64,000 bases of DNA from an uncultured Candidatus Binatia bacterium (lineage in GTDB: Bacteria > Desulfobacterota > Binatia > UBA9968 > JAJDTQ01). The stretch spans positions 7,840 through 71,839 of the forward strand of contig CBDCAF010000018.1 of the NCBI GenBank assembly GCA_965213675.1. The letters run 5' to 3'. The position numbers and the translations under genes are program-made. Under the pieces are notes generated by a model that saw only the letters and a program-made list of their open reading frames with translations, was not told where the DNA came from and searched no databases. Numbering within the stretch: position 1 is the stretch's first letter; each line of letters begins with the position of its first letter. This document shows, piece by piece, positions 1 to 64,000 of this stretch.

Positions 1-583
1 CCCGGCCGATGGCGATGCGCGCGCCCGCCACGATGTAGGGGAGGGTGCTCGGCAGGATGACCTTGAGATAGAGATCGCGCTCCTTGCCGCCCAGGGACCG
101 GACCACGTTGATGAGCAGCGTGTCCACGGAGCGGACGCCGGCGAAGGCGTTGAAGATGAAGGGGAACACCGCCAGCAGGAAGATCAGGATGGCCTTGCCC
201 TTGACACCCACGCCGAACATCACGATGAGCAGCGGCGCCAGCGCCACCAGCGGGCTCGCGTACATGGCGGTGAGGAACGGGTCCAGCGCGAACGCCACGC
301 GGCGGCGCCATCCCATCACCACCCCCAGCGGAATGCCGACCACCACCGCGCCGGCGAATCCGTACACGAACGGCCTGCCACTGACGTAGAGGTCCTTCCA
401 CAACTCGCCGCTCAGGATCAGGTCGCCCGTGGCCGCCCACATCAGCGACGGCTTGGTGATGAAGAATGGGTTGAAGACGAAGACGTAGGTGAGCAGGAAC
501 TCCCACACCAGGAAGAAGCCCGCCACCGCCCCCGCCCCCAACAGGAAGCGCACGGTGCCTTCCGAAAGTCCCTTGATCCCCAT
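1..583 (-). CDS. ABC transporter permease, NitT/TauT (nitrate/sulfonate/taurine) family; 3' end lies outside the window
   Basis: Own translation of the minus strand from ATG 583: MGIKGLSEGTVRFLLGAGAVAGFFLVWEF...PLVALAPLLIVMFGVGVKGKAILIFLLAVFPFIFNAFAGVRSVD. Hydrophobic permease pattern. Starts 1 nt after the stop of the upstream ATPase gene. Missing from the ORF track because there is no stop inside the window. Confidence 0.8.
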   Translation of the reverse strand, partial: MGIKGLSEGTVRFLLGAGAVAGFFLVWEFLLTYVFVFNPFFITKPSLMWAATGDLILSGELWKDLYVSGRPFVYGFAGAVVVGIPLGVVMGWRRRVAFALDPFLTAMYASPLVALAPLLIVMFGVGVKGKAILIFLLAVFPFIFNAFAGVRSVDTLLINVVRSLGGKERDLYLKVILPSTLPYIVAGARIAIGR

Positions 584-584
584 G

Positions 585-1361
585 CTACTCCCTCGGGTTC
601 AGCTCGTCCTTGAGGGTGTTCCAGATGTCGAGCTTGATGTCGTTGAACTCGGGTGTCAGGCGCATCTCGTAGTCCCGCGGCCGCGGCAGGTGGATCTTGA
701 TGATCCGTTTGGTCCGGCCCGGCCGCGCGGTCATCACGATGACGCGGTCCGAGAGGTAGGCCGCTTCCTCGATGCTGTGGGTGACGAACAGCACGGTCTT
801 CTTGTGCTTGTCCCAGATCTGCAGCAACTCCGCCTGCATGAGGTCCCGGGTCTGCGCGTCCAGCGCGGCGAAGGGCTCGTCCATGAGCAGCACTTCGGGA
901 TCCGTGGCCAGCGCCCGGGCAAGCCCCACCCGCTGTTTCATGCCGCCCGACAGCTCGTGCGGAAAGTGTCCTTCGAATCCCGTGAGGCCCACCAGGTTGA
1001 TGAGTTCCTGGGCGCGCGGCCGGCGCGAGGCCACCGATTCTCCCTTGAGTTCCGGTCCCAACTCCACGTTGGCCATGACCGTGCGCCACGGCAGCAGGCC
1101 GAACTCCTGAAAGACCATCGCCCGCTCCACCCCCGGCCCGGTAATCTTCTTGCCGCCGATCTCCATTTCGCCGGCGTCGGGCTTGAGCAGCCCCAGGAGC
1201 ACGTTCAGGAACGTGCTCTTGCCGCAGCCCGACGGCCCCACGATGGAGACGAACTCGCCGCTGCTCAGCTCGATGTGGAAATCCTTGAGTGCCGTCACCG
1301 GATTGCGGTTCTTGGGCGTGAAGGTCAGCGTGATGTCGGTGGAGCGGATGTAGGGTTCCAT
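585..1361 (-). CDS. ABC transporter ATP-binding protein, NitT/TauT family
   Basis: ORF 585..1475 trimmed to MEPYIRSTDITLTF. Walker A GPSGCGKST, signature LSGGMKQRVGLARAL, Walker B LLMDEPFAALD. Confidence 0.9.
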   Translation of the reverse strand: MEPYIRSTDITLTFTPKNRNPVTALKDFHIELSSGEFVSIVGPSGCGKSTFLNVLLGLLKPDAGEMEIGGKKITGPGVERAMVFQEFGLLPWRTVMANVELGPELKGESVASRRPRAQELINLVGLTGFEGHFPHELSGGMKQRVGLARALATDPEVLLMDEPFAALDAQTRDLMQAELLQIWDKHKKTVLFVTHSIEEAAYLSDRVIVMTARPGRTKRIIKIHLPRPRDYEMRLTPEFNDIKLDIWNTLKDELNPRE

Positions 1362-1547
1362 TGGCCCGAAACTACTATAACGGCATCGGGGTGACAAGGG
1401 AGATTCCCAGCCCACGGCAACCCTCGTTTCGGCCCCGGGCGGCCAGCGCAAGCAGGCCGCGCCCCATGACCGCAAACCGGGGGCGACCGCCGGTCGCCCC
1501 TACGGGAACGTCCTGTGGCGCAAGCTCCTGGGCTGGGGATGGTTGCC

Positions 1548-2261
1548 CTACACCCCGAGATAGCGGTGCCGCACGTCCTCGGCGCTGGCCAGTTCGGCGG
1601 AGTCGCCGGTCCAGACGATCCGCCCCTTTTCCATGATGTAGTGGCGGTCCGCGATTCGCATCAGGGCTCCGTGGTTGCTGTCGATGAGGAGGATGGCCTG
1701 CCCCACGGCCTTGAGCCGGTCCAGGCAGCGCCAGATGTCGGCGCAAACGAGCGGGGCCAGCCCCTCGGTGGCCTCGTCCAGAAGGATCAAACGCGCGTTG
1801 GTCATGAGCGCGCGGCCGATGGCGAGCATCTGCTGCTCGCCGCCCGACAAGGCGCGGCCGTACAGGTTCCCGCGCGCCTCCAGCGCGGGGAACATCTCGT
1901 AGATGCGTTCCACGGTCCAGGGGTCCGCGCCGGGACCTTGGGAAGCGGCGCCGTATCCGCCCGCCACCACCAGGTTCTCGCGCACGGTCAGGTTGGGGAA
2001 GACCTGCCGCCCCTCTGGCACCAGACCGATGCCGGCCCGGGCCGCCATGTAGCTCGGCTTGTTCTGGATTTCGACGTCCTGAAAACGGATCCTTCCTGCC
2101 CGCGGCGGCGTCAGTCCCATGATGGAGCGCACGGTGGTGGTCTTGCCCATGCCGTTGCGGCCCATCAGGGTTACTATCTCGCCGGCGTCCACCCGCAGGC
2201 TCACGTCGAACAGGATCTGGCTCGCGCCGTAGAATGTCTGGATGCCTTCGAGTTCCAGCAT
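1548..2261 (-). CDS. livF: Branched-chain amino acid ABC transporter ATP-binding protein LivF-like
   Basis: Trimmed to MLELEGIQTFYG. Motifs GRNGMGKTT, LSGGEQQMLAIGRAL, LLDEATEGLAP. Last gene of a liv-type operon. Confidence 0.85.
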   Translation of the reverse strand: MLELEGIQTFYGASQILFDVSLRVDAGEIVTLMGRNGMGKTTTVRSIMGLTPPRAGRIRFQDVEIQNKPSYMAARAGIGLVPEGRQVFPNLTVRENLVVAGGYGAASQGPGADPWTVERIYEMFPALEARGNLYGRALSGGEQQMLAIGRALMTNARLILLDEATEGLAPLVCADIWRCLDRLKAVGQAILLIDSNHGALMRIADRHYIMEKGRIVWTGDSAELASAEDVRHRYLGV

Positions 2262-2301
2262 CGGGTTATTCCTGGAATCGCGCTGCTCCTGGCGCAAGGT
2301 C

Positions 2302-3051
2302 CTAGGCGTCCTCCCCCAGGTACGCCTCCCGCACTACCCGGTTGGCGCGGATGGCGTTCGGAGAGCCGGTGGCTACTTCGCATCCGCTTACCAGCACGGT
2401 GACACGATCCGCCAGGGTGAACACCGCGTCCATGTCGTGCTCCACCAACAGCATGGCCACGTGTCCCTTGAGTTCGCTCAGCAGCTCCACCATGCGCCGG
2501 GCTTCGTCCGGACCCATTCCGGCCATGGGTTCGTCCAGCAGGAGCAGCGTGGGGCGGGTGGCCAGCGCCATGGCGATCTCCAGTTGCCGCTGCTCGCCGT
2601 GAGCGAGGTTGCGCGCGAGGATCCCGCCGCGTGGGTCCAGGCCCACCTGCTCCAGGGCGTGGCGGGCGGGAGCCCGCAATGACGGGTCCGACCGCGCAGG
2701 ACGCCAGAAGCGGAAGGAGTGGCCGTCGTGGGCCTGCACCGCCATGGCGACATTGTCTTCGGCAGTGAATCCGCCGAATACCGACGTGATCTGGAACGAC
2801 CGCGCCAGTCCCAGCCGCGCGCGCTCGTGCATGGACCTTCGGGTAATGTCGCATCCGTCGAGGCGGATGGCGCCCTGGTCCGGCGCCACCTCCCCGGAAA
2901 GCTGCTTGATGGCCGTGGTCTTGCCCGCCCCGTTGGGGCCGATGAGCGCGTGGATCTCGCCGTGGACCACGTCCAGGGACAGGGAGTCCGTGGCCTTGAT
3001 GGCCCCGTAGGTTTTGGTGAGGGCGCGGGCGGAGAGCAGCGGTTCAGTCAT
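2302..3051 (-). CDS. livG: Branched-chain amino acid ABC transporter ATP-binding protein LivG-like
   Basis: Motifs GPNGAGKTT, LAHGEQRQLEIAMAL, LLLDEPMAGM. Overlaps the livM stop by 8 nt. Confidence 0.85.
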   Translation of the reverse strand: MTEPLLSARALTKTYGAIKATDSLSLDVVHGEIHALIGPNGAGKTTAIKQLSGEVAPDQGAIRLDGCDITRRSMHERARLGLARSFQITSVFGGFTAEDNVAMAVQAHDGHSFRFWRPARSDPSLRAPARHALEQVGLDPRGGILARNLAHGEQRQLEIAMALATRPTLLLLDEPMAGMGPDEARRMVELLSELKGHVAMLLVEHDMDAVFTLADRVTVLVSGCEVATGSPNAIRANRVVREAYLGEDA

Positions 3052-4093
3052 GGCCGTTTTTCTCTTCCTCGAACCAGCCCCAGATGCCGCGGCGGGCGAA
3101 AAGCACCACCAGGACCAGCACCGGCCCCAAAATGATCATCCAATGTTCCATGTACGCCGACAGCACCTCCTCCATGAGGAGCAGCGCCGCGGCGCCGATG
3201 ACCGGTCCGGCCAACGTGCCCATGCCGCCGAGGATGACCATCACCATGATCTCGCCCGAGACGGTCCAGTGCATCAGCGCGGGGTCCACGAACCCCATGT
3301 AGTTGGCCATGAGCGCGCCTGCGAGACCCGCCGCGGCGCCGGCCAGGACGAAGGCCGTGAGCTTGTAGCGGTAGACGGGGAAGCCGAGGGCATACATCCG
3401 CTCCTCGTTCTCCTTGCACCCTTGCAGCACCATGCCAAAACGGGAGCGCACCAGCCGCCGGCCCAGGAACAGGAAGGCGGCCAGGATGAGCAGGCACACG
3501 TAGTAGAACGCGGGCTCGTTTTCCAGGGCGAGGCCCGGAAGTCGGTTCCGCTGGGCGATGCTCAGTCCGTCGTCGCCGCCGTAGACCTCCAACGACACGA
3601 AAAAGTAGTAGAGCATCTGCGCGAACGCCAGCGTGATCATGATGAAGTACATTCCGCTGGTGCGCAGACTGACGGCGCCGATGAAAAGGGCCAGCAGCGC
3701 GGCGGTCGCTGTAGCCAACGGCCAGACCACCAGGGTGTTCTCGAACCACGGGAGGGTAAATGGCCACGCCGGGCCCGCGCCGCCGGTTCCATGGAAGGAC
3801 AGGATGGCGACCACGTAGGCGCCGGCGCCGAAGTAGGCGGAGTGGCCGAAGCTGACCATGCCGCCGAAACCCAGGATAAGGTCCAGGCTTGCCGCCGCCA
3901 GGGCAAAGATCAGGATGCGGGTCACCAATCCGATGAGGAAGGACTCGTCCAGCGACTCCGCCACGGGCGGCAGTACGAGCAGCGCGGCGGCGATGAGGCT
4001 GGCGAGCGCGGCTTTCGTCCAACGCCGGTAGCCGCCAGTTCCACCCGCGGCTACCGAACGGGAATGCGTGGCCGTTTCGAGTGAATCCTGCAT
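3044..4093 (-). CDS. livM: Branched-chain amino acid ABC transporter permease LivM-like
   Basis: ORF 3044..4450 trimmed to MQDSLETATH. Multi-TM sequence ...ASLDLILGFGGMVSFGHSAYFGAGAYV... The upstream part of the ORF is P/A/R-rich read-through. Confidence 0.8.
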   Translation of the reverse strand: MQDSLETATHSRSVAAGGTGGYRRWTKAALASLIAAALLVLPPVAESLDESFLIGLVTRILIFALAAASLDLILGFGGMVSFGHSAYFGAGAYVVAILSFHGTGGAGPAWPFTLPWFENTLVVWPLATATAALLALFIGAVSLRTSGMYFIMITLAFAQMLYYFFVSLEVYGGDDGLSIAQRNRLPGLALENEPAFYYVCLLILAAFLFLGRRLVRSRFGMVLQGCKENEERMYALGFPVYRYKLTAFVLAGAAAGLAGALMANYMGFVDPALMHWTVSGEIMVMVILGGMGTLAGPVIGAAALLLMEEVLSAYMEHWMIILGPVLVLVVLFARRGIWGWFEEEKNGHD

Positions 4094-4214
4094 GAGAAAG
4101 GCCGGCGCTCCCAAGCCGGGGTCCGGAAGTCTTCGCGGTGGACGCCGAACCGCGGGCATCCTTGGCTTGGCTTCCCAAGTGAAGGGAGTCCTGAAGCGAT
4201 GTGCGCGCCGCGCA

Positions 4215-5144
4215 TCACCGGTAACCGCCATACACCGGCAGCAGGCCGCGGGGCCGCCATACCAGGATGGCGGCCATGAAGATGTAGATGGACATGGAGG
4301 ACAGGGACGCGCCGACGCCGTTGGCGGTGGCGGGATCGAAAACGAGCCGCAGGGAGGCCGGCAGGAAGGCCCGGCCCATGATGTCGATGAACCCCACCAG
4401 AATGGAACCGACGAGCGCGCCGCGCACGGAGCCGATGCCGCCGATGACAATCACGACGAAGGTCAGGATGAGGATGTTCTCGCCCATGCCGACCTCCACG
4501 GCCCATACCGGGCCGGCCATGGCCCCGGCGAGTCCGGCCAGGAGCGCGCCGAGCCCGAACACCAGCGTGTACAGGAGGGGCACGTTGACGCCCAGCGCGC
4601 CAATGATCTCCTGGTTGCTGGCGCTGGCGCGGATCATCATGCCCATGCGCGTGCGCACGATGAGCCAGTACAGCGAGAAGGCCACCAGTCCCCCCACGAC
4701 GATGATGGCCAGCCGGTACAGTGGGTAGTCCACGCCGGGAATGATCTGCACCGACCCCGAGAGTGCCGCGGGAACGTCAAGAAACAGCGCGCGCGGGCCC
4801 CAGATGATCTTGGTCAACTCGTTGAAGAAGAGAATCAGTCCAAAGGTGGCGAGGACTTGGTCCAGGTGGTCGCGTCTGTAGAGTGTACGCAACGCCACCC
4901 GCTCCACCGCCATGCCCACCGCCGCCGAGGCGCACAACGTGACCGCCAGGGCCAGCAGAAAGGACCCGGTGAGTTGGTACACGGTGGCGCACACGTACGC
5001 GCCAACCATGTATAGCGAACCGTGGGCCAGGTTGATCATCCCCATGATGCCGAACACCAAGGTCAGCCCGGAGGCCATGAGGAAGAGCATGACCCCGAAC
5101 TGGAGGCCGTTCAGCACCTGCTCGAGGACGAGAAGGATGGGCAT
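4215..5144 (-). CDS. livH: Branched-chain amino acid ABC transporter permease LivH-like
   Basis: MPILLVLEQVLNGLQFGVMLFLMASGLTLVFGIMGMINLAHGSLYMVGAY, a typical LivH N-terminus. Confidence 0.85.
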   Translation of the reverse strand: MPILLVLEQVLNGLQFGVMLFLMASGLTLVFGIMGMINLAHGSLYMVGAYVCATVYQLTGSFLLALAVTLCASAAVGMAVERVALRTLYRRDHLDQVLATFGLILFFNELTKIIWGPRALFLDVPAALSGSVQIIPGVDYPLYRLAIIVVGGLVAFSLYWLIVRTRMGMMIRASASNQEIIGALGVNVPLLYTLVFGLGALLAGLAGAMAGPVWAVEVGMGENILILTFVVIVIGGIGSVRGALVGSILVGFIDIMGRAFLPASLRLVFDPATANGVGASLSSMSIYIFMAAILVWRPRGLLPVYGGYR

Positions 5145-5297
5145 GGGTCGCGAGACTGGCTGGCCTCCCGCCGGGATTCCGGGCTTGACCCGGAAAGTTC
5201 CGATTCAAGCCCGGAACCACAGGCGGGGGCGGTGTATGGACTGCCGGTGTCCCGGCTGGCAGGTCGGAGCCGGCGACACCGGGCCGATGGCGGGCCG

Positions 5298-6470
5298 CTA
5301 CATCTTGCACTGGCCGGCGTAGGCGTCCGCGTGGTCCGAGAAAGCCTTGCCGACGGTCTTGTTGGTCAGCACTCCCCCTTCGCGCACCACCTCGCGGACG
5401 TGGATGTCCTGCACCGGATGGTGATTGGGCCCGAACCGGAAATTTCCGCGCACCGACTGAAAGTCGGCCGTGCGCAGGGCCGCGCGAAAGGCGTCCTTGT
5501 CGTCGACCTTGCCGCCGGTGCTCTCGAGCGCCGCGCCGATCAGTTGCGCCGCGTCATAGCCCTGGCTGGCGTACAGCGACGGGAGCCGGTTGTGGGCCTT
5601 TTGGAAACCGGCCACGAAGGCCCTGTTGGCGGCGTTGTCGATATCCTTGTTCCACTGGGACGAGTTGATCACGCCCAGCGCGGCGTCGCCCACCGCCCCG
5701 AGGATGGTCTGATCGAAGGAGAACGCCGGACCGAACAGCGGAGTCTTCCCGGTCAGCCCCGCCTGATGGTATTGCTTGATGAAGCTGATGCCCATGCCGC
5801 CGGGCAGGAAGAAGAACACCGCGTCCGGGTTGGCCGCACGCAACGCCGCAATCTCCGCGGCGTAGTCCGTCTGACCCAGCTTGGTGTAGACCTCGCCGGC
5901 CAGCTTGCCCTTGTAGAAGCGCTTGAAGCCGCGCAGGGCGTCCTTGCCCGCGGGGTAGTTGGGCGCCAGGATGTAGGCGTTCTTGAAGCCTTTCCGTGCC
6001 ACGTATTGGCCCATGGCCTCGTGCAGGTTATCGTTCTGCCATGCCACGTTGAAGTAGTTGGGATGGCATTTCTCGCCCGCCAGAAGCGACGGCCCGGCGT
6101 TGGGGCTGATGTAGAAGATTCCGGCCTCCACCACCTTGGGCACCACCGCGATGGCGAGGTTGGACCAGATGATACCGGTCATGACGTCGACCTTGTCGCG
6201 CTTCATGAAGCGGTTGGCCACCTGCAGCGCCTTGCCCGACTTGCGCGCGTCGTCCTCCACCAGCAGCTCCACCGCCGTGCCGCCGAGCTTGCCGCCTCCT
6301 TGGTCCACGGCCAGCTTGAAACCGTCGCGTACGTCCACGCCGAGGGCGCTTCCGCCGCCGGACAGCGTGGTGATCATGCCGATCTTTACCTGGGCCGCCA
6401 GCGTGGCCGGTATGCCGATCAAGAGCGCCGCAGTGAGCGACGTTACGATCATTCTGATTGTCTTGCGCAT
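5298..6470 (-). CDS. Periplasmic branched-chain amino acid-type substrate-binding protein (LivJ/LivK family)
   Basis: Signal peptide MRKTIRMIVTSLTAALLIGIPATLAAQ followed by VKIGMITTLSGGGSALGVDVRDGFKLAV. First gene of the liv-type operon. Confidence 0.85.
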   Translation of the reverse strand: MRKTIRMIVTSLTAALLIGIPATLAAQVKIGMITTLSGGGSALGVDVRDGFKLAVDQGGGKLGGTAVELLVEDDARKSGKALQVANRFMKRDKVDVMTGIIWSNLAIAVVPKVVEAGIFYISPNAGPSLLAGEKCHPNYFNVAWQNDNLHEAMGQYVARKGFKNAYILAPNYPAGKDALRGFKRFYKGKLAGEVYTKLGQTDYAAEIAALRAANPDAVFFFLPGGMGISFIKQYHQAGLTGKTPLFGPAFSFDQTILGAVGDAALGVINSSQWNKDIDNAANRAFVAGFQKAHNRLPSLYASQGYDAAQLIGAALESTGGKVDDKDAFRAALRTADFQSVRGNFRFGPNHHPVQDIHVREVVREGGVLTNKTVGKAFSDHADAYAGQCKM

Positions 6471-6585
6471 TCGAATGCCCCCTTTTCAGAGTTCCGCGAA
6501 CATAGCGGGAACATGTGTGTATCGTCAAATTCGTTTCAATCCGGCGCTGAGCCAAGCGCCAAGGCTTCGAGACCGCGCGGGCGGC

Positions 6586-7842
6586 TCACGGCCCGAGTGC
6601 GCCGATGGGGATCACCCCTACATCGTGGCCGTCGTAACCCGCGTACCCGTATCCGTTCGGTACGATGACCGCGAGCGCCGACGGCCTGTCATGGTCGCTG
6701 TGCTCCATGCGCTGGGCGAGTTTGCGGAGGTTCCTGGCGCCGTCTTCGACCCATCGTTCGCCCAGCTTGACCTCGAACGCCGCCCACCGTCCGTCCGCCG
6801 TCTCCACCACCGCGTCCACCTCCAGACCTTCCTTCTCCCGGTAGTGGGACACCCGTGCGTCCACCGCCTGCGCGTATACGCGGAGGTCGCGGATGACCAT
6901 GGACTCGAAAAGGAGACCGAGAAACTCAAGGTCGGCCATCAGACGCGCTGGCGTGGCCCGCAAGGCCGCGACGGCCAGAGACGGATCCACAAAGTGTCTG
7001 ATCGGCGTGCCCCGGAGCGTCGTGCGCGAGCGAAGGCGCGGTGACCACGCCGGTTGGTTCTCCAGGATCATGAGCCGGTGGAGGGCGTCGAGATACTCGG
7101 CGACCGTGTCGGCGCGCAGGGGCCGGCCGTCGTCGCCCACGTCCGCGGCCAGCCTCGACATGGCCACGGGCGTGGCGACGTTGCGCGCGAGCGAACGCAG
7201 AAGACGGCCGACCTTGTCGGGGTCGCGGGCCTTGCCGGTGACTCGCGATATGTCGGTGCGCCGGACTTCGTCGAGGTAGCCGCGGTTTGCGCGCATCGTC
7301 TGCGGCAGCGTCTTGCCGATGTTGCCCGGCCAGCCCCCGGCGCACAGCAACTCGGCGACGCCTCGGACCGGCAAACCGGTTTGGGGCGCTCGTTGCGGAT
7401 TGCCGCCCAGGAGCGCTTCAAGCGAGATGTTCCCGGTGGAACGTCCCATCTCGTACAACGACAGCGGGCGCATGCGCAGCCGGGTGAAGCGGCCGGCGCC
7501 GCTGTGGCGGGTGATGTCGTCGGTGGGAACGGCGGAGCCCGTGAGGATGAACTGGCCGGGTGCGGCGCGCCGGTCCACTTCCCTGCGGACATGGTTCCAG
7601 ATGGCGGGTTCCAGTTGCCATTCATCGATCAGTCGCGGCGCCGCGCCATCCAGGAGGGCCGTGGGATCGGCGCCGGCCATGCGCCGCGCGTTGATGTCGA
7701 TGTCCAGCAATACCTGGCTCTGCGACGCCTGCATGGCGGTGGCGGTCTTGCCTGAAGCCTTGGGACCCTCCACCAGGACGGCCCCGGTGGCGTTCAACAG
7801 TTCCGCCAGTTCGGCGTCAACGATACGCGGGATGTAGGCCAT
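6586..7842 (-). CDS. AAA-type ATPase with C-terminal DUF4143-like region (orphan ATP-binding protein)
   Basis: Walker A VEGPKASGKT, later FILTGSA. The overall pattern matches the widespread AAA_14/DUF4143 architecture (from memory). Confidence 0.7.
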   Translation of the reverse strand: MAYIPRIVDAELAELLNATGAVLVEGPKASGKTATAMQASQSQVLLDIDINARRMAGADPTALLDGAAPRLIDEWQLEPAIWNHVRREVDRRAAPGQFILTGSAVPTDDITRHSGAGRFTRLRMRPLSLYEMGRSTGNISLEALLGGNPQRAPQTGLPVRGVAELLCAGGWPGNIGKTLPQTMRANRGYLDEVRRTDISRVTGKARDPDKVGRLLRSLARNVATPVAMSRLAADVGDDGRPLRADTVAEYLDALHRLMILENQPAWSPRLRSRTTLRGTPIRHFVDPSLAVAALRATPARLMADLEFLGLLFESMVIRDLRVYAQAVDARVSHYREKEGLEVDAVVETADGRWAAFEVKLGERWVEDGARNLRKLAQRMEHSDHDRPSALAVIVPNGYGYAGYDGHDVGVIPIGALGP

Positions 7843-7906
7843 GGTTCGAGCCCGGCCAGTGGACGGTTCACGGGAACACCTTGCCCGTGTCTGTCGCGAG
7901 TCGCGT

Positions 7907-8044
7907 GACCGGTGATTCAGCGGAAGTATAACCGGGGATTTGGCGTATTATCAACCGGTGGTTTGGCGGAATTACAACCGGGGATTTAGCGTATTATAAA
8001 CCGATGATTCGGCGCACATCCTGCGAGGGATTGGGCGGAAGTCC
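7907..8044. repeat. Six tandem 23-bp direct repeats, consensus about AACCGGKGATTTGGCGNAWTAT
   Basis: Units at 7907, 7930, 7953, 7976, 7999 and 8022 read directly: gaccggtgattcagcggaagtat / aaccggggatttggcgtattatc / aaccggtggtttggcggaattac / aaccggggatttagcgtattata / aaccgatgattcggcgcacatcc / tgcgagggattgggcggaagtcc. Confidence 0.85.
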
Positions 8045-8104
8045 GGCAGATCCGGGAGCCGCTCCGTCGCGTACGTTTCGATGAAAGAGCGGCCCCCGGA
8101 CGTT

Positions 8105-9133
8105 TCAGTTCGCCTCCTGGTACAAGTCCAGGGCCTTCACCACCGGGGAGTCGCTCATGGACAGCAGGATGGCGTCGCTGTCGGCGGATGTGTTGGCGTG
8201 GGCGTGCTGGTTCCATAGCGGCACGACGAAAGAATCGCCTTGGCGCCATTCGAAGACCTGGCCGCCAATGATGGTCGTGCCCTGGCCGCGGTAGGCGTGG
8301 TAGATCACGGTGCTCGTATGGCGGTGGGGCAGGGTTTCGTGACCGGGTTCCAGGAGTTGAACGGCGCACTGGACCGTGGGCATGGTGGGGCCGCCGGTGA
8401 CGGGGTTCAGGAACTCCAGCAGGTAGCCGTCGTAGGGGTCCCGGCCGGCCTTGTTGTGCCGGAGCCGTTCGAGGCTGCGGGCGGTGTCGGCCCACTTGTA
8501 ATGGAAGAACTGCCGCGGCGGCTTCATGGCGGGGCGCGCGTGGCCGTAGAAACCCGCGGTTTCCTCGCTGGTGGCCTCGGCGCTCTGTTGTTCCTGATGG
8601 TAGGGCTCGAAATAGAGTTGGTGCAGCGCCTGCGTGAGCGGAATGTCGAGTCCATCGAGCCAGATGATGGGCGCGCCGGAGTCGTTGACGTGGTCATGCC
8701 ACGTGAGTTGGGGCGTCAGGATCAGGTCGCCTTCTTCCATCACGCACTTCTGGCCGTTGACCGTGGTGTAGGCGTCCCGGCCTTGCAGCACGAAGCGGAA
8801 GGCTGCGGCGGTGTGACGGTGCGTGCGTGCGTACTCGCCGTGTTTCACGTACTGGAACGAAAAGTGAATGGTGTGGGTGGTGCCATGGCCGCCGGGGATG
8901 CCCGGGTTGAGGAGCCTGATGGTGCGGCGCTCCGCGTCGTCCAGGTTCACCACGTCCCCGGCCCGAATCATGCTTTCGTGCACGTCCTCCCAGCGCCAAA
9001 GGTATGGCTGCACCTGAGTGACGGGGTAGGGCGGCAGGTCCTCCAATCCCAGGCTCCAATGGCCTTCGAGACTCTTCCCGGCCATGTCCCGGTTGAGCTG
9101 GTCGATGGAATCGGTGATCCGTTCCTGTTTCAT
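8105..9133 (-). CDS. Gentisate 1,2-dioxygenase-family bicupin
   Basis: Trimmed to MKQERITDS. Sequences YLWRWEDV, RTIRLLNPG, HRHTAAAFRFVLQG, WLDGLDIPL and a second cupin half with HRHTSTVIYH. Confidence 0.8.
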   Translation of the reverse strand: MKQERITDSIDQLNRDMAGKSLEGHWSLGLEDLPPYPVTQVQPYLWRWEDVHESMIRAGDVVNLDDAERRTIRLLNPGIPGGHGTTHTIHFSFQYVKHGEYARTHRHTAAAFRFVLQGRDAYTTVNGQKCVMEEGDLILTPQLTWHDHVNDSGAPIIWLDGLDIPLTQALHQLYFEPYHQEQQSAEATSEETAGFYGHARPAMKPPRQFFHYKWADTARSLERLRHNKAGRDPYDGYLLEFLNPVTGGPTMPTVQCAVQLLEPGHETLPHRHTSTVIYHAYRGQGTTIIGGQVFEWRQGDSFVVPLWNQHAHANTSADSDAILLSMSDSPVVKALDLYQEAN

Positions 9134-9515
9134 GTCGTCTCCTCGAGGTCGGACTGGGCACGGCGTCAGAATACACCAGCGGCGGCACAAGGGAAACGCT
9201 CGCCGTCTTTCCGGGAGTCTCTCGATCTCCCCCGGGCACTGGACGACATCGGCGCATTGTTGCATTCGACGGCACGGCCGGTTATGTCCATTTCCAGGAG
9301 CCTGTCGGATCCGATCCAGGGTAGCGGCGACCGGCCGGTCGCCGCTACGGGAGATCGTTCAGTCACAATCATTCGGTCACAGTCGTTCCTGTCCCAGTAA
9401 TTGCGGCGTAATTACTGGGACAGGAACGAACCCCATCCGGCCCTCGACGCGGACGCTCGGTCAGCGTGGGATCACCCTGTCGTTGACGCGGGCATCGTTG
9501 ACACAGGACAACATC

Positions 9516-10493
9516 ATGCTGGTGATTTCGAAGAAGCAGGTAGAGGAGTTGCTCGACCTTGACGAGTTGATCGGCGCGCTGGAACAGGCGCACGTTCAGT
9601 TCTCGGCGGGCCGGGTGGTGATGCCCGTGCGCTTGGTGGTGCCGTTGCCCGAGATTCAGGGACGCATCACGAGCATGCCGGCGTTCATGAGCGAGGCGAG
9701 GGCGCTGGGGATCAAGATCATCTCCTACTTCCGCGACAACCCGAAACAGGGACTGCCGCCGATCCTGGCCAGCATCTCGCTTTACAGCGCCGAGACCGGC
9801 AACATCGAAGTGTTGATGGATGGCGTTTACATCACCGCCATTCGTACGGCCTGCGCTTCCGCCATGGCCACGAAGGCGCTGGCGCGCGTGGACACGCCGG
9901 TGCTGGGGATCCTCGGCGCCGGCACCCAGGCGCGCACCCACATCCGGGCGCTGAGCCGGGTGCGTTCCATCGAACGGGTCCTCATCTGGAGCCCGTCCCG
10001 CGTCAATGCCATCTACGTGAAGGAAGAATTGCAGGACGAGTTGGGCCTCCCCATCGAGCCGCAGGAATCCGCCGAGGCGGTGGTGCGCGGCGCGGACATC
10101 CTCACCGCGGTGACCGACTCGGCCGAGCCCATCCTGAACGCCGGCTGGCTCAAGCCCGGCGCCCACATCAACGCCGTCGGTTCGCACCGGCCCGGGGCCC
10201 GGGAGATGGGCGGCGACACGGTTCAAATGTCCACGGTGTTCGTGGACTCCGTGGACGCCATCAATACCGAGTGCGGCGACATCCTGCTGGCGATCAAGGA
10301 AGGCGCCATCGCGCCGAATCACGTGCGCGGCGAGATCGGCGAGGTGCTCGCCGGCGCCAAGCCCGGCCGCACGAGTGACGATGAGATCACGATGTACAAA
10401 TCGGTGGGCATCGCGGCCCAGGACGTGGCCGCGGCGAGCCTGGTCCACCGGCGCGCTGTCGAGCGGGGCGTGGGCACCGAGGTGGAGATGTAG
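9516..10493 (+). CDS. Ornithine cyclodeaminase / mu-crystallin family protein
   Basis: Trimmed to MLVISKKQVEELLD. Contains YITAIRTACASAMATKAL and the Rossmann motif LGILGAGTQAR. Confidence 0.85.
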   Translation: MLVISKKQVEELLDLDELIGALEQAHVQFSAGRVVMPVRLVVPLPEIQGRITSMPAFMSEARALGIKIISYFRDNPKQGLPPILASISLYSAETGNIEVLMDGVYITAIRTACASAMATKALARVDTPVLGILGAGTQARTHIRALSRVRSIERVLIWSPSRVNAIYVKEELQDELGLPIEPQESAEAVVRGADILTAVTDSAEPILNAGWLKPGAHINAVGSHRPGAREMGGDTVQMSTVFVDSVDAINTECGDILLAIKEGAIAPNHVRGEIGEVLAGAKPGRTSDDEITMYKSVGIAAQDVAAASLVHRRAVERGVGTEVEM

Positions 10494-10528
10494 GGAGCTG
10501 CGATCGATTGCGCTTTTGGACACGGCGT

Positions 10529-10610
10529 CCTTCAACTTCGCTCCGCTATGCGCAGGACGAACGGGAAGGAATCCCGCAACCGTTCGTCCTGAGCGAAGCG
10601 AAGTCGAAGG
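10529..10610. repeat. Long imperfect hairpin (REP-C type) in the intergenic spacer
   Basis: Inner perfect 12-bp stem caggacgaacgg (10553-10564) / ccgttcgtcctg (10580-10591). Outer arms cttcaacttcgctccgct / agcgaagcgaagtcgaag. Confidence 0.8.
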
Positions 10611-10630
10611 ATGCCCGTTCCGGAACACAC

Positions 10631-11821
10631 ATGATGGACCCCAACGAAGCCAGACAACGCATCGAGGAAGGGCTCGACCTGGACGAGGTCCGGCGCCTGC
10701 TGGTCACGCTGCTACAGACTCCAAGCCCGCAAACCGAGTTGCTGGAGCGGGAGCCGCAGGTGCTCGCGTTGATCCGGGACGTGGTGCGCCCGGAACTCGC
10801 AGCGGAAGGGGTCGACACCACCATCGACGACATGGGCAACCTCATCGCCCGCTTGCCCGGCGCAGGCTCGGCCTCCGGGCTGGTGCTCGTCTCCTACGCC
10901 ATGAACGCCGCTCCCAGCACCATGCCGAATCCGTATTCCGGGGAAATGGTAGACGGCGCGCCCTACGGCCTCGAAGGGCCGTGCGGCTGGGGTCGGGGCG
11001 CGTGCGAGCAGAAGGGCAGTTTGGCGGCCATGCTGAGCGCGGTGAAGCTCATCGCCCGCAGCGGCTGGGAGTTGCCCGGCGATCTCTACTTCGTCACCAG
11101 CACCGCGGGGGAAAGCGGCAAGCACGAGTCCCTCGATTACGTGCTGTCCAGCGGCGCCATCGATGCGCGCTGGGGCCTCATCGACGGACCGCCGGAGATC
11201 CAGTTGGGCAACAAGGGGCGCATTGACGTGCGCATCGTGGTGCGCGGCCGGCAAGCTCACAGCAGCCGCCCGTGGGACGGCATCAACGCCGTGGACGGCG
11301 CCGTCAAGGTGCTTGAGAAGCTCGCGCCGTTGATGCCCCATCCCGAGGACAAGAGCCACCCGGAATTGGGCCGGGTGTCGCTCACCCCCACGGATATCGA
11401 GAGCTTCCCGAAATCGACGCATACCATTCCCGGCGAGTGCCGCATTCGCATGGACCGGCGGCTGCTGCCCGGCGACGACGCCGACCGCGCCGTACAGCAA
11501 GTCGCGGATGCCATCGGCGACATCGAGCCCTACGAGATCTCGCTGGAAAAGGAAGAATTCATGTACCCGTGCGAGGTGAGCAAGGATGCCGGCGTGGTGG
11601 TGGCCTTGGCCGGCGCCATCCGGACCATGTTGGGACGGGAGCCGGAATACAGCTTTTCCACCGCGGCGAACGACACCGGCCTGCTCAATGTCCGCGGCAT
11701 CGAGACCGTGAATTATGGCTCCCGCGCCGTCCGCTTCCAGCACACGGACAACGACCTGGTTCCGCTCAAGAGCGTCATCGAGGCCGCCAAGGTATTCCTG
11801 TTCATGGCGCTGCAGCGTTGA
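10631..11821 (+). CDS. M20-family metallopeptidase / deacylase (ArgE/DapE-like)
   Basis: Trimmed to MMDPNEARQRIEE. Contains DDMGNLIARLPG, GRGACEQKGSLAAMLSAV, SHPELGRVSLTPT. Confidence 0.75.
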   Translation: MMDPNEARQRIEEGLDLDEVRRLLVTLLQTPSPQTELLEREPQVLALIRDVVRPELAAEGVDTTIDDMGNLIARLPGAGSASGLVLVSYAMNAAPSTMPNPYSGEMVDGAPYGLEGPCGWGRGACEQKGSLAAMLSAVKLIARSGWELPGDLYFVTSTAGESGKHESLDYVLSSGAIDARWGLIDGPPEIQLGNKGRIDVRIVVRGRQAHSSRPWDGINAVDGAVKVLEKLAPLMPHPEDKSHPELGRVSLTPTDIESFPKSTHTIPGECRIRMDRRLLPGDDADRAVQQVADAIGDIEPYEISLEKEEFMYPCEVSKDAGVVVALAGAIRTMLGREPEYSFSTAANDTGLLNVRGIETVNYGSRAVRFQHTDNDLVPLKSVIEAAKVFLFMALQR

Positions 11822-11838
11822 CGTCAATGCTCGGAACC

Positions 11839-11945
11839 GTCATTCCCGCGAGACAGGCTGTGTCGAAACACCATCCGAGAGAAGCAACGGCCCCCCGAAT
11901 CGTCATTCCCGCGAAGGCGGGAAACCAAGTGCGGCGGGGAATGGC
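11839..11945. repeat. REP-B palindromic repeat cluster (GTCATTCCCGCGAAGGCGGGAA type)
   Basis: gtcattcccgcga at 11839, gtcattcccgcgaaggcgggaaacc at 11902, inverse gcggggaatggc at 11934. Confidence 0.75.
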
Positions 11946-12017
11946 GCAAGGGCAGTGCCGGGCGGAATGCATGCAAGGTATTGAAACGGTTTCAGGCAAT
12001 CTCCAGGAGGCGCCATC

Positions 12018-12896
12018 ATGCCAATGACCGAGGCCAGGTTCATCGACGTGGACGGGGTGCGCACACGCTACTTCGAACAGGGCACGGGTGAGCCGTTGGT
12101 GCTGTGGCACGGCAGTCACTTCGGCACCACCGATGCCTGCGACAGTGCGCTGGACTGGGAACTCAACTTCGACGCCTTGGCCGAGTCGTTTCGGGTGATC
12201 GCTGTCGACAAGCTCGGCCAGGGACACACCGGCAACCCCAAGACCGACGATGGCTATACCCCCGCGGCGGTAGTCGAGCACGCCCACGGGTTCCTCAAGG
12301 CCATGGACCTCCAGGACGTTCACCTCTGCGGCCATTCCCGTGGCGGATACCTGGTGGCGCGGCTCACGCTGCTGCACCCCGGGATCGTCAAGTCCTGCAT
12401 CATCGTGGACAGCGGCACCCTGTCGCCGGGTCCGTCGCTCACCGAACTGGTGATGGCCGGGCGCCCCAAACCCTACCTCAGCCGCGAGAGCCAGCGCTGG
12501 GTGGTGGAACACTATTCCCACGGCACGTCGCACATCACCGGCGGTTGGATCGACGCCGCCGTGGAGATCGCCAGCCTGCCCAAGTACCAGGACTCCGTCC
12601 GCAAGATGAGCGGCGAGGGCCTGAAGGACAAGCTCTTCATGCCGAATCTGGTCCTCGACAAGGAGGAGTGCCTCGCGTGGATGATGGAGGGGCGGCTCAC
12701 GACCCCGACCCTGGTGGTGTGGGGCTACAACGACCCCACGGCCCGGTATCAGCGGGGTCTGACGCTCTTCGATTACGTCGCCAACAGCACCGAGAACGCG
12801 CAACTCCACGTCATCAACAAGGCCGGACACTTCTGTTACCGGGAACAGCCCGAGCAGTTCAACCAGGCCGTGACGGGGTTCATCAAGAGCCTTTGA
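12018..12896 (+). CDS. Alpha/beta-fold hydrolase (meta-cleavage-product hydrolase-like)
   Basis: Contains LVLWHGS and the nucleophile elbow GHSRGG. C-terminal INKAGHFCYREQPEQF. Confidence 0.8.
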   Translation: MPMTEARFIDVDGVRTRYFEQGTGEPLVLWHGSHFGTTDACDSALDWELNFDALAESFRVIAVDKLGQGHTGNPKTDDGYTPAAVVEHAHGFLKAMDLQDVHLCGHSRGGYLVARLTLLHPGIVKSCIIVDSGTLSPGPSLTELVMAGRPKPYLSRESQRWVVEHYSHGTSHITGGWIDAAVEIASLPKYQDSVRKMSGEGLKDKLFMPNLVLDKEECLAWMMEGRLTTPTLVVWGYNDPTARYQRGLTLFDYVANSTENAQLHVINKAGHFCYREQPEQFNQAVTGFIKSL

Positions 12897-13056
12897 GCAC
12901 GGGTGGGCGTAGCGCACCGAGGAAATGGGGCACGACCGTGTGCGCTTCTGCAGGGCACGACCTGCTCGCCTTGGGCCGCAGGTTGTCGGCGGTAGGGTTG
13001 GAAGTGGCGTTACCCGCCACCGCCAGAAACCGGATCACGATGCCGGACGGCCTGTT

Positions 13057-13764
13057 TCAGAGCTGCAAGGGCACGGCCTTGCCGAGAGCAATGGCACGCT
13101 CGGTGACCTTGGCCAGGTAGGCGAGCACCTCGACGCCGGTCCTCACGGATTGGCGCAGCACGCGGCCGTACTCGGGATCGATTTCGTCCGCGGGGCGGAT
13201 TGCGCTACAGTCTCCGCGCTGAATCACGAACAACAGCACGGCGCGGTGGCCGTCCTGTCGCAGTCGCATGAGTTCTTGAAGGTGTTTGGCGCCACGCAGG
13301 CTCACGGCATCCGGAAACGCGGCGACCCGATCCACCGCGAGGGTGACATTCTTCACCTCGACGAAACACCTTTCGCTCGGCCGTTGCGGATGCCCTTCGA
13401 GCAGAAAGTCGAGGCGCGTGCCGGGTCGCGTGGCGAACTCGGGACGAAGCTTCTCATACCCCCGCAACTCATCGATTCGTCCTGTCTCAATGCCTTCCCG
13501 CGCCAGCCGGTTGGCCGCCAGCGTGTTGATCCCCACCAGCGTCCGGCCCACCCGGATGATCTCCCAGGTGTAGTTCAGTTTCCGGCCCCGGCCGCTCTGA
13601 TCCGACAGGTAGACCCTGCTGCCCGGCGCGTTGCAGCCCATCATGCTGCCCGTGTTCGTGCAGTGCGCCGTCACCACCGTGCCGTCCTCAAGACGAACAT
13701 CAGCGAGGAACCGCTTGTAGCGCTCGACGAGGACGCCGGAGATCAAGGGAGAAGGAAAACGCAT
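13057..13764 (-). CDS. sfsA: Sugar fermentation stimulation protein A homologue (SfsA nuclease-like)
   Basis: Trimmed to MRFPSPLISGVLVERYKRFLADV. Contains HCTNTGSM and CFVEVKNVTL. Confidence 0.85.
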   Translation of the reverse strand: MRFPSPLISGVLVERYKRFLADVRLEDGTVVTAHCTNTGSMMGCNAPGSRVYLSDQSGRGRKLNYTWEIIRVGRTLVGINTLAANRLAREGIETGRIDELRGYEKLRPEFATRPGTRLDFLLEGHPQRPSERCFVEVKNVTLAVDRVAAFPDAVSLRGAKHLQELMRLRQDGHRAVLLFVIQRGDCSAIRPADEIDPEYGRVLRQSVRTGVEVLAYLAKVTERAIALGKAVPLQL

Positions 13765-13961
13765 GGCCGGAAAATTGAACCTCACCCCGGACTTGATCCA
13801 GGGTTGCATGGATTCGTTGCCAATCGGGCCACTATGTTTGACAGGGTATGGACTCTCCCAAAATTGAGCCGACTCCAGCAGTTCGTCTTGGCAGGGTCGA
13901 GAAAACGGATTTGCATCGCCTCATCAAGCCTGACGGACTCCAGTTTCTGCCCGTGGAGCGT

Positions 13962-14831
13962 TCAGTGAGTGCCGTCGAGGCACTGCTTGGCGGCGCGGCG
14001 CAGCAGTACGCTGATGAGGTGGCGCTTGTACTCGGCGCTGCCTTCGCGGTCGTCGGTCAGGGCGGCTTCGTCGGCGAGGGCTTCGGCGGCTGCGAGTAGC
14101 CGCTGTTCTGTCGACTCGGTGGCGCCGGCGATGAGGTCATCGGCGGCGGTGGAGCGGCAGGGGGTGGGGCTGACGCAGCCGACGGCGCAGCGGGCGGCGC
14201 GAATTTCGCGGCCGTCGTCGTTCAGGTCGAGCACCAGGGCCAAGCCCAGGAGCGGGCGCTCGTGGACCTGGAACTTGAGGTAGGCGGCGCGCTGTGTGGG
14301 AGCGGGCAGCGGCACGTCCACGCCGGTCAGGACCTCGTCCTGGGCCAGGGAGTTTTCGTAGGCGCCGGACAGAAGCTCGTTCATCGCGACGGTGCGTTCC
14401 CCGCCCTTGCCTTGTGCCCGCACGGTGGCATTCAGGGCCAGCAGCAGGGTTGCGGGATCGGAGTGGGGTTCGGCGAAAGCGAGGTTGCCGCCCAGGGTGC
14501 CGCTGGCGCGCACACGCACGTTGGCGACGTTGGCGGCCATCCCGGCCATCACGGGCAGCGATTCCTGGATCACGGTGGAGCGCTCGATGGTCCGGTGGGT
14601 GGCGCCGGCGCCGATGTGGATATGTCCGTCCCGGCGCTCGATGCGGTCCAGGCCGGTCACGGCCTTGATGTCGATCAGGTGCTCATAGCGCAGCAGGTCG
14701 TGGCGCATGGCCAGCAGCAGTTCGGTGCCGCCGGCGTACAGGGCGCCGGCGTCGCCGTAGTGGTCGAGCATGGCCGCGGCCTCGTCGAGGTCGGCGGGCC
14801 GGTGGATGTTGAAACGTCTGAGCGGCATCAT
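13962..14831 (-). CDS. Xanthine dehydrogenase/CO dehydrogenase-family FAD-binding (medium) subunit
   Basis: Contains YAGGTELLLAMRHDL, IGAGATHRTIE, ASGTLGGNLAFAEPHSD. Confidence 0.85.
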   Translation of the reverse strand: MMPLRRFNIHRPADLDEAAAMLDHYGDAGALYAGGTELLLAMRHDLLRYEHLIDIKAVTGLDRIERRDGHIHIGAGATHRTIERSTVIQESLPVMAGMAANVANVRVRASGTLGGNLAFAEPHSDPATLLLALNATVRAQGKGGERTVAMNELLSGAYENSLAQDEVLTGVDVPLPAPTQRAAYLKFQVHERPLLGLALVLDLNDDGREIRAARCAVGCVSPTPCRSTAADDLIAGATESTEQRLLAAAEALADEAALTDDREGSAEYKRHLISVLLRRAAKQCLDGTH

Positions 14832-14943
14832 GACGGGTACTCTCCACGGGTCGCGTGACGGAGACCATCCCGTGTCGGGTGTCCAGGGACGGGCGGCACG
14901 AAACTGCGTTGACCGCGCGCGGTTCGTTCAGGCGCGGCCGGCA

Positions 14944-17244
14944 TCATTTCTGGTTGTCTCCACGGCTGGCGCGCGTTTCGCGGATCGCGCGCCAGACCTT
15001 CTCCGGCGTGAGCGGCGCCCGGCGTATGCGCGCGCCGGTGGCGTTGTAAACGGCGTTGGCGATGTTGGCAGGCAGCGAGTTGAGCGACGCTTCACCACCG
15101 CCCTTGGCGCCGTAGGGTCCCACCCCGTCGCGGTTCTGCACCAGTTCCAGCTTCACGGTTCGCGGCATGTCGGAGAACCGCGGCAGGCGGTACTCCAGCA
15201 GGTTGCCGTTGAGGAGCTGGTTGCGGTCGAACTCGAGCTCCTCGAACATGCCGATGCCCATGCCGGTGGTGGCGGCGCCGATGTCCTGGCCCTCGGCCAG
15301 GGCCGGGTTGATGGCCAGGCCCACGTCGCCGCAAGTGCCGAGCTTCTCCATGGTCACCTTGCCGGTCTCCTCGTCCACGGACACCTCGATGCCCGTGGAG
15401 GCGGCTTCCCAGAAAACCGGCAACTGCGCGAAATCCTTGTCCTTGCGGATGTAGGCGCGGCCGATGACCTCCCCGTCGGGCAGGCGGTAGTAGCGCGTGA
15501 GCACCTCGGACCAGGTGAGGCGCGCCTCGCCGCAGGTGACGCCGCCGCGAACGGTCTGGATTTCCGATTCCTGGACGCCCAGCACATCAGCGGCCATGCG
15601 CACCATCTGCTCGATGGCCTCCCGGCTGGCCTCCTGCACCGCCCGGCCCATGAGGGTGGTGGTGCGGCTGGCTCCGGTGGAACGGTCGTAGGGAGTGATG
15701 GCGGTATCGGAGGACACCACCCGCACCAGGTCGAAGGGAATGCCCAATTCCTCAGCGGCAATCTGCGGCAACACCGTGTGGCTTCCCTGGCCAAGCTCCG
15801 TGCTGCCGATCATCAGCGAAGCCGAGCCGTCGGCGTGCACACGCACGGCCGTGGATGTGAGGGGGTAGGCGCCGGCGTCGCTGGCAGAGCAGCCGATGCT
15901 GCGCCCGTGGCCGCTCGGCAGCGGTTCCTTCCAGCCGATGTTGTCGGCGACGATCTTGAGGTCCTCGGTCAGGGTGCCGTCGAAGGGGCGCATGCCGGGA
16001 AAGAACTCCTGCTTGGGCCGCGCCGCGTTGTGCATGCGGAACTCGTAGGGGTCCATGCCGATCTTGGCCGCGAGTTCGTCGATCTGGGACTCGCCGGCCA
16101 TGGTCACCTGGGCGCAGCCGAAGCCCCGGAAGGAGCTGGCCGGCACCGTGTTGGTGTAGACCATGTGGTTGTCGATCTGGACGTTGGGGATGGCGTAGGG
16201 TCCGACGCAGCGGTTGGACGACTTTTCGCACACCAGAGGGCTGTTCTCAGCGTAGGCGCCGGTGTTCATGTAGATCTTGGCTTGGCGCGCGATGATCTTG
16301 CCGTCGGCGTCCACCGCGGTGCGCATCCAGGTGAGGGCGTCGTCGCCCCGGGTGGTGAGCATGGCCTCTTCCACGCTGAGCTGGAGCTTCACCGGGCGGC
16401 GCGCTTTCCATGCGCACGCCGAAACCAGCGGCTCGATCTTCGTATAGGATTTGCTGCCGTAGCCGCCGCCCACGAACGGCACGATCAGGCGGATCTGGCT
16501 CACCGGCATGTCGAAGATGGTCTTCAGATCGTGGCGCACCATGAAGGGGTGCTGCGCCGAGGAGTATATGGTGACGCTGTCGTCGCCCACCTCGGCGATG
16601 GCCACGTAGGGCTCCATGGCGTAGGCATAGGCCATGGGAAAGTAGTACTCGCCCTCCGCCACGGCCGCGGCCGTGGCGAACGCCTCGTCCACGTCCCCCC
16701 ACTTGATGTGGTGTTCCTGGCACAGGTTGCTGCCCCGGCCCGCGGTGACCTCTCCTTCGAACCCGCGCAGCGCCCCGGCTTCGAACTGGCGCTGGTGGAG
16801 CAGCGGCGCATCCGGCGCCAGCGATTCCTGGGGCTCCATCACTGCCGGCAACTCCTCGTACTCGACGTGGATCAATTCCAGCGCCTCGTAGGCGGTGAGT
16901 TCGTCTTCGGCGATGACCGCGGCTACGGGTTCGCCCGCGTAGCGCACCTTGTCGATGGCCACCAGGGGGTGGTCCTTGACGGCGTGTCCGAAATAGGGAT
17001 TCAGCCCCTCCAAATCGTCGCCCCGCAGCACGTTGTACACGCCGGGATGGGCCTCGGCCCGGGATGTGTCCATGGAGACGATGGTCGCGTGGGCGTAGGG
17101 GCTCCGCAGCACCTTGGCGTAGGCCATGCCCGCGAGTTTGACGTCGCTCACGTAGAGCGCCCGGCCCGATACCTTGGCGCGGCCGTCCCGGCGCGGCACC
17201 GAGTGGTTGACCACTTTGAAGTCGCGGCTATTGTCCTCACTCAT
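14944..17244 (-). CDS. Xanthine dehydrogenase-family molybdopterin-binding (large) subunit, substrate unknown
   Basis: Trimmed to MSEDNSRDFKVVNHSVPRRDGRAKVSG. Contains GGGYGSKS, SSFRGFGCAQ, ELGQGSHT. No AYxCSFR CODH signature. Confidence 0.85.
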   Translation of the reverse strand: MSEDNSRDFKVVNHSVPRRDGRAKVSGRALYVSDVKLAGMAYAKVLRSPYAHATIVSMDTSRAEAHPGVYNVLRGDDLEGLNPYFGHAVKDHPLVAIDKVRYAGEPVAAVIAEDELTAYEALELIHVEYEELPAVMEPQESLAPDAPLLHQRQFEAGALRGFEGEVTAGRGSNLCQEHHIKWGDVDEAFATAAAVAEGEYYFPMAYAYAMEPYVAIAEVGDDSVTIYSSAQHPFMVRHDLKTIFDMPVSQIRLIVPFVGGGYGSKSYTKIEPLVSACAWKARRPVKLQLSVEEAMLTTRGDDALTWMRTAVDADGKIIARQAKIYMNTGAYAENSPLVCEKSSNRCVGPYAIPNVQIDNHMVYTNTVPASSFRGFGCAQVTMAGESQIDELAAKIGMDPYEFRMHNAARPKQEFFPGMRPFDGTLTEDLKIVADNIGWKEPLPSGHGRSIGCSASDAGAYPLTSTAVRVHADGSASLMIGSTELGQGSHTVLPQIAAEELGIPFDLVRVVSSDTAITPYDRSTGASRTTTLMGRAVQEASREAIEQMVRMAADVLGVQESEIQTVRGGVTCGEARLTWSEVLTRYYRLPDGEVIGRAYIRKDKDFAQLPVFWEAASTGIEVSVDEETGKVTMEKLGTCGDVGLAINPALAEGQDIGAATTGMGIGMFEELEFDRNQLLNGNLLEYRLPRFSDMPRTVKLELVQNRDGVGPYGAKGGGEASLNSLPANIANAVYNATGARIRRAPLTPEKVWRAIRETRASRGDNQK

Positions 17245-17741
17245 CCGCGCGCCTCCTTCATCACCGCCGCCGCCTTGCGGATGGCCTTCACGATGGGCAC
17301 GTATCCGGTGCAGCGGCAGAGGTTGCCGTCCATGTGGTGAATGATCTCGTCGTCGGTGGGATCGGGGTTGTCGTCCAGCAGCGCCTTGGCGGACAGGATC
17401 ATGCCCGGCGTGCAAAAGCCGCATTGGAACGCGAACTCGTCGATGAAGCACTGCTGGATGGGATGCAGCGTGCGGTCACGGTCCTCGAGCCCCTCGATGG
17501 TGGTGACGGCACGCCCTTGGGCCTCGTAAGCCAGGTAGGTGCAGGAGCTCACCGGCAGGCCGTCCACCAGCACCGTGCAGGCGCCGCACACCTGCACCTC
17601 GCACGAGATCTTGGCGCCGGTGAGATTCAGGCGGTTCCGCAACACCTCCGAAAGGGTCTGCTGCGGCTCGCACTCCACGGCCACGTCCTTGCCGTTGAGT
17701 TCGAACCGCAACTCCACCAGGGCGGATCTGTTCCTAGACAT
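17241..17741 (-). CDS. [2Fe-2S]-binding (small) subunit of the XDH/CODH-family enzyme
   Basis: Contains CEVQVCGACTV and FQCGFCTPGM...CRCTGY. 4-nt overlap with the large subunit start. Confidence 0.9.
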   Translation of the reverse strand: MSRNRSALVELRFELNGKDVAVECEPQQTLSEVLRNRLNLTGAKISCEVQVCGACTVLVDGLPVSSCTYLAYEAQGRAVTTIEGLEDRDRTLHPIQQCFIDEFAFQCGFCTPGMILSAKALLDDNPDPTDDEIIHHMDGNLCRCTGYVPIVKAIRKAAAVMKEARG

Positions 17742-18756
17742 AATGCGGGATGATCTCCTCGGACCAGAGCAGCATTTCCTTGTACATGGTATCCATGTCC
17801 GGATAGATGAGCTTCAACTCGAAGTGCTGCACACCGGCCTCGATGAACTCGTCGATACGCCGGCGCACATCGTCCACCGAACCGATGATGTGCCGGTCCA
17901 GGGCGAACTGAATGTTGTCCACATCGCGCTCGTAGGTGTGGGAGCTTTCGCGGATGGTGGGCAGGGCCAAGGTCATGGCCTCGTCCCGGGTGCGCGCGAT
18001 GCAGGCCAGTTTCTCCACCGCGATCTTGATCCCCGCAGGGTCCCGGCCGGCGTCCTCGGCCGCCTTGTTGAGAATGTCGCAGCCTCGCGCCATCTCTTTG
18101 GGCGACAACCATCCAGGGATCCAGCCCTCACCGTAGCGCCCGGCCCGCACCGCGGCCTGATCCATCCAGCCGCCCACCCACACCGGCGGAAACGGCTTCT
18201 GGAGCGGCTTGGGATGGATCTCGGCGTTCTCGAACTTGAGGTACTTGCCCTCGTACGAGGCCATGGGTTGGGTCCAGATGGCCTTCATGGCTTCGATGTA
18301 CTCGTCGGTGCGGTTGCCCCGCCCCTTGATGGGCACCTCGAACACATCGAACTCGCTGGAGTCGCGGGTGGCCTTGGAACCCAAGCCGACGCCCACCAGG
18401 AGCCTCCCGTCGCACAGGTGGTCCAGGGTGGCGCACTGCTTGGCCGCGTAGATGGGGTTGCGCAGGGGCATTACCAGACAGGCCACGCCGATCTGGATGT
18501 TCTTCGTCTTGGCCGCCAAGTAGGACATGGTGGTCATGCATTCGAAGAAGTTGGCCTCCTGGGCGTCCGTGAGGGCCTCTGCGGCCCCGGACGAGATGTG
18601 GTGCCGGTGCATCTCCGAGCTCCACACCACGTGGTCGTGGAGCCAGATGGTGTCGAAGCCCAACTCCTCCGAGTTCTGCGCGGCCTTGACGATGTTCTCC
18701 TTGCTGGAGAGCGGCCCCGAGTTGGGCACCCGGATGCCGAATTCGAATTTACCCAT
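17734..18756 (-). CDS. LLM-class (luciferase-like) flavin-dependent oxidoreductase
   Basis: Contains FGIRVPNSGP, GFDTIWLHDHV, GRLLVGVGLG. Overlaps the start of the 2Fe-2S subunit gene by 8 nt. Confidence 0.8.
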   Translation of the reverse strand: MGKFEFGIRVPNSGPLSSKENIVKAAQNSEELGFDTIWLHDHVVWSSEMHRHHISSGAAEALTDAQEANFFECMTTMSYLAAKTKNIQIGVACLVMPLRNPIYAAKQCATLDHLCDGRLLVGVGLGSKATRDSSEFDVFEVPIKGRGNRTDEYIEAMKAIWTQPMASYEGKYLKFENAEIHPKPLQKPFPPVWVGGWMDQAAVRAGRYGEGWIPGWLSPKEMARGCDILNKAAEDAGRDPAGIKIAVEKLACIARTRDEAMTLALPTIRESSHTYERDVDNIQFALDRHIIGSVDDVRRRIDEFIEAGVQHFELKLIYPDMDTMYKEMLLWSEEIIPHYV

Positions 18757-18796
18757 GGTTAGCTCCTCAAACCAACGTGACCGTGATGCTGTTCCC

Positions 18797-18960
18797 TAGT
18801 GTCGCGTCCCGCAAATACCTGCGATAATTTGCTGGTCTTTTGTTGCCGTCGGCTGCGTTGCTCTTCCTCGCGTGGTGTCCGCCACTGCTCGTCATCGCGC
18901 CTTGCCGACAGCAAAAAATCCTGCGCAACTTATCGCAGGTATTTGCGGGACGCGACACTG
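18797..18960. repeat. MITE-like element bounded by a perfect 30-bp terminal inverted repeat (REP-A family)
   Basis: agtgtcgcgtcccgcaaatacctgcgataa at 18798-18827, and its exact reverse complement at 18930-18959. The arms continue imperfectly inward. Confidence 0.85.
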
Positions 18961-18967
18961 GCCGCCT

Positions 18968-19062
18968 CCGTCATTCACGCTCAAGCGGGTGTGATTCCCT
19001 GCCCCACCCCGCCTGGATTCCCGCCCCCGATCGGGGTCGAGGGCAAGCTTTCGCGGGAATGG
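18968..19062. repeat. REP-B-like repeat adjoining the MITE-like element
   Basis: ccgtcattcacgc, ggattcccgcc and tttcgcgggaatgg read directly. Confidence 0.6.
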
Positions 19063-19085
19063 AACACTCTTCCATGCCCGCGACG

Positions 19086-20000
19086 CTAGGGCTCGGTAAT
19101 GCCGATGCGGTCGTATTTCAAGTGGCGGTTGTACCAGTCCACCACCTCGCCGGCGATCTGGTCGAAATAGTCGTTGTAGACGCCGTAGTGGGTAGTCTTT
19201 TTCAGCATGACGAGCTTTTTGGGCTCGCCCGCTTTCTCGTACATGCGGATGGAATGTTCCTCGGGCGTGGTGGCGTCGTTCTCCACGGCGATGAACAGCA
19301 CGCCCCGCGGCGAGATCTTGTGCACGACGTCCTCCGGGCAGTAGTCCAGGATGGCATCGGCGCACTGGAGCGGCATCTGGTTGGGAATCTTGGACGCGAC
19401 TTCCTTCTTGATGTTGGTGGTCTTGCGCTCCGGGGTCTGGACCATGATCTCCTCGCGCGCAGCCACCAGTTCGCCGGCGCCTGTGCGCACCCGCACCCGG
19501 CGATCCTCCTCGATGCGCTTGAGATAGTCGATCCACTCGTATTCCCGGCGCATGGAATGAAGCCAGTCGCGGCCGCGGCACACGCCGAGGTAGCAGACCA
19601 CGCATTTGACCCGGCTGTCGGTGGCGCCCACCAGAACGGCGTTGCCGCCGCCGGTGCCGCCCGAACCGTAGGTGGCGATGCGGTCGGAGTCCACGTCGTC
19701 GCGGGTCTCCATGTAGGTAATGGCATTGCGGATGTCCTCCGCTTGCCAGGTGGGCATGACCCAGCCCTTCTGCGGACCTTCGCTCTGCCCCCAGCCACGA
19801 TAGTCGAAGCACAGGCACGCGTAACCCGCCGCGCACAACCGCTCGAACATCAGGATGTAGTGCTTGGCGTCCTTGAGGCCCAGGAACCCGGGGCCTTGGA
19901 CGATGCCCGGCCAGGGCTGTCCCTGATCGTCGTCCGGCAGGTAGATGGTGCCGTGGACCTTGTAGCCTTCGCTGAAGAAAGTGATGTCCTCTGTTCGCAT
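19086..20000 (-). CDS. Alpha/beta hydrolase (dienelactone-hydrolase-like)
   Basis: Trimmed to MRTEDITFFSEGYKVHGTIYLP. Contains FDYRGWGQSEG and YGSGGTGGGNAVL. Confidence 0.7.
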   Translation of the reverse strand: MRTEDITFFSEGYKVHGTIYLPDDDQGQPWPGIVQGPGFLGLKDAKHYILMFERLCAAGYACLCFDYRGWGQSEGPQKGWVMPTWQAEDIRNAITYMETRDDVDSDRIATYGSGGTGGGNAVLVGATDSRVKCVVCYLGVCRGRDWLHSMRREYEWIDYLKRIEEDRRVRVRTGAGELVAAREEIMVQTPERKTTNIKKEVASKIPNQMPLQCADAILDYCPEDVVHKISPRGVLFIAVENDATTPEEHSIRMYEKAGEPKKLVMLKKTTHYGVYNDYFDQIAGEVVDWYNRHLKYDRIGITEP

Positions 20001-20033
20001 GTGGCTCTCCCCCAAAACCAGTCCCAAGAAGAC

Positions 20034-20093
20034 AGTGTCGCGCGCTGCGAGTTCCCGCGACAAGTTGCGCAGGAATCTACGGGACACGACACT
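20034..20093. repeat. REP-A family hairpin copy
   Basis: agtgtcgcgcgctgcgagttcccgcgacaa...ttgcgcaggaatctacgggacacgacact. The right arm matches the REP-A consensus in reverse. Confidence 0.7.
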
Positions 20094-20186
20094 TGCCGCC
20101 GGTGTTGTTGCCCGGCCTCCGGCCACCCTATTGCGCAGGGTGGCGCTTGCGTGGGCGGTGTTCCAACCCGCCCGCGCCGCAGGCTC

Positions 20187-21176
20187 CTAGGCGCGCACCG
20201 CCGGCAGGACTTCTTTGCCCAGCAGTTCGATTTGCTCGTACCAGTCCGCGTAACGGAACCGGAGGTCATAGACGATGTGGTTGAGGCCGCCCTCTTCGTA
20301 GCGCTGGGTGTCCCGGACGATGTCTTCCGGCGTGCCCGCCAGCAAGAGTCCCTCGATGTCTTCGAGCTTCGAGAAGGTGCCGGACTCGGGCTTCACCCAG
20401 GTCGGCTTCTTGTTGCCCTCGTTGATGAGACCCGGCGCGTTGACCTTGCTCACGGCGGTGTCCTTGTCCCTGGCGATGCTGGTGATGGGGATGGCGCCGG
20501 TGGTGACCATGGGCTTGCCGGCCTTGTCGCACAGGTCGTGCAGGTACTTGATGCACTTGTGGAAAGTGCGCAGCGGGATGCGTCCGGGCATCCAGCCGTC
20601 GCAGTAGTCCACCGCGCGCCGACACGATGCCGGGGTACCGCCGCCATACCAGATGGGAATGGGCGCCAAGGGCGTGGGCTTGAGTTGGACATCCTTGAAG
20701 GAGAAGTAGTCGTCCTCATAGTCGACCGTCTCACCGCTCCACAGGCGCCGCACGAGGTTGGAGTTGACCTTGGCGAGGTTGAAACGGTCCTCCCGAGTGT
20801 TCTTCAGCCCGGCCGCGGCAAATTCGTGCTGGAACGTACCCGCGCCGATGCCCATGATGACCTTGCCTTCAGACAGGACGCTCAGGGCCGCCATGCACTG
20901 GGCCAGGTGAATCGGATGTCTGTGCGAGATCATCGTGCCCGTGCCCAGGGTGAGCTTTTTGCACACCGACGAGATCGCCGACAGGATGGCGACGCACTCG
21001 ATGTGCGTGTTGTCCGTGCCCTCCATGCCGTGGGGCTCGAAGACCAGGTGGTCGCGGACCCAGACGGAGTCGAAACCCAGCGACTCGGCCAGTTTCGATC
21101 CCTCGATGCACTTCTCCACAGATCCTTGATCTCCGAAATGGGGCAACAGCAGTCCGAACTTCAATTGGGTCGCCAT
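20187..21176 (-). CDS. LLM-class flavin-dependent oxidoreductase
   Basis: Trimmed to MATQLKFGLLLPHFG. Contains GFDSVWVRDHLVF and GKVIMGIGAG. Confidence 0.8.
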   Translation of the reverse strand: MATQLKFGLLLPHFGDQGSVEKCIEGSKLAESLGFDSVWVRDHLVFEPHGMEGTDNTHIECVAILSAISSVCKKLTLGTGTMISHRHPIHLAQCMAALSVLSEGKVIMGIGAGTFQHEFAAAGLKNTREDRFNLAKVNSNLVRRLWSGETVDYEDDYFSFKDVQLKPTPLAPIPIWYGGGTPASCRRAVDYCDGWMPGRIPLRTFHKCIKYLHDLCDKAGKPMVTTGAIPITSIARDKDTAVSKVNAPGLINEGNKKPTWVKPESGTFSKLEDIEGLLLAGTPEDIVRDTQRYEEGGLNHIVYDLRFRYADWYEQIELLGKEVLPAVRA

Positions 21177-21453
21177 GCGCAAAACCTCCTTGCGGTCACT
21201 GATGGTAAGATGACTTGGCAGCAGCCGGGGCGGCACCGCGGGACCGTTCCATGATCCGTCGAGTCGCGGGGTTTCCCGAGCGTCGTTCAAGGCTTGATAC
21301 AGCCTGATATAGATAGTCGGCGGTAACGAAGTCTGTCAAGCGCGCGGAGCCGGGCTGGCGTCACGGTCAAGCACGAACAGAAACCGCTGCGCCAAGCACC
21401 AACAGAAACTGGCAGGGCCGACCGGCGTTCGCCCACGCGGCGCAGACACCACA

Positions 21454-22488
21454 CTAGCACTTGTCGTCCGCACTCGAGATCTGGTGCGCGGCCACCGCGG
21501 CGCGGGCTTGGGCGAGGTAGCTTCGGCTTACCGGGATCGTGTGGCCGCCGGTGAGGCGCAGGACGGGGCGCTGATCGCGTTTGCCCCAGCCCTCCACGTG
21601 GTCAAAGGCGATCCAGTGCGAACGATGCACGCGCATGCCCCGGCTCCCGAGCTCTTCGACGGCGTCCGTGAAACGCATGAGAAGCTCGCAGCGACCCGAG
21701 GTGGTGACGACGGTCACGTAGTGGTCGTTCATCGTGAGGTGGATGACGTCCTGGCCGATCTCGGCGGGCAAGCGATCAGCCAGGGCCGATGCGGCGCCGG
21801 CAGGGGCGGTGGCGGAGTGCGCCGGTGCGGGTTGGGGCTTAGTCCGTTCGGTTTCGAGGGCGCCGCGGGCCGGGGAGTCATCCAACGATCCCGCCGCCGT
21901 TTCCTGGACCTTCGCCTCTGCCGCGGCTTCCGAAACTCCCGCAGCCTCCGCAGTCGCCGTCTCGATTTGCTCCAGGCCGTTGGGCTTCACGGGCACACGC
22001 TTGAGGCGTCGGGTCAACAGGCAGTGGACCATGGCGCTGCACAACAGGGTCGAGAACAACACGGAAGCGTAAACCGTGGTCAGGTGGAATTCGGAAAGCT
22101 GCCTGAACGAAACCGTGTCCACGCCATAGATGATGGCGGTGGAGGCTGGGGTGGTCAGGAGGGCGGCTCCAGCGACCGCCAGCGCCACGTGCAGCGGGGA
22201 TCGCCTGCGCGTGAGATAGAGTGTCACCACGTACTCGGCGTGGCACATGAACACGCACAGCGCGGCGCCGAAGCCGGTAAACGCCAAGCGCTGGACCCAA
22301 GGGGCCTCACGGGCCCCCACGGGACAGAGGGTCAGGTAAGCCCCGAGATAGACGGTCATCATGATGGCGACCCGCCCCAGCAGCCAAGGACGCAACGCCT
22401 CGCGATACGCGTACTGCCTTGACGGTCCGCCCGCATCGGTGAGGCGATTGTCCTCAATTGGTGAAGAAATAGTCCCGGAGTTGTCCAT
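21454..22488 (-). CDS. Membrane protein with C-terminal LytTR DNA-binding domain
   Basis: N-terminal TM helices. C-terminal IHLTMNDHYVTVVTTSGRCELLMRFTDAV...VHRSHWI...IPVSRSY. Start codon uncertain. Confidence 0.65.
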   Translation of the reverse strand: MDNSGTISSPIEDNRLTDAGGPSRQYAYREALRPWLLGRVAIMMTVYLGAYLTLCPVGAREAPWVQRLAFTGFGAALCVFMCHAEYVVTLYLTRRRSPLHVALAVAGAALLTTPASTAIIYGVDTVSFRQLSEFHLTTVYASVLFSTLLCSAMVHCLLTRRLKRVPVKPNGLEQIETATAEAAGVSEAAAEAKVQETAAGSLDDSPARGALETERTKPQPAPAHSATAPAGAASALADRLPAEIGQDVIHLTMNDHYVTVVTTSGRCELLMRFTDAVEELGSRGMRVHRSHWIAFDHVEGWGKRDQRPVLRLTGGHTIPVSRSYLAQARAAVAAHQISSADDKC

Positions 22489-22834
22489 GGCGTCGGCACA
22501 CCCTTACGCCCGCTTTGACCTCCGCCGTGGCCAGGGATGCACTCCCCGGCATGAGGCCCGACGCAGGCCGTTTGAAACAGGACGACCGATTGATACAGAC
22601 GTATTTGGTATCCTCCGCCATGTCAACGCGCCGCGTCAACGGTCTGGTGTTTGCGACACGGCCGCCCCTCCAGGATGGCTCCGGCGCTGAAACCCGGATC
22701 ATTCCGCGGGTGCGTTCTTGCAGGTGCATGCGGAAGTCCGGTGTCCTTTGCGTCAGTCCCGGATGCCCCCTTCTGTCATTCCCGCGCTGTGCGTTCTTGT
22801 GGCGTGCCGGGATTTTGTCTAAGTGTCTGAGTCT

Positions 22835-22997
22835 AGGAGCCTGTCGGGTTTGTCGAATCGTAGCGAGAGGCAGAGGGATGGAGGCCAGTTTCGGGCGGAT
22901 TTGAGGACAAGATTGGTAATATTGGACGAAAATCCAACCGGCAATGGACCCATTCCCCTGCCTCGCAGCAGATTCTTGATAAACCCGACAGGCCCCT
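22835..22997. repeat. About 160-bp element with long imperfect inverted arms (about 47 bp each)
   Basis: aggagcctgtcgggtttgtcgaatcgtagcgagaggcagagggatgg (22835-22881) versus the reverse complement of 22950-22997, aggggcctgtcgggtttatcaagaatctgctgcgaggcaggggaatgg. Confidence 0.75.
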
Positions 22998-23032
22998 AGT
23001 GTCGTGTCCCGCAAATTACTGCGATAATTTGC
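22998..23032. repeat. Solo REP-A copy
   Basis: agtgtcgtgtcccgcaaattactgcgataatttgc, differing at 3 positions from the copy at 18798. Confidence 0.8.
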
Positions 23033-23112
23033 CGGTATGGATACGACGCCAGGAAATGCTGAAACATGGCTTTGCGCGGGCCGTCAGCCCAGCGTGGCCC
23101 AGGGAGGAATTC

Positions 23113-24060
23113 ATGAGCGACTTTTACAGCGAATGGCTGAACACCACGGATCGGAACGAGCAGTTTGTCGAAAACGCGCCGCGGGTGGCGCGCCACACCG
23201 AACTGGATTGGGTCCAGACGCGACAGGACGCCAGGGCGGCGTTGATGATCGCGCCCGAGCGAGGCTTTCCCACCGGCGGGAGCATGATGATGCGGGCGGA
23301 GATTCCCGTGGGTTGGCACACCGGGCGTCACAGCCACGGCGAGGAAGCCATCTACGTGGAAAGCGGCACGGGCTTCATGGTGCTGGACGGCAAGCGCTAC
23401 GACTTCGGGCCGGGCACGGTCCTGCACGTGCCCTATCGGTCCGAGCACCAGTTGTTCAACACCGGCGACGTGCCGGTGGGCTACATCTCCGGGCTGGCCT
23501 GGCACCTGGAGGCCTCGATGTACATGGGCCGCATGGATCAGTTCGAGGACTGCGGCGCCAACAATCCGGAGGCGCTGACCGCCATCGGACCGGAAGAGTC
23601 GCAGGACTGGCCGGAAGACGGCCGGCGTATCTCCATGCACCAGGACCAGCACGAGCTTTCGGCCGAGTCCAAGCACGGCGCCACCTACTTCCTCATGGGC
23701 CGCAGCGGCAGCCGCAATGGTTTCAAGGCCACGGCCGCGGCCATCAGTTCCATCTTCGTTGAGTTGCCGCGCTCCAAGAGCCACAGCCACGCGCACCCCG
23801 AGGCATACCTCTACGCGCTCAAAGGGGCGGGCTACTCGGAGATCGGCGGCAAGCAGTACAACTGGGAGCAGGGCGACGCCGTGCACGTGCCGCCCGGCAT
23901 GATGCACCACCAGCACTTCAACCCCAGCGATGGCGAGACCCGTGAGCTCCGCTTCGAGTTCGGCATCCGCTACTGGCTGGTGGATCAGTGGAAGGGCTAC
24001 ACCACCATCGACAAGCACCTGCGCGCCATGTCCATGGACGAGGACGACGAGGACAAGTAG
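23113..24060 (+). CDS. Bicupin-domain protein
   Basis: Trimmed to MSDFYSEWLNT. First cupin HSHGEEAIYVESG...HQLFNTG, second cupin HAHPEAYLYALKG...HHQHFN. Confidence 0.7.
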   Translation: MSDFYSEWLNTTDRNEQFVENAPRVARHTELDWVQTRQDARAALMIAPERGFPTGGSMMMRAEIPVGWHTGRHSHGEEAIYVESGTGFMVLDGKRYDFGPGTVLHVPYRSEHQLFNTGDVPVGYISGLAWHLEASMYMGRMDQFEDCGANNPEALTAIGPEESQDWPEDGRRISMHQDQHELSAESKHGATYFLMGRSGSRNGFKATAAAISSIFVELPRSKSHSHAHPEAYLYALKGAGYSEIGGKQYNWEQGDAVHVPPGMMHHQHFNPSDGETRELRFEFGIRYWLVDQWKGYTTIDKHLRAMSMDEDDEDK

Positions 24061-24130
24061 CCCGGAAGGATTCTCTCCGTGGCGGGCGCGGGTCCGGTGG
24101 GCGCAGGATGACGAACAGGGCGACGTGACG

Positions 24131-24155
24131 GCAGCGGACGGTATCTGTCCGCTGC
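24131..24155. terminator. Hairpin between convergent genes (possible bidirectional terminator, no U-tract)
   Basis: gcagcggac-ggtatct-gtccgctgc, a 9-bp perfect stem. Confidence 0.35.
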
Positions 24156-24184
24156 CTGGACAGGACGAGCGCGCGCGCCAACCA

Positions 24185-26239
24185 TTATTCGCGGATTCCC
24201 GCCAAGTCCAGCAGAAATGCGTATTCCAGGGCGATCTCGCGATAGCGCTTGAAGCGCCCGGACGCGCCGCCGTGCCCGGCTTCCATGTTGGTCTTGAGCA
24301 ACAGGCGGTTGGGGTCGGTCTTGACCGCGCGCAGCTTGGCCACCCATTTGGCAGGCTCCCAGTACTGCACCTGAGAGTCGTGCAGTCCGGTGGTCACGAG
24401 CATGTGGGGGTAGTCCCGGGCCGCGACGTTGTCGTAGGGTGAGTACGACAGTATGTAGTTGTAGAATTCCTTGTCGTTGGGGTTGCCCCACTCGTCGTAC
24501 TCGCCGGTGGTGAGAGGAATGTCGGGGTCCAGCATGGTGGTGACCACATCCACGAACGGCACCTGCGCCACCACGCCCTGGAACAGGTCCGGCCGCAGGT
24601 TCACCACCGCCCCCATCAGCAGGCCGCCGGCGCTTCCACCCATGGCGAACAGCCGCTCCCGCGAGGTATAGCCCTCCGCGATCAGATGCTCGGCGCACGC
24701 GACGAAGTCCGTGAAGGTGTTCTTCTTCCGGAGCAGCCTGCCGTCCTCGTACCACGCCCGCCCCATCTCTTCGCCGCCGCGGATGTGCGCGATGGCGAAG
24801 ACGAAGCCACGGTCGAGCAGGCTCAGGCGCGCCGAGCCGAAGCCGGCGTCCAGGCTGTGGCCGTAGGAGCCGTAGCCGTAGAGCAGCAGCGGCGCGCGGC
24901 CGTCGCGCGCCGTCCCCTTCCGGTACACCAGCGAAATGGGCACCCGGGCGCCGTCCGCGGCGGTGGCGTGAAGCCGCTCGGTGCGGTATTGCCCGCTGTC
25001 GAAACCGCCCAGGACCTCCTCTTGCTTGAGCAGGGTCTTCTCCCGCGTCACCATGTCGTAGTCGTAGATGGAGCTGGGCGTAGTCATGGAGGTGTAGCCG
25101 TAGCGCAGTACCGTGGTGTCGAACTCCGGGTTGACGCTTGTGCCCGCGGCATAGGCGGGCTCGCCGAACTCCAGGTAGTGCTCCTCCGAGCCGTCCCACG
25201 GGATGATGCGGATGCGCATGAGCCCGTCGTGGCGTTCCTCCAGCACCAAGTGGTCCTGGAACACCTCGAAGCCCTCCAGCAACACGTCGGGCCGGTGCGG
25301 AATGACTTCCTTCCAATGGTCCTTGCCGGTGTGGTCCAAGGGCGTGGACACGAGCCGGAAATTGCGGGCTTCGTGATTGGTGTGGATGAAGAAGCGGTCC
25401 TCGAAATGGTCCACGGCGTGTTCGTGTCCCCGCTCCCGCGGCAGGAATACGGTGAACGCGCCGGTGGGGTCGCTGGCGTCGAGGTAGCGGTACTCGTTGC
25501 TCAGGGTCTGCGCGGAGACGATCATCAGGTAGCGCTTGGACTTGGTCTTGAACACGTGGGCCGAGAAGGTGTCGTCGGTTTCTTCGTAAACGAGCACGTC
25601 GTCATCCGGGTCGGTTCCCAGCGCGTGGCGGTAGATGCGGCAGGAGCGCAGGGTCTCGGGGTCCTGCTTGGCGTAGAACAGGGTTCGGTCGTCGTTTGCC
25701 CAGGTGATGTTGCTGGTCACCTCGGGGATGACGTCGGAAAGGGTCGCGCCGGTGGCGAGATCCTTGAATCGGACGGTGTAGATGCGCCGCCCCTGGGTGT
25801 CCTCGGTGTACGCCAGCAGACCCTGGCCGAAGCTCACCGCGATCCTCCCCACCGAGTAGAACTCGTGGCCCTCGGCGAGGACATTCACGTCGAGCATCAT
25901 CTCTTCCGGATTGTCCAGGGACTCGCGCTTGCGCGCATACAGCGGATACTCCTGGCCCTCCTGGAAACGGGTGTAGTAATAGTAGTCGTCCCGCCGGTAG
26001 GGCACCGACATGTCCGTCTGCTTGATGCGCCCCTTGATCTCTTCGAACAGCGCCTCCTCGAGCTCCTGAACGTGGGCCATGGCCGCCGCGGTGTGGGCGT
26101 TTTCCGCTTCCAGGTAGGCCACCGTGTCGGGGTTCTCGCGTTCCCTCAGCCAGTAATAGTCATCGATGCGCACGTGACCGTGATGCTCGAGCCTTTTGGG
26201 AGAAATCTTGGCCGTGGGTGGATTGAGGAAGCGTTCCAT
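24185..26239 (-). CDS. ptrB: Oligopeptidase B (protease II), S9 prolyl-oligopeptidase family
   Basis: Contains DDYYWLRERENPDTVAYLEAENAH and the catalytic Ser motif GGSAGGLL. C-terminal ...EAGHGGASGRF. Confidence 0.9.
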   Translation of the reverse strand: MERFLNPPTAKISPKRLEHHGHVRIDDYYWLRERENPDTVAYLEAENAHTAAAMAHVQELEEALFEEIKGRIKQTDMSVPYRRDDYYYYTRFQEGQEYPLYARKRESLDNPEEMMLDVNVLAEGHEFYSVGRIAVSFGQGLLAYTEDTQGRRIYTVRFKDLATGATLSDVIPEVTSNITWANDDRTLFYAKQDPETLRSCRIYRHALGTDPDDDVLVYEETDDTFSAHVFKTKSKRYLMIVSAQTLSNEYRYLDASDPTGAFTVFLPRERGHEHAVDHFEDRFFIHTNHEARNFRLVSTPLDHTGKDHWKEVIPHRPDVLLEGFEVFQDHLVLEERHDGLMRIRIIPWDGSEEHYLEFGEPAYAAGTSVNPEFDTTVLRYGYTSMTTPSSIYDYDMVTREKTLLKQEEVLGGFDSGQYRTERLHATAADGARVPISLVYRKGTARDGRAPLLLYGYGSYGHSLDAGFGSARLSLLDRGFVFAIAHIRGGEEMGRAWYEDGRLLRKKNTFTDFVACAEHLIAEGYTSRERLFAMGGSAGGLLMGAVVNLRPDLFQGVVAQVPFVDVVTTMLDPDIPLTTGEYDEWGNPNDKEFYNYILSYSPYDNVAARDYPHMLVTTGLHDSQVQYWEPAKWVAKLRAVKTDPNRLLLKTNMEAGHGGASGRFKRYREIALEYAFLLDLAGIRE

Positions 26240-26401
26240 GCCACCACCTTAGCAGAGAATCAGGCGCGCTCACGAACGCGGCTCGGACTCGCATTCCGTT
26301 GCCGAACGCTATAGCCTGTGCGCGAACGAAGGGGTACGAAAAGGGGTACGAAGGGGACGCGTTCGACAAGGACACGAGGGTTTCCGGGCAAGGAGGGCAT
26401 C

Positions 26402-27457
26402 ATGGCGACCAGGGCGGTCAAGGAATTCGAGGTCCATCCCTACGTGCAGTTCATGAGCGACCGGTTCGGTGCGTATGACCGCTGGATCGAGTCCGAGGGG
26501 TTGCCCGTGGTGAGCGGCTCCCATGTCCAGGACGTGCGCCGCATGGAACTGGGCGCGTGGCCGCGCCGGGGCGGCAAGGGCGCTTACCTGTCGTTCTCCG
26601 ACCAGCGCGTGGCCGACGGCTACGTGTGCGAGATCGCGCCGGGTTCGAGCCTCGAGCCCCAACGGCACCTCTTCGAGGAGATCGTGCTCATCACCCAGGG
26701 GCGCGGCGCCACCACGGTATGGTACGACGAGGCGCGCAAGCGCGCCTTCGAGTGGGAGACCGGTAGTCTCTTCGCCATTCCGCTCAATGCCTGGCACCAG
26801 CACTTCAACGCCAGCGGACAGGAACCGGCGCGCTACTTCGCCCTTACGAGCGCCCCGGTGGTGTTCGAGCTCTACCGGGACCCGGATTTCATCTTCAACA
26901 CCGACCATGTCTTCAGGGACCGCTTCGATCCGGCCCAGGAGGACTTCTTCAGTCGTGAAGGAAGGTACAACACCGACTACTACGGCGGCATCCTGGAGAA
27001 CAATTTCATCAGCAATATCCGCGACATCAAGCTGGTCCCGCGGGAGAAGCGCGGCAAGGGCAACCGCAACATGTACATCCACATGGCCGGCAGCACCATG
27101 CTCGCGCATGTCTCCCAGTTCCCGGTGGGAACCTACAAGAAGGCGCACCGCCACGGCCCCGGCGCTCACATCTACATGCTCGACTCCACCGGCTACTCGC
27201 TCATGTGGCAGGAGGGCGAGAAGCCCCAGCGCTTCGACTGGCAGGAAGGCACGGTGATGTCGCCGCCGGCCGGGAGCTGGCACCAGCACTACAACACCGG
27301 CCCGGAGCCCTGTCGGTTCGTGGCGCTGCACGCCTCCACCGCGGTCCAGGGCGAGGAGCGTGGCGTCGAGCAGATCGAGTTCGAGGACGAGGACCGGGCG
27401 TTGCGGCAAATGTACCAGGACGAGTGCGCGCGCAACGGCGTCACGGCGCAGATGTGA
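26402..27457 (+). CDS. Bicupin-domain protein
   Basis: Trimmed to MATRAVKEFEVHPY. Contains QRHLFEEIVLITQG...WHQHFN and AHRHGPGAHIYML...WHQHYN. Confidence 0.7.
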   Translation: MATRAVKEFEVHPYVQFMSDRFGAYDRWIESEGLPVVSGSHVQDVRRMELGAWPRRGGKGAYLSFSDQRVADGYVCEIAPGSSLEPQRHLFEEIVLITQGRGATTVWYDEARKRAFEWETGSLFAIPLNAWHQHFNASGQEPARYFALTSAPVVFELYRDPDFIFNTDHVFRDRFDPAQEDFFSREGRYNTDYYGGILENNFISNIRDIKLVPREKRGKGNRNMYIHMAGSTMLAHVSQFPVGTYKKAHRHGPGAHIYMLDSTGYSLMWQEGEKPQRFDWQEGTVMSPPAGSWHQHYNTGPEPCRFVALHASTAVQGEERGVEQIEFEDEDRALRQMYQDECARNGVTAQM

Positions 27458-27602
27458 CCCGCGCGTGTGACCGCATGGCCGGCGCGGCGCGTGCCGCAAC
27501 GATGTCGCGCGCCGTGTCCTCCACCACGACGCATGTGTCCTACCGGTGACGCCGCCGGTGCGCCGGCGCGGGCCAGACCCGTCAAATGCGAAAGGAGCCG
27601 TC

Positions 27603-28058
27603 ATGAGCGAAGGCACGCCCAGGAGAGCCCGGGCCATGGGCATCAACCACGTGGTGCTGGAGGTAGGGGATCTGGACGAGGCGCTGGAGTTCTACGGCGC
27701 CATCTTCGACTTCAGCCTGCGCGGCCGGAGCGACCGCAACGCCTTCATCGACCTGGGCGACCAGTTCATCCAGTTGAGCTTGGGAAAGACCCAGGAGGCG
27801 GACGGGAAACGCCACTTCGGCTTTGTCGTGGACGACCGCGAGCCGGTGCGCGCCGCCCTCGCCCGCCTCGGGGTGCCGCCCCTGGACCAGCGCCTCAACT
27901 TCCGCGACCCGTGGGGCAACCGCATCGAGGTGGTGCCCTACAATGAAATTCAGTTCTCCAAGGCGCCCCACGTGCTCAGTGGCATGGGCCTCGGCGCATT
28001 GAAGAAGACGTCATCGGCCGCCGCGGAACTTGCAAAGAAGGGCATGGCGCCGGACTGA
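27603..28058 (+). CDS. VOC/glyoxalase-family protein
   Basis: AAGGAG RBS precedes the start. Contains MGINHVVLEVGDLDEALEFY and FRDPWGNRIEVV. Confidence 0.8.
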   Translation: MSEGTPRRARAMGINHVVLEVGDLDEALEFYGAIFDFSLRGRSDRNAFIDLGDQFIQLSLGKTQEADGKRHFGFVVDDREPVRAALARLGVPPLDQRLNFRDPWGNRIEVVPYNEIQFSKAPHVLSGMGLGALKKTSSAAAELAKKGMAPD

Positions 28059-28081
28059 GGCCGGCGCCGCCCTGCGTTCGC

Positions 28082-29119
28082 TCAGGACTGCGGCTTCTTG
28101 AAGCCGGTCAGGATTTGCAGGTACTCCTTGATGTCCGGAGGCATGTTGTTCAGCCCGGTCAGGGCCTCTCGGATGGCCGTGGGCGACACATAGGCGATGT
28201 TGAGGCGCGCCTTTCGGGTCTCCTTGAGGAATTCGGGGTTCTCCATCACCGCTTGGAAGGCCTTCCGCAGGATCGCGACCCGTTCCTTGGGCGTGCCCGG
28301 TGGCAGCGTGTAGACGCGGGTGATGGTGTTCTGCCGGTCCCACGCCTTGAAGGCCTTCGCATGCTGGCCCTTGAGCACGTCGGAGAACAGCGGGACGTCC
28401 TTCACCTCCGGGTCCTGATGACGCTTGGTGATGATGAAGGGAACGAACTTGTTGTCGCCGGTGGCGTCCAGCATGCCCCGCGCGGTGACCCTCATGGACT
28501 CCCACGTCCAGCACGCGCCGTCCACTTCGCCGGACTCCATGGCGAGGCGTATCTTGGAAGTGCCGCCGTAGCCCGGAATGCTCTTGAACTTGGTGCCCAG
28601 TTGCCGGTTCAGGAACAGAAACGGGTCGGTGGTGTTGCCGGGCGCGCGCGTGCCGCCCATGGTGACCTCTCTCCCTGACTTGACGACATCATCCAGGGTC
28701 TTGAGCCCCGACCGCGCCATCAGGCCGCACGTGACCGAGTCCGACGTGGGTGTGCCGATGTACTCGAACTCCTTGGGCTCGATCTGCACCTTTTTGTCGC
28801 CCATGGCGTGGGCGAAGATCAGTGCGGGGCTCCAGACGCCGAGGGTCGCTCCGTCGGGCTTGGCCTTTCTGAATACGAAGTTGGCCGTGATCAGGCTTCC
28901 GGCCCCGGGCAGATTCTGCACAATCGGCGTGGGGTTGCCTGGGATATACTGGCCGATGTGGCGGGCAATGTAGCGGGTATAGGTGTCATAGCCGCCCCCG
29001 GGGGTGAACCCCACCAGCATGCGCAGGTTCTTGCCCTTGTAGAATTCCTCCGCTCCTGCCGCGGCAGATCCCAGTACGAGCGCCAGCACCACGGCCAGTG
29101 ACTTGATCATGCGAGACAT
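28082..29119 (-). CDS. Periplasmic solute-binding protein (Bug/TctC-like)
   Basis: GGAGG RBS. Signal peptide MSRMIKSLAVVLALVLGSAAAGA. Contains GFTPGGGYDTYTR...NLPGAGSLI. Confidence 0.55.
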   Translation of the reverse strand: MSRMIKSLAVVLALVLGSAAAGAEEFYKGKNLRMLVGFTPGGGYDTYTRYIARHIGQYIPGNPTPIVQNLPGAGSLITANFVFRKAKPDGATLGVWSPALIFAHAMGDKKVQIEPKEFEYIGTPTSDSVTCGLMARSGLKTLDDVVKSGREVTMGGTRAPGNTTDPFLFLNRQLGTKFKSIPGYGGTSKIRLAMESGEVDGACWTWESMRVTARGMLDATGDNKFVPFIITKRHQDPEVKDVPLFSDVLKGQHAKAFKAWDRQNTITRVYTLPPGTPKERVAILRKAFQAVMENPEFLKETRKARLNIAYVSPTAIREALTGLNNMPPDIKEYLQILTGFKKPQS

Positions 29120-29467
29120 CGGTAACCTCCTTGAAGTGTTTGGGGTCTTCGGTCGGACAGAACCGGCTACCCGTAACAACACGCCATGGGAGTGTCAACA
29201 CTGGCGAGGCGGTCCAGCGAAGCCTGGCACTCCTCGTGTGCCGCACCTGCTTCACAGACCCACCGATTGGATGGCTATCCAGATGGATTTCGCGCCGAAC
29301 CACGGTCATCCGCTTTCGAACCGACCCAATTTGCACGCCTCGCAACGGCTTGTTAGGTTGCCAGCCATTGGCGGTGCTTCGGCGCCGGGTGCACGGATCC
29401 TCGAACGGGGATCCTCGATGCGGTGAGGCTGGCAGGGACGCAGCCCGCTGGAAAGGAGAACGGAAGG

Positions 29468-30349
29468 ATGCGCATTCGAACGACAGGGCGGTTTGCAGGA
29501 CGGTTCGTTTCGAAGGCAATCGTGGTCCTTGGAGTAGCGGTGACGGGTGTCAGCCTGTTGCTTGGCAGTGCCGGCGCCGCATCCCTTCTGGAAAAGGCCA
29601 AGGCCGGGGAGACCGTCCGGATCGGTTTCGCCAACGAGATTCCCTGGGCCTATCCGGGAGACAATAACGTGCCCAAGGGCTTCGTGAACGCCATTGCCAT
29701 CGGCGTGCTCAACGAGATGGGGATCACCAAGATCCAACCCGTGGTCACGGATTGGGGCGGACTGATTCCCGGTCTCAAGGCCAACCGGTTCGATGTCATT
29801 ACCGGCGGCATGTACATTCTCAAGAGCCGTTGTCAGAACATCAACTTCTCGGATCCCATCGGGATCTTCGGTGACGCGTTCATCGTTGCCAAGGGCAATC
29901 CCAAGAACCTGCACAACTACCAGGACATCAAGAAGCAGAACGCCGTCCTGGTGACCGGCGCCGGCTACAATATCGTGGAGGCGGCGAAGAAGGAGGGCGT
30001 GCCCACCGCCCAGGTCATGCAGGTGCCGGGTCCCACGGAGATCCTGGCGGCGGTCCGGGCCGGACGCGCGGACGCCGGCGGCGTGACGTTTTTCACGGCG
30101 AACGCGCTGGTGAAGAAGAGTGGCGGCGCGGTGGATGTCAGCGATCCTTCGAAACAGCCGGAGTGGACCTACAACTGGGTCGGCATCGGCTTCCGCAAGT
30201 CGGACACGGCCTTCCTGAAGGCGTTCAACGAAGCCTTGGCCAAGCACCTGGGCTCGGACAAGATGATGGCCGCGGTCAAGGAGTATAGCTACACCAAGGC
30301 GCAGCTTCCCGGTGACGGCAGCACGGCATTCGCCTGCGCCAACCGCTGA
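29468..30349 (+). CDS. Amino-acid/ectoine-type ABC transporter substrate-binding protein (EhuB-like)
   Basis: Signal peptide present. Contains VRIGFANEIPWAY and LKANRFDVITGGMYI. Confidence 0.7.
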   Translation: MRIRTTGRFAGRFVSKAIVVLGVAVTGVSLLLGSAGAASLLEKAKAGETVRIGFANEIPWAYPGDNNVPKGFVNAIAIGVLNEMGITKIQPVVTDWGGLIPGLKANRFDVITGGMYILKSRCQNINFSDPIGIFGDAFIVAKGNPKNLHNYQDIKKQNAVLVTGAGYNIVEAAKKEGVPTAQVMQVPGPTEILAAVRAGRADAGGVTFFTANALVKKSGGAVDVSDPSKQPEWTYNWVGIGFRKSDTAFLKAFNEALAKHLGSDKMMAAVKEYSYTKAQLPGDGSTAFACANR

Positions 30350-30554
30350 GCCCGCCGCGGCCCCGCCCACGGGGTCAGGCGGCAGCAGCCCGGCGGCCCA
30401 CGCGGTTCAAACACGCACCGGCCGCCGGGCCGCGATGGGCGGAGCGGCCCGGGCCCGGTCCCCGCTGCTTGAACCCGGTGTGCGACCGTGCGTGACCGCG
30501 ACCGCTGTTGATCCGGACGCGTGACCGCTCCTGCTCGCGCTGGCGGGGAACCCG

Positions 30555-31220
30555 ATGTCCTACTTCGACTTCCTCGCGACACACGGTTGGCGCTTGGCCG
30601 AAGGTGTCGTGGTGACGGCGCAGCAGACCGTGCTGGCGGCGGCGCTGGCGGTGGTCATCGCATTGGTGATGGGGCTGATGCGGCTTTCGCCCAACGCCGC
30701 GGTGCGCGGCACGGCCACGTGCTACATCGAGGTCTTCCGCGGCACCTCGCTCCTCATCCAGCTCTACTGGATCTTCTTCGTGTTGCCCCTGTTCGGGCTC
30801 ACCCTTGAGAAGTTCGTCGCGGGTTTCGTGGCGGTGGGGATGAACCTGGGCGCCTATGGGGCGGAGGTGGTGCGGGGCGCGATCCAGGCCGTGCCCCGGG
30901 GTCAATATGAGGCCGCGCTGGCGCTCAACCTGTCGCCCTGGACGCGGATGCAACGCATTATCCTGCCCCAGGCCTTCCTGATCATGCTCCCGCCCTGGGG
31001 CAACCTCCTGATCGAGCTCCTCAAGGCCACCGCGCTGGTGGCCCTGATTTCGGTGACCGACCTGATGTTTCAGGCCAAGCAGATCAACGGTTACACGTTT
31101 CTGTCGGCCGAGGCTTTCGGCACTGCGCTGGTGATCTACTACGTCATGGCGCGGCTCTTGATCTCGCCTTCCATGCGCTGGCTGGAGGGCATGATGGCGC
31201 GCAAGATGGGCCGGGCCTGA
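30555..31220 (+). CDS. Amino-acid ABC transporter permease (EhuC-like)
   Basis: Contains YIEVFRGTSLLIQLYWIFFVLP and QYEAALALNLSPW. Confidence 0.8.
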   Translation: MSYFDFLATHGWRLAEGVVVTAQQTVLAAALAVVIALVMGLMRLSPNAAVRGTATCYIEVFRGTSLLIQLYWIFFVLPLFGLTLEKFVAGFVAVGMNLGAYGAEVVRGAIQAVPRGQYEAALALNLSPWTRMQRIILPQAFLIMLPPWGNLLIELLKATALVALISVTDLMFQAKQINGYTFLSAEAFGTALVIYYVMARLLISPSMRWLEGMMARKMGRA

Positions 31221-31231
31221 TCGAGGCGGGG

Positions 31232-31903
31232 ATGTTCGACTGGCGCTGGGACTTCACGTTCGAGATTCTGCCGCAGCTCCTGTGGGCGACGCTCAACACG
31301 TTGATGGCCGCGGGCATCGGCTACGGCATCGCCTTGGTGCTGGGGCTGGTGTTCTGCCTGGCGCAACGTACGCCGTGGCGCGCCTTGACCCGGGTCGTGC
31401 GCGAGGCCGTGGAGTTCATCCGCTCGACCCCACTGGTGTTGCAGATCTTCTTCGTGTTCTATGTCGGTCCGCAGTTCGGCGTTCGGCTGTCGCCGTGGAC
31501 TTCGGGCATGATCGCCATCGGGCTCCACTACGCCGCCTACCTGTCGGAAGTATACCGGGGCGGTCTCGACGCCGTGCCCAAGGGGCAGTGGGAGGCGTGC
31601 CACGCGCTCCATCTGAGCACGACGCGAACCTATTTCCGGATCATCATCCCGCAGGCGCTACCGGCCGCCCTGCCCGGCATGGGCAACTATCTCGTGGGGA
31701 TATTCAAGGACACCCCCATGCTGTCGGTCATCGCCGTCACCGAACTCTTGCAGGCCGCCAACGCCATCGGCTCGGAGACCTATCGTTTCCTGGAACCCTA
31801 CACCATGGTCGGGGTGATATTTCTGGCGATCTCGTTGCCCGCGGCGGCCGGACTTCGCGCGTTCGAGGCCTGGGTGCGGCGGGCGCTGGGGATGAGTCGA
31901 TGA
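31232..31903 (+). CDS. Amino-acid ABC transporter permease (EhuD-like)
   Basis: Contains EFIRSTPLVLQIFFVFY and QWEACHALHLS. Confidence 0.8.
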   Translation: MFDWRWDFTFEILPQLLWATLNTLMAAGIGYGIALVLGLVFCLAQRTPWRALTRVVREAVEFIRSTPLVLQIFFVFYVGPQFGVRLSPWTSGMIAIGLHYAAYLSEVYRGGLDAVPKGQWEACHALHLSTTRTYFRIIIPQALPAALPGMGNYLVGIFKDTPMLSVIAVTELLQAANAIGSETYRFLEPYTMVGVIFLAISLPAAAGLRAFEAWVRRALGMSR

Positions 31904-32110
31904 AGCGCATTCCGAGCAGGGGCAGCCGGGCGCCGGCGCCTCGCGAACCGGCACGGAAGGTGCGCGTTTCGGGCCGCCCCGCGTCATCGGCTGCTGCCGG
32001 CCGTCTGCGTCCGGACCCACGGCAGCCGCACATGATCCCCTCGGGCCGGTCCGCGTTGTCAGTCCATTGCCGGCTGTTGCCGGTTCCCGCGATTGTCCCT
32101 GGAGGGTCCC

Positions 32111-32920
32111 GTGACTGATTCCGTCCATCCCACGAGCCTCGGCGCCGGCGGCCCCATGGTGCGCTTCAGCAAGGTCACGAAACGGTATGGGTCCCTCACC
32201 GTTCTGGATGCCTTGGACCTCGACGTCGCCGCCAACGAGATGGTGTGCATCATCGGGCCTTCCGGCGCGGGCAAGACCAGCGTGTTGCGCATGCTCATGA
32301 CCCTGGAGGAAATCGACGACGGCGTCATCTACGTGGAAGGCCAGCCGCTGACGCATATGGAGCGGGACGGCGTTCTGGTGAAGGCCAACACGGCGCACCT
32401 GCGCAAGCAGCGCATGAACATCGGCATGGTTTTTCAGCATTTCAATCTGTTCCCGCACATGACCGCGCTGGCGAACTGCATGGAGGCGCCGGTCCAGGTG
32501 CTGGGGCTCAGCCGGGACGAGGCGGAAGCGAGGGCGGTGGAATTGCTGGGCATGGTGGGGTTGGAGGACAAGAAGGACCAGCACCCGTCGCGCCTTTCCG
32601 GCGGCCAGCAACAGCGCGTGGCCATCGCCCGGGCCTTGGCCATGCGTCCCAAGGTCATGCTGCTGGACGAAGTCACCTCCGCCCTGGACCCCGAGGTCAT
32701 CGGCGAGGTGTTGAACGTCATCCGCCAACTCAACAGCGAGCATAGTCTCACCATGCTCATGGTGACCCACCAGATGGGCTTCGCCCGCGAGATCTCCGAC
32801 CGGGTCTGCTTCCTGTACGAGGGCAAGATCGCCGAGCAGGGGACCCCCGGCGAGATTTTCGAAAACCCGCGCAACGAGCGCACCCAGCAGTTCCTCGCGG
32901 CGGTACTTGAGGCGCGCTGA
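32111..32920 (+). CDS. Amino-acid ABC transporter ATP-binding protein (EhuA-like)
   Basis: GTG start at 32111 lies after GGAGGG. Alternative starts are 32093 and 32156. Contains GPSGAGKTS, LSGGQQQRVAIARAL, MLLDEVTSALD. Confidence 0.85.
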   Translation: MTDSVHPTSLGAGGPMVRFSKVTKRYGSLTVLDALDLDVAANEMVCIIGPSGAGKTSVLRMLMTLEEIDDGVIYVEGQPLTHMERDGVLVKANTAHLRKQRMNIGMVFQHFNLFPHMTALANCMEAPVQVLGLSRDEAEARAVELLGMVGLEDKKDQHPSRLSGGQQQRVAIARALAMRPKVMLLDEVTSALDPEVIGEVLNVIRQLNSEHSLTMLMVTHQMGFAREISDRVCFLYEGKIAEQGTPGEIFENPRNERTQQFLAAVLEAR

Positions 32921-33055
32921 CGCGAGCTCACCGGCTCGGTCTGCAACCGGACGTGACGATACAAGCTTCGTCGGCGGTCGCCTCTGTTCGGCGTACGCCC
33001 CTGTGGTTGGCCGTTGGCAGGAGACTATCCGTGTAGGGGCGACCGGCGGCGGCCC

Positions 33056-33916
33056 CTACACGCTGTGGTTGTCGCTCTTGTTGTGGACGGTCTCGTTGAG
33101 AGAACCCGTGCGGTAGCCCTGAAGGTCGATGCTGACGTAGGTGAACCCGGCGTCCTTGAAACGTTGGACGATCCCTTCTCGCACGTCCGGCAGCAGCAGC
33201 TTGTCGAACTCGTCCGGCGCCACCTCGATGCGCGCCAGCGCGTCATGGTAGCGCACCCGGTACACCCGGAAACCCAGTTCGCGCAGCACGCGCTCGCAGC
33301 GGTTCACCTGGGTGAGCTTCTCCGGGGTGATGGCGGTGCCGTAGGGAAAACGGCTGGACAGGCACGCCAGCGCGGGCTTGTCCCATACCGGGAGCCCCAT
33401 GCGCCGGGCGGCCTCGCGGATGTCGGCCTTGGTGAAACCCAACTCGTCCAGGGGCGAGCGCACGCCCCGCTCGCGCGCGGCCTTCCGGCCGGGGCGGTGG
33501 TCGCCGCGGTCGTCCAGGTTGAAGCCGTCCAGCACGTGCGGCATGCCCAAGGTCGCGGCCTCGTCGATGGCCTTGCCGTAAAGCTCGGTCTTGCAGAAAT
33601 AGCAGCGGTTGACGGGGTTGGCGGCGTAGCGCGGGTCGTCCAGTTCGTAGGTGTCGATGAGCAGGTGGCGGGCGCCGATGCTCTCGGCCAAGCCGCGGGC
33701 GTCGGCCCCCTCCTCGGGCGCGAGGCTGGGAGAGACTGCGGTGAGCGCCAGAGCGTTGTCGCCGAGAGCATCCACGGCCTCGGCGAGCAGGTAGCCGGAA
33801 TCGACCCCGCCCGAGAAGCAGACCACGGCCTGTCCCATCTCTCTCAGCAGCGCCTGAAGTTCGGCCACCTTTCGCGCCAGTTCGGCGTCCTCAAAAGGGT
33901 CATTCCCTGGCCCCAC
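33056..33916 (-). CDS. larE: LarE-like ATP-dependent sulfur transferase (PP-loop ATP pyrophosphatase)
   Basis: PP-loop VCFSGGVDSG, then CYFCK and LACLSSRFPYG. GTG start 33916 was chosen so the REP repeats stay intergenic. An alternative ATG is at 34015. Confidence 0.8.
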   Translation of the reverse strand: MGPGNDPFEDAELARKVAELQALLREMGQAVVCFSGGVDSGYLLAEAVDALGDNALALTAVSPSLAPEEGADARGLAESIGARHLLIDTYELDDPRYAANPVNRCYFCKTELYGKAIDEAATLGMPHVLDGFNLDDRGDHRPGRKAARERGVRSPLDELGFTKADIREAARRMGLPVWDKPALACLSSRFPYGTAITPEKLTQVNRCERVLRELGFRVYRVRYHDALARIEVAPDEFDKLLLPDVREGIVQRFKDAGFTYVSIDLQGYRTGSLNETVHNKSDNHSV

Positions 33917-33938
33917 TCCGTGAACCCCGCGCACCCTA

Positions 33939-33986
33939 CCGTCATTCACCCGCACCCCACCGTCGTTCCCGCGAAGGCGGGAATCC
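33939..33986. repeat. REP-B repeat
   Basis: ccgtcattcacccgcaccccaccgtcgttcccgcgaaggcgggaatcc. Confidence 0.75.
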
Positions 33987-34041
33987 AGGCGGGGTAGTGT
34001 GGGGGAGCCCTTCATCGACGTCGTGACCGATGTCAGCGCTC

Positions 34042-34605
34042 TTACGGCGTGGACTTCACCTTCGGCCGCTCCAGCAGCGTGTTGCACCAGCGTCTCACGT
34101 TGGGCAGGTCCTCGGTGATGGACGTCCGGTAGGCGTCCTGCCGGGTGAAGAACGGCACATACGTGATGTCCGCCAGCGAGTAGTCGTCGACGATGTAGTC
34201 GCGCCCGGCCATGCGCTCTTCCAGCGTCTCCAGGTGCTGCCGCAGCCGCTTCTTGTTCTTCTCCACCTCGTGGTCGTGGCGGATGTTGCCGGCCGCGGTC
34301 TGAAGCCGGGTGTTGCAGAAGTCGATCCAGATGCGTACCTCGGCGCGCTTGGCCAGATCCTTCGGCATCAACGGCACGTCGGGAAACTTCTCGTCCAGGT
34401 ACTCGTTGACGACCGCGGATTCGTAGATCACCGCGTCCCCGTCCACCAGCACCGGCACCTTGCCGTAGGGGTTCAGGGTGACCAGCTCTTCCGACTTGTT
34501 CCTCAGGTCGCACTCGACCAGTTCGTAAGGGATGTCTTTCTCTGCCAGGACAAGCCTTGTCCTGTGGGCATACGGTCAAGGACCGTAGGACAGTAGTCGC
34601 AACAT
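34042..34605 (-). CDS. Omega/Grx-like glutathione S-transferase with in-frame TGA (codon 10) at the catalytic-Cys position; candidate selenoprotein, otherwise a pseudogene
   Basis: Own translation: MLRLLSYGP-TGA-PYAHRTRLVLAEKDIPYELVECDLRNKSEELVTLNPYGKVPVLVDGDAVIYES... runs in one frame to the stop at 34042. GGAGGA RBS lies upstream of ATG 34605. Confidence 0.7.
34546..34564 (-). promoter_or_regulatory. SECIS-like hairpin 11 nt downstream of the in-frame UGA
   Basis: RNA CAGGACA-AGGCU-UGUCCUG read on the minus strand. The UGA is at 34578-34576. Confidence 0.5.
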
Positions 34606-34654
34606 GTCTTCCTCCTTCGAAGTTTGCGCTTCCACGTGGGCGCGGAAAAGACTT

Positions 34655-35041
34655 CTACGCGATGATCGGTTCCTTCACCGGAATGTGGCTGGGCCTCCGC
34701 GGCACCCGCGTGCGCGGCTTGCCGTCCACCTGGGAGTTGCCCGCGCCGAACAGCAGCAGACGGTCCCCGCCCGTGTTGCAGAGCTGGTACGGCTGGCCCG
34801 ACCTCAGCAGGATGGTGTCGTGGGGGTTCAGGACGAACTCATCCTCCGGCGTCCGCACCGTGCACTGGCCCTCGAGGACCATGAAGACATGGTCGTCGTT
34901 CTCGTGGTAGTGCATGTCGTCCTGCATGTTCGCTTCGCAGTTGATGGTCCAGAAATAGGTCAGGTCCGTGCGCCACAACGAAAGATGGCGGATGTCCGGG
35001 TTGGCCTTGGCCTCCGTGATGGGGTTTTTCACTTCGTACAT
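34655..35041 (-). CDS. Small cupin-domain protein
   Basis: Contains MHYHENDDHVFMVLEG...PYQLCNTG. Confidence 0.7.
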   Translation of the reverse strand: MYEVKNPITEAKANPDIRHLSLWRTDLTYFWTINCEANMQDDMHYHENDDHVFMVLEGQCTVRTPEDEFVLNPHDTILLRSGQPYQLCNTGGDRLLLFGAGNSQVDGKPRTRVPRRPSHIPVKEPIIA

Positions 35042-35077
35042 GCGCGTGTCCTCCCTCTGTCTCGAGTCGAATAGCCG

Positions 35078-35326
35078 CTATTTCGGCGCCACCAGCTTGC
35101 CGTGGGTGCCGTCGCAGTACGGCCGCGTCTTCGACCGCCAGCACGCGCAAATGGCCATGGTCCGGGGCTCGTCCACCGTGATTTCCCGGGGCGTGATGGA
35201 CGTCACCTTGTGCGACCCGTCGCAGAACGGAAAGTTCCGGGTCCGCCCGCACATGCAGTAGAAGCGGCTCTTGGATTCCTGCCGGACGATCACCGGCTCG
35301 ATCAGATCATCGTATGCCAGGCCCAT
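35078..35326 (-). CDS. CDGSH-type iron-sulfur domain protein (two CDGSH motifs)
   Basis: Contains CMCGRTRNFPFCDGSH and CACWRSKTRPYCDGTH. Confidence 0.85.
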   Translation of the reverse strand: MGLAYDDLIEPVIVRQESKSRFYCMCGRTRNFPFCDGSHKVTSITPREITVDEPRTMAICACWRSKTRPYCDGTHGKLVAPK

Positions 35327-35454
35327 TCGAATTCCTCCCTCGGCGTGGGACGTGCTGTTCCGCTGATCGGGCGGCCTCCAGCCCGTCTCCCGTATGCCCC
35401 TTCACCGTATACTCCACTTTGCCCCGGAGGGCCAGACGACGTTGTGCTCGTTGC

Positions 35455-36840
35455 CTATCTCAGCACGCTCATGACCGTCCGCGCATCGACGATGTGAATG
35501 CCGGTCCGGGCGTCCGCAGCCACGCTCTCCGGAACGAACAGGGCTTGGCAAACATCGGTGCCTTCAGCGCCGGCCAGGTCGCCCGAATGAACGTGCGCGG
35601 CGGCGGTGGCCGCAACCGGGCGCGACGTCGACTTGGCCTCGCCCACCAGCAATCGGTTCCCGTCAACCGAGCGCGCGACGATGTCGAGTTCCGGCGCATT
35701 GCCGCGCCAGTATCGTTGCGCGGGCTCCCACGGACCCAGCCGGCCCAGGGTCGTGTCGGAACGGTGAAGGAGGGGCACCGCCCCGCGGCACAATTCCTCC
35801 CAGGCAAGAGCCTCAAGGCCGCGCCGGTGCCGCCGCCAGTATGCGAGCCGCGTCTCCGGGGGCGTAGCGGCCAGCGCCGCTCGATGGGGTGCGACCACCC
35901 GAAACCACAGGCGCAGAAAGGGATCGTCTATCCGGTAGAGACTCCGTTTGCCGGACTTCGGGTCAGTTCCGAACGGCGTTTCGCGGCGCACCAGCCCCAT
36001 CTCCGTGAGCGATGCCAGCGGTCTCGACAGGCTGGAGGCGGGCTTGCCAAGACGGCCCGCGATCTCGGTGACCCGGTGCGCCCCGTTGCCGATGACGTCC
36101 AGCAAGGGGCGCAACGCCGTAGCTGGAGGGGTCTCCTCCCGCAACAGCCGATCAGGTTCTGCATGCAGGGGGCCCGCGGCGTCGAGAACCAGAGTGTCCA
36201 CCGCGGCTTCGATGTCGTTTCCGAAAGGTTCGGCAAGCTCCCAATAACGAGGTATGCCTCCCCACAGCGCATAGACGCTCACCAGGTCGTGATGCTTGTC
36301 GAAGGGGAAAGCCTCGGCGAGATGCCCCGCCGGCAGGGGGCGGACGCCAAAGGCTTCGGCAGCCCGGCCGTAGAGCGGAGCGGTAGCATCGAGTATCAAG
36401 CTGTGCATCATGCGCTGACTCGATCCGCACACGACCAGGCGCAACCGCCGCTCCGGGCGGTCCAACCAGTTCTGCAAGACCCCGGTTAGAGTGGGGTCCG
36501 CGTCGATGAGGTAGGGAAGCTCGTCCAGCACCCACGGACCTTGCCAGCCGGCGCGGTCGGCGTCGGCGGAAAGCCGCGTCAGAAACGAGCGCCAGTCCGG
36601 GTACTCGACGTCTGCAAAGCCGGGGAATCGTTCAGCGACTGCTTCCGCCAGGTAGCGCCGCTGTACCGGCGGGACGGACTGATCCGCGACCGTGTACAGG
36701 CCCCGGTGGCGCCGCGACCATTCAATGAGAAGGCGCGACTTGCCTATCCTGCGGCGTCCCCAGATGACGGCGAACGCTCCAGTCCGTGTCAGCACATTGT
36801 CCAACCGCTCCATCTCGCGGCTGCGATCGAGGAACTGCAT
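35455..36840 (-). CDS. ATP-binding protein, archaeal-type ATPase + DUF234-like architecture
   Basis: Trimmed to MQFLDRSREMERLDNVL. Walker A GRRRIGKSRLL, Walker B-like VLDELPYL, C-terminal wHTH-like region. Confidence 0.75.
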   Translation of the reverse strand: MQFLDRSREMERLDNVLTRTGAFAVIWGRRRIGKSRLLIEWSRRHRGLYTVADQSVPPVQRRYLAEAVAERFPGFADVEYPDWRSFLTRLSADADRAGWQGPWVLDELPYLIDADPTLTGVLQNWLDRPERRLRLVVCGSSQRMMHSLILDATAPLYGRAAEAFGVRPLPAGHLAEAFPFDKHHDLVSVYALWGGIPRYWELAEPFGNDIEAAVDTLVLDAAGPLHAEPDRLLREETPPATALRPLLDVIGNGAHRVTEIAGRLGKPASSLSRPLASLTEMGLVRRETPFGTDPKSGKRSLYRIDDPFLRLWFRVVAPHRAALAATPPETRLAYWRRHRRGLEALAWEELCRGAVPLLHRSDTTLGRLGPWEPAQRYWRGNAPELDIVARSVDGNRLLVGEAKSTSRPVAATAAAHVHSGDLAGAEGTDVCQALFVPESVAADARTGIHIVDARTVMSVLR

Positions 36841-36846
36841 TTCCTT

Positions 36847-36881
36847 ATTATGTAGAAGAACATTATGTTTGACAACATAAT
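36847..36881 (-). promoter_or_regulatory. Sigma70-like promoter for the ATPase gene overlapping an 8+4+8 palindrome
   Basis: On the minus strand: TTGTCA, 17 nt, CATAAT, 6 nt, ATG(36840). Palindrome attatgtt-tgac-aacataat at 36862-36881. The only strongly AT-rich stretch in this area. Confidence 0.4.
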
Positions 36882-36892
36882 AATCGGCAAGT

Positions 36893-39800
36893 TTGGCCAA
36901 TTCTCGCAACTTCAGCGAATATGATAAAGCAACTACAGACTTGCCCGCACCGCTTGAGAGAACGCCCTTGGAAGACGCCGCCCGACTATTACCCGAACGT
37001 TTCCCCGACGTCGGGGAACTCGTCGAAGTGCGTTCACGCCGCTGGCTGGTGGAGGCGGTGGAGTCGGAATCGGGCCGCGTCAGCCTTGCCTGCGCGGACG
37101 ACGACGCCCAAGGGCAGACCCTGGAGGTCTACTGGGAATTCGAGATCGACCGGCGCATCCTTGAGGTGGAGGCGTGGAACGCCATCGGCGCCAAGGGGTT
37201 CGACGCGCCCCGCCACTTCAGCGCGTTCCTCCACACGTTGCGCTGGAACTGCGTCACCGCCACCGACCCGAATCTCTTCCAGTCGCCGTTCCGGGCCGGC
37301 ATCAAGATCGACGCCTACCAGATGGAGCCGCTCCGCAAGGCGCTTCGGCTGCCACGGGTCAATCTGTTCATCGCGGACGATACCGGCCTCGGCAAGACCA
37401 TTGAGGCCGGTCTCATCGCGCGGGAATTGTTGCTACGCAAGAAGGTCAAGACGATGGTCGTCGCCGCGCCGGCCTCCGTGCTGGAGCAGTGGAAGGCCGA
37501 GATGGAAGAGCGTTTCGGTCTGCTGTTCGTGATCCTCGACCGCGCTTACCTCACGCAGGTCCGGCAGGAACGCGGCTTCGGCGTGAATCCCTGGCGTACC
37601 CATAGCAGGTTCCTGGTGTCCCACAACCTGCTCATTGACCCGACCTACGCCGATCCGATGCGTGAGTGGCTCGGGGCTCTTCTGCCCGGCAGCCTGCTCA
37701 TCCTCGACGAGGCCCACCATGCCGCGCCGTCGAGCGGCGGGCGTTACGGCATCGAGTCGAAGTTCACCCGGGCGGTCCGTGATGTTGGCGGCCGGTTCGA
37801 ACACCGTCTGTTTCTGTCCGCCACTCCCCACAACGGCCACTCCAACAGCTTCTCCACGCTGCTTGAGCTGCTTGATCCGTACCGTTTTACCCGCGGCGTG
37901 CCGGTGCGGGGAAAGAAGGACCTCGACGAGGTCATGGTCCGGCGCATCAAGGAAGACATCCGCGAGGTGCAGGGCGGCTTCCCCAGACGGCACGTGGAGC
38001 CGGTTCGGATCGATGGCCTGCCGGACGACGCACCGGAACTCGTTTTGTCGAGGCTCCTTGACGAATATCGCGGCTTGCGGGAGCAGCGGCTGGCCGGCGC
38101 CAGGCCGCGAGCCCAGGCCATGGCCGGTTTGCTCGTGGTGGGGCTGCAACAGAAGCTCCTGTCATCCATCGAAGCGTTCGCCATCTCGCTCGCGCGGCAT
38201 CGCAGGACGATTGAGCGACTTTGGGCGCAAGACACTGAAGACGGTCAGAACGTCCCGGATACACGGGTTGAGACCGTGGCGACCGAACCATTTCTGAAAC
38301 TGTTCGCAAAACCGCCGGACGCGGACGACGAACGCGCGGAACAGACCGACGAAGAGAACGCGGCCGAGGAAGAGGCGCAGATCACGGCCATCAACGAGAC
38401 TGCCGAGCTAGGTACCCCCACGGATGAAGGAGCAAAGGCGGCTTGGGATAAGGAGCAGGCCCTCCTGACTCGTATGCACGAAGTCGCCGATGGCGCCCGC
38501 GGCCGCCCTGACGCCAAGACCCGCCGCCTGATCGACTGGATCTACGACAACCTCTGTCCCGACCGCCCGCGCTGGAACGAACGGCGGGTGCTGATCTTCA
38601 CCGAGAACGTGATCGGCACGAAACGGTACTTGCGCGAGATGCTGGAGCAGGCCATTGCCGGCACCGACTTCGCCGAGGAGCGCATCGAGACCATTGACGG
38701 CCAGACCGCCGGCGCCAGGCGCAAGGAGATTCAACGTCGCTTCAACGCCGATCCGGCCCACGATCCGTTACGCATCCTCATTGCCACAGACGCGGCGCGC
38801 GAGGGGCTGAACTTCCAGGCGCACTGCACCGACCTGTTCCACTTCGACCTGCCCTGGAACCCTGGCCGCATCGAACAGCGCAACGGCCGCATCGACCGCA
38901 AGCTGCAACCGGCCCCGGAGGTGCGCTGCCACTACTTCGTGCTGCCGCAGCGCGCCGAGGACCGGGTACTTGAAGTGCTGGTTCGGAAGACCGCCACCAT
39001 CAGGCAGCAGCTCGGCAGTCTCTCCAAAGTGATCGATGACGAGGTGGAGCGCCGGCTGCGCGAAGGCATCCGTCACGGAGACGTGGAGCGCATCGCGCGC
39101 GACATTGAGGCGGCCGATCTCGACCGTGAAAGGCGACGAGTAGCGGCCGAGGAACTGGAAGCCGCCCGCGAACGGCAGGACGACTTGAAGGGGCAGATCG
39201 AACGATGCCGCGGGCTGCTGGACCAGTCCCGCCGCTGGGTGCAGTTCGAGGCGCAACCCTTTCGCAACGCTCTGTCCTGTTCCCTGGAGATGCTGGGTGC
39301 GGAGCCGTTGAAGGAAACACGTACCGACGATGGCGGGGTGGTCTGGACGCTGCCGCCGCTGGCGGGCAAGGCGCGGGCGGATGCAAGTTGGACCGCCACA
39401 CTGGACACGTTGCGCGCGCCGCGCAAGACCGACCAGAAGCTCGCGGAATGGCGGCAGCAGGCGCCGATTCGTCCGGTGGTGTTCGAGGATGCGGGTGTGC
39501 TCACCGACGACACCGTGCATTTGCACCTGGAACAACGCATGGCGCAACGGCTGCTGGCGCGCTTTCGCTCCCAGGGCTTCGTCTACCATGACCTGTCCCG
39601 CGCCTGTCTCGTGCAGGCCGCGGACTCCGTCCCTCGGGTGATTCTGCTGGGGCGGCTGTGTCTCTTCGGACGCCATGCCGAGCGTCTGCACGAGGAGTTG
39701 ATCCCGGTGGCGGCCCGCTGGGTCGAGCCGTCGCGCCGCAACGGGCCGCTCAGGGCCTATGCCGAGGAGGCGGAAGCACGAACGCTGGAACGCCTGGAGA

Positions 39801-40234
39801 CGGCCTTGCAGAGCGCACGAGGCCCGAACGAGACGATTCACCGCAGGCTGCGCGACATTGCCGCTCAGGATATCGAAGACCTGCTGCCGCAACTCGAAGA
39901 CCGCGCCGAGGGTGTGGCCCGGAGCGCTGGGGACAGGCTTCGCGCACGTGGCGAAAGGGAGGGACAGCAGCTTCGGGAGACCCTGGAACGTCAGCGCCGG
40001 CGAGTGGAAACGGAACTCGGCAAGCACGAGGGCCGCGGAACCCAGCTCACGCTGGAGTTCAGTGAAGCCGAGAAGCGCCAGCTTCAGGCCGACATCGCGT
40101 CGTGGCGCGTGCGTCTGGACCGGTTCGACAAGGACCTTAAGACCGAACCGGCCCGGATCCGCGAGTTCTACGAAGTGCGGGCACAACGAGTCGAGCCCAT
40201 CGGCTTGGTGTACCTGTGGCCGGACACCGGTTGA
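36893..40234 (+). CDS. drmD: SNF2-family helicase, DISARM class 1 DrmD-like
   Basis: Contains DDTGLGKTIEAG, LILDEAHHAAP, LSATPHNG, IATDAAREGLNFQ, DLPWNPGRIEQRNGRIDR. TTG start, with no earlier in-frame start. Confidence 0.8.
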   Translation: MANSRNFSEYDKATTDLPAPLERTPLEDAARLLPERFPDVGELVEVRSRRWLVEAVESESGRVSLACADDDAQGQTLEVYWEFEIDRRILEVEAWNAIGAKGFDAPRHFSAFLHTLRWNCVTATDPNLFQSPFRAGIKIDAYQMEPLRKALRLPRVNLFIADDTGLGKTIEAGLIARELLLRKKVKTMVVAAPASVLEQWKAEMEERFGLLFVILDRAYLTQVRQERGFGVNPWRTHSRFLVSHNLLIDPTYADPMREWLGALLPGSLLILDEAHHAAPSSGGRYGIESKFTRAVRDVGGRFEHRLFLSATPHNGHSNSFSTLLELLDPYRFTRGVPVRGKKDLDEVMVRRIKEDIREVQGGFPRRHVEPVRIDGLPDDAPELVLSRLLDEYRGLREQRLAGARPRAQAMAGLLVVGLQQKLLSSIEAFAISLARHRRTIERLWAQDTEDGQNVPDTRVETVATEPFLKLFAKPPDADDERAEQTDEENAAEEEAQITAINETAELGTPTDEGAKAAWDKEQALLTRMHEVADGARGRPDAKTRRLIDWIYDNLCPDRPRWNERRVLIFTENVIGTKRYLREMLEQAIAGTDFAEERIETIDGQTAGARRKEIQRRFNADPAHDPLRILIATDAAREGLNFQAHCTDLFHFDLPWNPGRIEQRNGRIDRKLQPAPEVRCHYFVLPQRAEDRVLEVLVRKTATIRQQLGSLSKVIDDEVERRLREGIRHGDVERIARDIEAADLDRERRRVAAEELEAARERQDDLKGQIERCRGLLDQSRRWVQFEAQPFRNALSCSLEMLGAEPLKETRTDDGGVVWTLPPLAGKARADASWTATLDTLRAPRKTDQKLAEWRQQAPIRPVVFEDAGVLTDDTVHLHLEQRMAQRLLARFRSQGFVYHDLSRACLVQAADSVPRVILLGRLCLFGRHAERLHEELIPVAARWVEPSRRNGPLRAYAEEAEARTLERLETALQSARGPNETIHRRLRDIAAQDIEDLLPQLEDRAEGVARSAGDRLRARGEREGQQLRETLERQRRRVETELGKHEGRGTQLTLEFSEAEKRQLQADIASWRVRLDRFDKDLKTEPARIREFYEVRAQRVEPIGLVYLWPDTG

Positions 40235-40239
40235 GACCC

Positions 40240-43200
40240 ATGCCTGCGCCCGACCCACACACCCGCGCCCATCTCGAATGGCTCGGCTTCATCCAGCCGA
40301 ACGGCCTCGTGGTCTCCGCTCCGGCCCTGGTCAAGGCTGGGGCCATCCTCAACCGGCACGATGTCGAAGGGCAGGAGTTGCTGGACGCTTGGTTGAACCA
40401 ACGCGATGGATCGCCTGCGCGCCCTCGGGAACAGTGCCTCCAGGACTTCCGCGTATTCGCGAAGACCATCCTCGGCTGGGGTTTCTCGCCCAAGGGATAC
40501 GCGGGTACGGAGGAGACCCCTATCCCGGCGGCACTTAAGGTTCCTCTCCCCGACTACGGAGAGACGCTGCGTCCGGACTTCGCGGTGTGCGAGCGCGACC
40601 CGCAGGCCGGGGAATTGCCGTGGCAGTTGCTCGTGCAGGTGCTGGAAGAGGGTGAAGGCTTCGACAGGCCGACCGCCGGCGGACTGAAAACCTCTCCGCA
40701 GGATCGAATGGAGCGCCTCCTCCGCAGCACCGGAGTTCCTGCTGGTGTGCTCTTCAACGGCGCTGCGCTACGTCTCGTCTCGGCCCCGCGCGGCGAAAGC
40801 TCCGGCTGGATGGACTTTCGTTTGGCCGACATGGCCCAGACCGCGGGGCGGCCTCTGTGCGCGGCGTTGCGCCTTCTTTTGTGTGAGCAACGCCTGTTGA
40901 CAGGGCCGAAGGAACATCGCCTGGCGGCGCTGCTCGCCGACAGCCGCCGGTATCAGAACGAGGTCAGCGAGCGGCTTTCCGAGCAGGTCATGCACGCACT
41001 CTATGACCTCCTTCGAGGGTTCCAGGCGGCCCAGGACGAATCCCGCGGAGAGCTGCTGCGGGAACCGCTCTCCGCGGAAGGCGACCCCAACGACATCTAT
41101 CGCGGCCTTCTCGCCGTCATCCTCCGCCTCGTCTTTCTGCTCTACGCCGAGGAGCGCCGCATGCTTCCGGGCGGCGAGACCTTCATCCAGCACTATTCGG
41201 TTGGCGGCCTCTACCAGCGCCTGCGCGAGGAGGCGGCCTTGCACCCGGATACCATGGATCAGCGCTACGGCGCGTGGGCGCAGCTTCTCGTGCTGTTCCG
41301 CCTTATTCACGACGGGGCGGGTGGGCACAAGACCGGAGGCAGCGTCAGCCTTCCGGAACGCCGCGGCGTTTTGTTCAACCCGGATCGGTATCCGTTCCTC
41401 GAGGGCCGTCACAGCGGCGGCGGCCGGCAGATCACCGAGCGGGTCCAGCCGCCGCTGGTCTCCGACGGCGCCGTCTACCGGGTGCTGGAGAAGCTGGTAG
41501 TCCTCGACGGCGAGCGCATTTCCTACCGCACCCTGGACGTGGAACAGATCGGGTCCGTTTACGAGGTCATCATGGGCTTCCGTCTGGAGACCGCCACCGG
41601 CCGGTCCATGTCCGTCAAGTCCGCCAAGAAGCTTGGGGCGCCGAGCACCGTCGATCTCGACGAGTTGGCGAGACAGCCCGGCGAACGTCGTGGGAAATGG
41701 CTCCAGGACCGCGTGGACCGCACCCTCACCGACACCGTCAGGAAGGGACTGCGGGCAGCCGATACGGTGGATGACCTTCACTTGGCGCTGGACCGGGTGC
41801 TGGACAAGGACGCCACGCCGGACCTCGTCACTCCCGGCTCCCTGGTGCTGCAACCCAGTGATGAGCGCCGCCGCTCGGGCTCCAACTACACGCCGCGGGA
41901 ACTCACCGAACCGATTGTCCGCCACACTCTGGAGCCCCTGCTCAATCGGCTTCGCGGCGAGGATGGACAGGCACCGTCTCCCGCCCGGATTCTCGACCTC
42001 AAGATTTGCGATCCGGCCATGGGTTCCGGCGCCTTTCTGGTGGAAACCTGTCGCCAGCTCGCGGATGCGCTCACCGAGGCATGGCACAAGCACGATGAGA
42101 CGCCGGTAATCCCGCCTGACGAAGACGAGGGGATCCATGCCCGCCGTCTGGTCGCCCAGAAGTGCCTCTACGGCATCGACCGGAATCCCATGGCTGTGGA
42201 CCTGGCCAAGACCTCGCTGTGGCTCAGCACGTTGGCGCGGGACCACCCGCTCACCTTCCTGGACCACGCGTTCCGCCATGGCGACGCCCTCGTCGGATTG
42301 ACCCGGAAACAGGCCGAGGCGTTCCACTGGATCCCGGATAGACCTCCTGAAGAGGGTTTCGAGATCATGAGGGTGCGGGAACACATGACGGAGTTGGCCG
42401 CGCTGCGCCAGCGCATCAGGGACGCGGGCGAGGATGTCTCCGATCAAGAACTGCACGACATCTGGCAAGATGCGCGCGACGAGCTTGGCGCCGTCCGGCT
42501 CTACGGCGATCTGGCGCTGGCGGCGTTCTTCGCTGAAACCAAACGGGGGCCAAGGGAAGGGAAGAGGCGCGAATTCGCCGCAGCCGCCTGGGGTGGTCAG
42601 GCCGAGCGCTACCTGGGATGGATCGGGGACCAGCGCGGCAGCGACCCGCCGCTCGCTCCTTTCCACTGGGAAATCGAGTTCCCCGAGGTGTTCGAGCGCG
42701 AGAATCCGGGGTTCGACGCGTTCGTCGGGAACCCGCCGTTCGCCGGGAAAAATAGCGTCGTCGCTGGTAACGTCGTGGGTTATCCCGACTGGCTCAAGAC
42801 CGTCCACAGAGAGAGCCACGGCAACGCCGACCTTGTAGCGCACTTCTACCGGCGTGCGTTCAACCTCCTGCGTGAAGGGGGCGCGTTCGGTCTGATTGCC
42901 ACCAACACCATCGCCCAAGGCGATACCCGTTCCACCGGACTGCGCTGGATTTGCGAGAACAACGGCTCGATCTTCCGCGCCACCAAACGGGTCAAGTGGC
43001 CCGGCGACGCGGCCGTGGTGGTCAGCGTGCTGCACGTCGCCAAGGGCGAATTTGCAGGAACCAAGGTGCTCGACGGCAGGGATGTGGAGAACATCACCGC
43101 GTTCCTCTTCCACAAGGGCGGCCACGCCGACCCGGCGCGCCTCGAAGCGAACGCCGGCAAGAGCTTCCAGGGAAGCATCGTCCTCGGAATGGGCTTCACC

Positions 43201-45390
43201 TTTGACGACACGGACAAGAAGGGCGTCGCCAACCCGCTGTCGGAGATGCAGCGGCTGATCGAAGCAGACCCGCGCAACGGCGAGCGCATCTTCCCGTACA
43301 TCGGTGGCGAGGAGGTGAACACCAGCCCGACCCACGCCCATCACCGATACGTGATCAACTTTGAGGACTTTCCGTTGCGGAGGGAGGACCTGGGAAAGCA
43401 GTGGGCGGACGCGGGGGAAGACTTGCGCCGCACATGGCTGCGGCGCGGGGTGGTCCCGCTGGACTATCCGGAGCCGGTGGCAGCGGATTGGCCGGATTTG
43501 CTGGCGATTGTGGATGAGCGAGTGAGGCCGGAGCGAAGCAAGCTCACGAAGAATCCCATCGGTCGAAAGCGAGCGGAGTTCTGGTGGCGTTACGGCTCGA
43601 CGGCAAACGAACTCTACGCCGCCAGCGCCAGTCAGCCTCGAGTTTTGGTGATTTCGAGATACGGACAAGTTGCTGCATTCACGTTCTTGCCCGCCGGCGC
43701 TGTCTATAGCGATTCATGCATCATATTCCCGGTCGACACCTATGCCGCCCTGTGCGTCCTCCAGTCCCGCCCCCACGAGATCTGGGTGCGCTTCTTTGGC
43801 TCGTCGATGAAGGACGACCTCCGCTACACGCCATCCGACTGCTTCGAGACTTTCGCTTTTCCTGATGATTGGGCAACGGCCACGGCGCTGGAGGCCGCAG
43901 GCAAGGCGTATTTTGAGCACCGAGTGACGCTGATGCTCTGTAACGGTGAGGGTCTGACCAGAACCTTAAACCGCTTTCATGACCCCTACGATGGCAATCC
44001 GAATATCATCCGTCTCCGAGAACTCCACGCCGCCATGGACCGCGCCGTCCTCGACGCCTACGGCTGGACCGACATCCCCACCGACTGTGATTTCCTCCTC
44101 GACTACGAAATCGACGAGGCTACTTGGGGCGTGAAGAAAAAGCCGTACCGCTATCGCTGGCCCGACAAAATTTGCGACGAAGTCCTTGCTCGCCTTCTCG
44201 CCCTCAATGTTGAGCGTTCCGAAGAGGAAGCCCGTGCACGGCTGGTGCAGAAGCCGGTCCGAAAGAAACGCCATCGCGTCCTGATGGTGGCAGAACAACC
44301 TCCTCTCTGGGATCGTCCAATGACTGACCAGACTCCACAGCGGTTCACGCCGTTGGTGAAGCGCTCTCGTCCCAAGCCTTCGACGATCTATCCGGTTCTC
44401 TGGAAATTTGCGTGTGAGCGCCAGCGGGTCTATCTACGGCGCGTCGCAGGCGACCCAAGCCCGTGGACTACGGACACTGTGCTGTCAGAATACAAGTTCA
44501 CGAATGCCTTCAGAGCCGCTGACAGGGTGAGTCAGTACCTGATTCAGTTGATCTATTCTGATGCTAAGGCCAGCGGCGCCAACGTGTTTCTGAGAGCCCT
44601 TTTATTCAAGGTCTTCAACAAGATCGAGACGTGGGACAGGGTCGTTAACGGACTCGGCATGCCTGTCGCTCACGAGTTCGACTACGCGGCGTGCGACGAT
44701 TTGCTTGTCAATCTTCGTCGGCAGGGGGCGCCGATTTACTCCGCCGCTTACATCATGCCATCGGGAGGACGAGTCGGGATGCCGAAGCACCGGATGCATC
44801 TCGAACTGATTCGCAGAATGCTTGATGAACGCCTTCCGGAGAAGCTGCAGGAGTCGAAGTCGCTGGCTGAAGCCTACGAGATGGTTCTTTTGTATCCCAC
44901 GTTGGGACCCTTTCTCGCTTTCCAGTACGTTATCGACCTAAATTATTCGACCCTGATGAACCACTCGGAACAGAGATTCGTGGTTGCCGGCCCCGGCGCC
45001 TTGGATGGACTGTCCAAGTGCTTCGAGTCGCTTGGGGAGTATGATCCGGCCGACGCCATCCTATGGTTGTCCGACATCCAAGCGGACGAGTTCGCGCGGT
45101 ATGGACTCGAATTCGGGGGTCTATGGGGACGCCCGCTTCAGCCGATCGATGTCCAGAATCTGTTCTGTGAGGTCTCGAAGTACACTCGGGTGACACATCC
45201 AGAGATAAGAGGCCTGACCAAGCGTAAACGCATCAAGCAAAGATTTGCGATGACAGGGCCGCTCGCCAAGCCCTTCTTCCCGCCCAAATGGGGCTTGAAT
45301 CAACGAATTGACGAGTGGCTCCCGCGCCGAACGGGTGCAACTCTCGAACAACGCGAGCTTTTCTTCCCAACCCCAGCCAGGCCTACGTGA
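40240..45390 (+). CDS. drmMI: N6-adenine DNA methyltransferase (Eco57I/type IIG-like), DISARM DrmMI-like, fused to an extra C-terminal domain of about 356 aa (from 44320)
   Basis: SAM motif ICDPAMGSGAFLVE and catalytic FVGNPPFAGKN. ATG lies 5 nt after the drmD stop. The C-terminal part has no methylase motifs: LWKFACERQRVYLRR...PWTTDTVLSEYKFTNAFRAADRVSQYL. Confidence 0.8.
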   Translation: MPAPDPHTRAHLEWLGFIQPNGLVVSAPALVKAGAILNRHDVEGQELLDAWLNQRDGSPARPREQCLQDFRVFAKTILGWGFSPKGYAGTEETPIPAALKVPLPDYGETLRPDFAVCERDPQAGELPWQLLVQVLEEGEGFDRPTAGGLKTSPQDRMERLLRSTGVPAGVLFNGAALRLVSAPRGESSGWMDFRLADMAQTAGRPLCAALRLLLCEQRLLTGPKEHRLAALLADSRRYQNEVSERLSEQVMHALYDLLRGFQAAQDESRGELLREPLSAEGDPNDIYRGLLAVILRLVFLLYAEERRMLPGGETFIQHYSVGGLYQRLREEAALHPDTMDQRYGAWAQLLVLFRLIHDGAGGHKTGGSVSLPERRGVLFNPDRYPFLEGRHSGGGRQITERVQPPLVSDGAVYRVLEKLVVLDGERISYRTLDVEQIGSVYEVIMGFRLETATGRSMSVKSAKKLGAPSTVDLDELARQPGERRGKWLQDRVDRTLTDTVRKGLRAADTVDDLHLALDRVLDKDATPDLVTPGSLVLQPSDERRRSGSNYTPRELTEPIVRHTLEPLLNRLRGEDGQAPSPARILDLKICDPAMGSGAFLVETCRQLADALTEAWHKHDETPVIPPDEDEGIHARRLVAQKCLYGIDRNPMAVDLAKTSLWLSTLARDHPLTFLDHAFRHGDALVGLTRKQAEAFHWIPDRPPEEGFEIMRVREHMTELAALRQRIRDAGEDVSDQELHDIWQDARDELGAVRLYGDLALAAFFAETKRGPREGKRREFAAAAWGGQAERYLGWIGDQRGSDPPLAPFHWEIEFPEVFERENPGFDAFVGNPPFAGKNSVVAGNVVGYPDWLKTVHRESHGNADLVAHFYRRAFNLLREGGAFGLIATNTIAQGDTRSTGLRWICENNGSIFRATKRVKWPGDAAVVVSVLHVAKGEFAGTKVLDGRDVENITAFLFHKGGHADPARLEANAGKSFQGSIVLGMGFTFDDTDKKGVANPLSEMQRLIEADPRNGERIFPYIGGEEVNTSPTHAHHRYVINFEDFPLRREDLGKQWADAGEDLRRTWLRRGVVPLDYPEPVAADWPDLLAIVDERVRPERSKLTKNPIGRKRAEFWWRYGSTANELYAASASQPRVLVISRYGQVAAFTFLPAGAVYSDSCIIFPVDTYAALCVLQSRPHEIWVRFFGSSMKDDLRYTPSDCFETFAFPDDWATATALEAAGKAYFEHRVTLMLCNGEGLTRTLNRFHDPYDGNPNIIRLRELHAAMDRAVLDAYGWTDIPTDCDFLLDYEIDEATWGVKKKPYRYRWPDKICDEVLARLLALNVERSEEEARARLVQKPVRKKRHRVLMVAEQPPLWDRPMTDQTPQRFTPLVKRSRPKPSTIYPVLWKFACERQRVYLRRVAGDPSPWTTDTVLSEYKFTNAFRAADRVSQYLIQLIYSDAKASGANVFLRALLFKVFNKIETWDRVVNGLGMPVAHEFDYAACDDLLVNLRRQGAPIYSAAYIMPSGGRVGMPKHRMHLELIRRMLDERLPEKLQESKSLAEAYEMVLLYPTLGPFLAFQYVIDLNYSTLMNHSEQRFVVAGPGALDGLSKCFESLGEYDPADAILWLSDIQADEFARYGLEFGGLWGRPLQPIDVQNLFCEVSKYTRVTHPEIRGLTKRKRIKQRFAMTGPLAKPFFPPKWGLNQRIDEWLPRRTGATLEQRELFFPTPARPT

Positions 45391-46462
45391 TTTCGCGGTA
45401 AAGAAGTTGCCGTTGATTCATGTCGAGCGTTACGTGTCCTCCCTCGTGTTCCCGGAGAGACCTGAACACGCGATATCCTTTGAGAATGGCGGTTTCCCAC
45501 CGCCATAGGGGAAGTTTGGCGACCTCGAAGCCTTGTATGAACTCCTTTACGGCCTTGAGCAGGTCATAGTCGACCTGGTCGATATTGTCGTAGTAGTTCA
45601 TTTTCTTTGCCCGGCTGAATACAATGGCGGATACGGCCTCTTCGATAATTCTCGCCCGCGCACCGTCCTCGTTCTCGTCCACCAGTGGATCGCTCTTCCG
45701 CTTGCACTTCAGTAGGTGTCTTATGACAGGTGACCATCCGAGGTACACGGCGTAAGCGAAATGGAAAACATCGTGAAACCGGTAGAAGTCAGGCTGTCCG
45801 ATATTGTCCGTCAGGCGATCCCCGAAGTTCAGTCCGTTACACCGGAGTATGGCCGTCACCTTGCTGTCCCGCTGGACTTGGCGAAAGTCGATATCGAGTT
45901 TACGTGGGAGCTGTTCCTCTTCCGGGAAGCCCTCATCGAAGAAAGGTGGGACGACATACCTCTCGGGCCATCGGCTCTGCGTCTTTTCCTGGTTCGTTCG
46001 CGCGGCCTCGTAGAGGTCGACGCCGGCGCCTTCCGCAACGTGAAATAGGGCGTCCCAGGTTGGCCCAAGCCTTCCGGAATCCATTCGGTCACGGTTTTGC
46101 ACTGCACTGAGTAATTCGCCCGCCGCAACCCCGAGGGCCACTCCATCCCCCAAGGGTCCTGGGCTTCGCCCCGATAGGGCCTGCGCTCGCTTGTTCGCAC
46201 GGTTCAGTGCCGACGGATCAAGAATGGCGGAGAGGCGCGCCAAGTACCAAAGACAATCTCCGATTTCTTCGACGAGCCGCTTACGGTATGCGGGATAGGC
46301 GTCGGTTTCACGTTGTTCCTTTTTCAATTCGGCGAGAACACTCCCCGCTTCACCGAAAAGACCTGCCGCAAGGATGAGGGCGTGGTTCGGTTTGTCGACG
46401 AGTTGATCCGTTCGCTTTGCAGACTTGGCGTATTCAATGAGCCAAGACATCGGCTTTCTCAT
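45383..46462 (-). CDS. MazG-like (all-alpha NTP pyrophosphohydrolase) domain protein with a C-terminal extension
   Basis: Contains LAAGLFGEAGSVLAELKKEQRE...RLVEEIGDCLWYLARLS. C-terminal region has FGDRLTDNIGQPDFYRFHDVFHFAYAVYLGWSPV. The stop overlaps the drmMI 3' end by 8 nt. Confidence 0.65.
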   Translation of the reverse strand: MRKPMSWLIEYAKSAKRTDQLVDKPNHALILAAGLFGEAGSVLAELKKEQRETDAYPAYRKRLVEEIGDCLWYLARLSAILDPSALNRANKRAQALSGRSPGPLGDGVALGVAAGELLSAVQNRDRMDSGRLGPTWDALFHVAEGAGVDLYEAARTNQEKTQSRWPERYVVPPFFDEGFPEEEQLPRKLDIDFRQVQRDSKVTAILRCNGLNFGDRLTDNIGQPDFYRFHDVFHFAYAVYLGWSPVIRHLLKCKRKSDPLVDENEDGARARIIEEAVSAIVFSRAKKMNYYDNIDQVDYDLLKAVKEFIQGFEVAKLPLWRWETAILKGYRVFRSLREHEGGHVTLDMNQRQLLYREIT

Positions 46463-47228
46463 GTGCTTCCTTCAAGGAACGGAGATCGTCGAGCAGTTTC
46501 TGTAGCCGTCTTTCCGACCCCTCAAGGGTGGCATAAGACGAGTGGACCACCAGGGTGCCCATGTCCTGCCCGGTCTCTTTGGCGACACAATCCTGGAGGC
46601 GGGCCAAACCAAGCAGGTTGCCTGGTACCTTGTATCGGTAGTCATGGCTCCGGTAGAATGCTGTCAGGTGGACCGCACCAACGAAGAGCTTGAACGAAAG
46701 GTGGGAGAGACAAGGATCGCCCCGTCGGCGTTTACCGTCTTTCACCGTGTTGTAGAGGGGCATGTCGTATTCCCCTTCGGCGACATTAATGTCGTAACGG
46801 GATTTCATGGTTCCCTTGGTCGAAAGCTCCTTCTTCATATTGTCTATCATCTCCTTCAAGGGGTTCATGTCCGTGCCATCGGCTGTCTTTCGTCGAACCA
46901 GCCGATAGGCGTAGGTGTCCCAAAGGATCTTTGGATGCCGCTTGATCGCCGGAAAGGTCTTATCGGGGTAGTCGTCGTAGACGCCCTTCAGTCCCCGCCT
47001 GCGATATTCTGACAAGGGAAAGATCGTTTCGGCCACCGAGTGAATCGGTAGTTGGTTTTCGCCCATAAAGAAGTCATCGAGTTTTTGCTCTGCGGCCTTG
47101 GGATAGCCCCTCTTTCCCGGTTCTCCGATCTCCAGCACAAGGTTCAGCATGGGACCGTTGGACAACAGGAACTCGGCGGCGTCAACCCAGGCATCCATCC
47201 AGGCAGCGGTCTGGATCAATTTTGCCAT
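46434..47228 (-). CDS. Thymidylate synthase-fold (ThyA / pyrimidine hydroxymethylase-like) protein
   Basis: GDPCLSHLSFKLFVGAVHLTAFYRSHDYRYKVPGNLLGLARLQDCVAKETG aligns with E. coli ThyA [56 protein letters not shown] RBS. Confidence 0.65.
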   Translation of the reverse strand: MAKLIQTAAWMDAWVDAAEFLLSNGPMLNLVLEIGEPGKRGYPKAAEQKLDDFFMGENQLPIHSVAETIFPLSEYRRRGLKGVYDDYPDKTFPAIKRHPKILWDTYAYRLVRRKTADGTDMNPLKEMIDNMKKELSTKGTMKSRYDINVAEGEYDMPLYNTVKDGKRRRGDPCLSHLSFKLFVGAVHLTAFYRSHDYRYKVPGNLLGLARLQDCVAKETGQDMGTLVVHSSYATLEGSERRLQKLLDDLRSLKEAHEKADVLAH

Positions 47229-47857
47229 CACGTCACCTCCTCCGTGAGGGCCAGTAGGTCGCGTAGATGACGGGCGAGGAAGGCGTCGTCGAGCCATGCA
47301 TGGCCGTTGTCACCCCATTCGGCACCCCAGCTATTCCTGACCAGGAAGCACCGCGATGTATCGGCGGTCCCCAAACCGACCGCTACGACTGCGTGAAGAC
47401 CTCGGATCGGGCCGTCGTGCGAGATTAACCAAAGAGGTGTAGGCGACAAAAAGTCGTCTGGTATGGAAATGCCGAGAACAGGCGTTTGCCCAGCGTTTAG
47501 CAGGGTTTCGACCTCATCTGCGGTAGCATCCTTCTGAACGCTCTTGCGTGGGTACAGTCGCACGCCTGCCGGTGGCATCCAGCCGAGAGGCAAACCGTCG
47601 GGATAGTAGGGGCAGTCTGCTTCCGCGGGCTGCCCAGGGTCTTGCAGGGCACGAGATGTCTCCAGGAATGCTGCGCCATCCGTCGGATTGTGGACCGACG
47701 CAAAGTAGTGGAGATACTCCGGCGAGAGCGCCATCTTGGAGCCGCGCACGCGTTCGTGTGCGCTCGTGCAGGCAAATGATAGACATGTGGGCCGGGCGCC
47801 CTGGTCCCGAATCGGGCCGAGGCTTTGCCGGTGGTCGACGAGAACGGTGATGTTCAT
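47228..47857 (-). CDS. Papain-family (C1) cysteine peptidase without a signal peptide
   Basis: Contains IRDQGARPTCLSFA (Gln/Cys), GLHAVVAVGLG (His), VRNSWGAEWGDNGHAWL (Asn). Its ATG overlaps the upstream stop (ATGA). Confidence 0.75.
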   Translation of the reverse strand: MNITVLVDHRQSLGPIRDQGARPTCLSFACTSAHERVRGSKMALSPEYLHYFASVHNPTDGAAFLETSRALQDPGQPAEADCPYYPDGLPLGWMPPAGVRLYPRKSVQKDATADEVETLLNAGQTPVLGISIPDDFLSPTPLWLISHDGPIRGLHAVVAVGLGTADTSRCFLVRNSWGAEWGDNGHAWLDDAFLARHLRDLLALTEEVT

Positions 47858-48837
47858 GCTGCATTTGCCAGTGCGTCGAGTTTGGCTTTTCTCGGGAAGC
47901 CGCCGGATTCCTTTCCATGAGCATCGATTTTGATCGCGATATGGTCGAGTGTCGCGCCGCTCCATGGGCGGGCGTGTTCAAAGGCGAGTCGATGTGTGCC
48001 AGGAGTATTGAAACGGACATACACGACACGGGCTGAAGGCCGTCCATAGACTCTGTCCGAGTCTGCTGTGTGCTCTGCGATGACCTCGGAGCTGGCTCCG
48101 GTGTCGATGAGCCTCCAGATGTAGCCGGCGGAAACGTTGTCCTCCAGATGGACTGCGAAGAGATCGTCGGGTCCGGCTTCGAGAAACGTGTCGGTGTCAC
48201 CACAGGTCAAAGCCCAGACGTCGGCCCAGGAGTTCGTGATCAGTTCTGCGGGTGCCAACGCCCGCTTCAGTTCCTTGACCGGCGTCGCTTCGAGTTGTTT
48301 GGCTTCCGCGCGCGTAAGGACCTTGGACGTTACCAAACCCCAGCATGCGGCTTGGTAGCTGATGCCCAAGCGAAGGGAAAGTTGGTAGATGTTGCGCGGT
48401 TGATGCAGCTCTTGCCTTTTCCAGCCATGGCGTGTGGCGGATTCTACCATGAGCTGTTTTGATGCCAGCAGCTCCGAGGCAAAGGTGTCAGCGGCCACCT
48501 CCTCAATCGCACGTGACCCTGAAGCGTGACGTCCCGCGAACCCAACGGTTTTATCCAGGCTTGACTCATGCCCCAGCACCCAGTGTCCGAGCTCGTGGGC
48601 CAGTGTAAACCGCTGAACGGCCAGTCCCATGCGACTCGTAACGATGATGCCTCGGGCACCCTTGCCAGCGGGAACAACGGCGCCCCAAAGATGATCCAGC
48701 GGCCGAAAGACGAGGGGGATGTCCCGCGTGGTGATCGCGCTGACAATGTCGAAACTGGTGCGGTCACTCTTGGCAGTTGAGGCGAGAATCTTGGCTGCTT
48801 CTCTGACGGCTCGCAAAGTCTCGTTACGTCTGTTCAT
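47854..48837 (-). CDS. ImmA/IrrE-type Zn metallopeptidase domain fused to a chagasin-like (I42) cysteine-peptidase inhibitor domain
   Basis: HEXXH motif LAHELGHWVLGH. The C-terminus FAVHLEDNVSAGYIWRL...PGTHRLAFEHARPWSGA matches chagasin NPTTGFAW...AGTHAVNLTYMRPWTGP. Confidence 0.75.
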   Translation of the reverse strand: MNRRNETLRAVREAAKILASTAKSDRTSFDIVSAITTRDIPLVFRPLDHLWGAVVPAGKGARGIIVTSRMGLAVQRFTLAHELGHWVLGHESSLDKTVGFAGRHASGSRAIEEVAADTFASELLASKQLMVESATRHGWKRQELHQPRNIYQLSLRLGISYQAACWGLVTSKVLTRAEAKQLEATPVKELKRALAPAELITNSWADVWALTCGDTDTFLEAGPDDLFAVHLEDNVSAGYIWRLIDTGASSEVIAEHTADSDRVYGRPSARVVYVRFNTPGTHRLAFEHARPWSGATLDHIAIKIDAHGKESGGFPRKAKLDALANAA

Positions 48838-49186
48838 CCGGTTTCCTCGACCGCAGGAATTGGGCGAAACGAAGAACCTCCTCCCGGTCGGTCACCGACA
48901 GTTCAGCGGTCGCCCGTGCTACCAGTCGTACCGACTCCGGCTCCGGGCTCTCCAGATCGGGTCCGGTGAGGCTCTCCATGTTGGTCTGATAGAGCGTGGC
49001 AAGGCGCTGAAGTTCCAATGCATCGACACGTCGCGCCCGATTCTCCATGAGTGAAATGGCGGATCTGGGAAGGCCGAGATGTGCGGCAACCTCTTCCTGG
49101 GTGAACCCGCAGTATTCCCGCGCCTCCTTTAGCCGCGTGCTCAGGGTGCCACGCTTGGCTGGCTGGCCGTGATTATCGTCGTTCAT
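48824..49186 (-). CDS. XRE-family helix-turn-helix transcriptional regulator
   Basis: Contains LKEAREYCGFTQEEVAAHLGLPRSAISLMENRARRV. 14-nt overlap with the ImmA-like gene. Confidence 0.85.
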   Translation of the reverse strand: MNDDNHGQPAKRGTLSTRLKEAREYCGFTQEEVAAHLGLPRSAISLMENRARRVDALELQRLATLYQTNMESLTGPDLESPEPESVRLVARATAELSVTDREEVLRFAQFLRSRKPDEQT

Positions 49187-49220
49187 TTACCACCTCCAAT
49201 CGGATGGGTTGGCGTCAAGC

Positions 49221-49616
49221 TCAGGAGATCTTTCTCATCATTTCGGGTACAAGATGATCGATCATGTCGTCGATGCTCTGGTAACCTCCAGGACGAATCA
49301 GCCGAACGTCAATGGGGCGACCTAGGTATCGCTGAAAAATCGGAGAGCTGCGGGCCACAGCCTTTGAGTCCAACTCAGGCATGGAATCCCACAGGTCGGA
49401 GTTGCTCCTGTCACTGACCATTCCGTTACGACTCGCTTCCACTTGTAAATCCCAGTCTCCCATCTCCTGACTCGCCCATTCCCTGAGTTCTTTTCTCAAG
49501 AGGGCCTCCTTGTTCGGCCCACGGCCCCTCACGGTCCTCAGCGTGGAGGTATCCCAGAACGAAAGGGGAATCTGGGATGAAGATTTAGGGGCTTGGGTAG
49601 GGATTTTGTGTTCCAT
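49221..49616 (-). CDS. Hypothetical protein; the C-terminal half resembles a phosphopantetheine carrier domain
   Basis: ELDSKAVARSSPIFQRYLGRPIDVRLI..GYQSIDDMIDHLV resembles the PCP/ACP pattern GxDS[LK]xAV...F...L...SI..L..HL. Located 34 nt downstream of the PPTase gene. Confidence 0.45.
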   Translation of the reverse strand: MEHKIPTQAPKSSSQIPLSFWDTSTLRTVRGRGPNKEALLRKELREWASQEMGDWDLQVEASRNGMVSDRSNSDLWDSMPELDSKAVARSSPIFQRYLGRPIDVRLIRPGGYQSIDDMIDHLVPEMMRKIS

Positions 49617-49650
49617 AACGGAACAAGATTAGCACCGTAATGTTCGAAAG

Positions 49651-50322
49651 TCAAACATTGCGTTGGGGCAATTCCGGCTGTTGTGACAACAAGGCAACTG
49701 AGCCCACCCAGGGACGGACGGCGGTGGTGCAGCAAACCTCTACAGCGATTCGGTCGAAATGAGCAACGCCGTTCATCATCCCTTGTGGCGCAACTTCCTT
49801 CCACGAGAGTCGTACGTTGTCGTAGCCGAATCGGACACCAAGAACAGGGTTCAAAGCCTTGAAAACGGCTTCCTTCACCGACAGTAGGATCACCGAGCCT
49901 GCAACACCCCAGTCCAGAGGCAACTCGTCGGACGCGATCAGTCCTTTGATTGACAGGAGTTCCCGACCGCGGTCCAGAGTCTCGATGTCGATGCCGACGG
50001 ACCTCACGTGACTGATCCGAGATAGCCCAGCCACAACTTTGGTGCCTTTATGGCTCACGCTCCCCGTGTAACCCGGTGGCCAGTCTCGGGCGCCGGAGGC
50101 GAGGTGCCCTGGCTCATTGGCAGACAGCCCAGCACTCTCCAGCAGATTGGTCAGACAGGTCGCCGTGGCCTTCCGTCTCGCGCGTTCCACGACGGGGACA
50201 CGTTCAGCGGACAGGACGTCCTGAGGGCCTGGTAGCCAATGCGCAAAAGAACCGCCCCTGATGCTCACTTCAGGTGCCAAGCGTTTGAGTTCGTCAACGA
50301 GGGGGTCACGTTGCAGATACAT
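49651..50322 (-). CDS. 4'-phosphopantetheinyl transferase (EntD/Sfp-type)
   Basis: Trimmed to MYLQRDPLVDEL. Contains WPPGYTGSVSHKG, VGIDIE, LSVKEAVFKAL. Confidence 0.75.
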   Translation of the reverse strand: MYLQRDPLVDELKRLAPEVSIRGGSFAHWLPGPQDVLSAERVPVVERARRKATATCLTNLLESAGLSANEPGHLASGARDWPPGYTGSVSHKGTKVVAGLSRISHVRSVGIDIETLDRGRELLSIKGLIASDELPLDWGVAGSVILLSVKEAVFKALNPVLGVRFGYDNVRLSWKEVAPQGMMNGVAHFDRIAVEVCCTTAVRPWVGSVALLSQQPELPQRNV

Positions 50323-50504
50323 GGTTTGATTTTTGCCGTTTACGGGTCTGCGTGGGGTCGATATCGGTTGGGTGCCGTGACGACGGCTGGCTTCTCGTTG
50401 TCTCCCGTGCCCCAGTTCTTCCGCTTGGGGCATATCGTCTCATCGGGTAACCTATTCTATAGGCCGCCGGTTCCGTGGGCGAGCCCCCATTGGACGCGAT
50501 CCTG

Positions 50505-50903
50505 ATGGAAGCCAAACTCAAGCACCTTGAATTTATCCAGGGCGTAGTGAATCGCCTAGCGTCTGACTCCTTCCGAATGAAGGGCTGGGCGGTGGCCTTG
50601 GTTGCTGCGTTCTTTGTCCTGTTGGCAAGGGAAGGACGGATCGAATTTGCCCCGATAGCCGTGGTTCCCGTGCTTGTCTTCTGGGGACTCGACGGCTACT
50701 TCCTGTGGCAGGAACGTCTCTTCCGTGCCCTGTACGATCACGTTCGGCGTGTGAGTGAAGTCGACATTGACTTCTCCATGGATGTCGGCCCGTTTCGAAT
50801 GGGCTGGCGACGAACTTGGTTGGGCGCAACATTCTCGAAAACGCTGATCTTCTTCTACGGCGCGTTGACCATCGCTGTCGGCTTGGTGACGTGCATCTAC
50901 TGA
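50505..50903 (+). CDS. Small integral membrane protein (about 3 TM helices)
   Basis: Contains GWAVALVAAFFVLLA, IAVVPVLVFWGLDGYFLW, LIFFYGALTIAVGLVTCIY. An alternative GTG start is at 50475. Confidence 0.6.
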   Translation: MEAKLKHLEFIQGVVNRLASDSFRMKGWAVALVAAFFVLLAREGRIEFAPIAVVPVLVFWGLDGYFLWQERLFRALYDHVRRVSEVDIDFSMDVGPFRMGWRRTWLGATFSKTLIFFYGALTIAVGLVTCIY

Positions 50904-50922
50904 CCGCGAGGAGACACATCCA

Positions 50923-51420
50923 ATGACACGCAGGGTGTTCTACAGCTTTCACTACAACGCCGACAACTGGCGAGCTGCCATGGTGCGCAATATCGGCAGT
51001 ATCGAAGGGAGCAGCCCCGCATCGGACAACGACTGGGAGGCCGTGAAGAGGGGCGGGGAAGCAGCGATCAGGAAATGGATCGCCAACCAAATGCAATACC
51101 GCTCCTGTACAGTCGTACTGGTCGGGTCGAATACTGCGAACCGCAAGTGGATCAACCACGAAATCGTCAAGTCGTGGGATGACGGTATGGGTGTGATAGG
51201 GATCCACATTCACGGGCTGAAGGATGCCGACGGCAATACGTCAGCCCGAGGAGCCAATCCGTTTGACTTCATCACGCTTGGAGATTCTGCGAAGCGGCTA
51301 TCATCCATAGTGAGGTGTTGTGTTCCCGGCGGCAGCAATAGTCAGGAGAAATATGCCTGGATCTCGAAGCACCTCGCGAATGCAGTAGAAGAAGCCATAA
51401 AAATACGAAACAATAATTGA
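50923..51420 (+). CDS. ThsB-like TIR domain protein (DUF1863 / MTH538 TIR-like)
   Basis: Contains RVFYSFHYNADNWRAAMVRN, CTVVLVGSNTANRKWINHEI, GVIGIHIHGL. Confidence 0.7.
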   Translation: MTRRVFYSFHYNADNWRAAMVRNIGSIEGSSPASDNDWEAVKRGGEAAIRKWIANQMQYRSCTVVLVGSNTANRKWINHEIVKSWDDGMGVIGIHIHGLKDADGNTSARGANPFDFITLGDSAKRLSSIVRCCVPGGSNSQEKYAWISKHLANAVEEAIKIRNNN

Positions 51421-52673
51421 AGACCGCTATCGTCTGTATGAAAGCATCCATCGAGCAACCCAACCCTGGAGCCGATCCCGGAACGATCACGCGCGTAGCC
51501 CTGCGTAACTACAAAAGCATTGCCGCCTGCGATGTCGAGTTGACGCCGCTCACTGTCCTCGTGGGTCCCAACGGTTCCGGCAAGAGTAATTTCCTTGACG
51601 CCCTGTGCTTTGCGGCGCAGGCATTGCGTTTTTCTCTGCACCATGCTGTACACGAGCGCGGTGGGATCAACGAGGTGCGCCGGCTTTCCCACGGCCATCC
51701 CAACCGCTTTGGCATCCGTCTGGATTTCCGTTTGTCCGACGCAACAGGGTGGTACGCGTTCAAGATCGGAGTGCGACGGAACGGCGGCTGTGTCGTACAC
51801 CGCGAGGAATGTGCTATCCAACACGCCGACCCTGGAGAAAGGCAGTATTTCCGAATAGGCGACGGTCGTCTACTGTCTACCTCCATCCCACACCCGCCGC
51901 CGACAGGTGGAAGTGACCGACTTTACCTACAGTCGGCCTCAGGATTTCGAGCGTTCCGGCCGATTTACGATATGTTGGCGGGAATGGGGTTCTACAATCT
52001 CAAGCCGGACCGGATTCGAGACTTCCAGTCGCCGGACCGCGGGGATCTCCTCAAACGGAATGGAAGCAACATCGCCAGCGTTCTCGCCAACCTTGAGTCA
52101 CGTTCCCCAGAGGTTGCAACACGGGTCGGCCAATACCTGTCCAAGGTCGTCCCGGGAACGGTCGGCGTGGCGTCGAAGACGGTCGGACCCAAGCTGACCC
52201 TGGAGTTTTGTCAGCAGGTGCGTGGCGATCCGCACCCTCGGCGGTTTCTTGCCAACAACGCTTCAGAAGGGACGTTGCGGGTCGTCGGGGTACTCGTAGC
52301 GCTTTGTCAGAGTATCGGAGTGGAATCGGGGAACGTGAAACTGGTCGGCATCGAAGAACCGGAAGGCACCCTTCACCCTGCGGCTGCCGGAGTGCTGTCC
52401 GACATACTGCGCGAGGCGAGCGAGCGTGTGCAGGTTGTCGTCACCAGCCAGAGTGCGGACTTGTTGGATCGGAAAACGATTCCATTGGAATCCATCCTGG
52501 CGGTCGTCTCCGAGGACAATGAGACGAAAATTGCCCGGCTTGATGCGGCAGGCCACACGGCACTCCGGGAAGATATGTTCACGGCGGGGGAGATGCTTCG
52601 GATGAATCAGCTTACGCCGAATCCAAAGCAGGTGGCGCCCGTTCACCTGGACCTCTTCCGTAAGGAGGAGTAG
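51417..52673 (+). CDS. ABC/SMC-type AAA ATPase (AAA_21/COG4637-like)
   Basis: Walker A LVGPNGSGKSNFLDAL, signature-like ASEGTLRVVGVL, Walker B LVGIEEPEGTLHP. The TTG start overlaps the TIR stop by 4 nt. An alternative ATG is at 51438. Confidence 0.75.
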   Translation: MKTAIVCMKASIEQPNPGADPGTITRVALRNYKSIAACDVELTPLTVLVGPNGSGKSNFLDALCFAAQALRFSLHHAVHERGGINEVRRLSHGHPNRFGIRLDFRLSDATGWYAFKIGVRRNGGCVVHREECAIQHADPGERQYFRIGDGRLLSTSIPHPPPTGGSDRLYLQSASGFRAFRPIYDMLAGMGFYNLKPDRIRDFQSPDRGDLLKRNGSNIASVLANLESRSPEVATRVGQYLSKVVPGTVGVASKTVGPKLTLEFCQQVRGDPHPRRFLANNASEGTLRVVGVLVALCQSIGVESGNVKLVGIEEPEGTLHPAAAGVLSDILREASERVQVVVTSQSADLLDRKTIPLESILAVVSEDNETKIARLDAAGHTALREDMFTAGEMLRMNQLTPNPKQVAPVHLDLFRKEE

Positions 52674-52698
52674 GGGAAGGTGTCAAGGAGGCGTGTTC

Positions 52699-53049
52699 AT
52701 GCCGCGCAACACATCGGTTTCTCTCGGGTATCACTTCATCGGTTTCATCGACGAGCGTGTGCAGTCCGGTCGTTACAACTCGGCAAGCGATGTGGTGCGC
52801 GCCGGGCTGCGGCTGTTGGAAGAGCACGAAGCCAAGGTTGAGGCTCTGAGGGAAGCCCTCATCGAAGGCGAGCAATCCGGTCCGGCGACACCGTTTGACT
52901 TCGACGCGTTCATTACCCGCAAGAAGACTACTCAGGACGGTCAAGAGGGCCGTCCTGAGACCCAGTCCGAGTTTGCCAGCCAAGACCGCTACCCGGCCGG
53001 CCATGAAACGGGACGCCTGAACCGAGACGACATTGACGAAGGCGGTTAG
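52699..53049 (+). CDS. parD: ParD-family (RHH) antitoxin-like protein with an atypical C-terminal tail of about 35 aa
   Basis: Contains MPRNTSVSLGYHFIGFIDERVQSGRYNSASDVVRAGLRLLEEHEAKVEALREALIEGEQSGPATPFDFDAF. Confidence 0.8.
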   Translation: MPRNTSVSLGYHFIGFIDERVQSGRYNSASDVVRAGLRLLEEHEAKVEALREALIEGEQSGPATPFDFDAFITRKKTTQDGQEGRPETQSEFASQDRYPAGHETGRLNRDDIDEGG

Positions 53050-53058
53050 TTTCCTACA

Positions 53059-53298
53059 ATGAGCACCATGATTGACCCGAAGGCATGCGCCTTCCAGGAA
53101 GATCGCGCTGCGGCTGAAGTCGAAGCTGCCCTGGCGGCGGCCAAGGAAGACGCCAAGAGAGTCAGGGCAGAGTTTGTCGATAGTTTGCCGCCAGACTCTC
53201 TCGCATACGATGCCGAATGGACTACCGGGTACGGCAGCGAGGGTCGCTTGATCTTCACGATAACCTCCGTATGCGTGACTACCCCAGAGAAGCGGTGA
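53059..53298 (+). CDS. Hypothetical small protein (weak call)
   Basis: ATG lies 9 nt after the parD-like stop. No recognisable motif. Confidence 0.25.
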   Translation: MSTMIDPKACAFQEDRAAAEVEAALAAAKEDAKRVRAEFVDSLPPDSLAYDAEWTTGYGSEGRLIFTITSVCVTTPEKR

Positions 53299-53461
53299 AC
53301 CAAGTGACTGCCGACCTGCGAAGGCGACTCGTCGGCACAAGAGTCGATGCATGTGGTGTATGGGTGGTCACCATCATCCTGCGGCCCAGGCCGTCGGGTT
53401 GATCCCATGCCTAGAGATCCACGCCAATTGACAACCGCGGACCATCCCGTACGTTCAAGGC

Positions 53462-53842
53462 ATGACCTACCGAGAGCCATTGCCCCCTGGATGTCCGCCG
53501 AACCCCGCGGACGAAATCAACCTGCCACGTGAGCTGTTCCGGTTGGTGCGGAGCCTTCCACCCGCCGCAGAGGACTTCAGATCGTGGCGCGCGGAACAAC
53601 CGCAACGCGGTTTACCGAAGGAGTTGACGGAGTGCCAAGCCCGGGGACTGTCGGTCTATGCAGAGCGCTACGACCTGGAGAGCATCTTGAAGCTCCCGAA
53701 GTTCCGCGGACGTTGGATCTGTCGCCTGCGGCTGGGAGCGGGCGCGGGCCGGATTCAACAGACGGGGAGACCTTCGCACCATACTTGGTGGCCGCTGGCT
53801 GATTACGATTTCCTCGGCCAGTGTCACGTGGAAACGGCATGA
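53462..53842 (+). CDS. Hypothetical protein translationally coupled to drmA
   Basis: 126 aa. Its stop overlaps the drmA ATG (ATGA at 53839-53842). Composition resembles the flanking DISARM genes. No motif recognised. Confidence 0.55.
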   Translation: MTYREPLPPGCPPNPADEINLPRELFRLVRSLPPAAEDFRSWRAEQPQRGLPKELTECQARGLSVYAERYDLESILKLPKFRGRWICRLRLGAGAGRIQQTGRPSHHTWWPLADYDFLGQCHVETA

Positions 53843-56800
53843 GTACGATCCGTTACACCGCCAGTCTGCTGTACTACGACGGCCCACAGATCATCGAAGC
53901 CCGCGACGATGAGGGTCACGATTATCTGGCGTTGTTGGTGGAGAGTGACGGGGAAGACCGCTATCTGGCCGTGGAGGTTGCCGCTGATCGGTTGCACCAA
54001 TTTCGCAATGGTTCGCTGGACTTGAGGACGCTGCTGACCGAGTCGGCGAAGAATGGGTGGTATCTGACGACGACCGCGGATCTCGATCAACCGTTGACGA
54101 TTGTGCGCCAGCAGACGCCGGTCGGGGAAAGCGGATTTCTTCCCGCGGACGGCTTTGTGCTGCATGAATTGGGCTCGCCCGTTGAGCGCAAGCAAGAGAG
54201 CGTTGAGATGCCCACGAGACCGCCGAAGCTTGCCGACTCCGCTGAAGCGCGCGCCGAAATCACCCGCGCCCTCCGCCTGGACCTCGTCGGCCCCGGCGCG
54301 GACGGCTATCTCGCCGACGAGCAACTCCCCGGTTGGGTGCGTCCGTCCAACTGGTACCTCACCGGCTTCCTTGTTCCACGCTATGCCGGCTTTGAGCAGC
54401 GCGCCGATGCGGACTCGGACGATGAGATGGAGCCGGAGGTCTGCGAGGACATAGGCGCTGGCGACGACTCCAGCGAAGACCGTCGTGCCGCCAAGGCGGG
54501 GTTCTTTCCGTCGTCCATGGGTTTGAGCTTTCTCGCGGCGCCGGGGACCGACCGTGTCACCGCGGTCGTGCGCTGGGGCGACTACCGGAAGGTCGAGGGC
54601 AAGGTTTCCGCTGAAGAGGGAAGCGAATTGCCGGTTCGGTGGCAACGCACGCGGTGCGAAGCAACCCTGTCCATGGTCTTGCCGGAAGACAATTCGCCGC
54701 GGCATCTGCCTGTGCCCCACTCACGGGGCCTCGAAGTCCACGTCGTGGCCCGGACCATGGACGCGAGCCTCTTTGCCGGGAAGATCGCTCGGGACACGCG
54801 CTCCGTCTCCGTATTTCTGGTCAACGCCCGAGCACCGGCCGAGGACGACCGGCGGGACGAGGCATTTGCCTTTCAAGCACAGATCGAAGTGCAGTCCGAT
54901 GTCCCTTTCGCCGTGCGGCCCGACCTTCGCCCTGTATCGGGCGACAACTGGGATGAACGGGTGGCCGACCTGCACTATGCCGATGTTCCCGAGTATGCTT
55001 CCGGGCACGGCGTGGCAGCGACTTGGGAGGTCCGGGGCGGCGCCTGTCATGCCTTGCGAACGGACTGGACGCCCATCGCGGAAGTGGAGCATACCGAGCC
55101 GCTCACACACCTTGCCCGAACCGAACTGGACATGACTGCGCTGGGCCGGCTCGCCGATGGCGAGGCCGTGCGAACGGCTCTGATGCCGCTGGTATCCGGA
55201 TACCGTGAGTGGGTCGAAGCGCATGCACTCGGAGACCTCCCGGAGCAGCGGAAAGAGGTCGCTCGGGAGTTGCTGCACCGTGCCCGCCTGGCGGCAAGGC
55301 GCATGGAAAAGGGCATCGGCGTACTGGCCTCCGATGTGGAGGCGCGAGATGCTTTCTGCATGGCCAACCGGGCCGTCGCTGCGGCATTGGCGCGGCGCAT
55401 CGAAGACCCTCCCCGGTGGCGCGCCTTCCAACTCGCATTCGTGCTGTTGAACCTGCCCGGAATCGCCGACCCTTCCGATCCCGAGCGCGAGATCGTCGAC
55501 CTGCTGTTTTTTCCCACCGGCGGCGGCAAGACCGAGGCGTATCTCGGTCTGGCGGCCTTCACCATGGCGTTGCGGCGGCTGCGCAACCCTGCGGACAACG
55601 GACGCGCTGGCGCCGGCGTCAGCGTCATCATGCGGTATACGCTACGCCTGTTGACACTGGACCAACTCGGTCGCGCCGCCGCGCTGGTGTGCGCGATGGA
55701 ACTTGAACGTAAACGCGATGTTGAACGCTACGGCGTGTGGCCGTTCGAGATCGGCCTGTGGGTCGGCAAGGCGGGCACTCCCAACTGGCTCGGCAAGAAG
55801 GGCGACCGCAATTCGGATTCCGCGCGTGCCAAGGTCAACCGGTACAAGGACAATCCGCAGGCTCGGCCCATACCCATCCCGCTGGAGAACTGTCCCTGGT
55901 GTGCCCACAGGTTCACGCCCGATTCCTTTGCGCTGCTGCCGAACGCCGACGCGCCCACGGATTTGCGCATTTCTTGCTCGAACTGGGAATGCGAGTTTTC
56001 CGGCGACCCGCCGCTTCCTATCGTTGCTGTGGACGAGCCCCTGTACCGGCGTCTGCCGGCCTTTCTGATTGCCACGGTGGACAAGTTCGCGTCTCTGCCT
56101 TGGGTTGGACAGTCCGGGGCGCTGCTCGGCGGCGCGGACCGCTTCGATGACGAAGGGTTCTACGGCGCCGCCGACCCGCGAACAGGGAATCCGCTCACGA
56201 CGCCGTTGTTGCCGCCCGATCTGGTGATTCAGGACGAGATGCACCTCATCTCCGGGCCGCTCGGCACCATGACCGGCTTGTACGAGGCGGCCATCGAGAC
56301 GCTGTGCGTGCGCGAGGCGGAGGGCCGGATCGTAAGGCCGAAGATCGTCGCCTCTACCGCCACCGTGCGGCAGGCCCACGAGCACATCCAGGCGCTTTTC
56401 GCCCGGCCCGACACCCAGGTGTTTCCGCCGCCGGGGCCGGACCGTCGCGATTCGTTCTTCGCCCGCACGGTCCCGGCCGCTGAGAAGAACGCTCGTCAGT
56501 ACGTTGGCGTCGTGGCCCAGGGGCGCAACCCCAAGGTGGTGATGCGCCGGGTGCTGCTGGCGCTGATGGCCGCGGCGGAGCGCGTCTGGCGGGACGCCGG
56601 CGGCCCGGGCAACAAGCAAAATCCCGCCGACCCGTACATGACGGCTCTCGGCTACTTCAACAGCCTGCGGGAACTCGGCGGGGCACGGCGGATTCTGGAA
56701 GAGGAAGTGCAGAATACGCTGAAGGGCTACAGCAACCGCAAGCGGCTCAATGAAGCGACGAGTCTGTTCCGTGATCGCACACGGTTCTCGGACGTAGTGG

Positions 56801-57621
56801 AGCTCACGTCGCGGGTCAGCGCCGACCAGGTGGCCGTGGCGCGCCGGCGGCTGGAACGTCCCTTTTTTGATGACGAGCACAACGAGCGGGTGGACTGCGC
56901 CATCGCCACCAACATGATTTCCGTGGGACTGGATATCCAGCGGCTGGGGTTGATGGTGGTGAACGGACAACCGAAGACTCATGCCGAGTACATTCAGGCC
57001 ACCAGCAGGGTGGGGCGGGACGACAGCCGCCCGGGGCTCGTGGTCACGCTCTATAACGTCCACAAACCGCGGGACCGGTCCCACTACGAGCAGTTCCTGA
57101 ACTACCACAACACGTTCTATCGTTCGGTGGAGGTCGTCAGCGTGACCCCCTTCGCCGCGCGGGCGCTGGACCGAGGTTTCGCGGGCGCGCTGGTCGGACT
57201 GGCCCGGCATGGCCGTTCGCGGATGACGCCACGGACTGGCGCGCAGGACATCGAAGCAGAGCGCGCGGTGCTGGAGCCCCTGCTGCTTCACGCTTTCGAG
57301 GAGCGAGTGCGCGGCCAGCCGGTTCAGGACGACGCGGAACGCGACGAGCGGCTGCGCAGCGTTCGGCGTCGCGTCGGCGACCTGCTCGATTCCTGGACCG
57401 CCATTTGGCAGGACTACCGTGCCAGCGGCGCGGCCATGCAGTACCAGCGTTATGAACGGGGGGGCGTGGAGAAACCGTTGCTCAGGGACATGCTGGATGC
57501 GGATTTCGAGTCGGAGCACCACAGGAAGTTTTGCGCCAACCGCTCGCTCCGCGATGTCGAGCCCGCGGTGGACCTTTACGTGCAGGACCTCCCAAGCGCC
57601 CTGGATGGGGGCGGTGGATGA
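53839..57621 (+). CDS. drmA: DEAD/DEAH-type helicase, DISARM DrmA-like
   Basis: Contains LFFPTGGGKTEAYLGLAAF, VIQDEMHLISGPLG, ASTATV, IATNMISVGLDIQRLGLMVVNGQPKTHAEYIQATSRVGR. Confidence 0.8.
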   Translation: MSTIRYTASLLYYDGPQIIEARDDEGHDYLALLVESDGEDRYLAVEVAADRLHQFRNGSLDLRTLLTESAKNGWYLTTTADLDQPLTIVRQQTPVGESGFLPADGFVLHELGSPVERKQESVEMPTRPPKLADSAEARAEITRALRLDLVGPGADGYLADEQLPGWVRPSNWYLTGFLVPRYAGFEQRADADSDDEMEPEVCEDIGAGDDSSEDRRAAKAGFFPSSMGLSFLAAPGTDRVTAVVRWGDYRKVEGKVSAEEGSELPVRWQRTRCEATLSMVLPEDNSPRHLPVPHSRGLEVHVVARTMDASLFAGKIARDTRSVSVFLVNARAPAEDDRRDEAFAFQAQIEVQSDVPFAVRPDLRPVSGDNWDERVADLHYADVPEYASGHGVAATWEVRGGACHALRTDWTPIAEVEHTEPLTHLARTELDMTALGRLADGEAVRTALMPLVSGYREWVEAHALGDLPEQRKEVARELLHRARLAARRMEKGIGVLASDVEARDAFCMANRAVAAALARRIEDPPRWRAFQLAFVLLNLPGIADPSDPEREIVDLLFFPTGGGKTEAYLGLAAFTMALRRLRNPADNGRAGAGVSVIMRYTLRLLTLDQLGRAAALVCAMELERKRDVERYGVWPFEIGLWVGKAGTPNWLGKKGDRNSDSARAKVNRYKDNPQARPIPIPLENCPWCAHRFTPDSFALLPNADAPTDLRISCSNWECEFSGDPPLPIVAVDEPLYRRLPAFLIATVDKFASLPWVGQSGALLGGADRFDDEGFYGAADPRTGNPLTTPLLPPDLVIQDEMHLISGPLGTMTGLYEAAIETLCVREAEGRIVRPKIVASTATVRQAHEHIQALFARPDTQVFPPPGPDRRDSFFARTVPAAEKNARQYVGVVAQGRNPKVVMRRVLLALMAAAERVWRDAGGPGNKQNPADPYMTALGYFNSLRELGGARRILEEEVQNTLKGYSNRKRLNEATSLFRDRTRFSDVVELTSRVSADQVAVARRRLERPFFDDEHNERVDCAIATNMISVGLDIQRLGLMVVNGQPKTHAEYIQATSRVGRDDSRPGLVVTLYNVHKPRDRSHYEQFLNYHNTFYRSVEVVSVTPFAARALDRGFAGALVGLARHGRSRMTPRTGAQDIEAERAVLEPLLLHAFEERVRGQPVQDDAERDERLRSVRRRVGDLLDSWTAIWQDYRASGAAMQYQRYERGGVEKPLLRDMLDADFESEHHRKFCANRSLRDVEPAVDLYVQDLPSALDGGGG

Positions 57622-59447
57622 ACGGCAACGAACGCGGGCAGATACGCCGCAGCCAGGTCATCACGACGTTCGGGCCGGGCGCGTTGATCGACCTGCCGCG
57701 ACACTCCGCCATCGTCGGCGGACTGGAGACCTGGAGCCCGGACCTGGAGGAAATAGCCGAACCGCGGCTCACGGCGAAGCTGATGCAGATGACGGGGGTT
57801 CCCCACCCCCGGCTCTACGCTCCTCCACCGGAGCAGCGGAGGCCGTTGGACAAGAAGCGGAACATCGGCGCGTGGCGCTTTCCGGAGTGGTTCGTGGTGC
57901 AGGAGGGCAACTGGGACGGCCGGAACTCCCGCTCCCGGCGTCTCGTGCATCGCAAGGCGCTGAACCCCAAGGGAAGATTCGAGATCCTCGACGACAACGG
58001 CAGGCGTGCCGGCAACGACGTGGTGGCCACCCGTTTTGTCCGCGCCTGCGCCCGAGGCCATGTGGACGACATCGACTGGTACGCCTTCGTGCACGGCGGC
58101 AACGACCCATGCCGGCGACAGTTGTGGCTGGACGAACGCGGCACCAGCGGCGACCTGGCGGAACAAGTCGTTCGTTGTGAATGCCGTAAGCAGCGGCGCA
58201 TGTACGAGGCCACGCGGTTTGAGGATTTCCCCTTGGGGGTTTGCAGTGGCGCGCGGCTCTGGCTGGGCCGCCACGCCAGGGAGGAATGCCATGAGCCGAG
58301 CCGGCTGCTGATCCGCACCGCGTCGAACGCCTGGTTCCCTCAGGTCGTGAGCGTGCTGTCGTTGCCGGACCGAGGCAGTAAGGTGGAACAGGCGGTCGAA
58401 GCGATCTGGGACCGGCTGCAGATCGTTGACGATGCCGCCGGTCTCGGCTTCGTGAAGAAATACCCGGAGGTGGCCACGCGGCTGGCGCCGTTCCCGGACC
58501 AGGATGTGCTGGACGTGATCGCGGCCCGCCATGCCGGAGGGTCCGCCGGTTCGCGCCCCATCAAACGCGCCGAGATGGATGTCCTGCTCGCGGCAGCCGA
58601 GGGTTACGGCGATGACATGGCTGTCGACCCCGACTTCCACGCCCGCCGCCTGCCGGACTCGGCTTGGCGCCGTTCGGGGCGGTTCGATGCCGTCGAAGCA
58701 GTGATCCAGGTCCACCGGCTTCGGGAAGTGCTGGCGCTAGCCGGGTTCACGCGACTGGAAGCCGTGATGCCCGACGTGGACGGGGAGTACGACGCCACCG
58801 TCGAGCGGGCCGACATCGCACGGGAGCCGCAGTGGTTCCCCGCGGTCGAAAACCGCGGCGAGGGCATCGTGGTGCAACTCCGGGCCGAAAACGTGCGGGA
58901 GTGGCTGGGACGGGATGCGGTCAAGACACGGCTCGATATCCTGATGGCCGGACACGACGCCTGGGCGGAGAAACAGAGCGGAAGGCGCTCCACACCGCCA
59001 CAGTTTCCGGGCGGACCGTACGTGCTCCTGCACACGCTGGCGCATCTGCTGATTCAATCATTGTCCCTGCGGTGCGGCTACCCGGCCGCTTCCATTCGCG
59101 AACGCATCTTCGTCGATCCGGCCGGCGCCCGGCATGCTTTGCTTCTCTATACCGCGACGCCGGACGCCGAAGGCACCTTGGGCGGTCTCGTGCAGCAGGC
59201 GCGCGATGTCGAAGCGCATCTCCGCCAGTCTCTGGAAGCCGGAGCGCTGTGCTCCAACGATCCCGTCTGCGCCGAGCACGTACCCGGCGACAGCATGGAA
59301 GAACGTTGGCTGCACGGCGCCGCCTGCCACGGCTGCGCGCTCATCGCGGAGCCTTCCTGCGAGATGCGCAACGAGTACCTGGATCGCGCGCTGGTGGTGC
59401 CGACCCTCCAGGCGCGGGCCGCGGCTTTTTTTGACGTCCTCGTCTGA
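57618..59447 (+). CDS. drmB: DUF1998-domain protein, DISARM DrmB-like
   Basis: The ATG overlaps the drmA stop (ATGA). Contains RRSQVITTFGPGALIDL, LLHTLAHLLIQ, PDAEGTLGGLV and the C-terminal Cys cluster CHGCALIAEPSCEMRNEYLDR. Confidence 0.8.
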   Translation: MNGNERGQIRRSQVITTFGPGALIDLPRHSAIVGGLETWSPDLEEIAEPRLTAKLMQMTGVPHPRLYAPPPEQRRPLDKKRNIGAWRFPEWFVVQEGNWDGRNSRSRRLVHRKALNPKGRFEILDDNGRRAGNDVVATRFVRACARGHVDDIDWYAFVHGGNDPCRRQLWLDERGTSGDLAEQVVRCECRKQRRMYEATRFEDFPLGVCSGARLWLGRHAREECHEPSRLLIRTASNAWFPQVVSVLSLPDRGSKVEQAVEAIWDRLQIVDDAAGLGFVKKYPEVATRLAPFPDQDVLDVIAARHAGGSAGSRPIKRAEMDVLLAAAEGYGDDMAVDPDFHARRLPDSAWRRSGRFDAVEAVIQVHRLREVLALAGFTRLEAVMPDVDGEYDATVERADIAREPQWFPAVENRGEGIVVQLRAENVREWLGRDAVKTRLDILMAGHDAWAEKQSGRRSTPPQFPGGPYVLLHTLAHLLIQSLSLRCGYPAASIRERIFVDPAGARHALLLYTATPDAEGTLGGLVQQARDVEAHLRQSLEAGALCSNDPVCAEHVPGDSMEERWLHGAACHGCALIAEPSCEMRNEYLDRALVVPTLQARAAAFFDVLV

Positions 59448-59480
59448 TACGCCATGAAATCGTCACTTCCGCCTCGCCCC

Positions 59481-59600
59481 CGTCATTCCCGCGAAAGCGG
59501 GAATCCAGGGGCGGTGGTGGGGCAGCCAGACCGATGAACCCCATCCCTGTATTCCCGCTTTCGCGGGAATGACGGAAGAGGGGTGCGGGAATGACGGAGG
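59481..59600. repeat. REP-B repeat cluster: two mutually inverted hairpins plus a half-site
   Basis: cgtcattcccgcgaaagcgggaat (59481-59504), attcccgctttcgcgggaatgacg (59551-59574), gcgggaatgacgg (59585-59597). Confidence 0.85.
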
Positions 59601-59739
59601 GATGGAGACGGATGGAGATGACCCTCGAATATGCCTGGGTGTACGGGTACGTTAGTTGACATCCCCTCCGCCCATATACTACGCTTTGCTTCCAGCCTCG
59701 GCATGGCTTTCCGGACGACATTGTAGGCGGCGATGCTTC

Positions 59740-60150
59740 ATGGGTAGCGAGACACTCTGGCCGCTGGGCCTTTACTTTCTGATGGCTCTCGTTGTGGCGG
59801 GAAGCATGATCGGGCTGTCGTTCGTCCTCGGCGAGCGGCACTCGGATCGCGCCACCGGGCAGCCCTACGAGTCCGGCATCCTCTCCACCGGCTCGGCGCG
59901 TGTGCGCCTTTCCGTGAAGTTCTACATCGTCGCGATGCTCTTCGTGATCTTCGACCTGGAAGCGGTTTTCATCTTCGCTTACGCCGTGGCTCACGAAGAG
60001 GTGGGTTGGTCGGGCTATGTCGGCATGGTGATATTCGTGGCGGTGCTGGTGGTGGGGCTGATCTATGAGTACCGCATGGGCGCGCTCGACTGGGAGCCCC
60101 TCCGTCTGAGACGGGCCAGGGCCGGTCGGGAAAGGATCGGTATTTCATGA
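59740..60150 (+). CDS. nuoA: NADH-quinone oxidoreductase subunit A
   Basis: Trimmed to [17 protein letters not shown]. Contains [22 protein letters not shown]. Confidence 0.9.
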
Positions 60151-60779
60151 AGTGGTCGCTGTCCAAACCCCAGGCCGCGCAGGAACCGGGGAAGGGCGCC
60201 TTCGACGACGCCATGCAGCGGCTCCTGGTGATGGCGCGCCTGGACGACCTGGTGCGCTGGGGGCGCAAGAATTCGATGTGGCCCTTCCACTTCGGGCTCT
60301 CCTGCTGCTTCGTGGAAATGGCCACGAGCCTCACCAGCAAGTTCGACGTGGCCCGCTTCGGCGCCGAGGTCATTCGCGGTACGCCCCGGGAGGCCGACGT
60401 CATCGTGATCGCCGGCACCCCCTTCATCAAGATGGCGCCGGTGGTGCGGCGACTCTACGAGCAGATGATGGAGCCCCGCTGGGTGATCTCCATGGGCGCC
60501 TGCGCCAACTCCGGCGGCATGTACGACATCTACAGCGTGGTCCAGGGAGTGGACAAGATCCTTCCCGTGGACGTGTACGTGCCGGGGTGCCCGCCCGCTC
60601 CGTGGGCGTTTCTGGAGGCGTTGACGCTCTTGCAGAAGGCCGTGGGCAACGAGCGCCGGCCCCTGAGCTGGATGGTGGGCCCCCAGGGTGTGGAGAAGGC
60701 GGAACTGCCCGCCATGCGCGACGTGAAGCGGCCCGACCGGGTTCGAGCCACCAGCCTGCGTACGCCGAACGAAGTCTGA
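60147..60779 (+). CDS. nuoB: NADH-quinone oxidoreductase subunit B
   Basis: Contains [30 protein letters not shown] overlap with nuoA. Confidence 0.95.
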
Positions 60780-60893
60780 GTCTTCCGGTATCGCATTGAG
60801 GCCGATGAACACGGTGTATTCGACTTCCAGCAGGAATGACCGAATGATCGGCGCGACGCCTGCCTGGCGGGGAAAGGCGAGCGGGTCCGGACG

Positions 60894-62636
60894 ATGAGTG
60901 ACGCCGCGGTCGCCGAGCTCGAAGACCGTTTCGGCGCCGAAGCCTTCACGGTGCAGGAGACCGGTTCCGGTCTGCCCACCCTGTGGACGTCGCGGGACAA
61001 CCTCCCGGCATTCCTGAAGTTTCTCAAGACCGAGGTGCCGCGTCCCTTCGGCACGTTGTACGACCTTACGGCCATCGACGAACGCTTCCGCAAACACCGC
61101 GACGGCCAGCCCGAGAGCGACTTCACGGTCCTTTACCATCTCCTCTCCTACGACCGTAACGAGGATCTGTGCATCAAGGTGCCGCTGCCGGACGGTGACG
61201 CCGCGTTGCCCACGGCCACCGGCCTGTGGCCCTCGGCCAACTGGTACGAGCGCGAGGTCTGGGACATGTTCGGCGTGCGCTTCGACGGACACCCGGCGTT
61301 GCGCCGTATCCTCATGCCGCTCACTTGGCAAGGCCATCCGCTGCGCAAGGAGCACCCGGCCCGGGCCACCGAAATGGGGCCATTCCAGCTTTCCGACGAG
61401 CGTCAGGACCGGGAACAGGAGGCGCTGCGTTTCCGCCCCGAGGACTGGGGCATGAAGCGCACCCGCGAGGGCTCGGACTTCATGTTTCTGAACGTCGGTC
61501 CGCAGCATCCCGGCACTCACGGGGTCATCCGCATCATCCTGCAGCTCGACGGCGAGGAGATCGTCGACTGCCTGCCGGAGATCGGCTTCCATCACCGTGG
61601 CGCGGAGAAGATGGGCGAGCGCCAGTCGTGGCATTCGTTCATCCCCTACACCGATCGCATCGATTACCTTGGCGGGGTGATGAACAACCTCGCGTACGTG
61701 CTGTCGGTGGAGCAGTTGGCCGGCATCGACGTGCCGCATCGCGCCCAGGTGATTCGCGTGATGATGTGCGAGCTGTTCCGCATTGCCAGTCACTTGGTGT
61801 GGTACGGCACCTTCGCCCAGGACGTGGGTTCTCTTTCCGCGGTCTTCTACATGTTCAACGACCGCGAGCGCATCTTCGACATCGTACAGGCGGTGTGCGG
61901 CGGGCGCATGCACCCGAGCTGGTTCCGCATCGGCGGCGTCGCCCACGACCTGCCCAAGGGCTGGCAGGCCATGGTGAGGGACTTCGTCGACTACATGCCG
62001 GACCGGCTTGCGGAATACGACAGGCTCGTGATGCAGAACCGCATCTTCAAGGCGCGCACCCAGGGCATTGGCGCGTATTCGGCGGCGGAAGCCATCGACT
62101 GGGGCGTCACCGGCCCGGGTCTCCGCGCCTGCGGCTTCGAGTGGGACTTCCGCAAGAAACGGCCCTACTCGGGCTACGACCAGTTCGACTTCGACGTTCC
62201 CGTTGCCTGGAAGGGCGACTGCTATGACCGCGCGCTGGTGCGCATCGAGGAGATGCGCCAGAGCCTGCGCATCATCGATCAGTGTCTCAAGAACATGCCC
62301 GCCGGGCACTACAAGTCGGATCATCCCCTGGCCACGCCGCCGCGCAAGGAGCGCACGATGCACGACATCGAGACGCTCATCAATCACTTCCTCAGCGTGA
62401 GCTGGGGCCCGGTGATCCCGGCCGGCGAATCCTTCGTGGGCATCGAGGCGACCAAGGGCAACAACGGCTACCGCCTGGTGAGCGACGGCGGCACGATCCC
62501 GTACCGGGTGCGCATCCGCACGCCGTCCTTCGCCCACATGCAGATGGTCCCGCTCATGAGCCGCGGCGTCATGGTGCCCGATCTGCTGGCGATTCTGGGG
62601 AGCATCGACTTCGTGCTGGCGGACATAGACCGATGA
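60894..62636 (+). CDS. nuoC: NADH-quinone oxidoreductase fused subunit C/D
   Basis: The C part has [19 protein letters not shown]. The D part has [32 protein letters not shown]. Confidence 0.95.
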
Positions 62637-62661
62637 ACAGCGAAGTCCGGGGGCACGGGAC

Positions 62662-63168
62662 ATGGCGAAGTCGAAGGACAGGGACGCGATGCTGACCGAA
62701 GACGAGCGCAGGAAGATCCGGGAGGAGGCCGCCCACTACGACCATCCACAGGCCGCGTGCGTGGAGGCGCTGAAGATCGTCCAGGAGCACCACCGCTGGG
62801 TGTCGGACGAGCATCTGAAGGAAGTGGCCGCGCTCCTCGACATGAGTCCGGAGGCGCTGGATAGTGTCGCCACGTTCTACAATCTGATCTTCCGCAGGCC
62901 CGTGGGCGAGAACGTCATCCTTTTGTGCGACAGCGTGAGTTGCTGGATTCTGGGCTACGACGGCATCCGTACCCATCTCAAGGAGCGCCTCGGCGTGGAG
63001 TCGGGAGAGACCACCACGGACGGCAAGTTCACGCTTCTTCCCATGGCCTGTCTGGGCACCTGTGACCGGGGGCCGGCGATGATGGTGGGTAACGAGCTTT
63101 ACCGTAATCTCGACAACGACAAGGTGGACGAGATTCTCGCCCGCTACCGGCACTCGTCGGGCGCCTGA
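62662..63168 (+). CDS. nuoE: NADH-quinone oxidoreductase subunit E
   Basis: Contains VATFYNLIF, LLCDSVSCW, MACLGTCDRGPAMMV. Confidence 0.9.
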   Translation: MAKSKDRDAMLTEDERRKIREEAAHYDHPQAACVEALKIVQEHHRWVSDEHLKEVAALLDMSPEALDSVATFYNLIFRRPVGENVILLCDSVSCWILGYDGIRTHLKERLGVESGETTTDGKFTLLPMACLGTCDRGPAMMVGNELYRNLDNDKVDEILARYRHSSGA

Positions 63169-63182
63169 GCGGACTGGACGAC

Positions 63183-64000
63183 ATGGCGAACGCATCATCC
63201 ATGGACAAGCCCCTGACGGGCGACTTGCGGCCGGACGGCGCGGTCCTCGACCTGCCCGCCTATGAAAAGGCGGGCGGTTACGAGGCGTTGCGCAGGGTGC
63301 TCAAGGAGATGGCTCCGGCGGACGTCCTCAAGGAGGTGACCGACTCCAGGCTGCGGGGGCGCGGCGGCGCGGGCTTCCCCACCGGCCAGAAGTGGAGCTT
63401 TGTGCCCATGGGCGAGAACGCGCCCACCACCAAGTATCTCGTCGCCAACGCCGACGAGATGGAGCCGGGGACCTTCAAGGACCGCCTGATCCTGGAAGGG
63501 AATCCGCACCTGCTCATCGAGGGGATGATCCTCGCGGCCTACACCATCCAGTCGACCCAAGGCTACATCTTCCTGCGCTGGGCCTACAAGCTCGCGGCGG
63601 AGCGCATCACCCGCGCGTTGGCGGAAGCCTACGACAAGGGCTACCTGGGCGAGAACATCCTGGGCTCGGGTCACAGCTTCGAGCTGCGCCTGCACACCAG
63701 CGCCGGGCGCTACATGTGCGGCGAGGAGACCGGGCTCCTGAACGCGCTGGAGGGCAAGCGCGCCAATCCCCGCGCCAAGCCGCCGTTCCCTCAGGTGAGC
63801 GGCCTGTGGGGCAAGCCCACCATCGTCCAGAACGTCGAGACCCTGTGCAACGTGGCGCCGATCCTGCGCAACGGCGCCCAGTGGTACCTGGGCCTGAGCC
63901 GCAGCGAGGACGGCGGCACCAAGCTCTATGGCGCGAGCGGCAAGGTGCGGCGGCCCGGGGTGTGGGAGCTGCCCTTGGGCACCACCATCCGCGAGATTCT
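63183..64000 (+). CDS. nuoF: NADH-quinone oxidoreductase subunit F, 5' part (continues beyond the window)
   Basis: Own translation: MANASSMDKPLTGD...RLRGRGGAGFPTGQKWSF...ANADEMEPGTFKDR...RYMCGEETGLLNALEG. Confidence 0.9.
   Translation, partial: MANASSMDKPLTGDLRPDGAVLDLPAYEKAGGYEALRRVLKEMAPADVLKEVTDSRLRGRGGAGFPTGQKWSFVPMGENAPTTKYLVANADEMEPGTFKDRLILEGNPHLLIEGMILAAYTIQSTQGYIFLRWAYKLAAERITRALAEAYDKGYLGENILGSGHSFELRLHTSAGRYMCGEETGLLNALEGKRANPRAKPPFPQVSGLWGKPTIVQNVETLCNVAPILRNGAQWYLGLSRSEDGGTKLYGASGKVRRPGVWELPLGTTIREI

Follow-up and report, generated by a model that had tools for sequence, protein, structure and literature searches.

The window, that is, the whole stretch of 64,000 nucleotides that was analysed, carries on its minus strand a gene for a glutathione S-transferase (GST) with an in-frame TGA near its 5' end (Table 1). 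Read from the ATG at 34605, the frame runs MLRLLSYGP-TGA-PYAHRTRLVLAEK... and continues to a TAA at 34042, giving 188 codons with a single internal stop. An earlier note on this DNA had described one frame from this ATG to this stop with a TGA inside it, preceded by GGAGGA, and had remarked that the ORF list shows the 3' part of the gene alone (34042..34458). Direct reading bore out both statements, including the GGAGGA, and the mechanical list contains nothing more of the gene. When the TGA was modelled as Cys, the read-through product matched the Pfam models GST_N_2 (E 2.4e-21), GST_N_3 (9e-20), GST_N (3.6e-18) and GST_C (E 6.5e-11), and GST_C_2 also scored above its cut-off; a complete GST_N plus GST_C was seen only with the read-through product.

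Table 1. Positions of the GST gene, its in-frame UGA and the downstream hairpin in the window.
Feature	Position	Strand	Remarks
Predicted seleno-GST CDS, full length	34042..34605	(-)	187 codons plus stop; UGA at codon 10 predicted to be read as Sec
Start codon ATG	34603..34605	(-)	
Shine-Dalgarno-like GGAGGA	34610..34615	(-)	4 nt before the ATG; direct sequence reading
In-frame UGA, predicted Sec codon (residue 10)	34576..34578	(-)	
Spacer between UGA and hairpin, 11 nt	34565..34575	(-)	CCGUAUGCCCA; length invariant in all loci
SECIS-like hairpin, 19 nt	34546..34564	(-)	CAGGACA-AGGCU-UGUCCUG; 7-bp stem
Hairpin 5' arm CAGGACA	34558..34564	(-)	
Hairpin apical loop AGGCU	34553..34557	(-)	
Hairpin 3' arm UGUCCUG	34546..34552	(-)	
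Possible 3-bp lower-stem extension (weakly supported)	34543..34570	(-)	34570..34568 pairs with 34545..34543
Gene-caller ORF, GTG start, 138 aa	34042..34458	(-)	Without most of the thioredoxin-fold N-domain
TAA stop	34042..34044	(-)	

The gene lies in the order CDGSH iron-sulfur protein, cupin, GST and LarE-type sulfur transferase (TIGR00268, 324 bits). This order is kept only in the closest clade of homologous loci (L001-L023) and not family-wide, and the neighbours thus provide no functional clue for the family as a whole. Two contigs, one of 3,971,524 bp and an ENA contig of 76 kb, encode a public 136-aa protein (P0016) that is identical to the window protein from residue 52 on except for the start codon, and its neighbours are the same on both. 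No promoter or terminator of note was found. Elsewhere in the window TGA is an ordinary stop codon, terminating 26 of 53 high-GC3 ORFs (crude gene calls across the 64 kb), so that a global reassignment of the code does not apply. A scan of the 64-kb window for in-frame TGA codons with high GC3 on both sides gave only off-frame artefacts and no further selenoprotein gene; one candidate, at 58340, was inspected and discarded as junk. The scan is crude and misses the GST itself, because only 9 codons precede the TGA in that gene.

We determined the state of codon 10 in 161 homologous loci, which span about 58-91% protein identity to the window protein. The codon is TGA in 158 of them, and the remaining three have a Cys codon (TGC in L082, TGT in L083 and L084). 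DNA was fetched for 80 species-representative genome loci, labelled mostly as Candidatus Binatia or 'Deltaproteobacteria' MAGs, with a minority assigned to Thermodesulfobacteriota, Chloroflexota, Verrucomicrobiota and Eisenbacteria; TGA was present in all 79 that cover the N-terminus. A second scan was directed at metagenome contigs and used a Cys form (P0039) as the query, chosen to favour the recovery of Cys forms. Of the 80 loci obtained in this way, 78 have TGA, one (L084) has TGT, and one (L137) gave no match to the motif. In 152 of 160 loci, the frame stays open for the full 178 codons when counted from the TGA/TGY codon.

These counts bear on the alternative that the gene has decayed into a pseudogene, that a nonsense mutation arose in a single strain, or that the stop comes from faulty sequencing or assembly. 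The earlier note had asked for homologues to be aligned at this codon and had named a strain-specific nonsense mutation as the case that would overturn its proposal; with TGA in 158 of 161 loci, TGC or TGT in 3 of 161, and the downstream hairpin (described below) kept wherever TGA is present, that case fails. Nothing beyond the bare stop codon speaks for a lesion or an error, whereas 158 independent assemblies, drawn from many species and samples, all have this TGA, in frames that are intact and under purifying selection. Judged from these sequences, the TGA is not a pseudogene, a strain lesion or a sequencing error, an explanation that the 158 assemblies refute and to which we attach practically no probability.

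The sequences flanking the TGA were examined for signs of translation. An ATG lies 8-9 codons 5' of the TGA in essentially all homologous loci, and the peptide between the two, M-[KL]-[LR]-L-[FYL]-S-[YSC]-x-x, is conserved while its codons vary freely at synonymous sites; the Leu at position -6, for instance, is found in all 141 distinct Sec-form sequences and is specified by all 6 of its codons. On the 3' side, PYAHRTR[LI]VLAEK is the most conserved peptide of the protein. Its Pro (+1) and Ala (+3) are invariant, and Pro +1, Ala +3 and Ala +11 use four codons each. Conserved residues combined with free synonymous change, both 5' and 3' of the TGA, show that the two sides are translated in the same frame.

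Public annotation presents a different picture of these proteins. A protein search returned 1,865 homologues, and the best 120 of the 1,865 are almost all 136-177 aa long and lack the first 10-50 residues, with assorted starts just past the TGA. Such scattered starts are the signature of gene callers halted by a conserved in-frame stop. NCBI entries for the orthologues are 108-164 aa in length and are named 'glutathione S-transferase family' or 'glutathione binding-like'. Among the homologues listed, one JGI model gives W for this codon, and Cys is found there in two full-length proteins. One could envisage from the 108-164 aa models that the UGA ends translation once a leader of 9 residues has been made, and that re-initiation or a separate start then produces an N-terminally truncated GST-like protein. 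The starts chosen by the callers differ from locus to locus (residues 12, 14, 18, 20, 30, 50 and others), however, which indicates that no internal start is conserved. The first start codon 3' of the TGA in the window is the GTG at codon 50, and initiation there would remove beta1, alpha1 and beta2 of the thioredoxin fold. Furthermore, the peptide that such a protein would forgo in part or in full is the most conserved one, with the synonymous changes described above for Pro +1, Ala +3 and Ala +11, and the 8-9 codons 5' of the TGA match GST strand beta1. Production of a truncated protein in this manner is very improbable in our judgement, and we return to read-through of the UGA within a single GST gene.

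The earlier note had also drawn attention to a hairpin, CAGGACA-AGGCU-UGUCCUG at 34564-34546, exactly 11 nt after the UGA, and the sequence agrees with this description. The third codon positions within the spacer vary freely among loci. The 19-mer folded alone has an RNAfold energy of -9.2 kcal/mol. The possible lower-stem extension is part of the RNAfold MFE structure of the window sequence; only 81% of its cells pair across loci, and no more than 58 of 110 sequences have the outer pair. Taken as a single sequence, the fold is not significant (z = -1.43 for a 66-nt segment, with 19 of 200 shuffles folding as well), and the case for a SECIS therefore rests on comparative data. Given the peptide HRTRLVL and the codon usage of the window, the codon string CAC AGG ACA AGG CTT GTC CTG has p of about 1e-6, because AGG, ACA and CTT are each codons of about 5% usage in this GC-rich window.

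The comparative data were as follows. All 158 Sec forms carry the core GGAC-N-AGG-M-U-Y-GUCC and depart from the consensus at 0-2 positions. In contrast, the corresponding sequences of the three Cys forms carry 4, 5 and 7 differences, every one of them synonymous, and their hairpin energies are -0.7 to -3.4 kcal/mol, compared with a mean of -8.6 kcal/mol for the Sec forms. The synonymous changes in the Cys forms show that the peptide does not force the RNA sequence, and that the constraint exists only together with the TGA. In the 141 distinct Sec-form sequences, the synonymous entropy at codons +5 to +10 is 0-0.74 bits, whereas comparably conserved four- and six-fold degenerate flanking codons have 1.4-2.2 bits. 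The two Arg codons of the hairpin are AGG in 131 and in 141 of the 141 sequences; Thr is ACA in 128, Val is GTC in all 141, Leu is CTG in 124, and the Ile/Leu position is ATT or CTT. The apical loop always contains GG.

Across loci, 95.6% of the stem cells are paired. Compensatory changes were found from A-U to G-C in L076 and from C-G to U-A in L057 and L078, and the basal pair changes from C-G to U-A or U-G in a few loci. Three pairs in all show double changes, and the covariation score (0.041) lies within the range of some slid controls (0.030-0.050); a stem this uniform leaves little room for covariation. In its place we used the suppression of synonymous variation and the decay of the hairpin in the Cys forms. 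No SECIS family of Rfam was matched at gathering thresholds on the whole window or at E <= 10 on 34480..34640, which is unsurprising since bacterial SECIS elements are heterogeneous; the only Rfam match was to a miRNA and was considered spurious. The hairpin motif has no other copy in the window or in 163 loci beyond the GST site and its own reverse complement. A bacterial SECIS has been described as a stem-loop directly 3' of the UGA with a small apical loop that contains G, and the standard criteria for a bacterial selenoprotein are Cys/Sec pairing, coding conservation flanking the TGA and a downstream hairpin with G in its loop (PMC1088965). The location, size and GG loop of the candidate hairpin match these published descriptions, and, judged by the comparative sequence data, the TGA as well as the hairpin is far beyond chance.

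We next consider the position of the TGA in the protein. In an alignment with human GSTO1 (30% identity over 191 columns covering both domains, E 1e-27), the TGA column coincides with Cys32. GSTO1 chains in the PDB independently match the same residues. The proposal that the TGA replaces the catalytic Cys of GSTO1 was thus sustained, and so was the pairing of Cys and Sec at a redox site, for which the TGC of L082 and the TGT of L083 and L084 can be added to Cys32. The same column corresponds to the Cys of the C-P-F motif in SspA-like GST structures (Burkholderia 4qq7 and 6v91; E of about 5e-30). For P0039, a full-length homologue of the Cys form, AF2 gave a model (mean pLDDT 81.6) in which the Cys lies in the loop that joins beta1 (residues 2-6) to alpha1 (residues 12-21), the canonical active-site position of the thioredoxin fold, and a Foldseek search with this model returned GSTs exclusively, several of them with glutathione bound.

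The G-site residues P51 (the Pro of a V-P pair) and E62 and S63 (an E-S pair) are invariant in the homologue alignment and align with the V-P and E-S of GSTO1. The V-P Pro precedes beta3 and is cis in solved GSTs, and the E-S pair opens alpha3. Neither Cys32 nor Cys97 of the window protein is constant in the Sec forms, and a U...C resolving pair was rejected on this account. The site reads U-P-Y-A with no conserved second Cys, and thus has a monothiol-type arrangement. As to its class, the window protein is 30% identical to GSTO1 and lacks the omega-type N-terminal extension. It scored 101.9 bits with the NCBIfam model for SspA, against a cut-off of 314, and is therefore not an SspA equivalog; no NCBIfam model reaches its cut-off with the window protein, and none captures the homologues as selenoproteins.

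The observation made in the earlier note is thus confirmed and its interpretation supported. From the sequence evidence we estimate a probability of about 0.9 that the gene at 34605..34042 on the minus strand encodes a 187-residue cytosolic-type GST in which the catalytic residue would be a Sec specified by UGA.

We examined whether the genes for Sec decoding are found nearby. A tblastn search of the window and of the flanks of 81 related loci (about 500 kb) with the E. coli proteins SelA, SelB and SelD detected no selA, selB or selD, and ARAGORN found no tRNA gene, selC included, in the 64-kb window or the 81 related loci. Such an absence is expected if the sel genes are unlinked to the GST gene. 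An in-frame TGA under purifying selection in about 158 assemblies is strong, if indirect, evidence that a system to decode it should exist.

The same negative search could be taken to favour read-through of the UGA without the Sec machinery. In that case Trp, Cys, Gly or Arg would be supplied by a near-cognate or suppressor tRNA, the hairpin would be a generic stimulator of read-through, and the product would be a GST that contains no selenium. UGA followed by C is a leaky termination context, and UGA is followed by C in all of the homologous loci. The JGI gene call P0026 shows W at the codon; the letter comes from the gene caller and says nothing about decoding. Against this explanation, the codon occupies precisely the position of the catalytic Cys, and among the 161 loci no sense codon other than TGC and TGT replaces it, a signature of Sec/Cys exchange rather than of Trp or Gly. 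Moreover, the position, size and GG loop of the hairpin fit the descriptions of bacterial SECIS elements, and GSTs with Sec at this very position are an accepted selenoprotein family. We consider read-through by other means improbable, and favour the insertion of Sec.

We infer a role for SelB and tRNA(Sec), the incorporation of Se, and the type of reaction catalysed from the features described above. The 19-nt hairpin located 11 nt past the UGA, with its GGAC/GUCC stem, flanking pairs and GG loop, would act as a bacterial SECIS and recruit SelB-GTP-Sec-tRNA(Sec) to the ribosome, so that the UGA would be read as Sec and not as a stop. An active site of the form U-P-Y-A could then operate by a monoselenol mechanism, like that of omega-class or glutaredoxin-like Cys-GSTs. 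In such a mechanism, attack of the selenolate on a substrate that is glutathionylated or carries a disulfide would give a mixed Se-S intermediate with glutathione, and a second GSH would then restore the selenolate. By analogy with these enzymes, the predicted activities are likely to be thiol transfer, deglutathionylation or reduction rather than classical conjugation.

Membership in a seleno-GST family and the site of the Sec are already known, and the mechanism is not new. The novelty implied in the earlier note was accordingly too high, as reports of GSTs with Sec at this position, from metagenomes, go back to 2005 (PMC1088965). What is new is modest, and consists of a separate subfamily in which Sec is nearly fixed and not rare, a host range made up mostly of Candidatus Binatia (phylum Binatota), and the systematic mis-annotation of the orthologues as truncated proteins. 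Taken together, the data probably define a GST subfamily of its own, with about 34% identity to the marine seleno-GSTs. Sec would be effectively obligatory in this subfamily and its SECIS frozen, at least two independent and recent Sec-to-Cys reversions would have been followed by decay of the SECIS, and the subfamily would constitute the first documented selenoprotein of Binatota. No paper linking Binatota or Binatia with selenocysteine was found in CC-licensed PMC and bioRxiv.

If this is true, Sec decoding would be a trait of Binatota, sponge-associated members included. The finding implies selenium dependence and Sec decoding in Candidatus Binatia, a widespread uncultured group for which the literature in CC-licensed PMC and bioRxiv yielded no mention of selenium use. 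For annotation, it means that this gene and well over a hundred of its orthologues appear in public databases as fragments from which the active site is missing. To our knowledge, natural seleno-GSTs have never been characterised biochemically, and a subfamily with near-fixed Sec and a few Cys revertants, which provide natural controls, would be a good system in which to compare Sec with Cys in a thiol transferase. The value of the finding lies in the annotation and in an experimental handle on natural seleno-GSTs, and the result is not mechanistically surprising.

Seleno-GSTs were already known from marine data. A prokaryotic GST-like selenoprotein family, represented by 4 sequences, was described from the Sargasso Sea by Zhang, Fomenko and Gladyshev in 2005 (PMC1088965), and the GOS study of 2008 counted 12 Sec and 1,036 Cys GST homologues (PMC2398784). 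A 2026 review lists the family as 'GST-like protein, PF13409', found bioinformatically and functionally uncharacterised (PMC13188914). The seleno-GST sequence in the Sargasso supplement reads MTSKYHLISFVT-U-PWVQRAVIVLRAK... (PMC1088965). The annotated Sec of Sargasso AACY01041448 aligns with the TGA of the window (34% identity over 70 residues, E 9e-16), the two sites being 'ISFVT-U-PWVQR' and 'LLSYGP-U-PYAHR', respectively; this level of identity places the window gene in a different subfamily. Like the window protein, the Sargasso and GOS proteins have the GST fold with Sec at the end of beta1 before a Pro, and their genes have UGA followed by CC and a stem-loop downstream. Sec forms are a tiny minority among the marine GSTs, whereas Sec is found in 158 of the 161 sampled loci of the window subfamily, whose hosts are mostly Candidatus Binatia or 'Deltaproteobacteria' MAGs.

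The omega GSTs (GSTO1 and GSTO2) share with the window protein the placement of the catalytic residue in a C/U-P-[FY]-A-x-R-x-R-L-V-L motif, the V-P Pro, the E-S residues of the G-site and the 30% identity across both domains. They differ in having Cys where the window protein would have Sec, and the window protein is shorter (187 aa); the N-terminal extension of about 20 residues in GSTO1 is absent from it, and the alignment begins at GSTO1 residue 24. Among solved structures, the best matches in both sequence (E 5e-30) and fold (Foldseek E 1e-12) are glutathione-binding GSTs of the SspA-like type, namely the Burkholderia proteins 4qq7 and 6v91 and Neisseria RegF (4hoj). The Burkholderia SspA-like GST has Cys-Pro-Phe at the equivalent site. 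The window protein falls under the SspA cut-off, and an association with RNA polymerase is not indicated.

Recoding of UGA by a SECIS and the exchange of Sec and Cys at redox sites are textbook phenomena, and the minimal SECIS of E. coli fdhF, the paradigm for bacterial elements of this type, has an 11-nt spacing after the UGA. Like the fdhF element, the candidate SECIS of the window lies in the coding sequence directly 3' of the UGA and has a short upper stem-loop with G and U in the apical loop. It differs from fdhF in its sequence, and its hairpin has a 5-nt loop, A-G-G-M-U, and is without the bulged U.

Three homologues of the selenocysteine (Sec) glutathione S-transferase (seleno-GST) carry TGC or TGT, a Cys codon, in place of the in-frame TGA, and these Cys forms are nested among the Sec forms. 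The full-length Cys-form protein P0039 is 89-91% identical to its nearest Sec relatives. In the three Cys forms, the former SECIS-like hairpin (SECIS) has accumulated 4-7 synonymous changes. Given that L082 and L084 constitute one lineage and L083 a separate one, reversion from Sec to Cys looks to have occurred at least twice, independently and recently, with decay of the SECIS afterwards.

Seleno-GST loci were also found in metagenome-assembled genomes labelled Chloroflexota, Candidatus Udaeobacter, Eisenbacteria and Verrucomicrobiia (L033, L046, L049 and L061). The SECIS at these four loci is the same frozen element as in the other Sec forms; either the gene has moved between lineages by horizontal transfer, carrying its SECIS along, or the binning or labelling is in error. 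In NCBI, orthologues of the seleno-GST are entered as proteins of 108-164 aa named 'glutathione S-transferase family' or 'glutathione binding-like'; these entries (P0121-P0125, P0034 and P0081, with accessions such as MDE0354334.1, HEU4344449.1 and MBM4264582.1) are truncated, being cut after the TGA.

The gene order around the seleno-GST is kept in the closest clade (L001-L023; 21-24 loci) and is not kept in more distant seleno-GST loci. About 60 nt past the GST stop lies a G+C-rich inverted repeat that lacks a T-run. One public gene call (319 aa, L081) places this repeat within an N-terminal extension of LarE, which argues that the LarE start in that call is probably too far upstream.

Coordinates of the features (window positions unless a locus is named)
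Feature	Position	Strand
Cys-form GST gene, L082	23-583	
Cys-form GST gene, L084	601-1158	
Cys-form GST gene, L083	1382-1942	
CDGSH Fe-S protein, cupin, seleno-GST, LarE-type sulfur transferase (gene order)	33056..35326	-
Inverted repeat UUCCCGC-CUUC-GCGGGAA, GST-LarE intergenic region	33966..33983	-
SNF2/Helicase_C protein, 1,113 aa, upstream of fusion gene	36893..40234	+
Methyltransferase-PF18723 fusion protein, 1,724 aa	40216..45390	+
Short ORFs only, lower third-position GC	~45800..53800	
1,266-aa ORF	53821..57621	

Elsewhere in the window, a stretch of short ORFs with much lower third-position GC, 0.68-0.72 against 0.80-0.95 in the remainder, may be foreign or mobile DNA; it is flanked by the helicase and methyltransferase genes before it and the 1,266-aa ORF after it. 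The fusion gene overlaps the 3' end of the SNF2/Helicase_C gene, and its product combines Eco57I/MmeI-type N6-methyltransferase and MmeI target-recognition domains with a 5-hmdU DNA kinase helical domain (PF18723, E 8e-93) at the C-terminus. The arrangement looks like a restriction-modification or defence module. PF18723 is an unusual domain, being otherwise linked to thymidine hypermodification.

Follow-up and report, generated by a model that had tools for sequence, protein, structure and literature searches.

The window analyzed here, a 64,000-nt stretch of DNA from an uncultured Binatia-like bacterium, carries the genes of a class 1 DISARM system in two halves, with 8.4 kb of other genes between them and no drmC. 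This raises the question of whether the halves make up a genuine system, and of what the intervening genes are. We put the probability at roughly 0.7 that this is an intact, DrmC-less DISARM at a strain-variable site, whose spacer embeds an autonomous predicted defense cassette that is fused to it through an HMUDK_hel domain.

Identification of the DISARM genes

Very strong PADLOC matches support the four DISARM genes that the initial annotation had recognized, and the ATGs that it used at 40240, 53839, and 57618 exist.

36893..40234, plus strand: drmD, SNF2-type helicase, 1,113 aa (PADLOC DrmD PDLC02621, E = 3e-303)
40216..44325, plus strand: drmMI core, N6-adenine methyltransferase, residues 1 to 1370 (PADLOC PDLC02643, E = 0, residues 15 to 1354)
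53462..53842, plus strand: u126, small ORF, 4-nt overlap with the start of drmA (weak PD-T4-10_A match, E = 5e-5)
53839..57621 (open frame from 53821), plus strand: drmA, YprA-family helicase, 1,260 aa from the ATG (PADLOC DrmA PDLC02575, E = 3e-277)
57618..59447 (open frame from 57531), plus strand: drmB, DUF1998/MZB protein (PADLOC DrmB PDLC02583, E = 3e-80; PF09369)

DrmD contains SNF2-rel_dom and Helicase_C domains (Pfam), with GLGKT at residue 165 and DEAH at residue 272. The whole drmMI open reading frame extends from 40216, or from the alternative ATG at 40240, to 45390; its product combines the Pfam domains Eco57I, MmeI_Mtase, MmeI_TRD, and N6_Mtase with NPPF at residue 839 and the SAM motif ICDPAMGSG at residue 597. 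DrmA matches the solved Serratia DrmA (PDB 7S9V) with an E value of 1e-168 as well as Helicase_C (pfam00271), and has GGGKT at residue 567 and DEMH at residue 805. None of the four genes is truncated, and their catalytic motifs are intact. As first described, drmD and drmMI are adjacent and drmA and drmB overlap; the sequence reads ATGA (4 nt) where the drmA stop meets the drmB start. The small ORF u126 is present together with DrmA residues 1 to 137 in the related loci L006, L007, and L026, and L008 is without both.

The window shares with class 1 DISARM (Ofir et al. 2018; Serratia sp. SCBI, Aparicio-Maldonado et al. 2021; structures 7S9V/7S9W) an upstream DrmD, DrmMI, and DrmA with adjoining DrmB, in canonical order on one strand, and the profile searches assigned the proteins to DISARM. 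It differs from that class in lacking drmC, in the 12-gene, 8.4-kb spacer that splits drmMI from drmA, whereas the class 1 systems described to date have contiguous genes, in the HMUDK_hel domain on DrmMI, and in the coupling of u126 to drmA. Judged by sequence, the DISARM identity is confirmed as genuine: an intact four-gene, DrmC-less class 1 variant with a predicted anti-phage role.

Absence of DrmC

No drmC or HxK(x)4D ORF had been seen between 45 and 60 kb; a six-frame search for this motif that began at 30 kb, ran to the end of the window, and took in open frames of 30 aa or more likewise recovered no genuine ORF. The single match was antisense inside drmD and was judged spurious. Across the assembly, Pfam PLDc_2 matches were confined to another contig, C1, and none was a convincing DrmC; the best candidate there, a partial DrmC match of 31 bits that lies some 760 kb away from the decayed allele discussed below, was rejected. 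In 8 of 9 related genomes, no PLD gene was found within about 80 kb of the locus.

The core triplet of class 1 DISARM, to which DrmC (PLD, pfam13091) belongs, is incomplete here. Since drmC is experimentally dispensable in both DISARM classes, its absence weakens strict class 1 membership while leaving the expected mode of action untouched, and since the literature also describes genes embedded in DISARM as frequent, neither the loss of DrmC nor the split is unusual. The gene may never have been present or may have been lost long ago. The published PADLOC rule for DISARM type I demands all five proteins, DrmC included, which makes the earlier worry that rule-based detectors could miss this locus a reasonable one.

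Layout of the spacer and its surroundings

The spacer (45391-53838) measures 8,448 bp, in agreement with the separation of 8.4 kb given in the initial annotation, and holds 12 credible ORFs instead of about 11. A class 1 DISARM that is split and lacks the PLD gene was also the right description, but to treat the spacer as a mere interruption was incomplete: over half of it belongs to a conserved minus-strand operon of seven genes and about 5 kb, a cassette that recurs with DISARM. GC3 is 0.79 to 0.82 in the four DISARM parts (drmD, 0.80; drmMI core, 0.785; drmA, 0.786; drmB, 0.816) and 0.62 to 0.70 in the entire embedded block including HMUDK_hel, and the break falls exactly at the DrmMI/HMUDK_hel fusion junction. 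On the far side of drmB, nuoA (59656-60150) directly follows a 208-bp REP-like stretch, as had been noted.

59448..59655, no strand: REP-like palindromic repeats between drmB and nuoA (repeated CATTCCCGCGAAAGCGGGAAT-type palindromes, read from the sequence)

Promoter and terminator scans gave results at chance level, so that the organization into two units is read from gene layout only: the plus-strand units drmD-drmMI and u126-drmA-drmB would leave between them an embedding site for defense genes, at a strain-variable position upstream of nuoA in this bacterium.

An HMUDK_hel domain fused to DrmMI

44326..45390, plus strand: HMUDK_hel domain, in-frame C-terminal fusion to DrmMI (PF18723, E = 8e-93; junction between PLWDRP and MTDQ)

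The drmMI open reading frame ends in ~355 aa, with GC3 falling to 0.68, that form a separate HMUDK_hel domain, which was absent from the initial annotation's account. Its AF2 model (pLDDT 90.9) has its best fold match in the 5-hmdU DNA kinase of phage SP10 (E = 2e-13, TM 0.76), followed by aGPT-Pplase and amino-acid:DNA transferases. The domain thereby shares its fold with phage thymidine hypermodification enzymes (SP10, PhiW-14); unlike these, it is bacterial, lacks a P-loop kinase domain, and stands among the regulatory and protease genes of a defense locus. In phage thymidine hypermodification pathways, a thymidylate synthase (TS)-fold enzyme and a MazG-type pyrophosphatase are likewise neighbors.

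HMUDK_hel is encoded by its own gene in L014 and L026, unlike the fused form in the window. Fused and separate forms differ by 1 nt, the fused one having one A less where stop and start overlap, and three assemblies share this difference. In at least 8 loci, HMUDK_hel is either part of the drmMI frame or translationally coupled to drmMI. In this lineage HMUDK_hel directly follows drmMI, to which the 1-nt change has joined it. The fusion site lies in a short A-run, where an assembly error is possible; yet the distant L010 and L011 are fused too.

The minus-strand cassette

45383..46462, minus strand: MazG-MazG_C protein, 359 aa (PF18722, E = 2e-78; PF03819)
46434..47297 (likely start 47228), minus strand: divergent thymidylate-synthase-like protein, ThyA-like (weak PF00303, E = 5e-5; TIGR03283, E = 5e-10)
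47228..47965 (likely start 47857), minus strand: papain-like (C1) cysteine peptidase (PF00112, E = 7e-10)
47854..48837, minus strand: M78 (ImmA/IrrE, CapP-like) metallopeptidase with chagasin-type I42 inhibitor (PF06114, E = 1e-9; PF09394, E = 3e-10; PADLOC capP, E = 7e-16)
48824..49186, minus strand: XRE-type HTH regulator, CapH-like (HTH_31, HTH_3; PADLOC capH, E = 1e-11)
49221..49616, minus strand: u131, small conserved protein
49651..50433 (likely start 50322), minus strand: 4'-phosphopantetheinyl-transferase-like protein, PPTase-like (weak ACPS and 4PPT_N; NCBIfam PptT and Npt below cut-off)

The MazG-MazG_C gene is convergent with drmMI, with an 8-nt overlap, and adjoins HMUDK_hel in L006, L007, L010, and L011; the N-terminal half of its product (AF2 pLDDT 93.1) resembles dimeric dUTPases. 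Key residues of the other enzymes are kept among homologs: the Cys of the P/Q-C-L-S motif in the ThyA-like protein (58 of 60), HExxH in the M78 peptidase (59 of 61), the core residues of the PPTase-like protein in its G(I/V)D(I/V)(E/D) and KEAxFK motifs (13 to 14 of 15), and, invariant in all 57 homologs of the papain-like peptidase, Gln, Cys, His, and both the Asn and the Trp of Asn-Ser-Trp. Profile searches (Pfam, PADLOC, NCBIfam) gave no family match for u131, which has a D-S(K) motif (Asp in 20/20, Ser in 19/20) and is possibly a carrier protein, a role suggested by the neighboring PPTase-like gene. Among the best 80 of more than 566 MazG_C loci, the ThyA-like gene holds the same position in 56, as it does in L010 and L011; u131 has homologs in 53, and again in L010 and L011; and the PPTase-like gene occurs in 12.

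PADLOC v2 matched no model to the cassette except capH/capP-like ones. CapH/CapP-like pairs are DNA-damage switches found with a subset of DISARM systems (Lau et al. 2022), and the window resembles them in having an XRE HTH gene adjoining an M78 peptidase gene. Whereas the pair described by Lau et al. (2022) lies upstream of and divergent from its operon and has a C-terminal GAF domain in CapP, the pair here is flanked by operon genes of its own strand, and its peptidase ends in a chagasin-type inhibitor domain.

Distribution of the cassette and alleles of the site

We surveyed the 80 best-scoring MazG_C loci of more than 566, with 10-kb flanks: the TS-like, papain, M78, and HTH genes occur together in 54 (53 also with u130) and HMUDK_hel in 31, and 7 loci are DISARM-linked, a fraction that this sampling makes neither unbiased nor complete. 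These 7 come from at least three phyla and all fall within the 12-locus PPTase-bearing subtype. For 47 of those 54 core-gene loci, no DISARM gene lies within 10 kb; by gene neighborhood, the cassette is free-standing in most genomes carrying it. The distant L010 and L011, with HMUDK_hel domains 64% and 48% identical to that of the window, have the cassette in the same order and orientation between the HMUDK_hel-fused methylase and the DrmA/B helicase.

NTTI (TS, dNMP kinase, HMUDK_hel, TIR, and Nmad2) is a validated E. coli defense system (DefensePredictor, Science 2026, PMC13092281), and MazG/MazG-C has been predicted to be defensive. The window shares with NTTI an HMUDK_hel domain, a thymidylate-synthase-fold protein, and a TIR protein, with Nmad2 too in the L006/L007 variant. 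It adds MazG-MazG_C, the papain/chagasin/M78/HTH set, and the PPTase-like gene with its small partner, and its HMUDK_hel is fused to a methylase. Profile searches of the window detected neither dNMP kinase nor Nmad2, and by gene content the locus is related to NTTI and not a member. We predict that the cassette is an autonomous, widespread, uncharacterized defense system whose core (MazG_C and HMUDK_hel) is related to NTTI.

The same split is kept in L006, L007, and L008, whose DISARM proteins, including DrmA and DrmB, are 86 to 94% identical to those of the window over whole aligned lengths, with no disruption. Comparison with related genomes, which had been proposed as a check, showed that the insert is indeed variable. 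L008 has the same DISARM with neither cassette nor fusion; L006 and L007 keep DISARM and the fusion, with most of the cassette swapped for an Nmad2/TIR set and the ThyA-like gene gone, the L006 spacer being an NTTI-like set of Nmad2, TIR, membrane protein, and MazG_C.

These alleles bear on whether the cassette is integral to a distinct DISARM subtype, a machine of about 12 genes that, via the fusion, replaces DrmC or reaches modified-thymidine phages. The full PPTase-bearing cassette does accompany DISARM in 7 of the 12 loci of its subtype (within the best 80 of more than 566), but most core-gene loci have no DISARM nearby; the coupling of HMUDK_hel to drmMI is recurrent, but L008 does without it, and L006 and L007 have exchanged most of the cassette. 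DrmC is absent across the lineage, but DISARM works without DrmC in experiments, and although class 1 DrmA has an N-terminal EVE-like domain, a predicted reader of modified bases, the GC3 of the block is unlike that of the DISARM core. We therefore consider an integral cassette unlikely.

Variable cargo and the state of the island

50475..50903, plus strand: PDC-M50A membrane protein (PADLOC PDLC04686, E = 2e-45)
50923..51420, plus strand: ThsB-like TIR protein, PDC-M50B (PF08937, E = 3e-27; PADLOC ThsB, E = 3e-67, and PDC-M50B, E = 2e-62)
51417..52673, plus strand: HEC-01A-type ABC ATPase, 4-nt overlap with the TIR gene (PADLOC PDLC04178, E = 7e-150)
52693..53049, plus strand: orphan ParD antitoxin, homology in the first 80 aa (PF03693, E = 4e-35; ParE lost)

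M50A and the TIR protein M50B are adjacent, with a 19-nt gap, and constitute a PDC-M50 pair; PDC-M50A homologs adjoin the DISARM methylase in L012 and L024 and MazG in L057 and L062. HEC-01 is a two-gene system, complete (A and B) in L008; in the window, a PADLOC scan of 18 ORFs from the spacer and its flanks gave no match to HEC-01B, the TOPRIM partner. ParD is kept in all alleles of the site, DISARM-less ones included, and is followed by an intact ParE in L006. With no HEC-01B beside HEC-01A and no ParE beside ParD, part of the cargo is degenerate.

Could DISARM itself be an inactive remnant, its island decaying, its halves uncooperative, and the embedded genes alone functional, if anything? 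Besides these losses, the co-assembled strain (contig C1) and L009 have heavily deleted, decayed alleles of the same site, HEC-01A is frameshifted in L006, DrmA is fragmented in L026, and L014 keeps methylase fragments only. Judging from the decayed C1 and L009 alleles, some strains are losing the island, which means that function in this strain is not guaranteed. For the window we nonetheless find a remnant quite improbable, given its four full-length ORFs with intact catalytic motifs, their undisrupted conservation in L006, L007, and L008, and the tight coupling of adjacent drmD and drmMI and of u126, drmA, and drmB through 4-nt overlaps.

In Dpd systems, which use a 7-deazaguanine mark, DrmA-related YprA helicases stand alongside DNA hypermodification. 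That the ThyA-like protein, MazG, and HMUDK_hel form a comparable pathway, adding modified thymidine as a second self-mark beside DrmMI methylation, is very improbable even with a fold shared with phage enzymes targeting 5-hmdU in DNA and a fusion to the self-marking methylase, because profile searches of the embedded block found no P-loop kinase domain, transferase, or glycosylase, the HTH/M78 switch and the protease-inhibitor pair suggest an inducible response and not constitutive marking, L006 and L007 keep the fusion without the ThyA-like gene, and the related NTTI protects E. coli without any DISARM (PMC13092281).

Proposed model

From the gene identities, the intact motifs, the conservation, the mechanism of fusion, and the variability of the site, we infer how an intact DISARM with an embedded autonomous cassette would function. 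DISARM would mark self DNA by m6A, and unmarked incoming DNA would be restricted via DrmAB and DrmD. The operon from the PPTase-like gene to MazG-MazG_C would work with the HMUDK_hel protein as a second, inducible layer, in which the HTH/M78 pair may serve as a damage-type switch and the chagasin domain may keep the papain-like protease in check. The ThyA-like protein, MazG, and HMUDK_hel might have the pyrimidine nucleotide pool as their target, or else modified thymidine in phage DNA.

According to Payne et al. (2024, bioRxiv 10.1101/2024.01.29.577857), DISARM often contains embedded genes, and defense genes nested in an intact host system are found in DISARM, BREX, Hma, and type I RM. The window follows this pattern, with extra genes nested in a one-strand, non-pseudogene, otherwise complete system, and HEC-01A and PDC-M50A/B, both derived from embedded-system analysis of that kind, occur in it. 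It departs from the pattern in that a component is fused to a host-system protein, a coupling that we did not find described in the available text of that study. The coupling of DISARM and cassette appears to be new, with a predicted role, and our verdict is that the locus, a DrmC-less variant of class 1 DISARM, serves as a small defense island.

DISARM core genes

PADLOC HMMs and Pfam agree that the four proteins are DISARM DrmD, DrmMI, DrmA and DrmB, as the initial annotation had named them.

DISARM genes in the window
36893-40234, plus strand, DrmD (PADLOC E=3e-303; Pfam SNF2/Helicase_C)
40216-45390, plus strand, DrmMI (PADLOC E=0; Pfam Eco57I/N6_Mtase/MmeI)
53821-57621, plus strand, DrmA (PADLOC E=3e-277; Pfam Helicase_C)
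57531-59447, plus strand, DrmB (PADLOC E=3e-80; Pfam MZB/DUF1998)

The solved Serratia DrmA (7S9V) matched the window DrmA at E=1e-168. The ATG starts previously placed at 40240, 53839 and 57618 are real codons, the drmA stop overlaps the drmB start as ATGA, and the gap between drmMI and drmA, earlier put at 8.4 kb, measures 8448 bp; it holds 12 credible ORFs rather than about 11. The REP cluster reported ahead of nuoA is present, with 208 bp of REP-like palindromes between drmB and nuoA. This cluster (CATTCCCGCGAAAGCGGGAAT type) occupies 59448-59655, a region common to a decayed second allele of the site on the main chromosome contig, C1.

The GC content falls from ~65% to 55-60% between 44 and 54 kb. 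GC3 is 0.80 in DrmD, 0.785 in the DrmMI core, 0.786 in DrmA and 0.816 in DrmB, and it is 0.62-0.70 in every spacer gene and in the HMUDK_hel part of the drmMI ORF, the break falling exactly at DrmMI residue ~1370. Judged by composition, the two halves of DISARM form one set, and the intervening block has a different origin. Derivation of the halves from unrelated systems is ruled out by the shared GC3, the synteny conserved in three related loci (L006, L007 and L008) and the HMM assignments. No meaningful repeats, direct or inverted, flank the low-GC block to indicate how it was inserted; promoter and terminator scans gave counts at chance level and were uninformative.

Absence of DrmC

The locus lacks drmC, as had been proposed: a six-frame search for HxK(x)4D, covering open frames of ≥30 aa in the window from 30 kb onward, returned a single spurious antisense hit inside drmD. 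PLDc_2 was then searched against the assembly (21 contigs, 4.5 Mb; the window's contig, C19, is 83.9 kb) and matched on contig C1 only, in four PLD-bearing ORFs. Three of these were scanned with PADLOC; the fourth is a double-PLD 715-aa frame. One candidate was rejected as a type IV methyl-directed restriction enzyme and another as a PLD-SNF2 protein (both by PADLOC); a 293-aa PLD protein showed weak, partial similarity (31 bits) and lies ~760 kb from the C1 copy of the site. With three of the four PLD-bearing ORFs scanned, the assembly appears to contain no credible DrmC elsewhere.

Within ~80 kb of the locus, a PLD gene was absent from eight of nine related genomes with the same DISARM lineage, indicating that lack of DrmC characterises the lineage. 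The ninth (L015) has a PLD-domain ORF (G005:C2:2042102-2042536; 408-aa frame, 58.6 bits) ~7 kb past the methylase side, away from where drmC canonically lies. As drmC is dispensable for protection in class 1 and class 2 DISARM (Aparicio-Maldonado et al. 2021), its absence is not functionally alarming. It does matter for detection, since the published PADLOC rule for DISARM type I needs all five proteins, DrmC included.

Gene content of the drmMI-drmA gap

Seven minus-strand genes in the gap, MazG-MazG_C to the 4'-phosphopantetheinyl-transferase (PPTase)-like gene, are tightly packed and mostly overlapping; together with the HMUDK_hel domain we refer to them as the cassette.

Features of the gap
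C-terminal ~355 residues of the drmMI ORF, plus strand, HMUDK_hel domain, non-methylase (PF18723, E=8e-93)
45383-46462, minus strand, MazG-MazG_C (PF18722, E=2e-78)
46434-47297, minus strand, divergent thymidylate-synthase (TS)-like, ThyA-like (weak PF00303 and TIGR03283)
47228-47965, minus strand, papain-like C1 peptidase (PF00112)
47854-48837, minus strand, M78 peptidase fused to a chagasin I42 inhibitor domain (PADLOC capP, E=7e-16)
48824-49186, minus strand, XRE HTH (PADLOC capH, E=1e-11)
49221-49616, minus strand, u131, 131-aa protein without a family match
49651-50433, minus strand, weak PPTase-like (ACPS/4PPT_N below cut-off)
50475-50903, plus strand, PDC-M50A membrane protein (PADLOC)
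50923-51420, plus strand, ThsB-like TIR / PDC-M50B (Pfam/PADLOC profile matches)
51417-52673, plus strand, HEC-01A ABC ATPase (E=7e-150), HEC-01B partner absent
52693-53049, plus strand, ParD, ParE absent
53462-53842, plus strand, u126, 126-aa ORF overlapping the drmA start

The MazG, TS-like, papain-like, u131 and PPTase-like proteins were all unmatched in PADLOC v2, and no curated NCBIfam family covers any cassette protein. MazG and MazG-C are among the predicted, unvalidated defence domains of DefensePredictor (Science 2026, PMC13092281).

AlphaFold2 modelled HMUDK_hel confidently (pLDDT 90.9) on an alignment of 36 sequences. The model had no significant match in a PDB fold search; among predicted phage structures it strongly matched the 5-hmdU DNA kinase of Bacillus phage SP10 (E=2e-13, TM 0.76), the HMUDK_hel proteins of PhiW-14 and phiRSL1, and aGPT-Pplase and amino-acid:DNA transferase proteins, all thymidine hypermodification components acting on DNA. 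In the MazG-MazG_C model (pLDDT 93.1), the N-terminal half resembles all-alpha dimeric dUTPases (probability ~1, TM ~0.6 on the target); in the PDB fold search this half alone matched, MazG_C having no solved relative.

PDC-M50A, the ThsB-like TIR and HEC-01A (50475-52673) form a coupled three-gene unit, with a 19-nt gap and then a 4-nt overlap and without the HEC-01B TOPRIM; the unit is divergent from the cassette, with only ~40 bp between them. Pairs of an M50A-type membrane protein and a TIR lie directly upstream of MazG in two comparison loci (L057, L062) and beside the DISARM methylase in a third (L024), and L012 has an M50A-like segment at the position beside the methylase; the pair may be part of the same network as the cassette.

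Next to drmA, u126 (53462-53842) is weakly similar to PD-T4-10_A (E=5e-5) and DrmA residues 8-77 (53839-54250) to PD-T4-10_B (E=2e-5). The two segments co-occur in the window, L006, L007 and L026, and L008 has neither, lacking u126 and DrmA residues 1-137. This suggests that u126 and the DrmA N-terminus form a two-part sensor/adaptor module common to class 1 DISARM and PD-T4-10. The class 1 DrmA N-terminus has been described as carrying an EVE-like domain with a predicted role in reading modified bases (YprA-family paper). In the interval 52693-53460, homology stops after ParD residue 80 and no ParE is left.

The DrmMI-HMUDK_hel fusion

HMUDK_hel stands as a gene of its own in the DISARM-linked loci L014 and L026, starting MTD… directly after drmMI. 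The L026 junction reads CCA AAT GAC TGA, the HMUDK_hel ATG overlapping the drmMI stop TGA in a typical translational-coupling layout. In the window, L006 and L007 it reads CCA ATG ACT GAC, one A fewer, and the frames are joined (…PLWDRP/MTDQ…). Whether fused or separate, HMUDK_hel is co-oriented and coupled with drmMI, and the rest of the cassette is convergent on drmMI, the 3' ends overlapping by 8 nt in the window and by 16 and 24 nt in two distant loci that carry both cassette and DISARM (L010 and L011). The single-nucleotide difference falls in a short run of A and could stem from misassembly; however, three independent assemblies agree, and fusion is also seen in L010 and L011, which are far more divergent. 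In L012 (12267-16244), a PDC-M50A-like segment shares a stop-to-stop frame with the DISARM methylase C-terminus, and HMUDK_hel follows just downstream as a separate gene; the arrangement could be another type of methylase fusion or two genes without an intervening stop.

A search with the DrmMI C-terminal region found ~10 protein clusters with a methylase-HMUDK_hel fusion, all metagenomic, with domain identities from 93% to 48%. The HMUDK_hel family has 5473 representatives at E<=0.001; the best 150 of them are nearly all standalone or mid-sized, with only one above 1000 aa and no long methylase fusions, so that this search shows only that standalone forms dominate.

By Rosetta-stone logic, a one-nucleotide fusion is classic evidence that two proteins are functionally linked. 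Should it reflect a true functional coupling, DISARM would form a composite with the MazG_C/ThyA-like/papain-chagasin cassette, in which a domain of the phage thymidine-hypermodification type is tethered to the self-marking methylase; DISARM could then recognise and counter phages that hypermodified thymidine hides from restriction, or host DNA would gain a second self-mark other than methylation, and restriction-type immunity would be linked to nucleotide or base-modification immunity. We regard this coupling as doubtful.

Distribution and conservation of the cassette

L010 and L011 share order and orientation with the window: a fused methylase, then convergent MazG-MazG_C, TS-like, Peptidase_C1, M78(+I42) and HTH genes, followed by a 120-136 aa protein, the PPTase-like gene and a DrmA-DrmB fusion helicase. 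L010 has, besides the full copy downstream of the fused methylase, a second, partial cassette copy upstream of it (7087-9370; 119-aa protein, HTH, M78+I42 and Peptidase_C1).

Searching with a MazG-MazG_C alignment (A1) yielded >566 relatives in species-representative genomes of many phyla. Features were counted within 10-kb flanks at the best-scoring 80 of these >566 loci, with HMMs built from the window, L010 and L011 and rebuilt from first-round matches. The TS-like, papain, M78 and HTH genes occur together at 54 of the 80, and together with the small protein at 53; HMUDK_hel is present at 31, a TIR at 16 and the full cassette with the PPTase-like gene at 12. DISARM genes accompany seven (L012, L014, L015, L016, L023, L024 and L026), from Binatia-like, Vicinamibacterales and gammaproteobacterial MAGs, and 7/7 fall in the PPTase-bearing subtype. 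That the cassette is an obligate DISARM accessory is unlikely. On the sequences compared, the cassette is conserved and mostly free-standing.

Putative active-site residues are nearly invariant. The papain-like Gln, Cys and His, with the Asn and Trp of Asn-Ser-Trp, are present in 57/57 homologs, the M78 HExxH in 59/61 and the TS-like Cys in 58/60; in the u131 D-S(K) motif Ser is kept in 19/20 and Asp in 20/20, and the PPTase motif core residues in 13-14 of 15. A literature search combining chagasin, MazG, thymidylate synthase and defence did not find the cassette described as a unit, an absence that is not proof of novelty.

Related alleles of the site

Four related loci (L006, L007, L008 and L009), found through DrmA, were compared by blastn and tblastn. 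The initial annotation had asked whether the insert varies among related genomes, and it does: gap content differs among these loci and C1. In L006 and L007, the DrmMI-HMUDK_hel fusion (90-94% aa) and MazG-MazG_C (72-73%) persist, and the genes from TS-like to PPTase-like are missing. In L006 (5633-7203), Nmad2 (PF18753, E=2e-67), a ThsB-like TIR and an 8xMP membrane protein adjoin MazG-MazG_C in place of the TS-like/papain/chagasin set, a replacement that L007 likely shares. The L006 set plus HMUDK_hel is close to NTTI, a system validated in E. coli and comprising TS, dNMP kinase, HMUDK_hel, TIR and Nmad2 (DefensePredictor, Science 2026, PMC13092281). MazG_C and HMUDK_hel look like a constant core with swappable partner modules.

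L008 has the same DISARM; its DrmMI ends just past the conserved LPWDQP motif, HMUDK_hel is absent, and the spacer carries an AbiV-like HEPN, a complete HEC-01 (A and B), a CapP-like gene, DUF2513 and an SDH-type protease. In L009, DISARM is nearly deleted, the order being flank, drmD stub, ParD, drmA/drmB fragment and nuoA. The C1 allele (1886626-1915000; G000) is decayed as well: its flanks match the window at 99.1-99.3% identity, and all that is left ahead of nuoA is drmD sequence (the initial 515 bp and a fragment of 103 bp) and the ParD region. ParD, which precedes HEC-01A in L006 and L007, persists in all alleles of the site, even in L009 and C1, where DISARM is gone; ParE is intact, after ParD, only in L006 among those checked.

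Beside these decayed alleles, the window genes keep intact catalytic motifs in DrmMI (NPPF, ICDPAMGSG), DrmD (GLGKT/DEAH) and DrmA (GGGKT/DEMH), and it is very unlikely that they are inactive remnants. The reported assembly contamination of 8%, together with the decayed allele on C1 and its near-identical flanks, suggests that C19 is probably a strain-variant contig from the same sample; DISARM-positive and decayed alleles therefore probably coexist in the population. The host is probably a Binatia-lineage bacterium that has not been cultured: the closest NuoCD relatives, at 91% identity, are from MAGs carrying that label, and identity falls to 76% in the next ones.

Discussion

Our results favour, with a probability of roughly 0.7, an intact class 1 DISARM, without DrmC and in two plus-strand units, whose gap is an embedding site for defence genes and is occupied chiefly by an autonomous, widespread, uncharacterised MazG_C/HMUDK_hel system, the HMUDK_hel of which was captured by drmMI in this lineage. 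DISARM would mark self DNA with m6A and restrict through DrmAB/DrmD, and the cassette may provide an inducible second layer with three working parts. The HTH/M78 pair would be its switch, the papain-like protease would be restrained by the chagasin domain, and the ThyA-like, MazG and HMUDK_hel proteins may carry out pyrimidine-nucleotide or modified-thymidine chemistry. CapH/CapP is a DNA-damage-activated repressor/peptidase switch that also occurs with some DISARM systems (Lau et al. 2022). A second self-marking hypermodification pathway, to which the DNA-acting phage fold relatives of HMUDK_hel might point, is very unlikely.

The split and the missing PLD nuclease are correct but ordinary, the former being a known phenomenon and the latter dispensable. 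According to Payne et al. (2024, 10.1101/2024.01.29.577857), embedded genes are frequent in BREX, DISARM, Hma and type I RM, more than half of them have no assigned function, and the HEC and PDC candidates, including the HEC-01 and PDC families matched here, came from the embedded-gene approach. What is notable is the recurrent, physically hard-wired association of DISARM with a large uncharacterised cassette; its one-nucleotide fusion is directly testable and, as fused and unfused versions can be compared directly, offers a clean experimental handle. The cassette is widespread, with >500 MazG_C relatives in many phyla, and its parts include a protease-inhibitor pair, a possible pairing of PPTase and carrier, and relatives of phage thymidine-hypermodification enzymes.

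Published detection rules (five genes, small gaps) would probably miss or truncate such a locus, and DISARM counts in environmental genomes may be too low. The drmMI-drmA gap resembles a small defence island, its content differing even among close relatives, and DISARM loci are therefore useful for finding new systems.

Follow-up and report, generated by a model that had tools for sequence, protein, structure and literature searches.

Several described systems resemble parts of the locus analysed here. DS-4 ('NTTI') of E. coli, from DefensePredictor, is among the experimentally validated systems and comprises a thymidylate synthase, an adenylate-kinase-like dNMP kinase, HMUDK_hel, a ThsB-type TIR protein and Nmad2; its mechanism is not described in that paper (PMC13092281). 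The same study, by its legends and text, presents a MazG, MazG-C, NMAD and UDG system (DefensePredictor Fig. 6F/S12B) as predicted and not validated, and credits MazG-C and related domains to Burroughs et al. 2015 NAR. The CapH-CapP switch controls CBASS and other defence operons, and an inter-domain groove of CapP that binds ssDNA involves its C-terminal GAF domain; the preprint also discusses ImmA/XRE control of ICE and prophage induction (bioRxiv 10.1101/2022.04.27.489752). Finally, phages M6, ViI, PhiW-14 and SP10 hypermodify thymidine using dUMP hydroxymethylase, 5-HMUDK and aGPT-Pplase/AADT (PMC5889632, PMC8989533).

The gene block and its setting

We analysed a 64,000-nt stretch of DNA (the window), in which seven co-directional ORFs occupy 45383-50322, all on the minus strand. 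The block and its immediate partners are as follows.

40216-44319, plus strand: DrmMI, DISARM methyltransferase, context (PADLOC)
44320-45390, plus strand: HMUDK_hel, eighth component, convergent to the block (Pfam PF18723)
45383-46462, minus strand: MazG/MazG_C protein (ORF and Pfam)
46434-47228, minus strand: TS-like protein (ORF; Pfam and NCBIfam below cut-off; family alignment)
47228-47857, minus strand: C1 peptidase (ORF and Pfam)
47854-48837, minus strand: ImmA-chagasin protein (ORF, Pfam and PADLOC)
48824-49186, minus strand: XRE protein (ORF, Pfam and PADLOC)
49221-49616, minus strand: ACP-like carrier, 131-aa ORF (family profile)
49609-49657, minus strand: promoter-like element with putative operator (intergenic alignment of ~30 loci)
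49651-50322, minus strand: predicted PPTase (ORF; Pfam below cut-off; NCBIfam matches)

Recomputed ORFs bear out the seven genes of the preliminary description and its spacings, namely gaps of 34 and 34 nt and overlaps of 14, 4, 1 and 29 nt. The start codons it chose for the PPTase, C1 peptidase and TS-like genes match the N-termini in orthologue alignments. For MazG/MazG_C, its start at 46462 gives way to 46450, which is likelier given that 58 homologues have a consensus starting with MSW; the last overlap, with the TS-like gene, is then 17 nt.

As had been proposed, the block is cargo of lower G+C lodged between drmMI and drmA, and the same site is used in other genomes. Its G+C content is 55-60% over 44-54 kb versus 63-69% in the flanks, with DrmD and DrmMI on one side and DrmA and DrmB on the other. 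PDC-M50 and HEC-01 candidates adjoin the block within the window. The block is antiparallel to the surrounding DISARM genes; since 96.7% of embedded genes share the orientation of their host system (Payne et al. preprint), this placement counts against the explanation that we favour below.

Regulators, protease and inhibitor

Every earlier domain call holds, by Pfam or, for the carrier, by a family profile. The XRE protein matches Pfam HTH_31 (1.7e-10) and PADLOC capH (1.1e-11, over 94 of 103 profile positions), and more weakly models of R-M control proteins; we predict a CapH-like repressor of the XRE HTH family. The product of 47854-48837 is predicted to be an ImmA/IrrE (M78) Zn-metallopeptidase fused to a C-terminal chagasin-family (I42) inhibitor domain, from matches to Pfam Peptidase_M78 (1e-9) and Inhibitor_I42 (3.1e-10, above the Pfam threshold). 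PADLOC capP matches with 7e-16, over the N-terminal 164 aa only, suggesting a CapP-like protein with a chagasin domain where CapP has GAF. In 26 ImmA-chagasin sequences the HEXXH residues (H81/E82/H85) never vary, nor does the chagasin RPW motif (R290-P291-W292); 295 clusters, formed at 50% identity, have matches at E<=1e-30. A search of IMG/VR viral contigs found no such fusion, in keeping with a defence and mobility context.

The start of the C1 peptidase gene overlaps the ImmA stop in ATGA. Its product (Pfam PF00112, Peptidase_C1, 6.8e-10) has no signal peptide and no prodomain, and 30 orthologues all keep Q19, C25, H155, N175, S176 and W177, as predicted for a cytoplasmic papain-family cysteine peptidase. 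Beyond the capH/capP-like regulators, PADLOC returned no match for other block genes, NCBIfam matches to the cassette genes were all below threshold, what the other libraries returned was either generic or sub-threshold, at the level of domains, and a full-text literature search for chagasin with 'anti-phage' found no paper.

Nucleotide enzymes and HMUDK_hel

The product of 45383-46462 is a predicted MazG-like NTP pyrophosphohydrolase with a C-terminal MazG_C domain (Pfam MazG_C 1.8e-78, MazG 5e-5; AF2 model with pLDDT 85), and more than 3600 homologues were found. Its profile matches DCTPP1/RS21-C6 at E 4e-5, and the N-terminal domain is similar to dimeric dUTPases and phage NTP-PPases, including those of phages LuckyBarnes and PhiW-14. 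The latter is a T-hypermodifying phage. For MazG_C, profile and structure searches gave no structural match and no sequence relative of known activity; its description as a nucleotide kinase is a literature prediction only.

The TS-like protein falls just short of the Pfam Thymidylat_synt cut-off (5e-5, 23.0 bits versus 24.3) and below that of the NCBIfam archaeal TS model (4.8e-10). In family alignment A2, C173, R193, N204 and Y106 are invariant and line up with the TS motifs PC(H) and RS.D...N. We regard it as a putative, divergent enzyme of thymidylate-synthase fold that keeps the Cys nucleophile and the equivalents of Arg166, Asn177 and Tyr94; methylation, hydroxymethylation and other transfers are not separable by sequence.

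Where seven genes had been described as the unit, an eighth, HMUDK_hel, lies convergent to them, outside the coordinates first given, as a constant partner. Its Pfam domain (PF18723, 8.2e-93) covers aa 1391-1665 of a 1724-aa ORF (40216-45390), in which HMUDK_hel continues the frame of DrmMI (PADLOC, 1261 bits over aa 15-1354) without a stop codon. Despite this in-frame fusion it keeps its own ATG at 44320 (ATG and frame checked). In L007/L010 and ~16 other loci the convergent orthologue stands alone, at ~347 aa, and HMUDK_hel is directly preceded by DrmMI, or only its 3' fragment, in L011, L012, L021, L022 and L035. It aligns over its full length with the HMUDK_hel of DS-4 (hhalign probability 99.7%, E 5e-26, 26% identity), and homologues are present in 503 phage records, including Salmonella, Klebsiella and Pseudomonas phages. 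Sequence searches found no PDB relative of the family. As HMUDK_hel lacks a P-loop, DNA kinase activity should not be assumed.

Carrier, PPTase and operator

The 131-aa protein has no Pfam match, and the earlier guess that it is carrier-like gains support from its family profile, which matches 2lki_A in the PDB at E 0.002; most of the other listed PDB matches (E 0.04-1.3) are acyl carrier proteins. In these matches a Ser, at least 90% conserved in alignment A7, aligns to their DSL serine. The conserved core spans ~90 aa behind a variable, disordered N-terminal ~35 aa, and the AF2 model (pLDDT 62) finds only weak ACP matches with Foldseek. An ORF with an invariant GGY motif lies directly upstream of XRE in 70 of 88 loci. 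The carrier is best described as ACP-like, with Ser84 in L-D-S-K as a putative phosphopantetheine site.

The PPTase is predicted to be an Sfp/EntD-type 4'-phosphopantetheinyl transferase: NCBIfam PptT matches at 2.5e-6, Npt/EntD models also match, and Pfam ACPS and 4PPT_N reach ~5e-4, below cut-off. Across 20 orthologues K150, E151 and K155 (KEA..K motif) are invariant and D112 and E114 (GIDIE motif) near-invariant. No enzyme to load an ACP is found in the cassette.

Alignment of the PPTase-carrier intergenic regions of ~30 loci reveals a conserved promoter-like element with a putative operator at 49609-49657. The -35 hexamer TTGACT (49654-49649) overlaps the PPTase stop codon and adjoins a TTCGAAC half-site; a 17-nt spacer leads to the -10 hexamer TAATCT (49631-49626), directly followed by the palindrome TGTTCCGTTATGGAACA (49625-49609). 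The half-sites co-vary, as GTTCC/GGAAC in the clade of the window and GTTCG/CGAAC elsewhere. The palindrome pattern has a chance expectation of 0.57 in the window; 11 type 1 loci each have one copy of GTTTGACWWTCGRAC at this position, and one additional site lies upstream of XRE, in L049. As the element lies 3' of the PPTase gene, that gene is upstream of, and outside, the operator-controlled promoter. The single simple operon first envisaged is therefore divided, the PPTase being parted from the carrier gene.

Distribution and variants

Dozens of unrelated genomes carry this gene set, an arrangement far beyond chance and the co-occurrence that the preliminary description had set as a check. 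In the type 1 cassette the order is PPT, carrier, XRE, ImmA/chagasin, C1, TS-like and MazG/MazG_C, with HMUDK_hel convergent. At least six phylum-level lineages, by the assignment of their MAGs, keep this order, and it recurs in a gammaproteobacterial MAG without DISARM nearby. All eight genes were detected in half of the type 1 loci (16 of 32), in MAGs labelled Binatia, Thermodesulfobacteriota, Vicinamibacterales/Acidobacteriota, Gammaproteobacteria/Pseudomonadales and Planctomycetota; Longimicrobiales has a truncated copy. Drm genes or fragments lie within 10 kb of 16 of the 32 type 1 loci, versus none of the 29 second-group loci (L043-L071), and the DISARM-embedded copies recur at the drmMI-drmA position.

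Type 2 (~21 loci) has XRE, ImmA, C1 and TS-like genes with a convergent pair of MazG-MazG_C and UDG-like genes, the latter in place of HMUDK_hel and PPTase. It is present on 17 plasmid records, 11 of them conjugative, and integrases, IS elements and a relaxase are found near cassette copies. Other co-directional or divergent layouts also occur, and one variant adds a dCTP-deaminase-like gene. When the search was anchored on MazG-MazG_C, HMUDK_hel or a UDG-like gene was adjacent in 74 of 80 metagenome loci, and of the 20 loci flanked by 5 kb or more on each side, 16 had ImmA, C1 and TS-like genes together. L144 places MazG-MazG_C and a UDG-like gene beside TIR, ThsB-TIR and Nmad2 with no protease module, and L071 has carrier-like, XRE, ImmA and C1 genes with no detectable TS-like or MazG_C gene.

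The core across variants is the ACP-like carrier, XRE, ImmA-chagasin, the prodomain-less C1 peptidase, the TS-fold protein, MazG-MazG_C, and HMUDK_hel or a UDG-like protein. The PPTase, earlier taken as a member of the unit, belongs to the type 1 cassette only and not to this universal core. The block in the window is one type 1 instance of a conserved, horizontally mobile eight-gene cassette.

Proposed function and alternatives

The cassette is probably an uncharacterised, switch-controlled anti-phage system. We infer the conflict role of the block from its context, and the defence role from genomic context together with the homology of single parts. This builds on the directly observed gene set, its conservation in several orders, catalytic motifs that are intact, the promoter/operator and repeated occurrence inside DISARM. 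We hold it slightly better than an even chance that the cassette is an inducible, protease-gated anti-phage or anti-mobile-element system acting on pyrimidine nucleotides and DNA. The earlier reading as a conflict system is thus upheld in part: co-occurrence and the DISARM cargo site agree with it, whereas composition, operon structure and precedent do not.

We propose that XRE (CapH-like) would bind the palindromic operator and repress the promoter ahead of the carrier gene, until an infection or DNA-damage signal led the CapP-like ImmA metallopeptidase to cleave XRE and induce the operon. The capH/capP matches, invariant HEXXH and conserved operator with co-varying half-sites are consistent with this control logic. 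The CapP-type trigger may not carry over to the cassette, because the GAF part of the ssDNA-binding groove is absent. XRE/ImmA pairs also control prophages and ICEs. The chagasin domain, in place of the CapP GAF, may bind the active site of the translationally coupled, prodomain-less C1 peptidase; with that site occupied, the sensor would hold the protease latched, and only activation would release or redirect it. The invariant RPW motif, the invariant Gln/Cys/His/Asn set without a prodomain and the ATGA overlap point to such a latch.

The MazG/dimeric-dUTPase-like domain could convert dUTP to dUMP, whose C5 would then receive a one-carbon unit from the TS-fold enzyme, with its dUMP-type active site, to yield 5-hydroxymethyl-dUMP or a similar C5 adduct. 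MazG_C, a predicted nucleotide kinase, might return this product to the nucleotide pool. Once the modified base had entered replicating DNA, HMUDK_hel (type 1) or the UDG-like protein (type 2) would act on it there, so that phage DNA is blocked or damaged. The ACP-like carrier, phosphopantetheinylated in type 1 by the cassette PPTase, may give a thiol or tethered group for the base chemistry. This scheme is suggested by the TS-like residues, the dUTPase-like MazG N-domain, HMUDK_hel in phages and DS-4, the dCTP-deaminase-like gene of one variant, and the ACP-like carrier with intact PPTase motifs. Defence and mobility are favoured by the Drm neighbours, PDC-M50 and HEC-01, the plasmids, the integrases, IS elements and relaxase, and the low G+C.

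The cassette might instead hypermodify self DNA together with DISARM, giving host DNA a second epigenetic mark, derived from thymidine. With hm-dUMP made by the TS-like enzyme and HMUDK_hel acting post-replicatively beside the DrmMI methylase, self and non-self would become distinguishable to DISARM or another nuclease, and XRE would serve as an R-M-like controller. The in-frame fusion of HMUDK_hel to DrmMI here, its overlap with or position directly after drmMI in other loci, the half of type 1 loci that sit inside DISARM at the same drmMI-drmA position, and the weak XRE matches to R-M control proteins would all fit, and HMUDK_hel with TS-like enzymes is a hallmark of phage thymidine hypermodification (PMC5889632, PMC8989533). 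We nevertheless consider this unlikely. Many loci carry complete cassettes without any DISARM genes, which are also absent from every type 2 locus and from the inspected plasmid copy pSfreGR64b; aGPT-Pplase/AADT and a P-loop 5-HMUDK domain are missing; and type 2 swaps HMUDK_hel for a glycosylase-like protein, a remover rather than a decorator of bases. A repressor-plus-protease switch and a latched protease suit an off-by-default system over housekeeping modification. That the cassette is a mosaic of independent modules merely travelling together (toxin-antitoxin-like XRE/ImmA-chagasin/C1; nucleotide-directed MazG_C with HMUDK_hel/UDG; PPTase/carrier) seems to us quite improbable. Such modularity is seen in L144, where MazG-MazG_C and UDG-like genes stand with TIR, ThsB-TIR and Nmad2, in the four of 20 well-flanked MazG_C loci that lack ImmA/C1/TS-like, in L071, in the confinement of PPTase to type 1 and in the promoter that parts it from the remaining genes. 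However, carrier, XRE, ImmA-chagasin, C1, TS-like and MazG_C stay together with HMUDK_hel/UDG-like through at least four orders or orientations and across phyla, overlaps of 14, 4, 1 and 17-29 nt tie regulators, protease and enzymes, and the protease module is present in 80% of well-flanked MazG_C loci.

ImmA/XRE pairs are classic controllers of ICE and prophage induction, and a protease with its cognate inhibitor is similar to a toxin-antitoxin pair. Together with the frequent location on conjugative plasmids and beside relaxase, integrases and transposases, this would suit a cassette that serves its mobile element (plasmid, ICE or genomic island) in addiction/stabilisation, entry exclusion or anti-defence. 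We judge such service very unlikely, since type 1 lies in chromosomal DISARM loci beside defence candidates with no recognisable ICE or prophage backbone, HMUDK_hel is common to the cassette and to DS-4, which protects E. coli against phage, and Nmad2 and TIR are common to type 2/L144 relatives and DS-4. TS-fold hydroxymethylases are present in nucleoside-antibiotic clusters, where TS-like CMP hydroxymethylases act, and a dedicated PPTase with an ACP-like protein is typical of secondary metabolism; carrier, PPTase, TS-like C5-modifier and NTP pyrophosphatase could then be the biosynthetic enzymes of a small cluster whose natural product is a modified nucleoside or nucleotide. The conserved set, however, holds no adenylation, ketosynthase, acyltransferase, condensation, thioesterase or export gene, its constant partners are the DNA-directed HMUDK_hel/UDG-like proteins and a CapH/CapP-like switch, and its setting is defence islands and mobile elements, all of which makes a biosynthetic role highly improbable.

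Comparison with known systems

Returning to the anti-phage reading, we compared the cassette with the systems introduced above. Its closest relatives, DS-4 and the predicted MazG/UDG system, are of a barely characterised kind. With DS-4 it shares a full-length homologous HMUDK_hel, a TS-fold enzyme with a catalytic Cys, a nucleotide-phosphate-handling partner and a compact operon in variable regions. The two TS proteins, however, are distant relatives only, DS-4 has a P-loop kinase where the cassette has MazG-MazG_C, and it has TIR and Nmad2 but no XRE, ImmA-chagasin, C1 peptidase, carrier or PPTase. The MazG-MazG_C protein and adjacent UDG-superfamily protein of the predicted system, as far as its legends and text describe it, correspond exactly to the type 2 convergent pair, and L144 to an Nmad2/TIR version; these legends and text give it no ImmA-chagasin, C1 peptidase, TS-like protein or carrier, and the cassette of the window has HMUDK_hel in the place of UDG.

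As in CapH-CapP (and IrrE-DdrO and ImmA-ImmR), an XRE repressor and an M78 HEXXH metallopeptidase stand side by side, match the capH/capP HMMs and accompany a promoter with a putative operator. In the cassette, however, a chagasin-family inhibitor domain replaces GAF, and the pair lies inside the regulated operon, behind the carrier-protein gene. The phage thymidine hypermodification pathways share HMUDK_hel homologues (the 503 phage records), a TS-fold enzyme and a dUTPase/NTP-PPase of the phage NTP-PPase structural class, including that of PhiW-14. The cassette differs in having no P-loop kinase domain, aGPT-Pplase, PLP or radical-SAM enzyme, and in being cellular and repressor-controlled, with an ImmA-chagasin protein for which the search of IMG/VR viral contigs gave no match. 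The above-threshold I42 domain with invariant RPW and the adjacent C1 peptidase with a complete catalytic set resemble chagasin/ICP-papain pairs (I42 with C1), whereas the inhibitor here forms one domain of a metallopeptidase and is translationally coupled to a peptidase that is cytoplasmic and lacks a prodomain. The preliminary description knew of no named system with this composition, and PADLOC, which recognised only the capH/capP-like regulators, agrees; the cassette nevertheless has precedent, with HMUDK_hel and a TS-fold enzyme in common with DS-4 and MazG-MazG_C and UDG in common with the predicted system.

A convergent gene completes the seven-gene block

The ORF map shows seven co-directional genes on the minus strand between 45383 and 50322, as the preliminary description had claimed, and the spacings it gave are correct: two gaps of 34 nt each, followed by overlaps of 14, 4, 1 and 29 nt. 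Orthologue alignments agree with the starts assigned to the PPTase, C1 peptidase and TS-like genes but suggest 46450 rather than 46462 for MazG, which reduces the last overlap to 17 nt. Every domain assignment was borne out by Pfam, with the TS and PPTase matches being sub-threshold, and the block is AT-richer as noted, with a G+C content of 55–60% over 44–54 kb versus 63–69% outside. Exact-sequence searches with the MazG and ImmA proteins of the window matched no contig on record; the nearest relatives are Binatia MAGs.

Genes of the minus-strand block and the convergent reading frame, in window positions
40216-45390, plus: DrmMI and HMUDK_hel joint ORF, one 1724-aa reading frame
45383-46462, minus: MazG/MazG_C (Pfam MazG_C, 1.8e-78, and MazG)
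46434-47228, minus: TS-like (Pfam Thymidylat_synt, sub-threshold)
47228-47857, minus: C1 peptidase (Pfam Peptidase_C1)
47854-48837, minus: ImmA-chagasin (Pfam Peptidase_M78 and Inhibitor_I42)
48824-49186, minus: XRE (Pfam HTH_31/HTH_3)
49221-49616, minus: 131-aa ORF, ACP-like carrier (ORF map)
49651-50322, minus: PPTase (Pfam ACPS and 4PPT_N, sub-threshold; NCBIfam PptT/Npt/EntD matches)

The proposal that these genes form a unit held as far as conservation is concerned, but the unit was incomplete and is richer than described, with HMUDK_hel as a further member. This domain, the helical part of 5-hmdU DNA kinases, lies at the C-terminus of the 1724-aa "DrmMI" ORF (aa 1391-1665, 8.2e-93). It begins at an internal ATG at 44320 that is in frame with DrmMI and separated from the methylase C-terminus by no stop codon, and the 3' end reaches 8 nt into the convergent MazG gene. 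A gammaproteobacterial MAG carries the same seven genes in the same order beside leucine-catabolism genes, with no DISARM nearby, and there a standalone 347-aa HMUDK_hel gene is convergent to MazG_C. Since this separate copy accompanies the seven genes where DISARM is absent from the vicinity, we include HMUDK_hel in the cassette. A DrmMI–HMUDK_hel fusion was considered as a general feature and rejected: in one type 1 locus (L021) the two ORFs overlap but are read in different frames, and HMUDK_hel is standalone elsewhere. The fusion is a peculiarity of the window. In L011, L012 and L022, drmMI is reduced to a 3' fragment, yet is attached to HMUDK_hel.

The phage 5-HMUDK phosphorylates 5-hmdU in DNA, and its gene co-occurs with that for a dUMP hydroxymethylase (PMC5889632, PMC8989533). 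The HMUDK_hel protein of the cassette matches only the helical domain of these kinases; no Walker A motif or P-loop was seen when its sequence was read by eye, and no PDB relative was found by sequence. Homologs occur in 503 phage records, including Salmonella, Klebsiella and Pseudomonas phages, the best phage homolog of the window protein being encoded by Brevibacterium phage LuckyBarnes.

Two cassette types and their distribution

The ImmA-chagasin profile (A1) retrieved 79 loci from species-representative genomes, which were typed by tblastn with all window proteins. Type 1 (L011-L042), the form with PPTase and HMUDK_hel, has ImmA identities of 50–82% and comes from MAGs labeled Binatia, Thermodesulfobacteriota, Vicinamibacterales/Acidobacteriota, Gammaproteobacteria/Pseudomonadales, Planctomycetota and Longimicrobiales. 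All eight genes were found in 16 type 1 loci, the others being broken by contig ends or IS elements. Type 2 (most of L043-L071, around 35% identity) is arranged as XRE-ImmA/chagasin-C1-TS-like, behind which MazG-MazG_C and a UDG-superfamily protein form a convergent pair. NCBI annotates the UDG-superfamily protein, which takes the place of HMUDK_hel, as uracil-DNA glycosylase. Neither PPTase nor HMUDK_hel was detected in type 2 loci by tblastn with the window proteins. The hosts are Rhodobacteraceae, Brevundimonas, Pseudomonas, Variovorax, Methylobacillus, Rheinheimera, Frateuria and a Sulfitobacter plasmid, and type 2 was also found in 17 plasmid records (11 conjugative), including rhizobial and sphingomonad plasmids and one from Haloarcula.

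One such conjugative plasmid, Sinorhizobium fredii pSfreGR64b (L250), bears an annotated type 2 cassette within a region encircled by IS66 and Mu-like transposase genes. Its flanks (5371-8171 and 13553-16808) hold a "caspase family protein" and a hypothetical gene on one side, and a 724-aa metallophosphoesterase with a separate 350-aa "thymidylate synthase" on the other.

With MazG-MazG_C as the anchor in metagenomes, HMUDK_hel (21) or the UDG-like gene (53) adjoins it in 74 of 80 loci, and ImmA, C1 and TS-like genes are all present in 16 of the 20 loci that extend at least 5 kb to either side. The gene order is HMUDK_hel-carrier-XRE-ImmA-C1-TS-like-MazG in L115, all co-directional, and HMUDK_hel and MazG are divergent in L111, L121 and L139. 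Co-occurrence therefore persists through changes in gene order, which argues for one functional unit. The cassette is real and conserved.

Upstream of the L115 cassette are a 386-aa dCTP-deaminase-like protein (2339-3499, Ga0210390_10000010) and a TrwC-type relaxase/helicase; the former suggests an extra dCTP-to-dUTP feeding step and the latter carriage on a conjugative element. Another metagenome locus, L144 (5965-9874, Ga0153933_1000128), combines MazG-MazG_C and the UDG-like gene with DUF1883-TIR, ThsB-TIR and Nmad2, which stand in place of the XRE, ImmA-chagasin, C1 and TS-like genes. Evidently, the nucleotide module also accepts another "front end". A large patatin-like protein adjoins the L144 set.

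The ImmA-chagasin family comprises 295 clusters (50% identity, E<=1e-30) among 1.84 billion representatives, and most of the top matches listed cover both domains. Four relatives of 450–485 aa (P0346, P0357, P0376, P0391) match only from residue 118-151, consistent with an N-terminal fusion, possibly to an XRE domain. MazG-MazG_C has more than 3600 homologs. A profile scan of IMG/VR did not find the ImmA-chagasin fusion and matched generic ImmA domains only.

A predicted CapH/CapP-like switch and a conserved promoter

The XRE protein matches the PADLOC capH model over most of its length (1.1e-11, positions 7-100 of 103), and ImmA matches capP at positions 8-146 of 242 only (7e-16). The metallopeptidase assignment is supported by Pfam Peptidase_M78 (1e-9) and by the invariant HEXXH residues H81, E82 and H85. 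CapP carries a GAF domain, and its inter-domain groove binds ssDNA (bioRxiv 10.1101/2022.04.27.489752). In the CapH/CapP pair, ssDNA or DNA damage stimulates repressor cleavage, which induces the operon. Pfam and PADLOC place no C-terminal GAF domain of the CapP type in the cassette protein, which has a chagasin I42 domain there instead, and so ssDNA cannot be assumed to be the activating signal.

In a multiple alignment, nearly all type 1 loci share conserved DNA sequence between the PPTase and carrier genes, and this region holds a candidate promoter and operator.

Promoter and candidate operator elements
49654-49649, minus: -35 TTGACT, includes the PPTase stop codon; a TTCGAAC half-site adjoins
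49631-49626, minus: -10 TAATCT, 17-nt spacer from the -35
49625-49609, minus: palindrome TGTTCCGTTATGGAACA, candidate operator, directly after the -10

The palindrome half-sites co-vary by clade, with GTTCC/GGAAC in the window and L011-L013 and GTTCG/CGAAC elsewhere. The pattern has a chance expectation of 0.57 per window, and with a strict regex it was recovered from no more than about 11 of 36 loci; the case for a promoter and operator is built on the multiple alignment and on motif uniqueness, the combined -35 and half-site motif occurring once and at the same position in 11 type 1 loci, with one more site upstream of XRE in L049. The conserved promoter escaped a built-in promoter scan, since the window -10 agrees at only 3 of 6 positions. 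From this conserved position it follows that the genes from carrier to MazG lie behind a predicted repressor-controlled promoter, with the PPTase gene upstream of it. The assigned carrier ATG falls within the palindrome, which implies either a leaderless mRNA or a true start at some point downstream. A near-match to the operator, TGTTCCGTGATCGCACA (56765-56781, 2 mismatches), lies within drmA and is probably due to chance; there is no other copy in the window.

A predicted protease latch

The I42 domain of ImmA-chagasin scores 40.6 bits against a Pfam cut-off of 27.2 and its RPW loop motif is invariant. The adjacent C1 peptidase gene overlaps the ImmA-chagasin gene in ATGA and encodes a protein that begins at the mature N-terminus, without a prodomain or signal peptide. 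It retains Q19, C25, H155, N175, S176 and W177 as invariant residues, in near-papain numbering. The simplest reading of these sequences is that the chagasin domain takes over the role of the absent prodomain; through it, the sensor protease ImmA would hold the C1 peptidase and keep it silent.

Candidate nucleotide and DNA chemistry

Across 30 sequences of the TS-like family, C173, R193, N204 and Y106 do not vary; they align to the TS motifs and are equivalent to Cys146, Arg166, Asn177 and Tyr94 of TS, of which Asn177 is the uracil-specifying residue. To judge from its scores, the protein is otherwise too divergent for curated TS models (23.0 bits against the Pfam cut-off of 24.3; NCBIfam equivalogs far under their cut-offs; E about 0.3 with PDB TS).

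The MazG N-domain matches DCTPP1/RS21-C6 by sequence. In the AF2 model of MazG-MazG_C (pLDDT 85) this domain resembles PDB dimeric dUTPases, and it also resembles phage NTP-PPases and dUTPases, among them that of LuckyBarnes and a putative dUTPase of PhiW-14, a thymidine-hypermodifying phage. MazG_C is modeled by AF2 as a mixed alpha/beta domain, for which no relative of known function was detectable by sequence or fold; it has been called a "predicted nucleotide kinase" (PMC13092281).

Given the TS-like, MazG-MazG_C and HMUDK_hel or UDG-like parts, we infer a pathway from dUTP to modified DNA. dUTP would be converted to dUMP, with dCTP as a possible feed via the deaminase seen in L115, and dUMP would become a C5-modified dUMP. 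The latter would be re-phosphorylated and incorporated into replicating DNA, where a DNA-level step would act on the modified base. If the chemistry is as proposed, the cassette would be a possible source of enzymes for site-selective DNA modification.

An ACP-like carrier and its PPTase

Searches by tblastn with the 131-aa window protein gave matches in type 1 only. However, 70 of 88 loci, drawn from all types, have an ORF that ends at the XRE start and contains an invariant GGY motif. The small carrier-like protein is universal across cassette types and is ACP-like. The type 2 motif, (I/M)DSLVVVE(I/L)L..VE..LGF, is a classical carrier-protein signature, the window counterpart is LDSKAVAR..PIF..YLG, and Ser84 of the window protein is conserved in at least 90% of the joint alignment (A7). 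Against the PDB, the family profile reaches E 0.002 with 2lki_A; the other matches listed (E 0.04-1.3) are mostly ACPs, with the family Ser aligned to their phosphopantetheine-bearing Ser (DSL-type motif). The ACPs were reached by the profile only once divergent type 2 and type 3 homologs had been added, and hhalign against four ACPs was negative. The AF2 model (pLDDT 62) has a helical pattern compatible with ACP, and from this mediocre model Foldseek gave only weak ACP/PCP matches, none significant (E 3-9, TM up to 0.47); a four-helix carrier fold is compatible with these results. The first 35 or so residues are unconserved and of low pLDDT. The PPTase keeps the Sfp-type GIDIE and KEA..K motifs, its Pfam and NCBIfam matches being under cut-off.

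What such a carrier would do beside nucleotide enzymes invites a proposal that we regard as a long shot, in which the ACP-like protein is a reactant in nucleic-acid chemistry and makes adducts under the two-protease latch. It would not be a lipid or polyketide carrier. Instead, the holo-carrier would use its phosphopantetheine thiol to trap one of two species: the C5-exocyclic-methylene intermediate from the TS-fold enzyme, or a 5-phosphomethyl-dU that HMUDK_hel and MazG_C help to form in DNA. A thioether adduct of protein with nucleotide or with DNA would result and would poison phage replication. ImmA fused to chagasin would gate the whole reaction together with the papain-like peptidase, in replacement of the ssDNA-sensing GAF of CapP. 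Were this true, immunity would have its first nucleotide or DNA modification that depends on a carrier protein, and a new way to couple an inhibitor domain to an immune switch.

The DISARM link and neighboring genes

DrmD, DrmMI, DrmA and DrmB, four of the five core components of class 1 DISARM, give strong PADLOC matches in the cassette flanks. The fifth, DrmC, was not identified: nuoA directly follows drmB, and there the DISARM locus ends.

DISARM genes and other neighbors in the window
36893-40234: DrmD (PADLOC)
40216-, plus: DrmMI (PADLOC), start of the joint ORF
50475-51420, plus: PDC-M50 candidate, a small membrane protein and ThsB-like TIR (TIR 50923-51420), divergent from PPTase
51417-52673, plus: AAA_21/AAA_15 ATPase (PADLOC HEC-01A, 7e-150)
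52693-53049, plus: ParD-type antitoxin (Pfam, 3.6e-35)
53821-57621: DrmA (PADLOC)
57531-59447: DrmB (PADLOC)
59656-60150, plus: nuoA (NADH-quinone oxidoreductase chain 3)

PADLOC returned no match for five of the seven minus-strand genes and regulator models only for the other two; these genes are cargo or accessory and not DISARM core. The preprint of Payne et al. describes embedding of defenses as common and finds 96.7% of embedded genes oriented like their host system; its text has no mention of MazG, thymidylate synthase, peptidase or phosphopantetheinyl. HMUDK_hel is the only cassette gene co-oriented with DISARM in the window.

The main rival to a defense function of the cassette is a DISARM-linked role in self-modification. 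Drm genes or fragments lie within 10 kb of 16 of the 32 type 1 loci, and in those where both flanks are visible (L021, L027, L028, L030, L035) the cassette or a remnant sits, like that of the window, in the interval from drmMI to drmA. This recurrent physical link to drmMI suggests that methylation-based and thymidine-directed systems may cooperate, and the association could reflect a functional tie or the co-inheritance of one island. The same count is 0 of 29 in L043-L071, and the gammaproteobacterial copy stands apart from DISARM; we consider the self-modification role rather unlikely. A defense function is predicted and is the reading to which we lean, by a little.

The ThsB-like TIR and membrane protein pair (PDC-M50) was considered as a cassette member, given the TIR in DS-4, and rejected: PDC-M50A homologs lie near the cassette in L024, L027, L028, L035 and L040, and their position relative to it shifts among loci. 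The HEC-01A-like ATPase gene overlaps the TIR stop by 4 nt and may form a three-gene unit with the pair. No ParE toxin ORF was recognizable downstream of ParD, where short ORFs (53059-53842) have no Pfam match. On the minus strand, an 866-aa ORF (60063-62663) without Pfam or PADLOC match probably overlaps real plus-strand nuo genes.

Comparison with known systems

PADLOC v2 has no models for the cassette enzymes, and nothing in the full-text literature searched joins chagasin with anti-phage defense. Two papers from the Aravind laboratory probably define the MazG_C, HMUDK_hel and Nmad domains and may already describe this neighborhood. Beyond these two, a full-text search on MazG_C and HMUDK_hel returned only DefensePredictor and unrelated papers, none on this neighborhood. 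DefensePredictor supplementary file 11 (PMC13092281) gives sizeable summed values, apparently gene-neighbor feature scores, for the PPTase superfamily and thymidylate synthase, which hints that PPTase genes lie beside defense genes more often than appreciated.

The cassette is not a member of DS-4, of CapH/CapP-CBASS or of the phage hypermodification pathways, but shares parts with each. With CapH/CapP it has in common the XRE and M78 HEXXH pair but not the GAF domain of CapP. Relative to phage 5-hmdU hypermodification, it is without the P-loop 5-HMUDK domain and aGPT-Pplase/AADT, Pfam finding no aGPT-Pplase match among the eight cassette proteins. Its I42 domain with RPW and its C1 peptidase with the Gln/Cys/His/Asn set correspond to the chagasin-papain pair. 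DefensePredictor (PMC13092281) also has a MazG/MazG-C/NMAD/UDG system, as a prediction only, that corresponds both to the L144 layout and to the convergent pair of type 2.

The closest validated system is DS-4 of DefensePredictor, with TS, adenylate-kinase-like, HMUDK_hel, ThsB-TIR and Nmad2 genes. The HMUDK_hel proteins of the two are homologous (hhalign 99.7%, E 4.7e-26, 273 columns). The TS proteins are both TS-fold with the PC motif aligned, at an hhalign probability of only 2.4%, and the P-loop dNMP/adenylate kinase, ThsB-type TIR and Nmad2 of DS-4 are absent from all eight cassette proteins. Three parts of the cassette are unreported in any defense system that our searches found, namely the carrier, which in type 1 has its own dedicated PPTase, the protease/inhibitor pair in a CapP-like sensor, and the very divergent TS-fold enzyme. 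The module swaps (HMUDK_hel for UDG-like, TS-like for Nmad2, protease switch for TIR) can guide mechanistic work. Defense of the nucleotide-modification type has only just been validated with DS-4, and the cassette is a widespread relative with extra parts.
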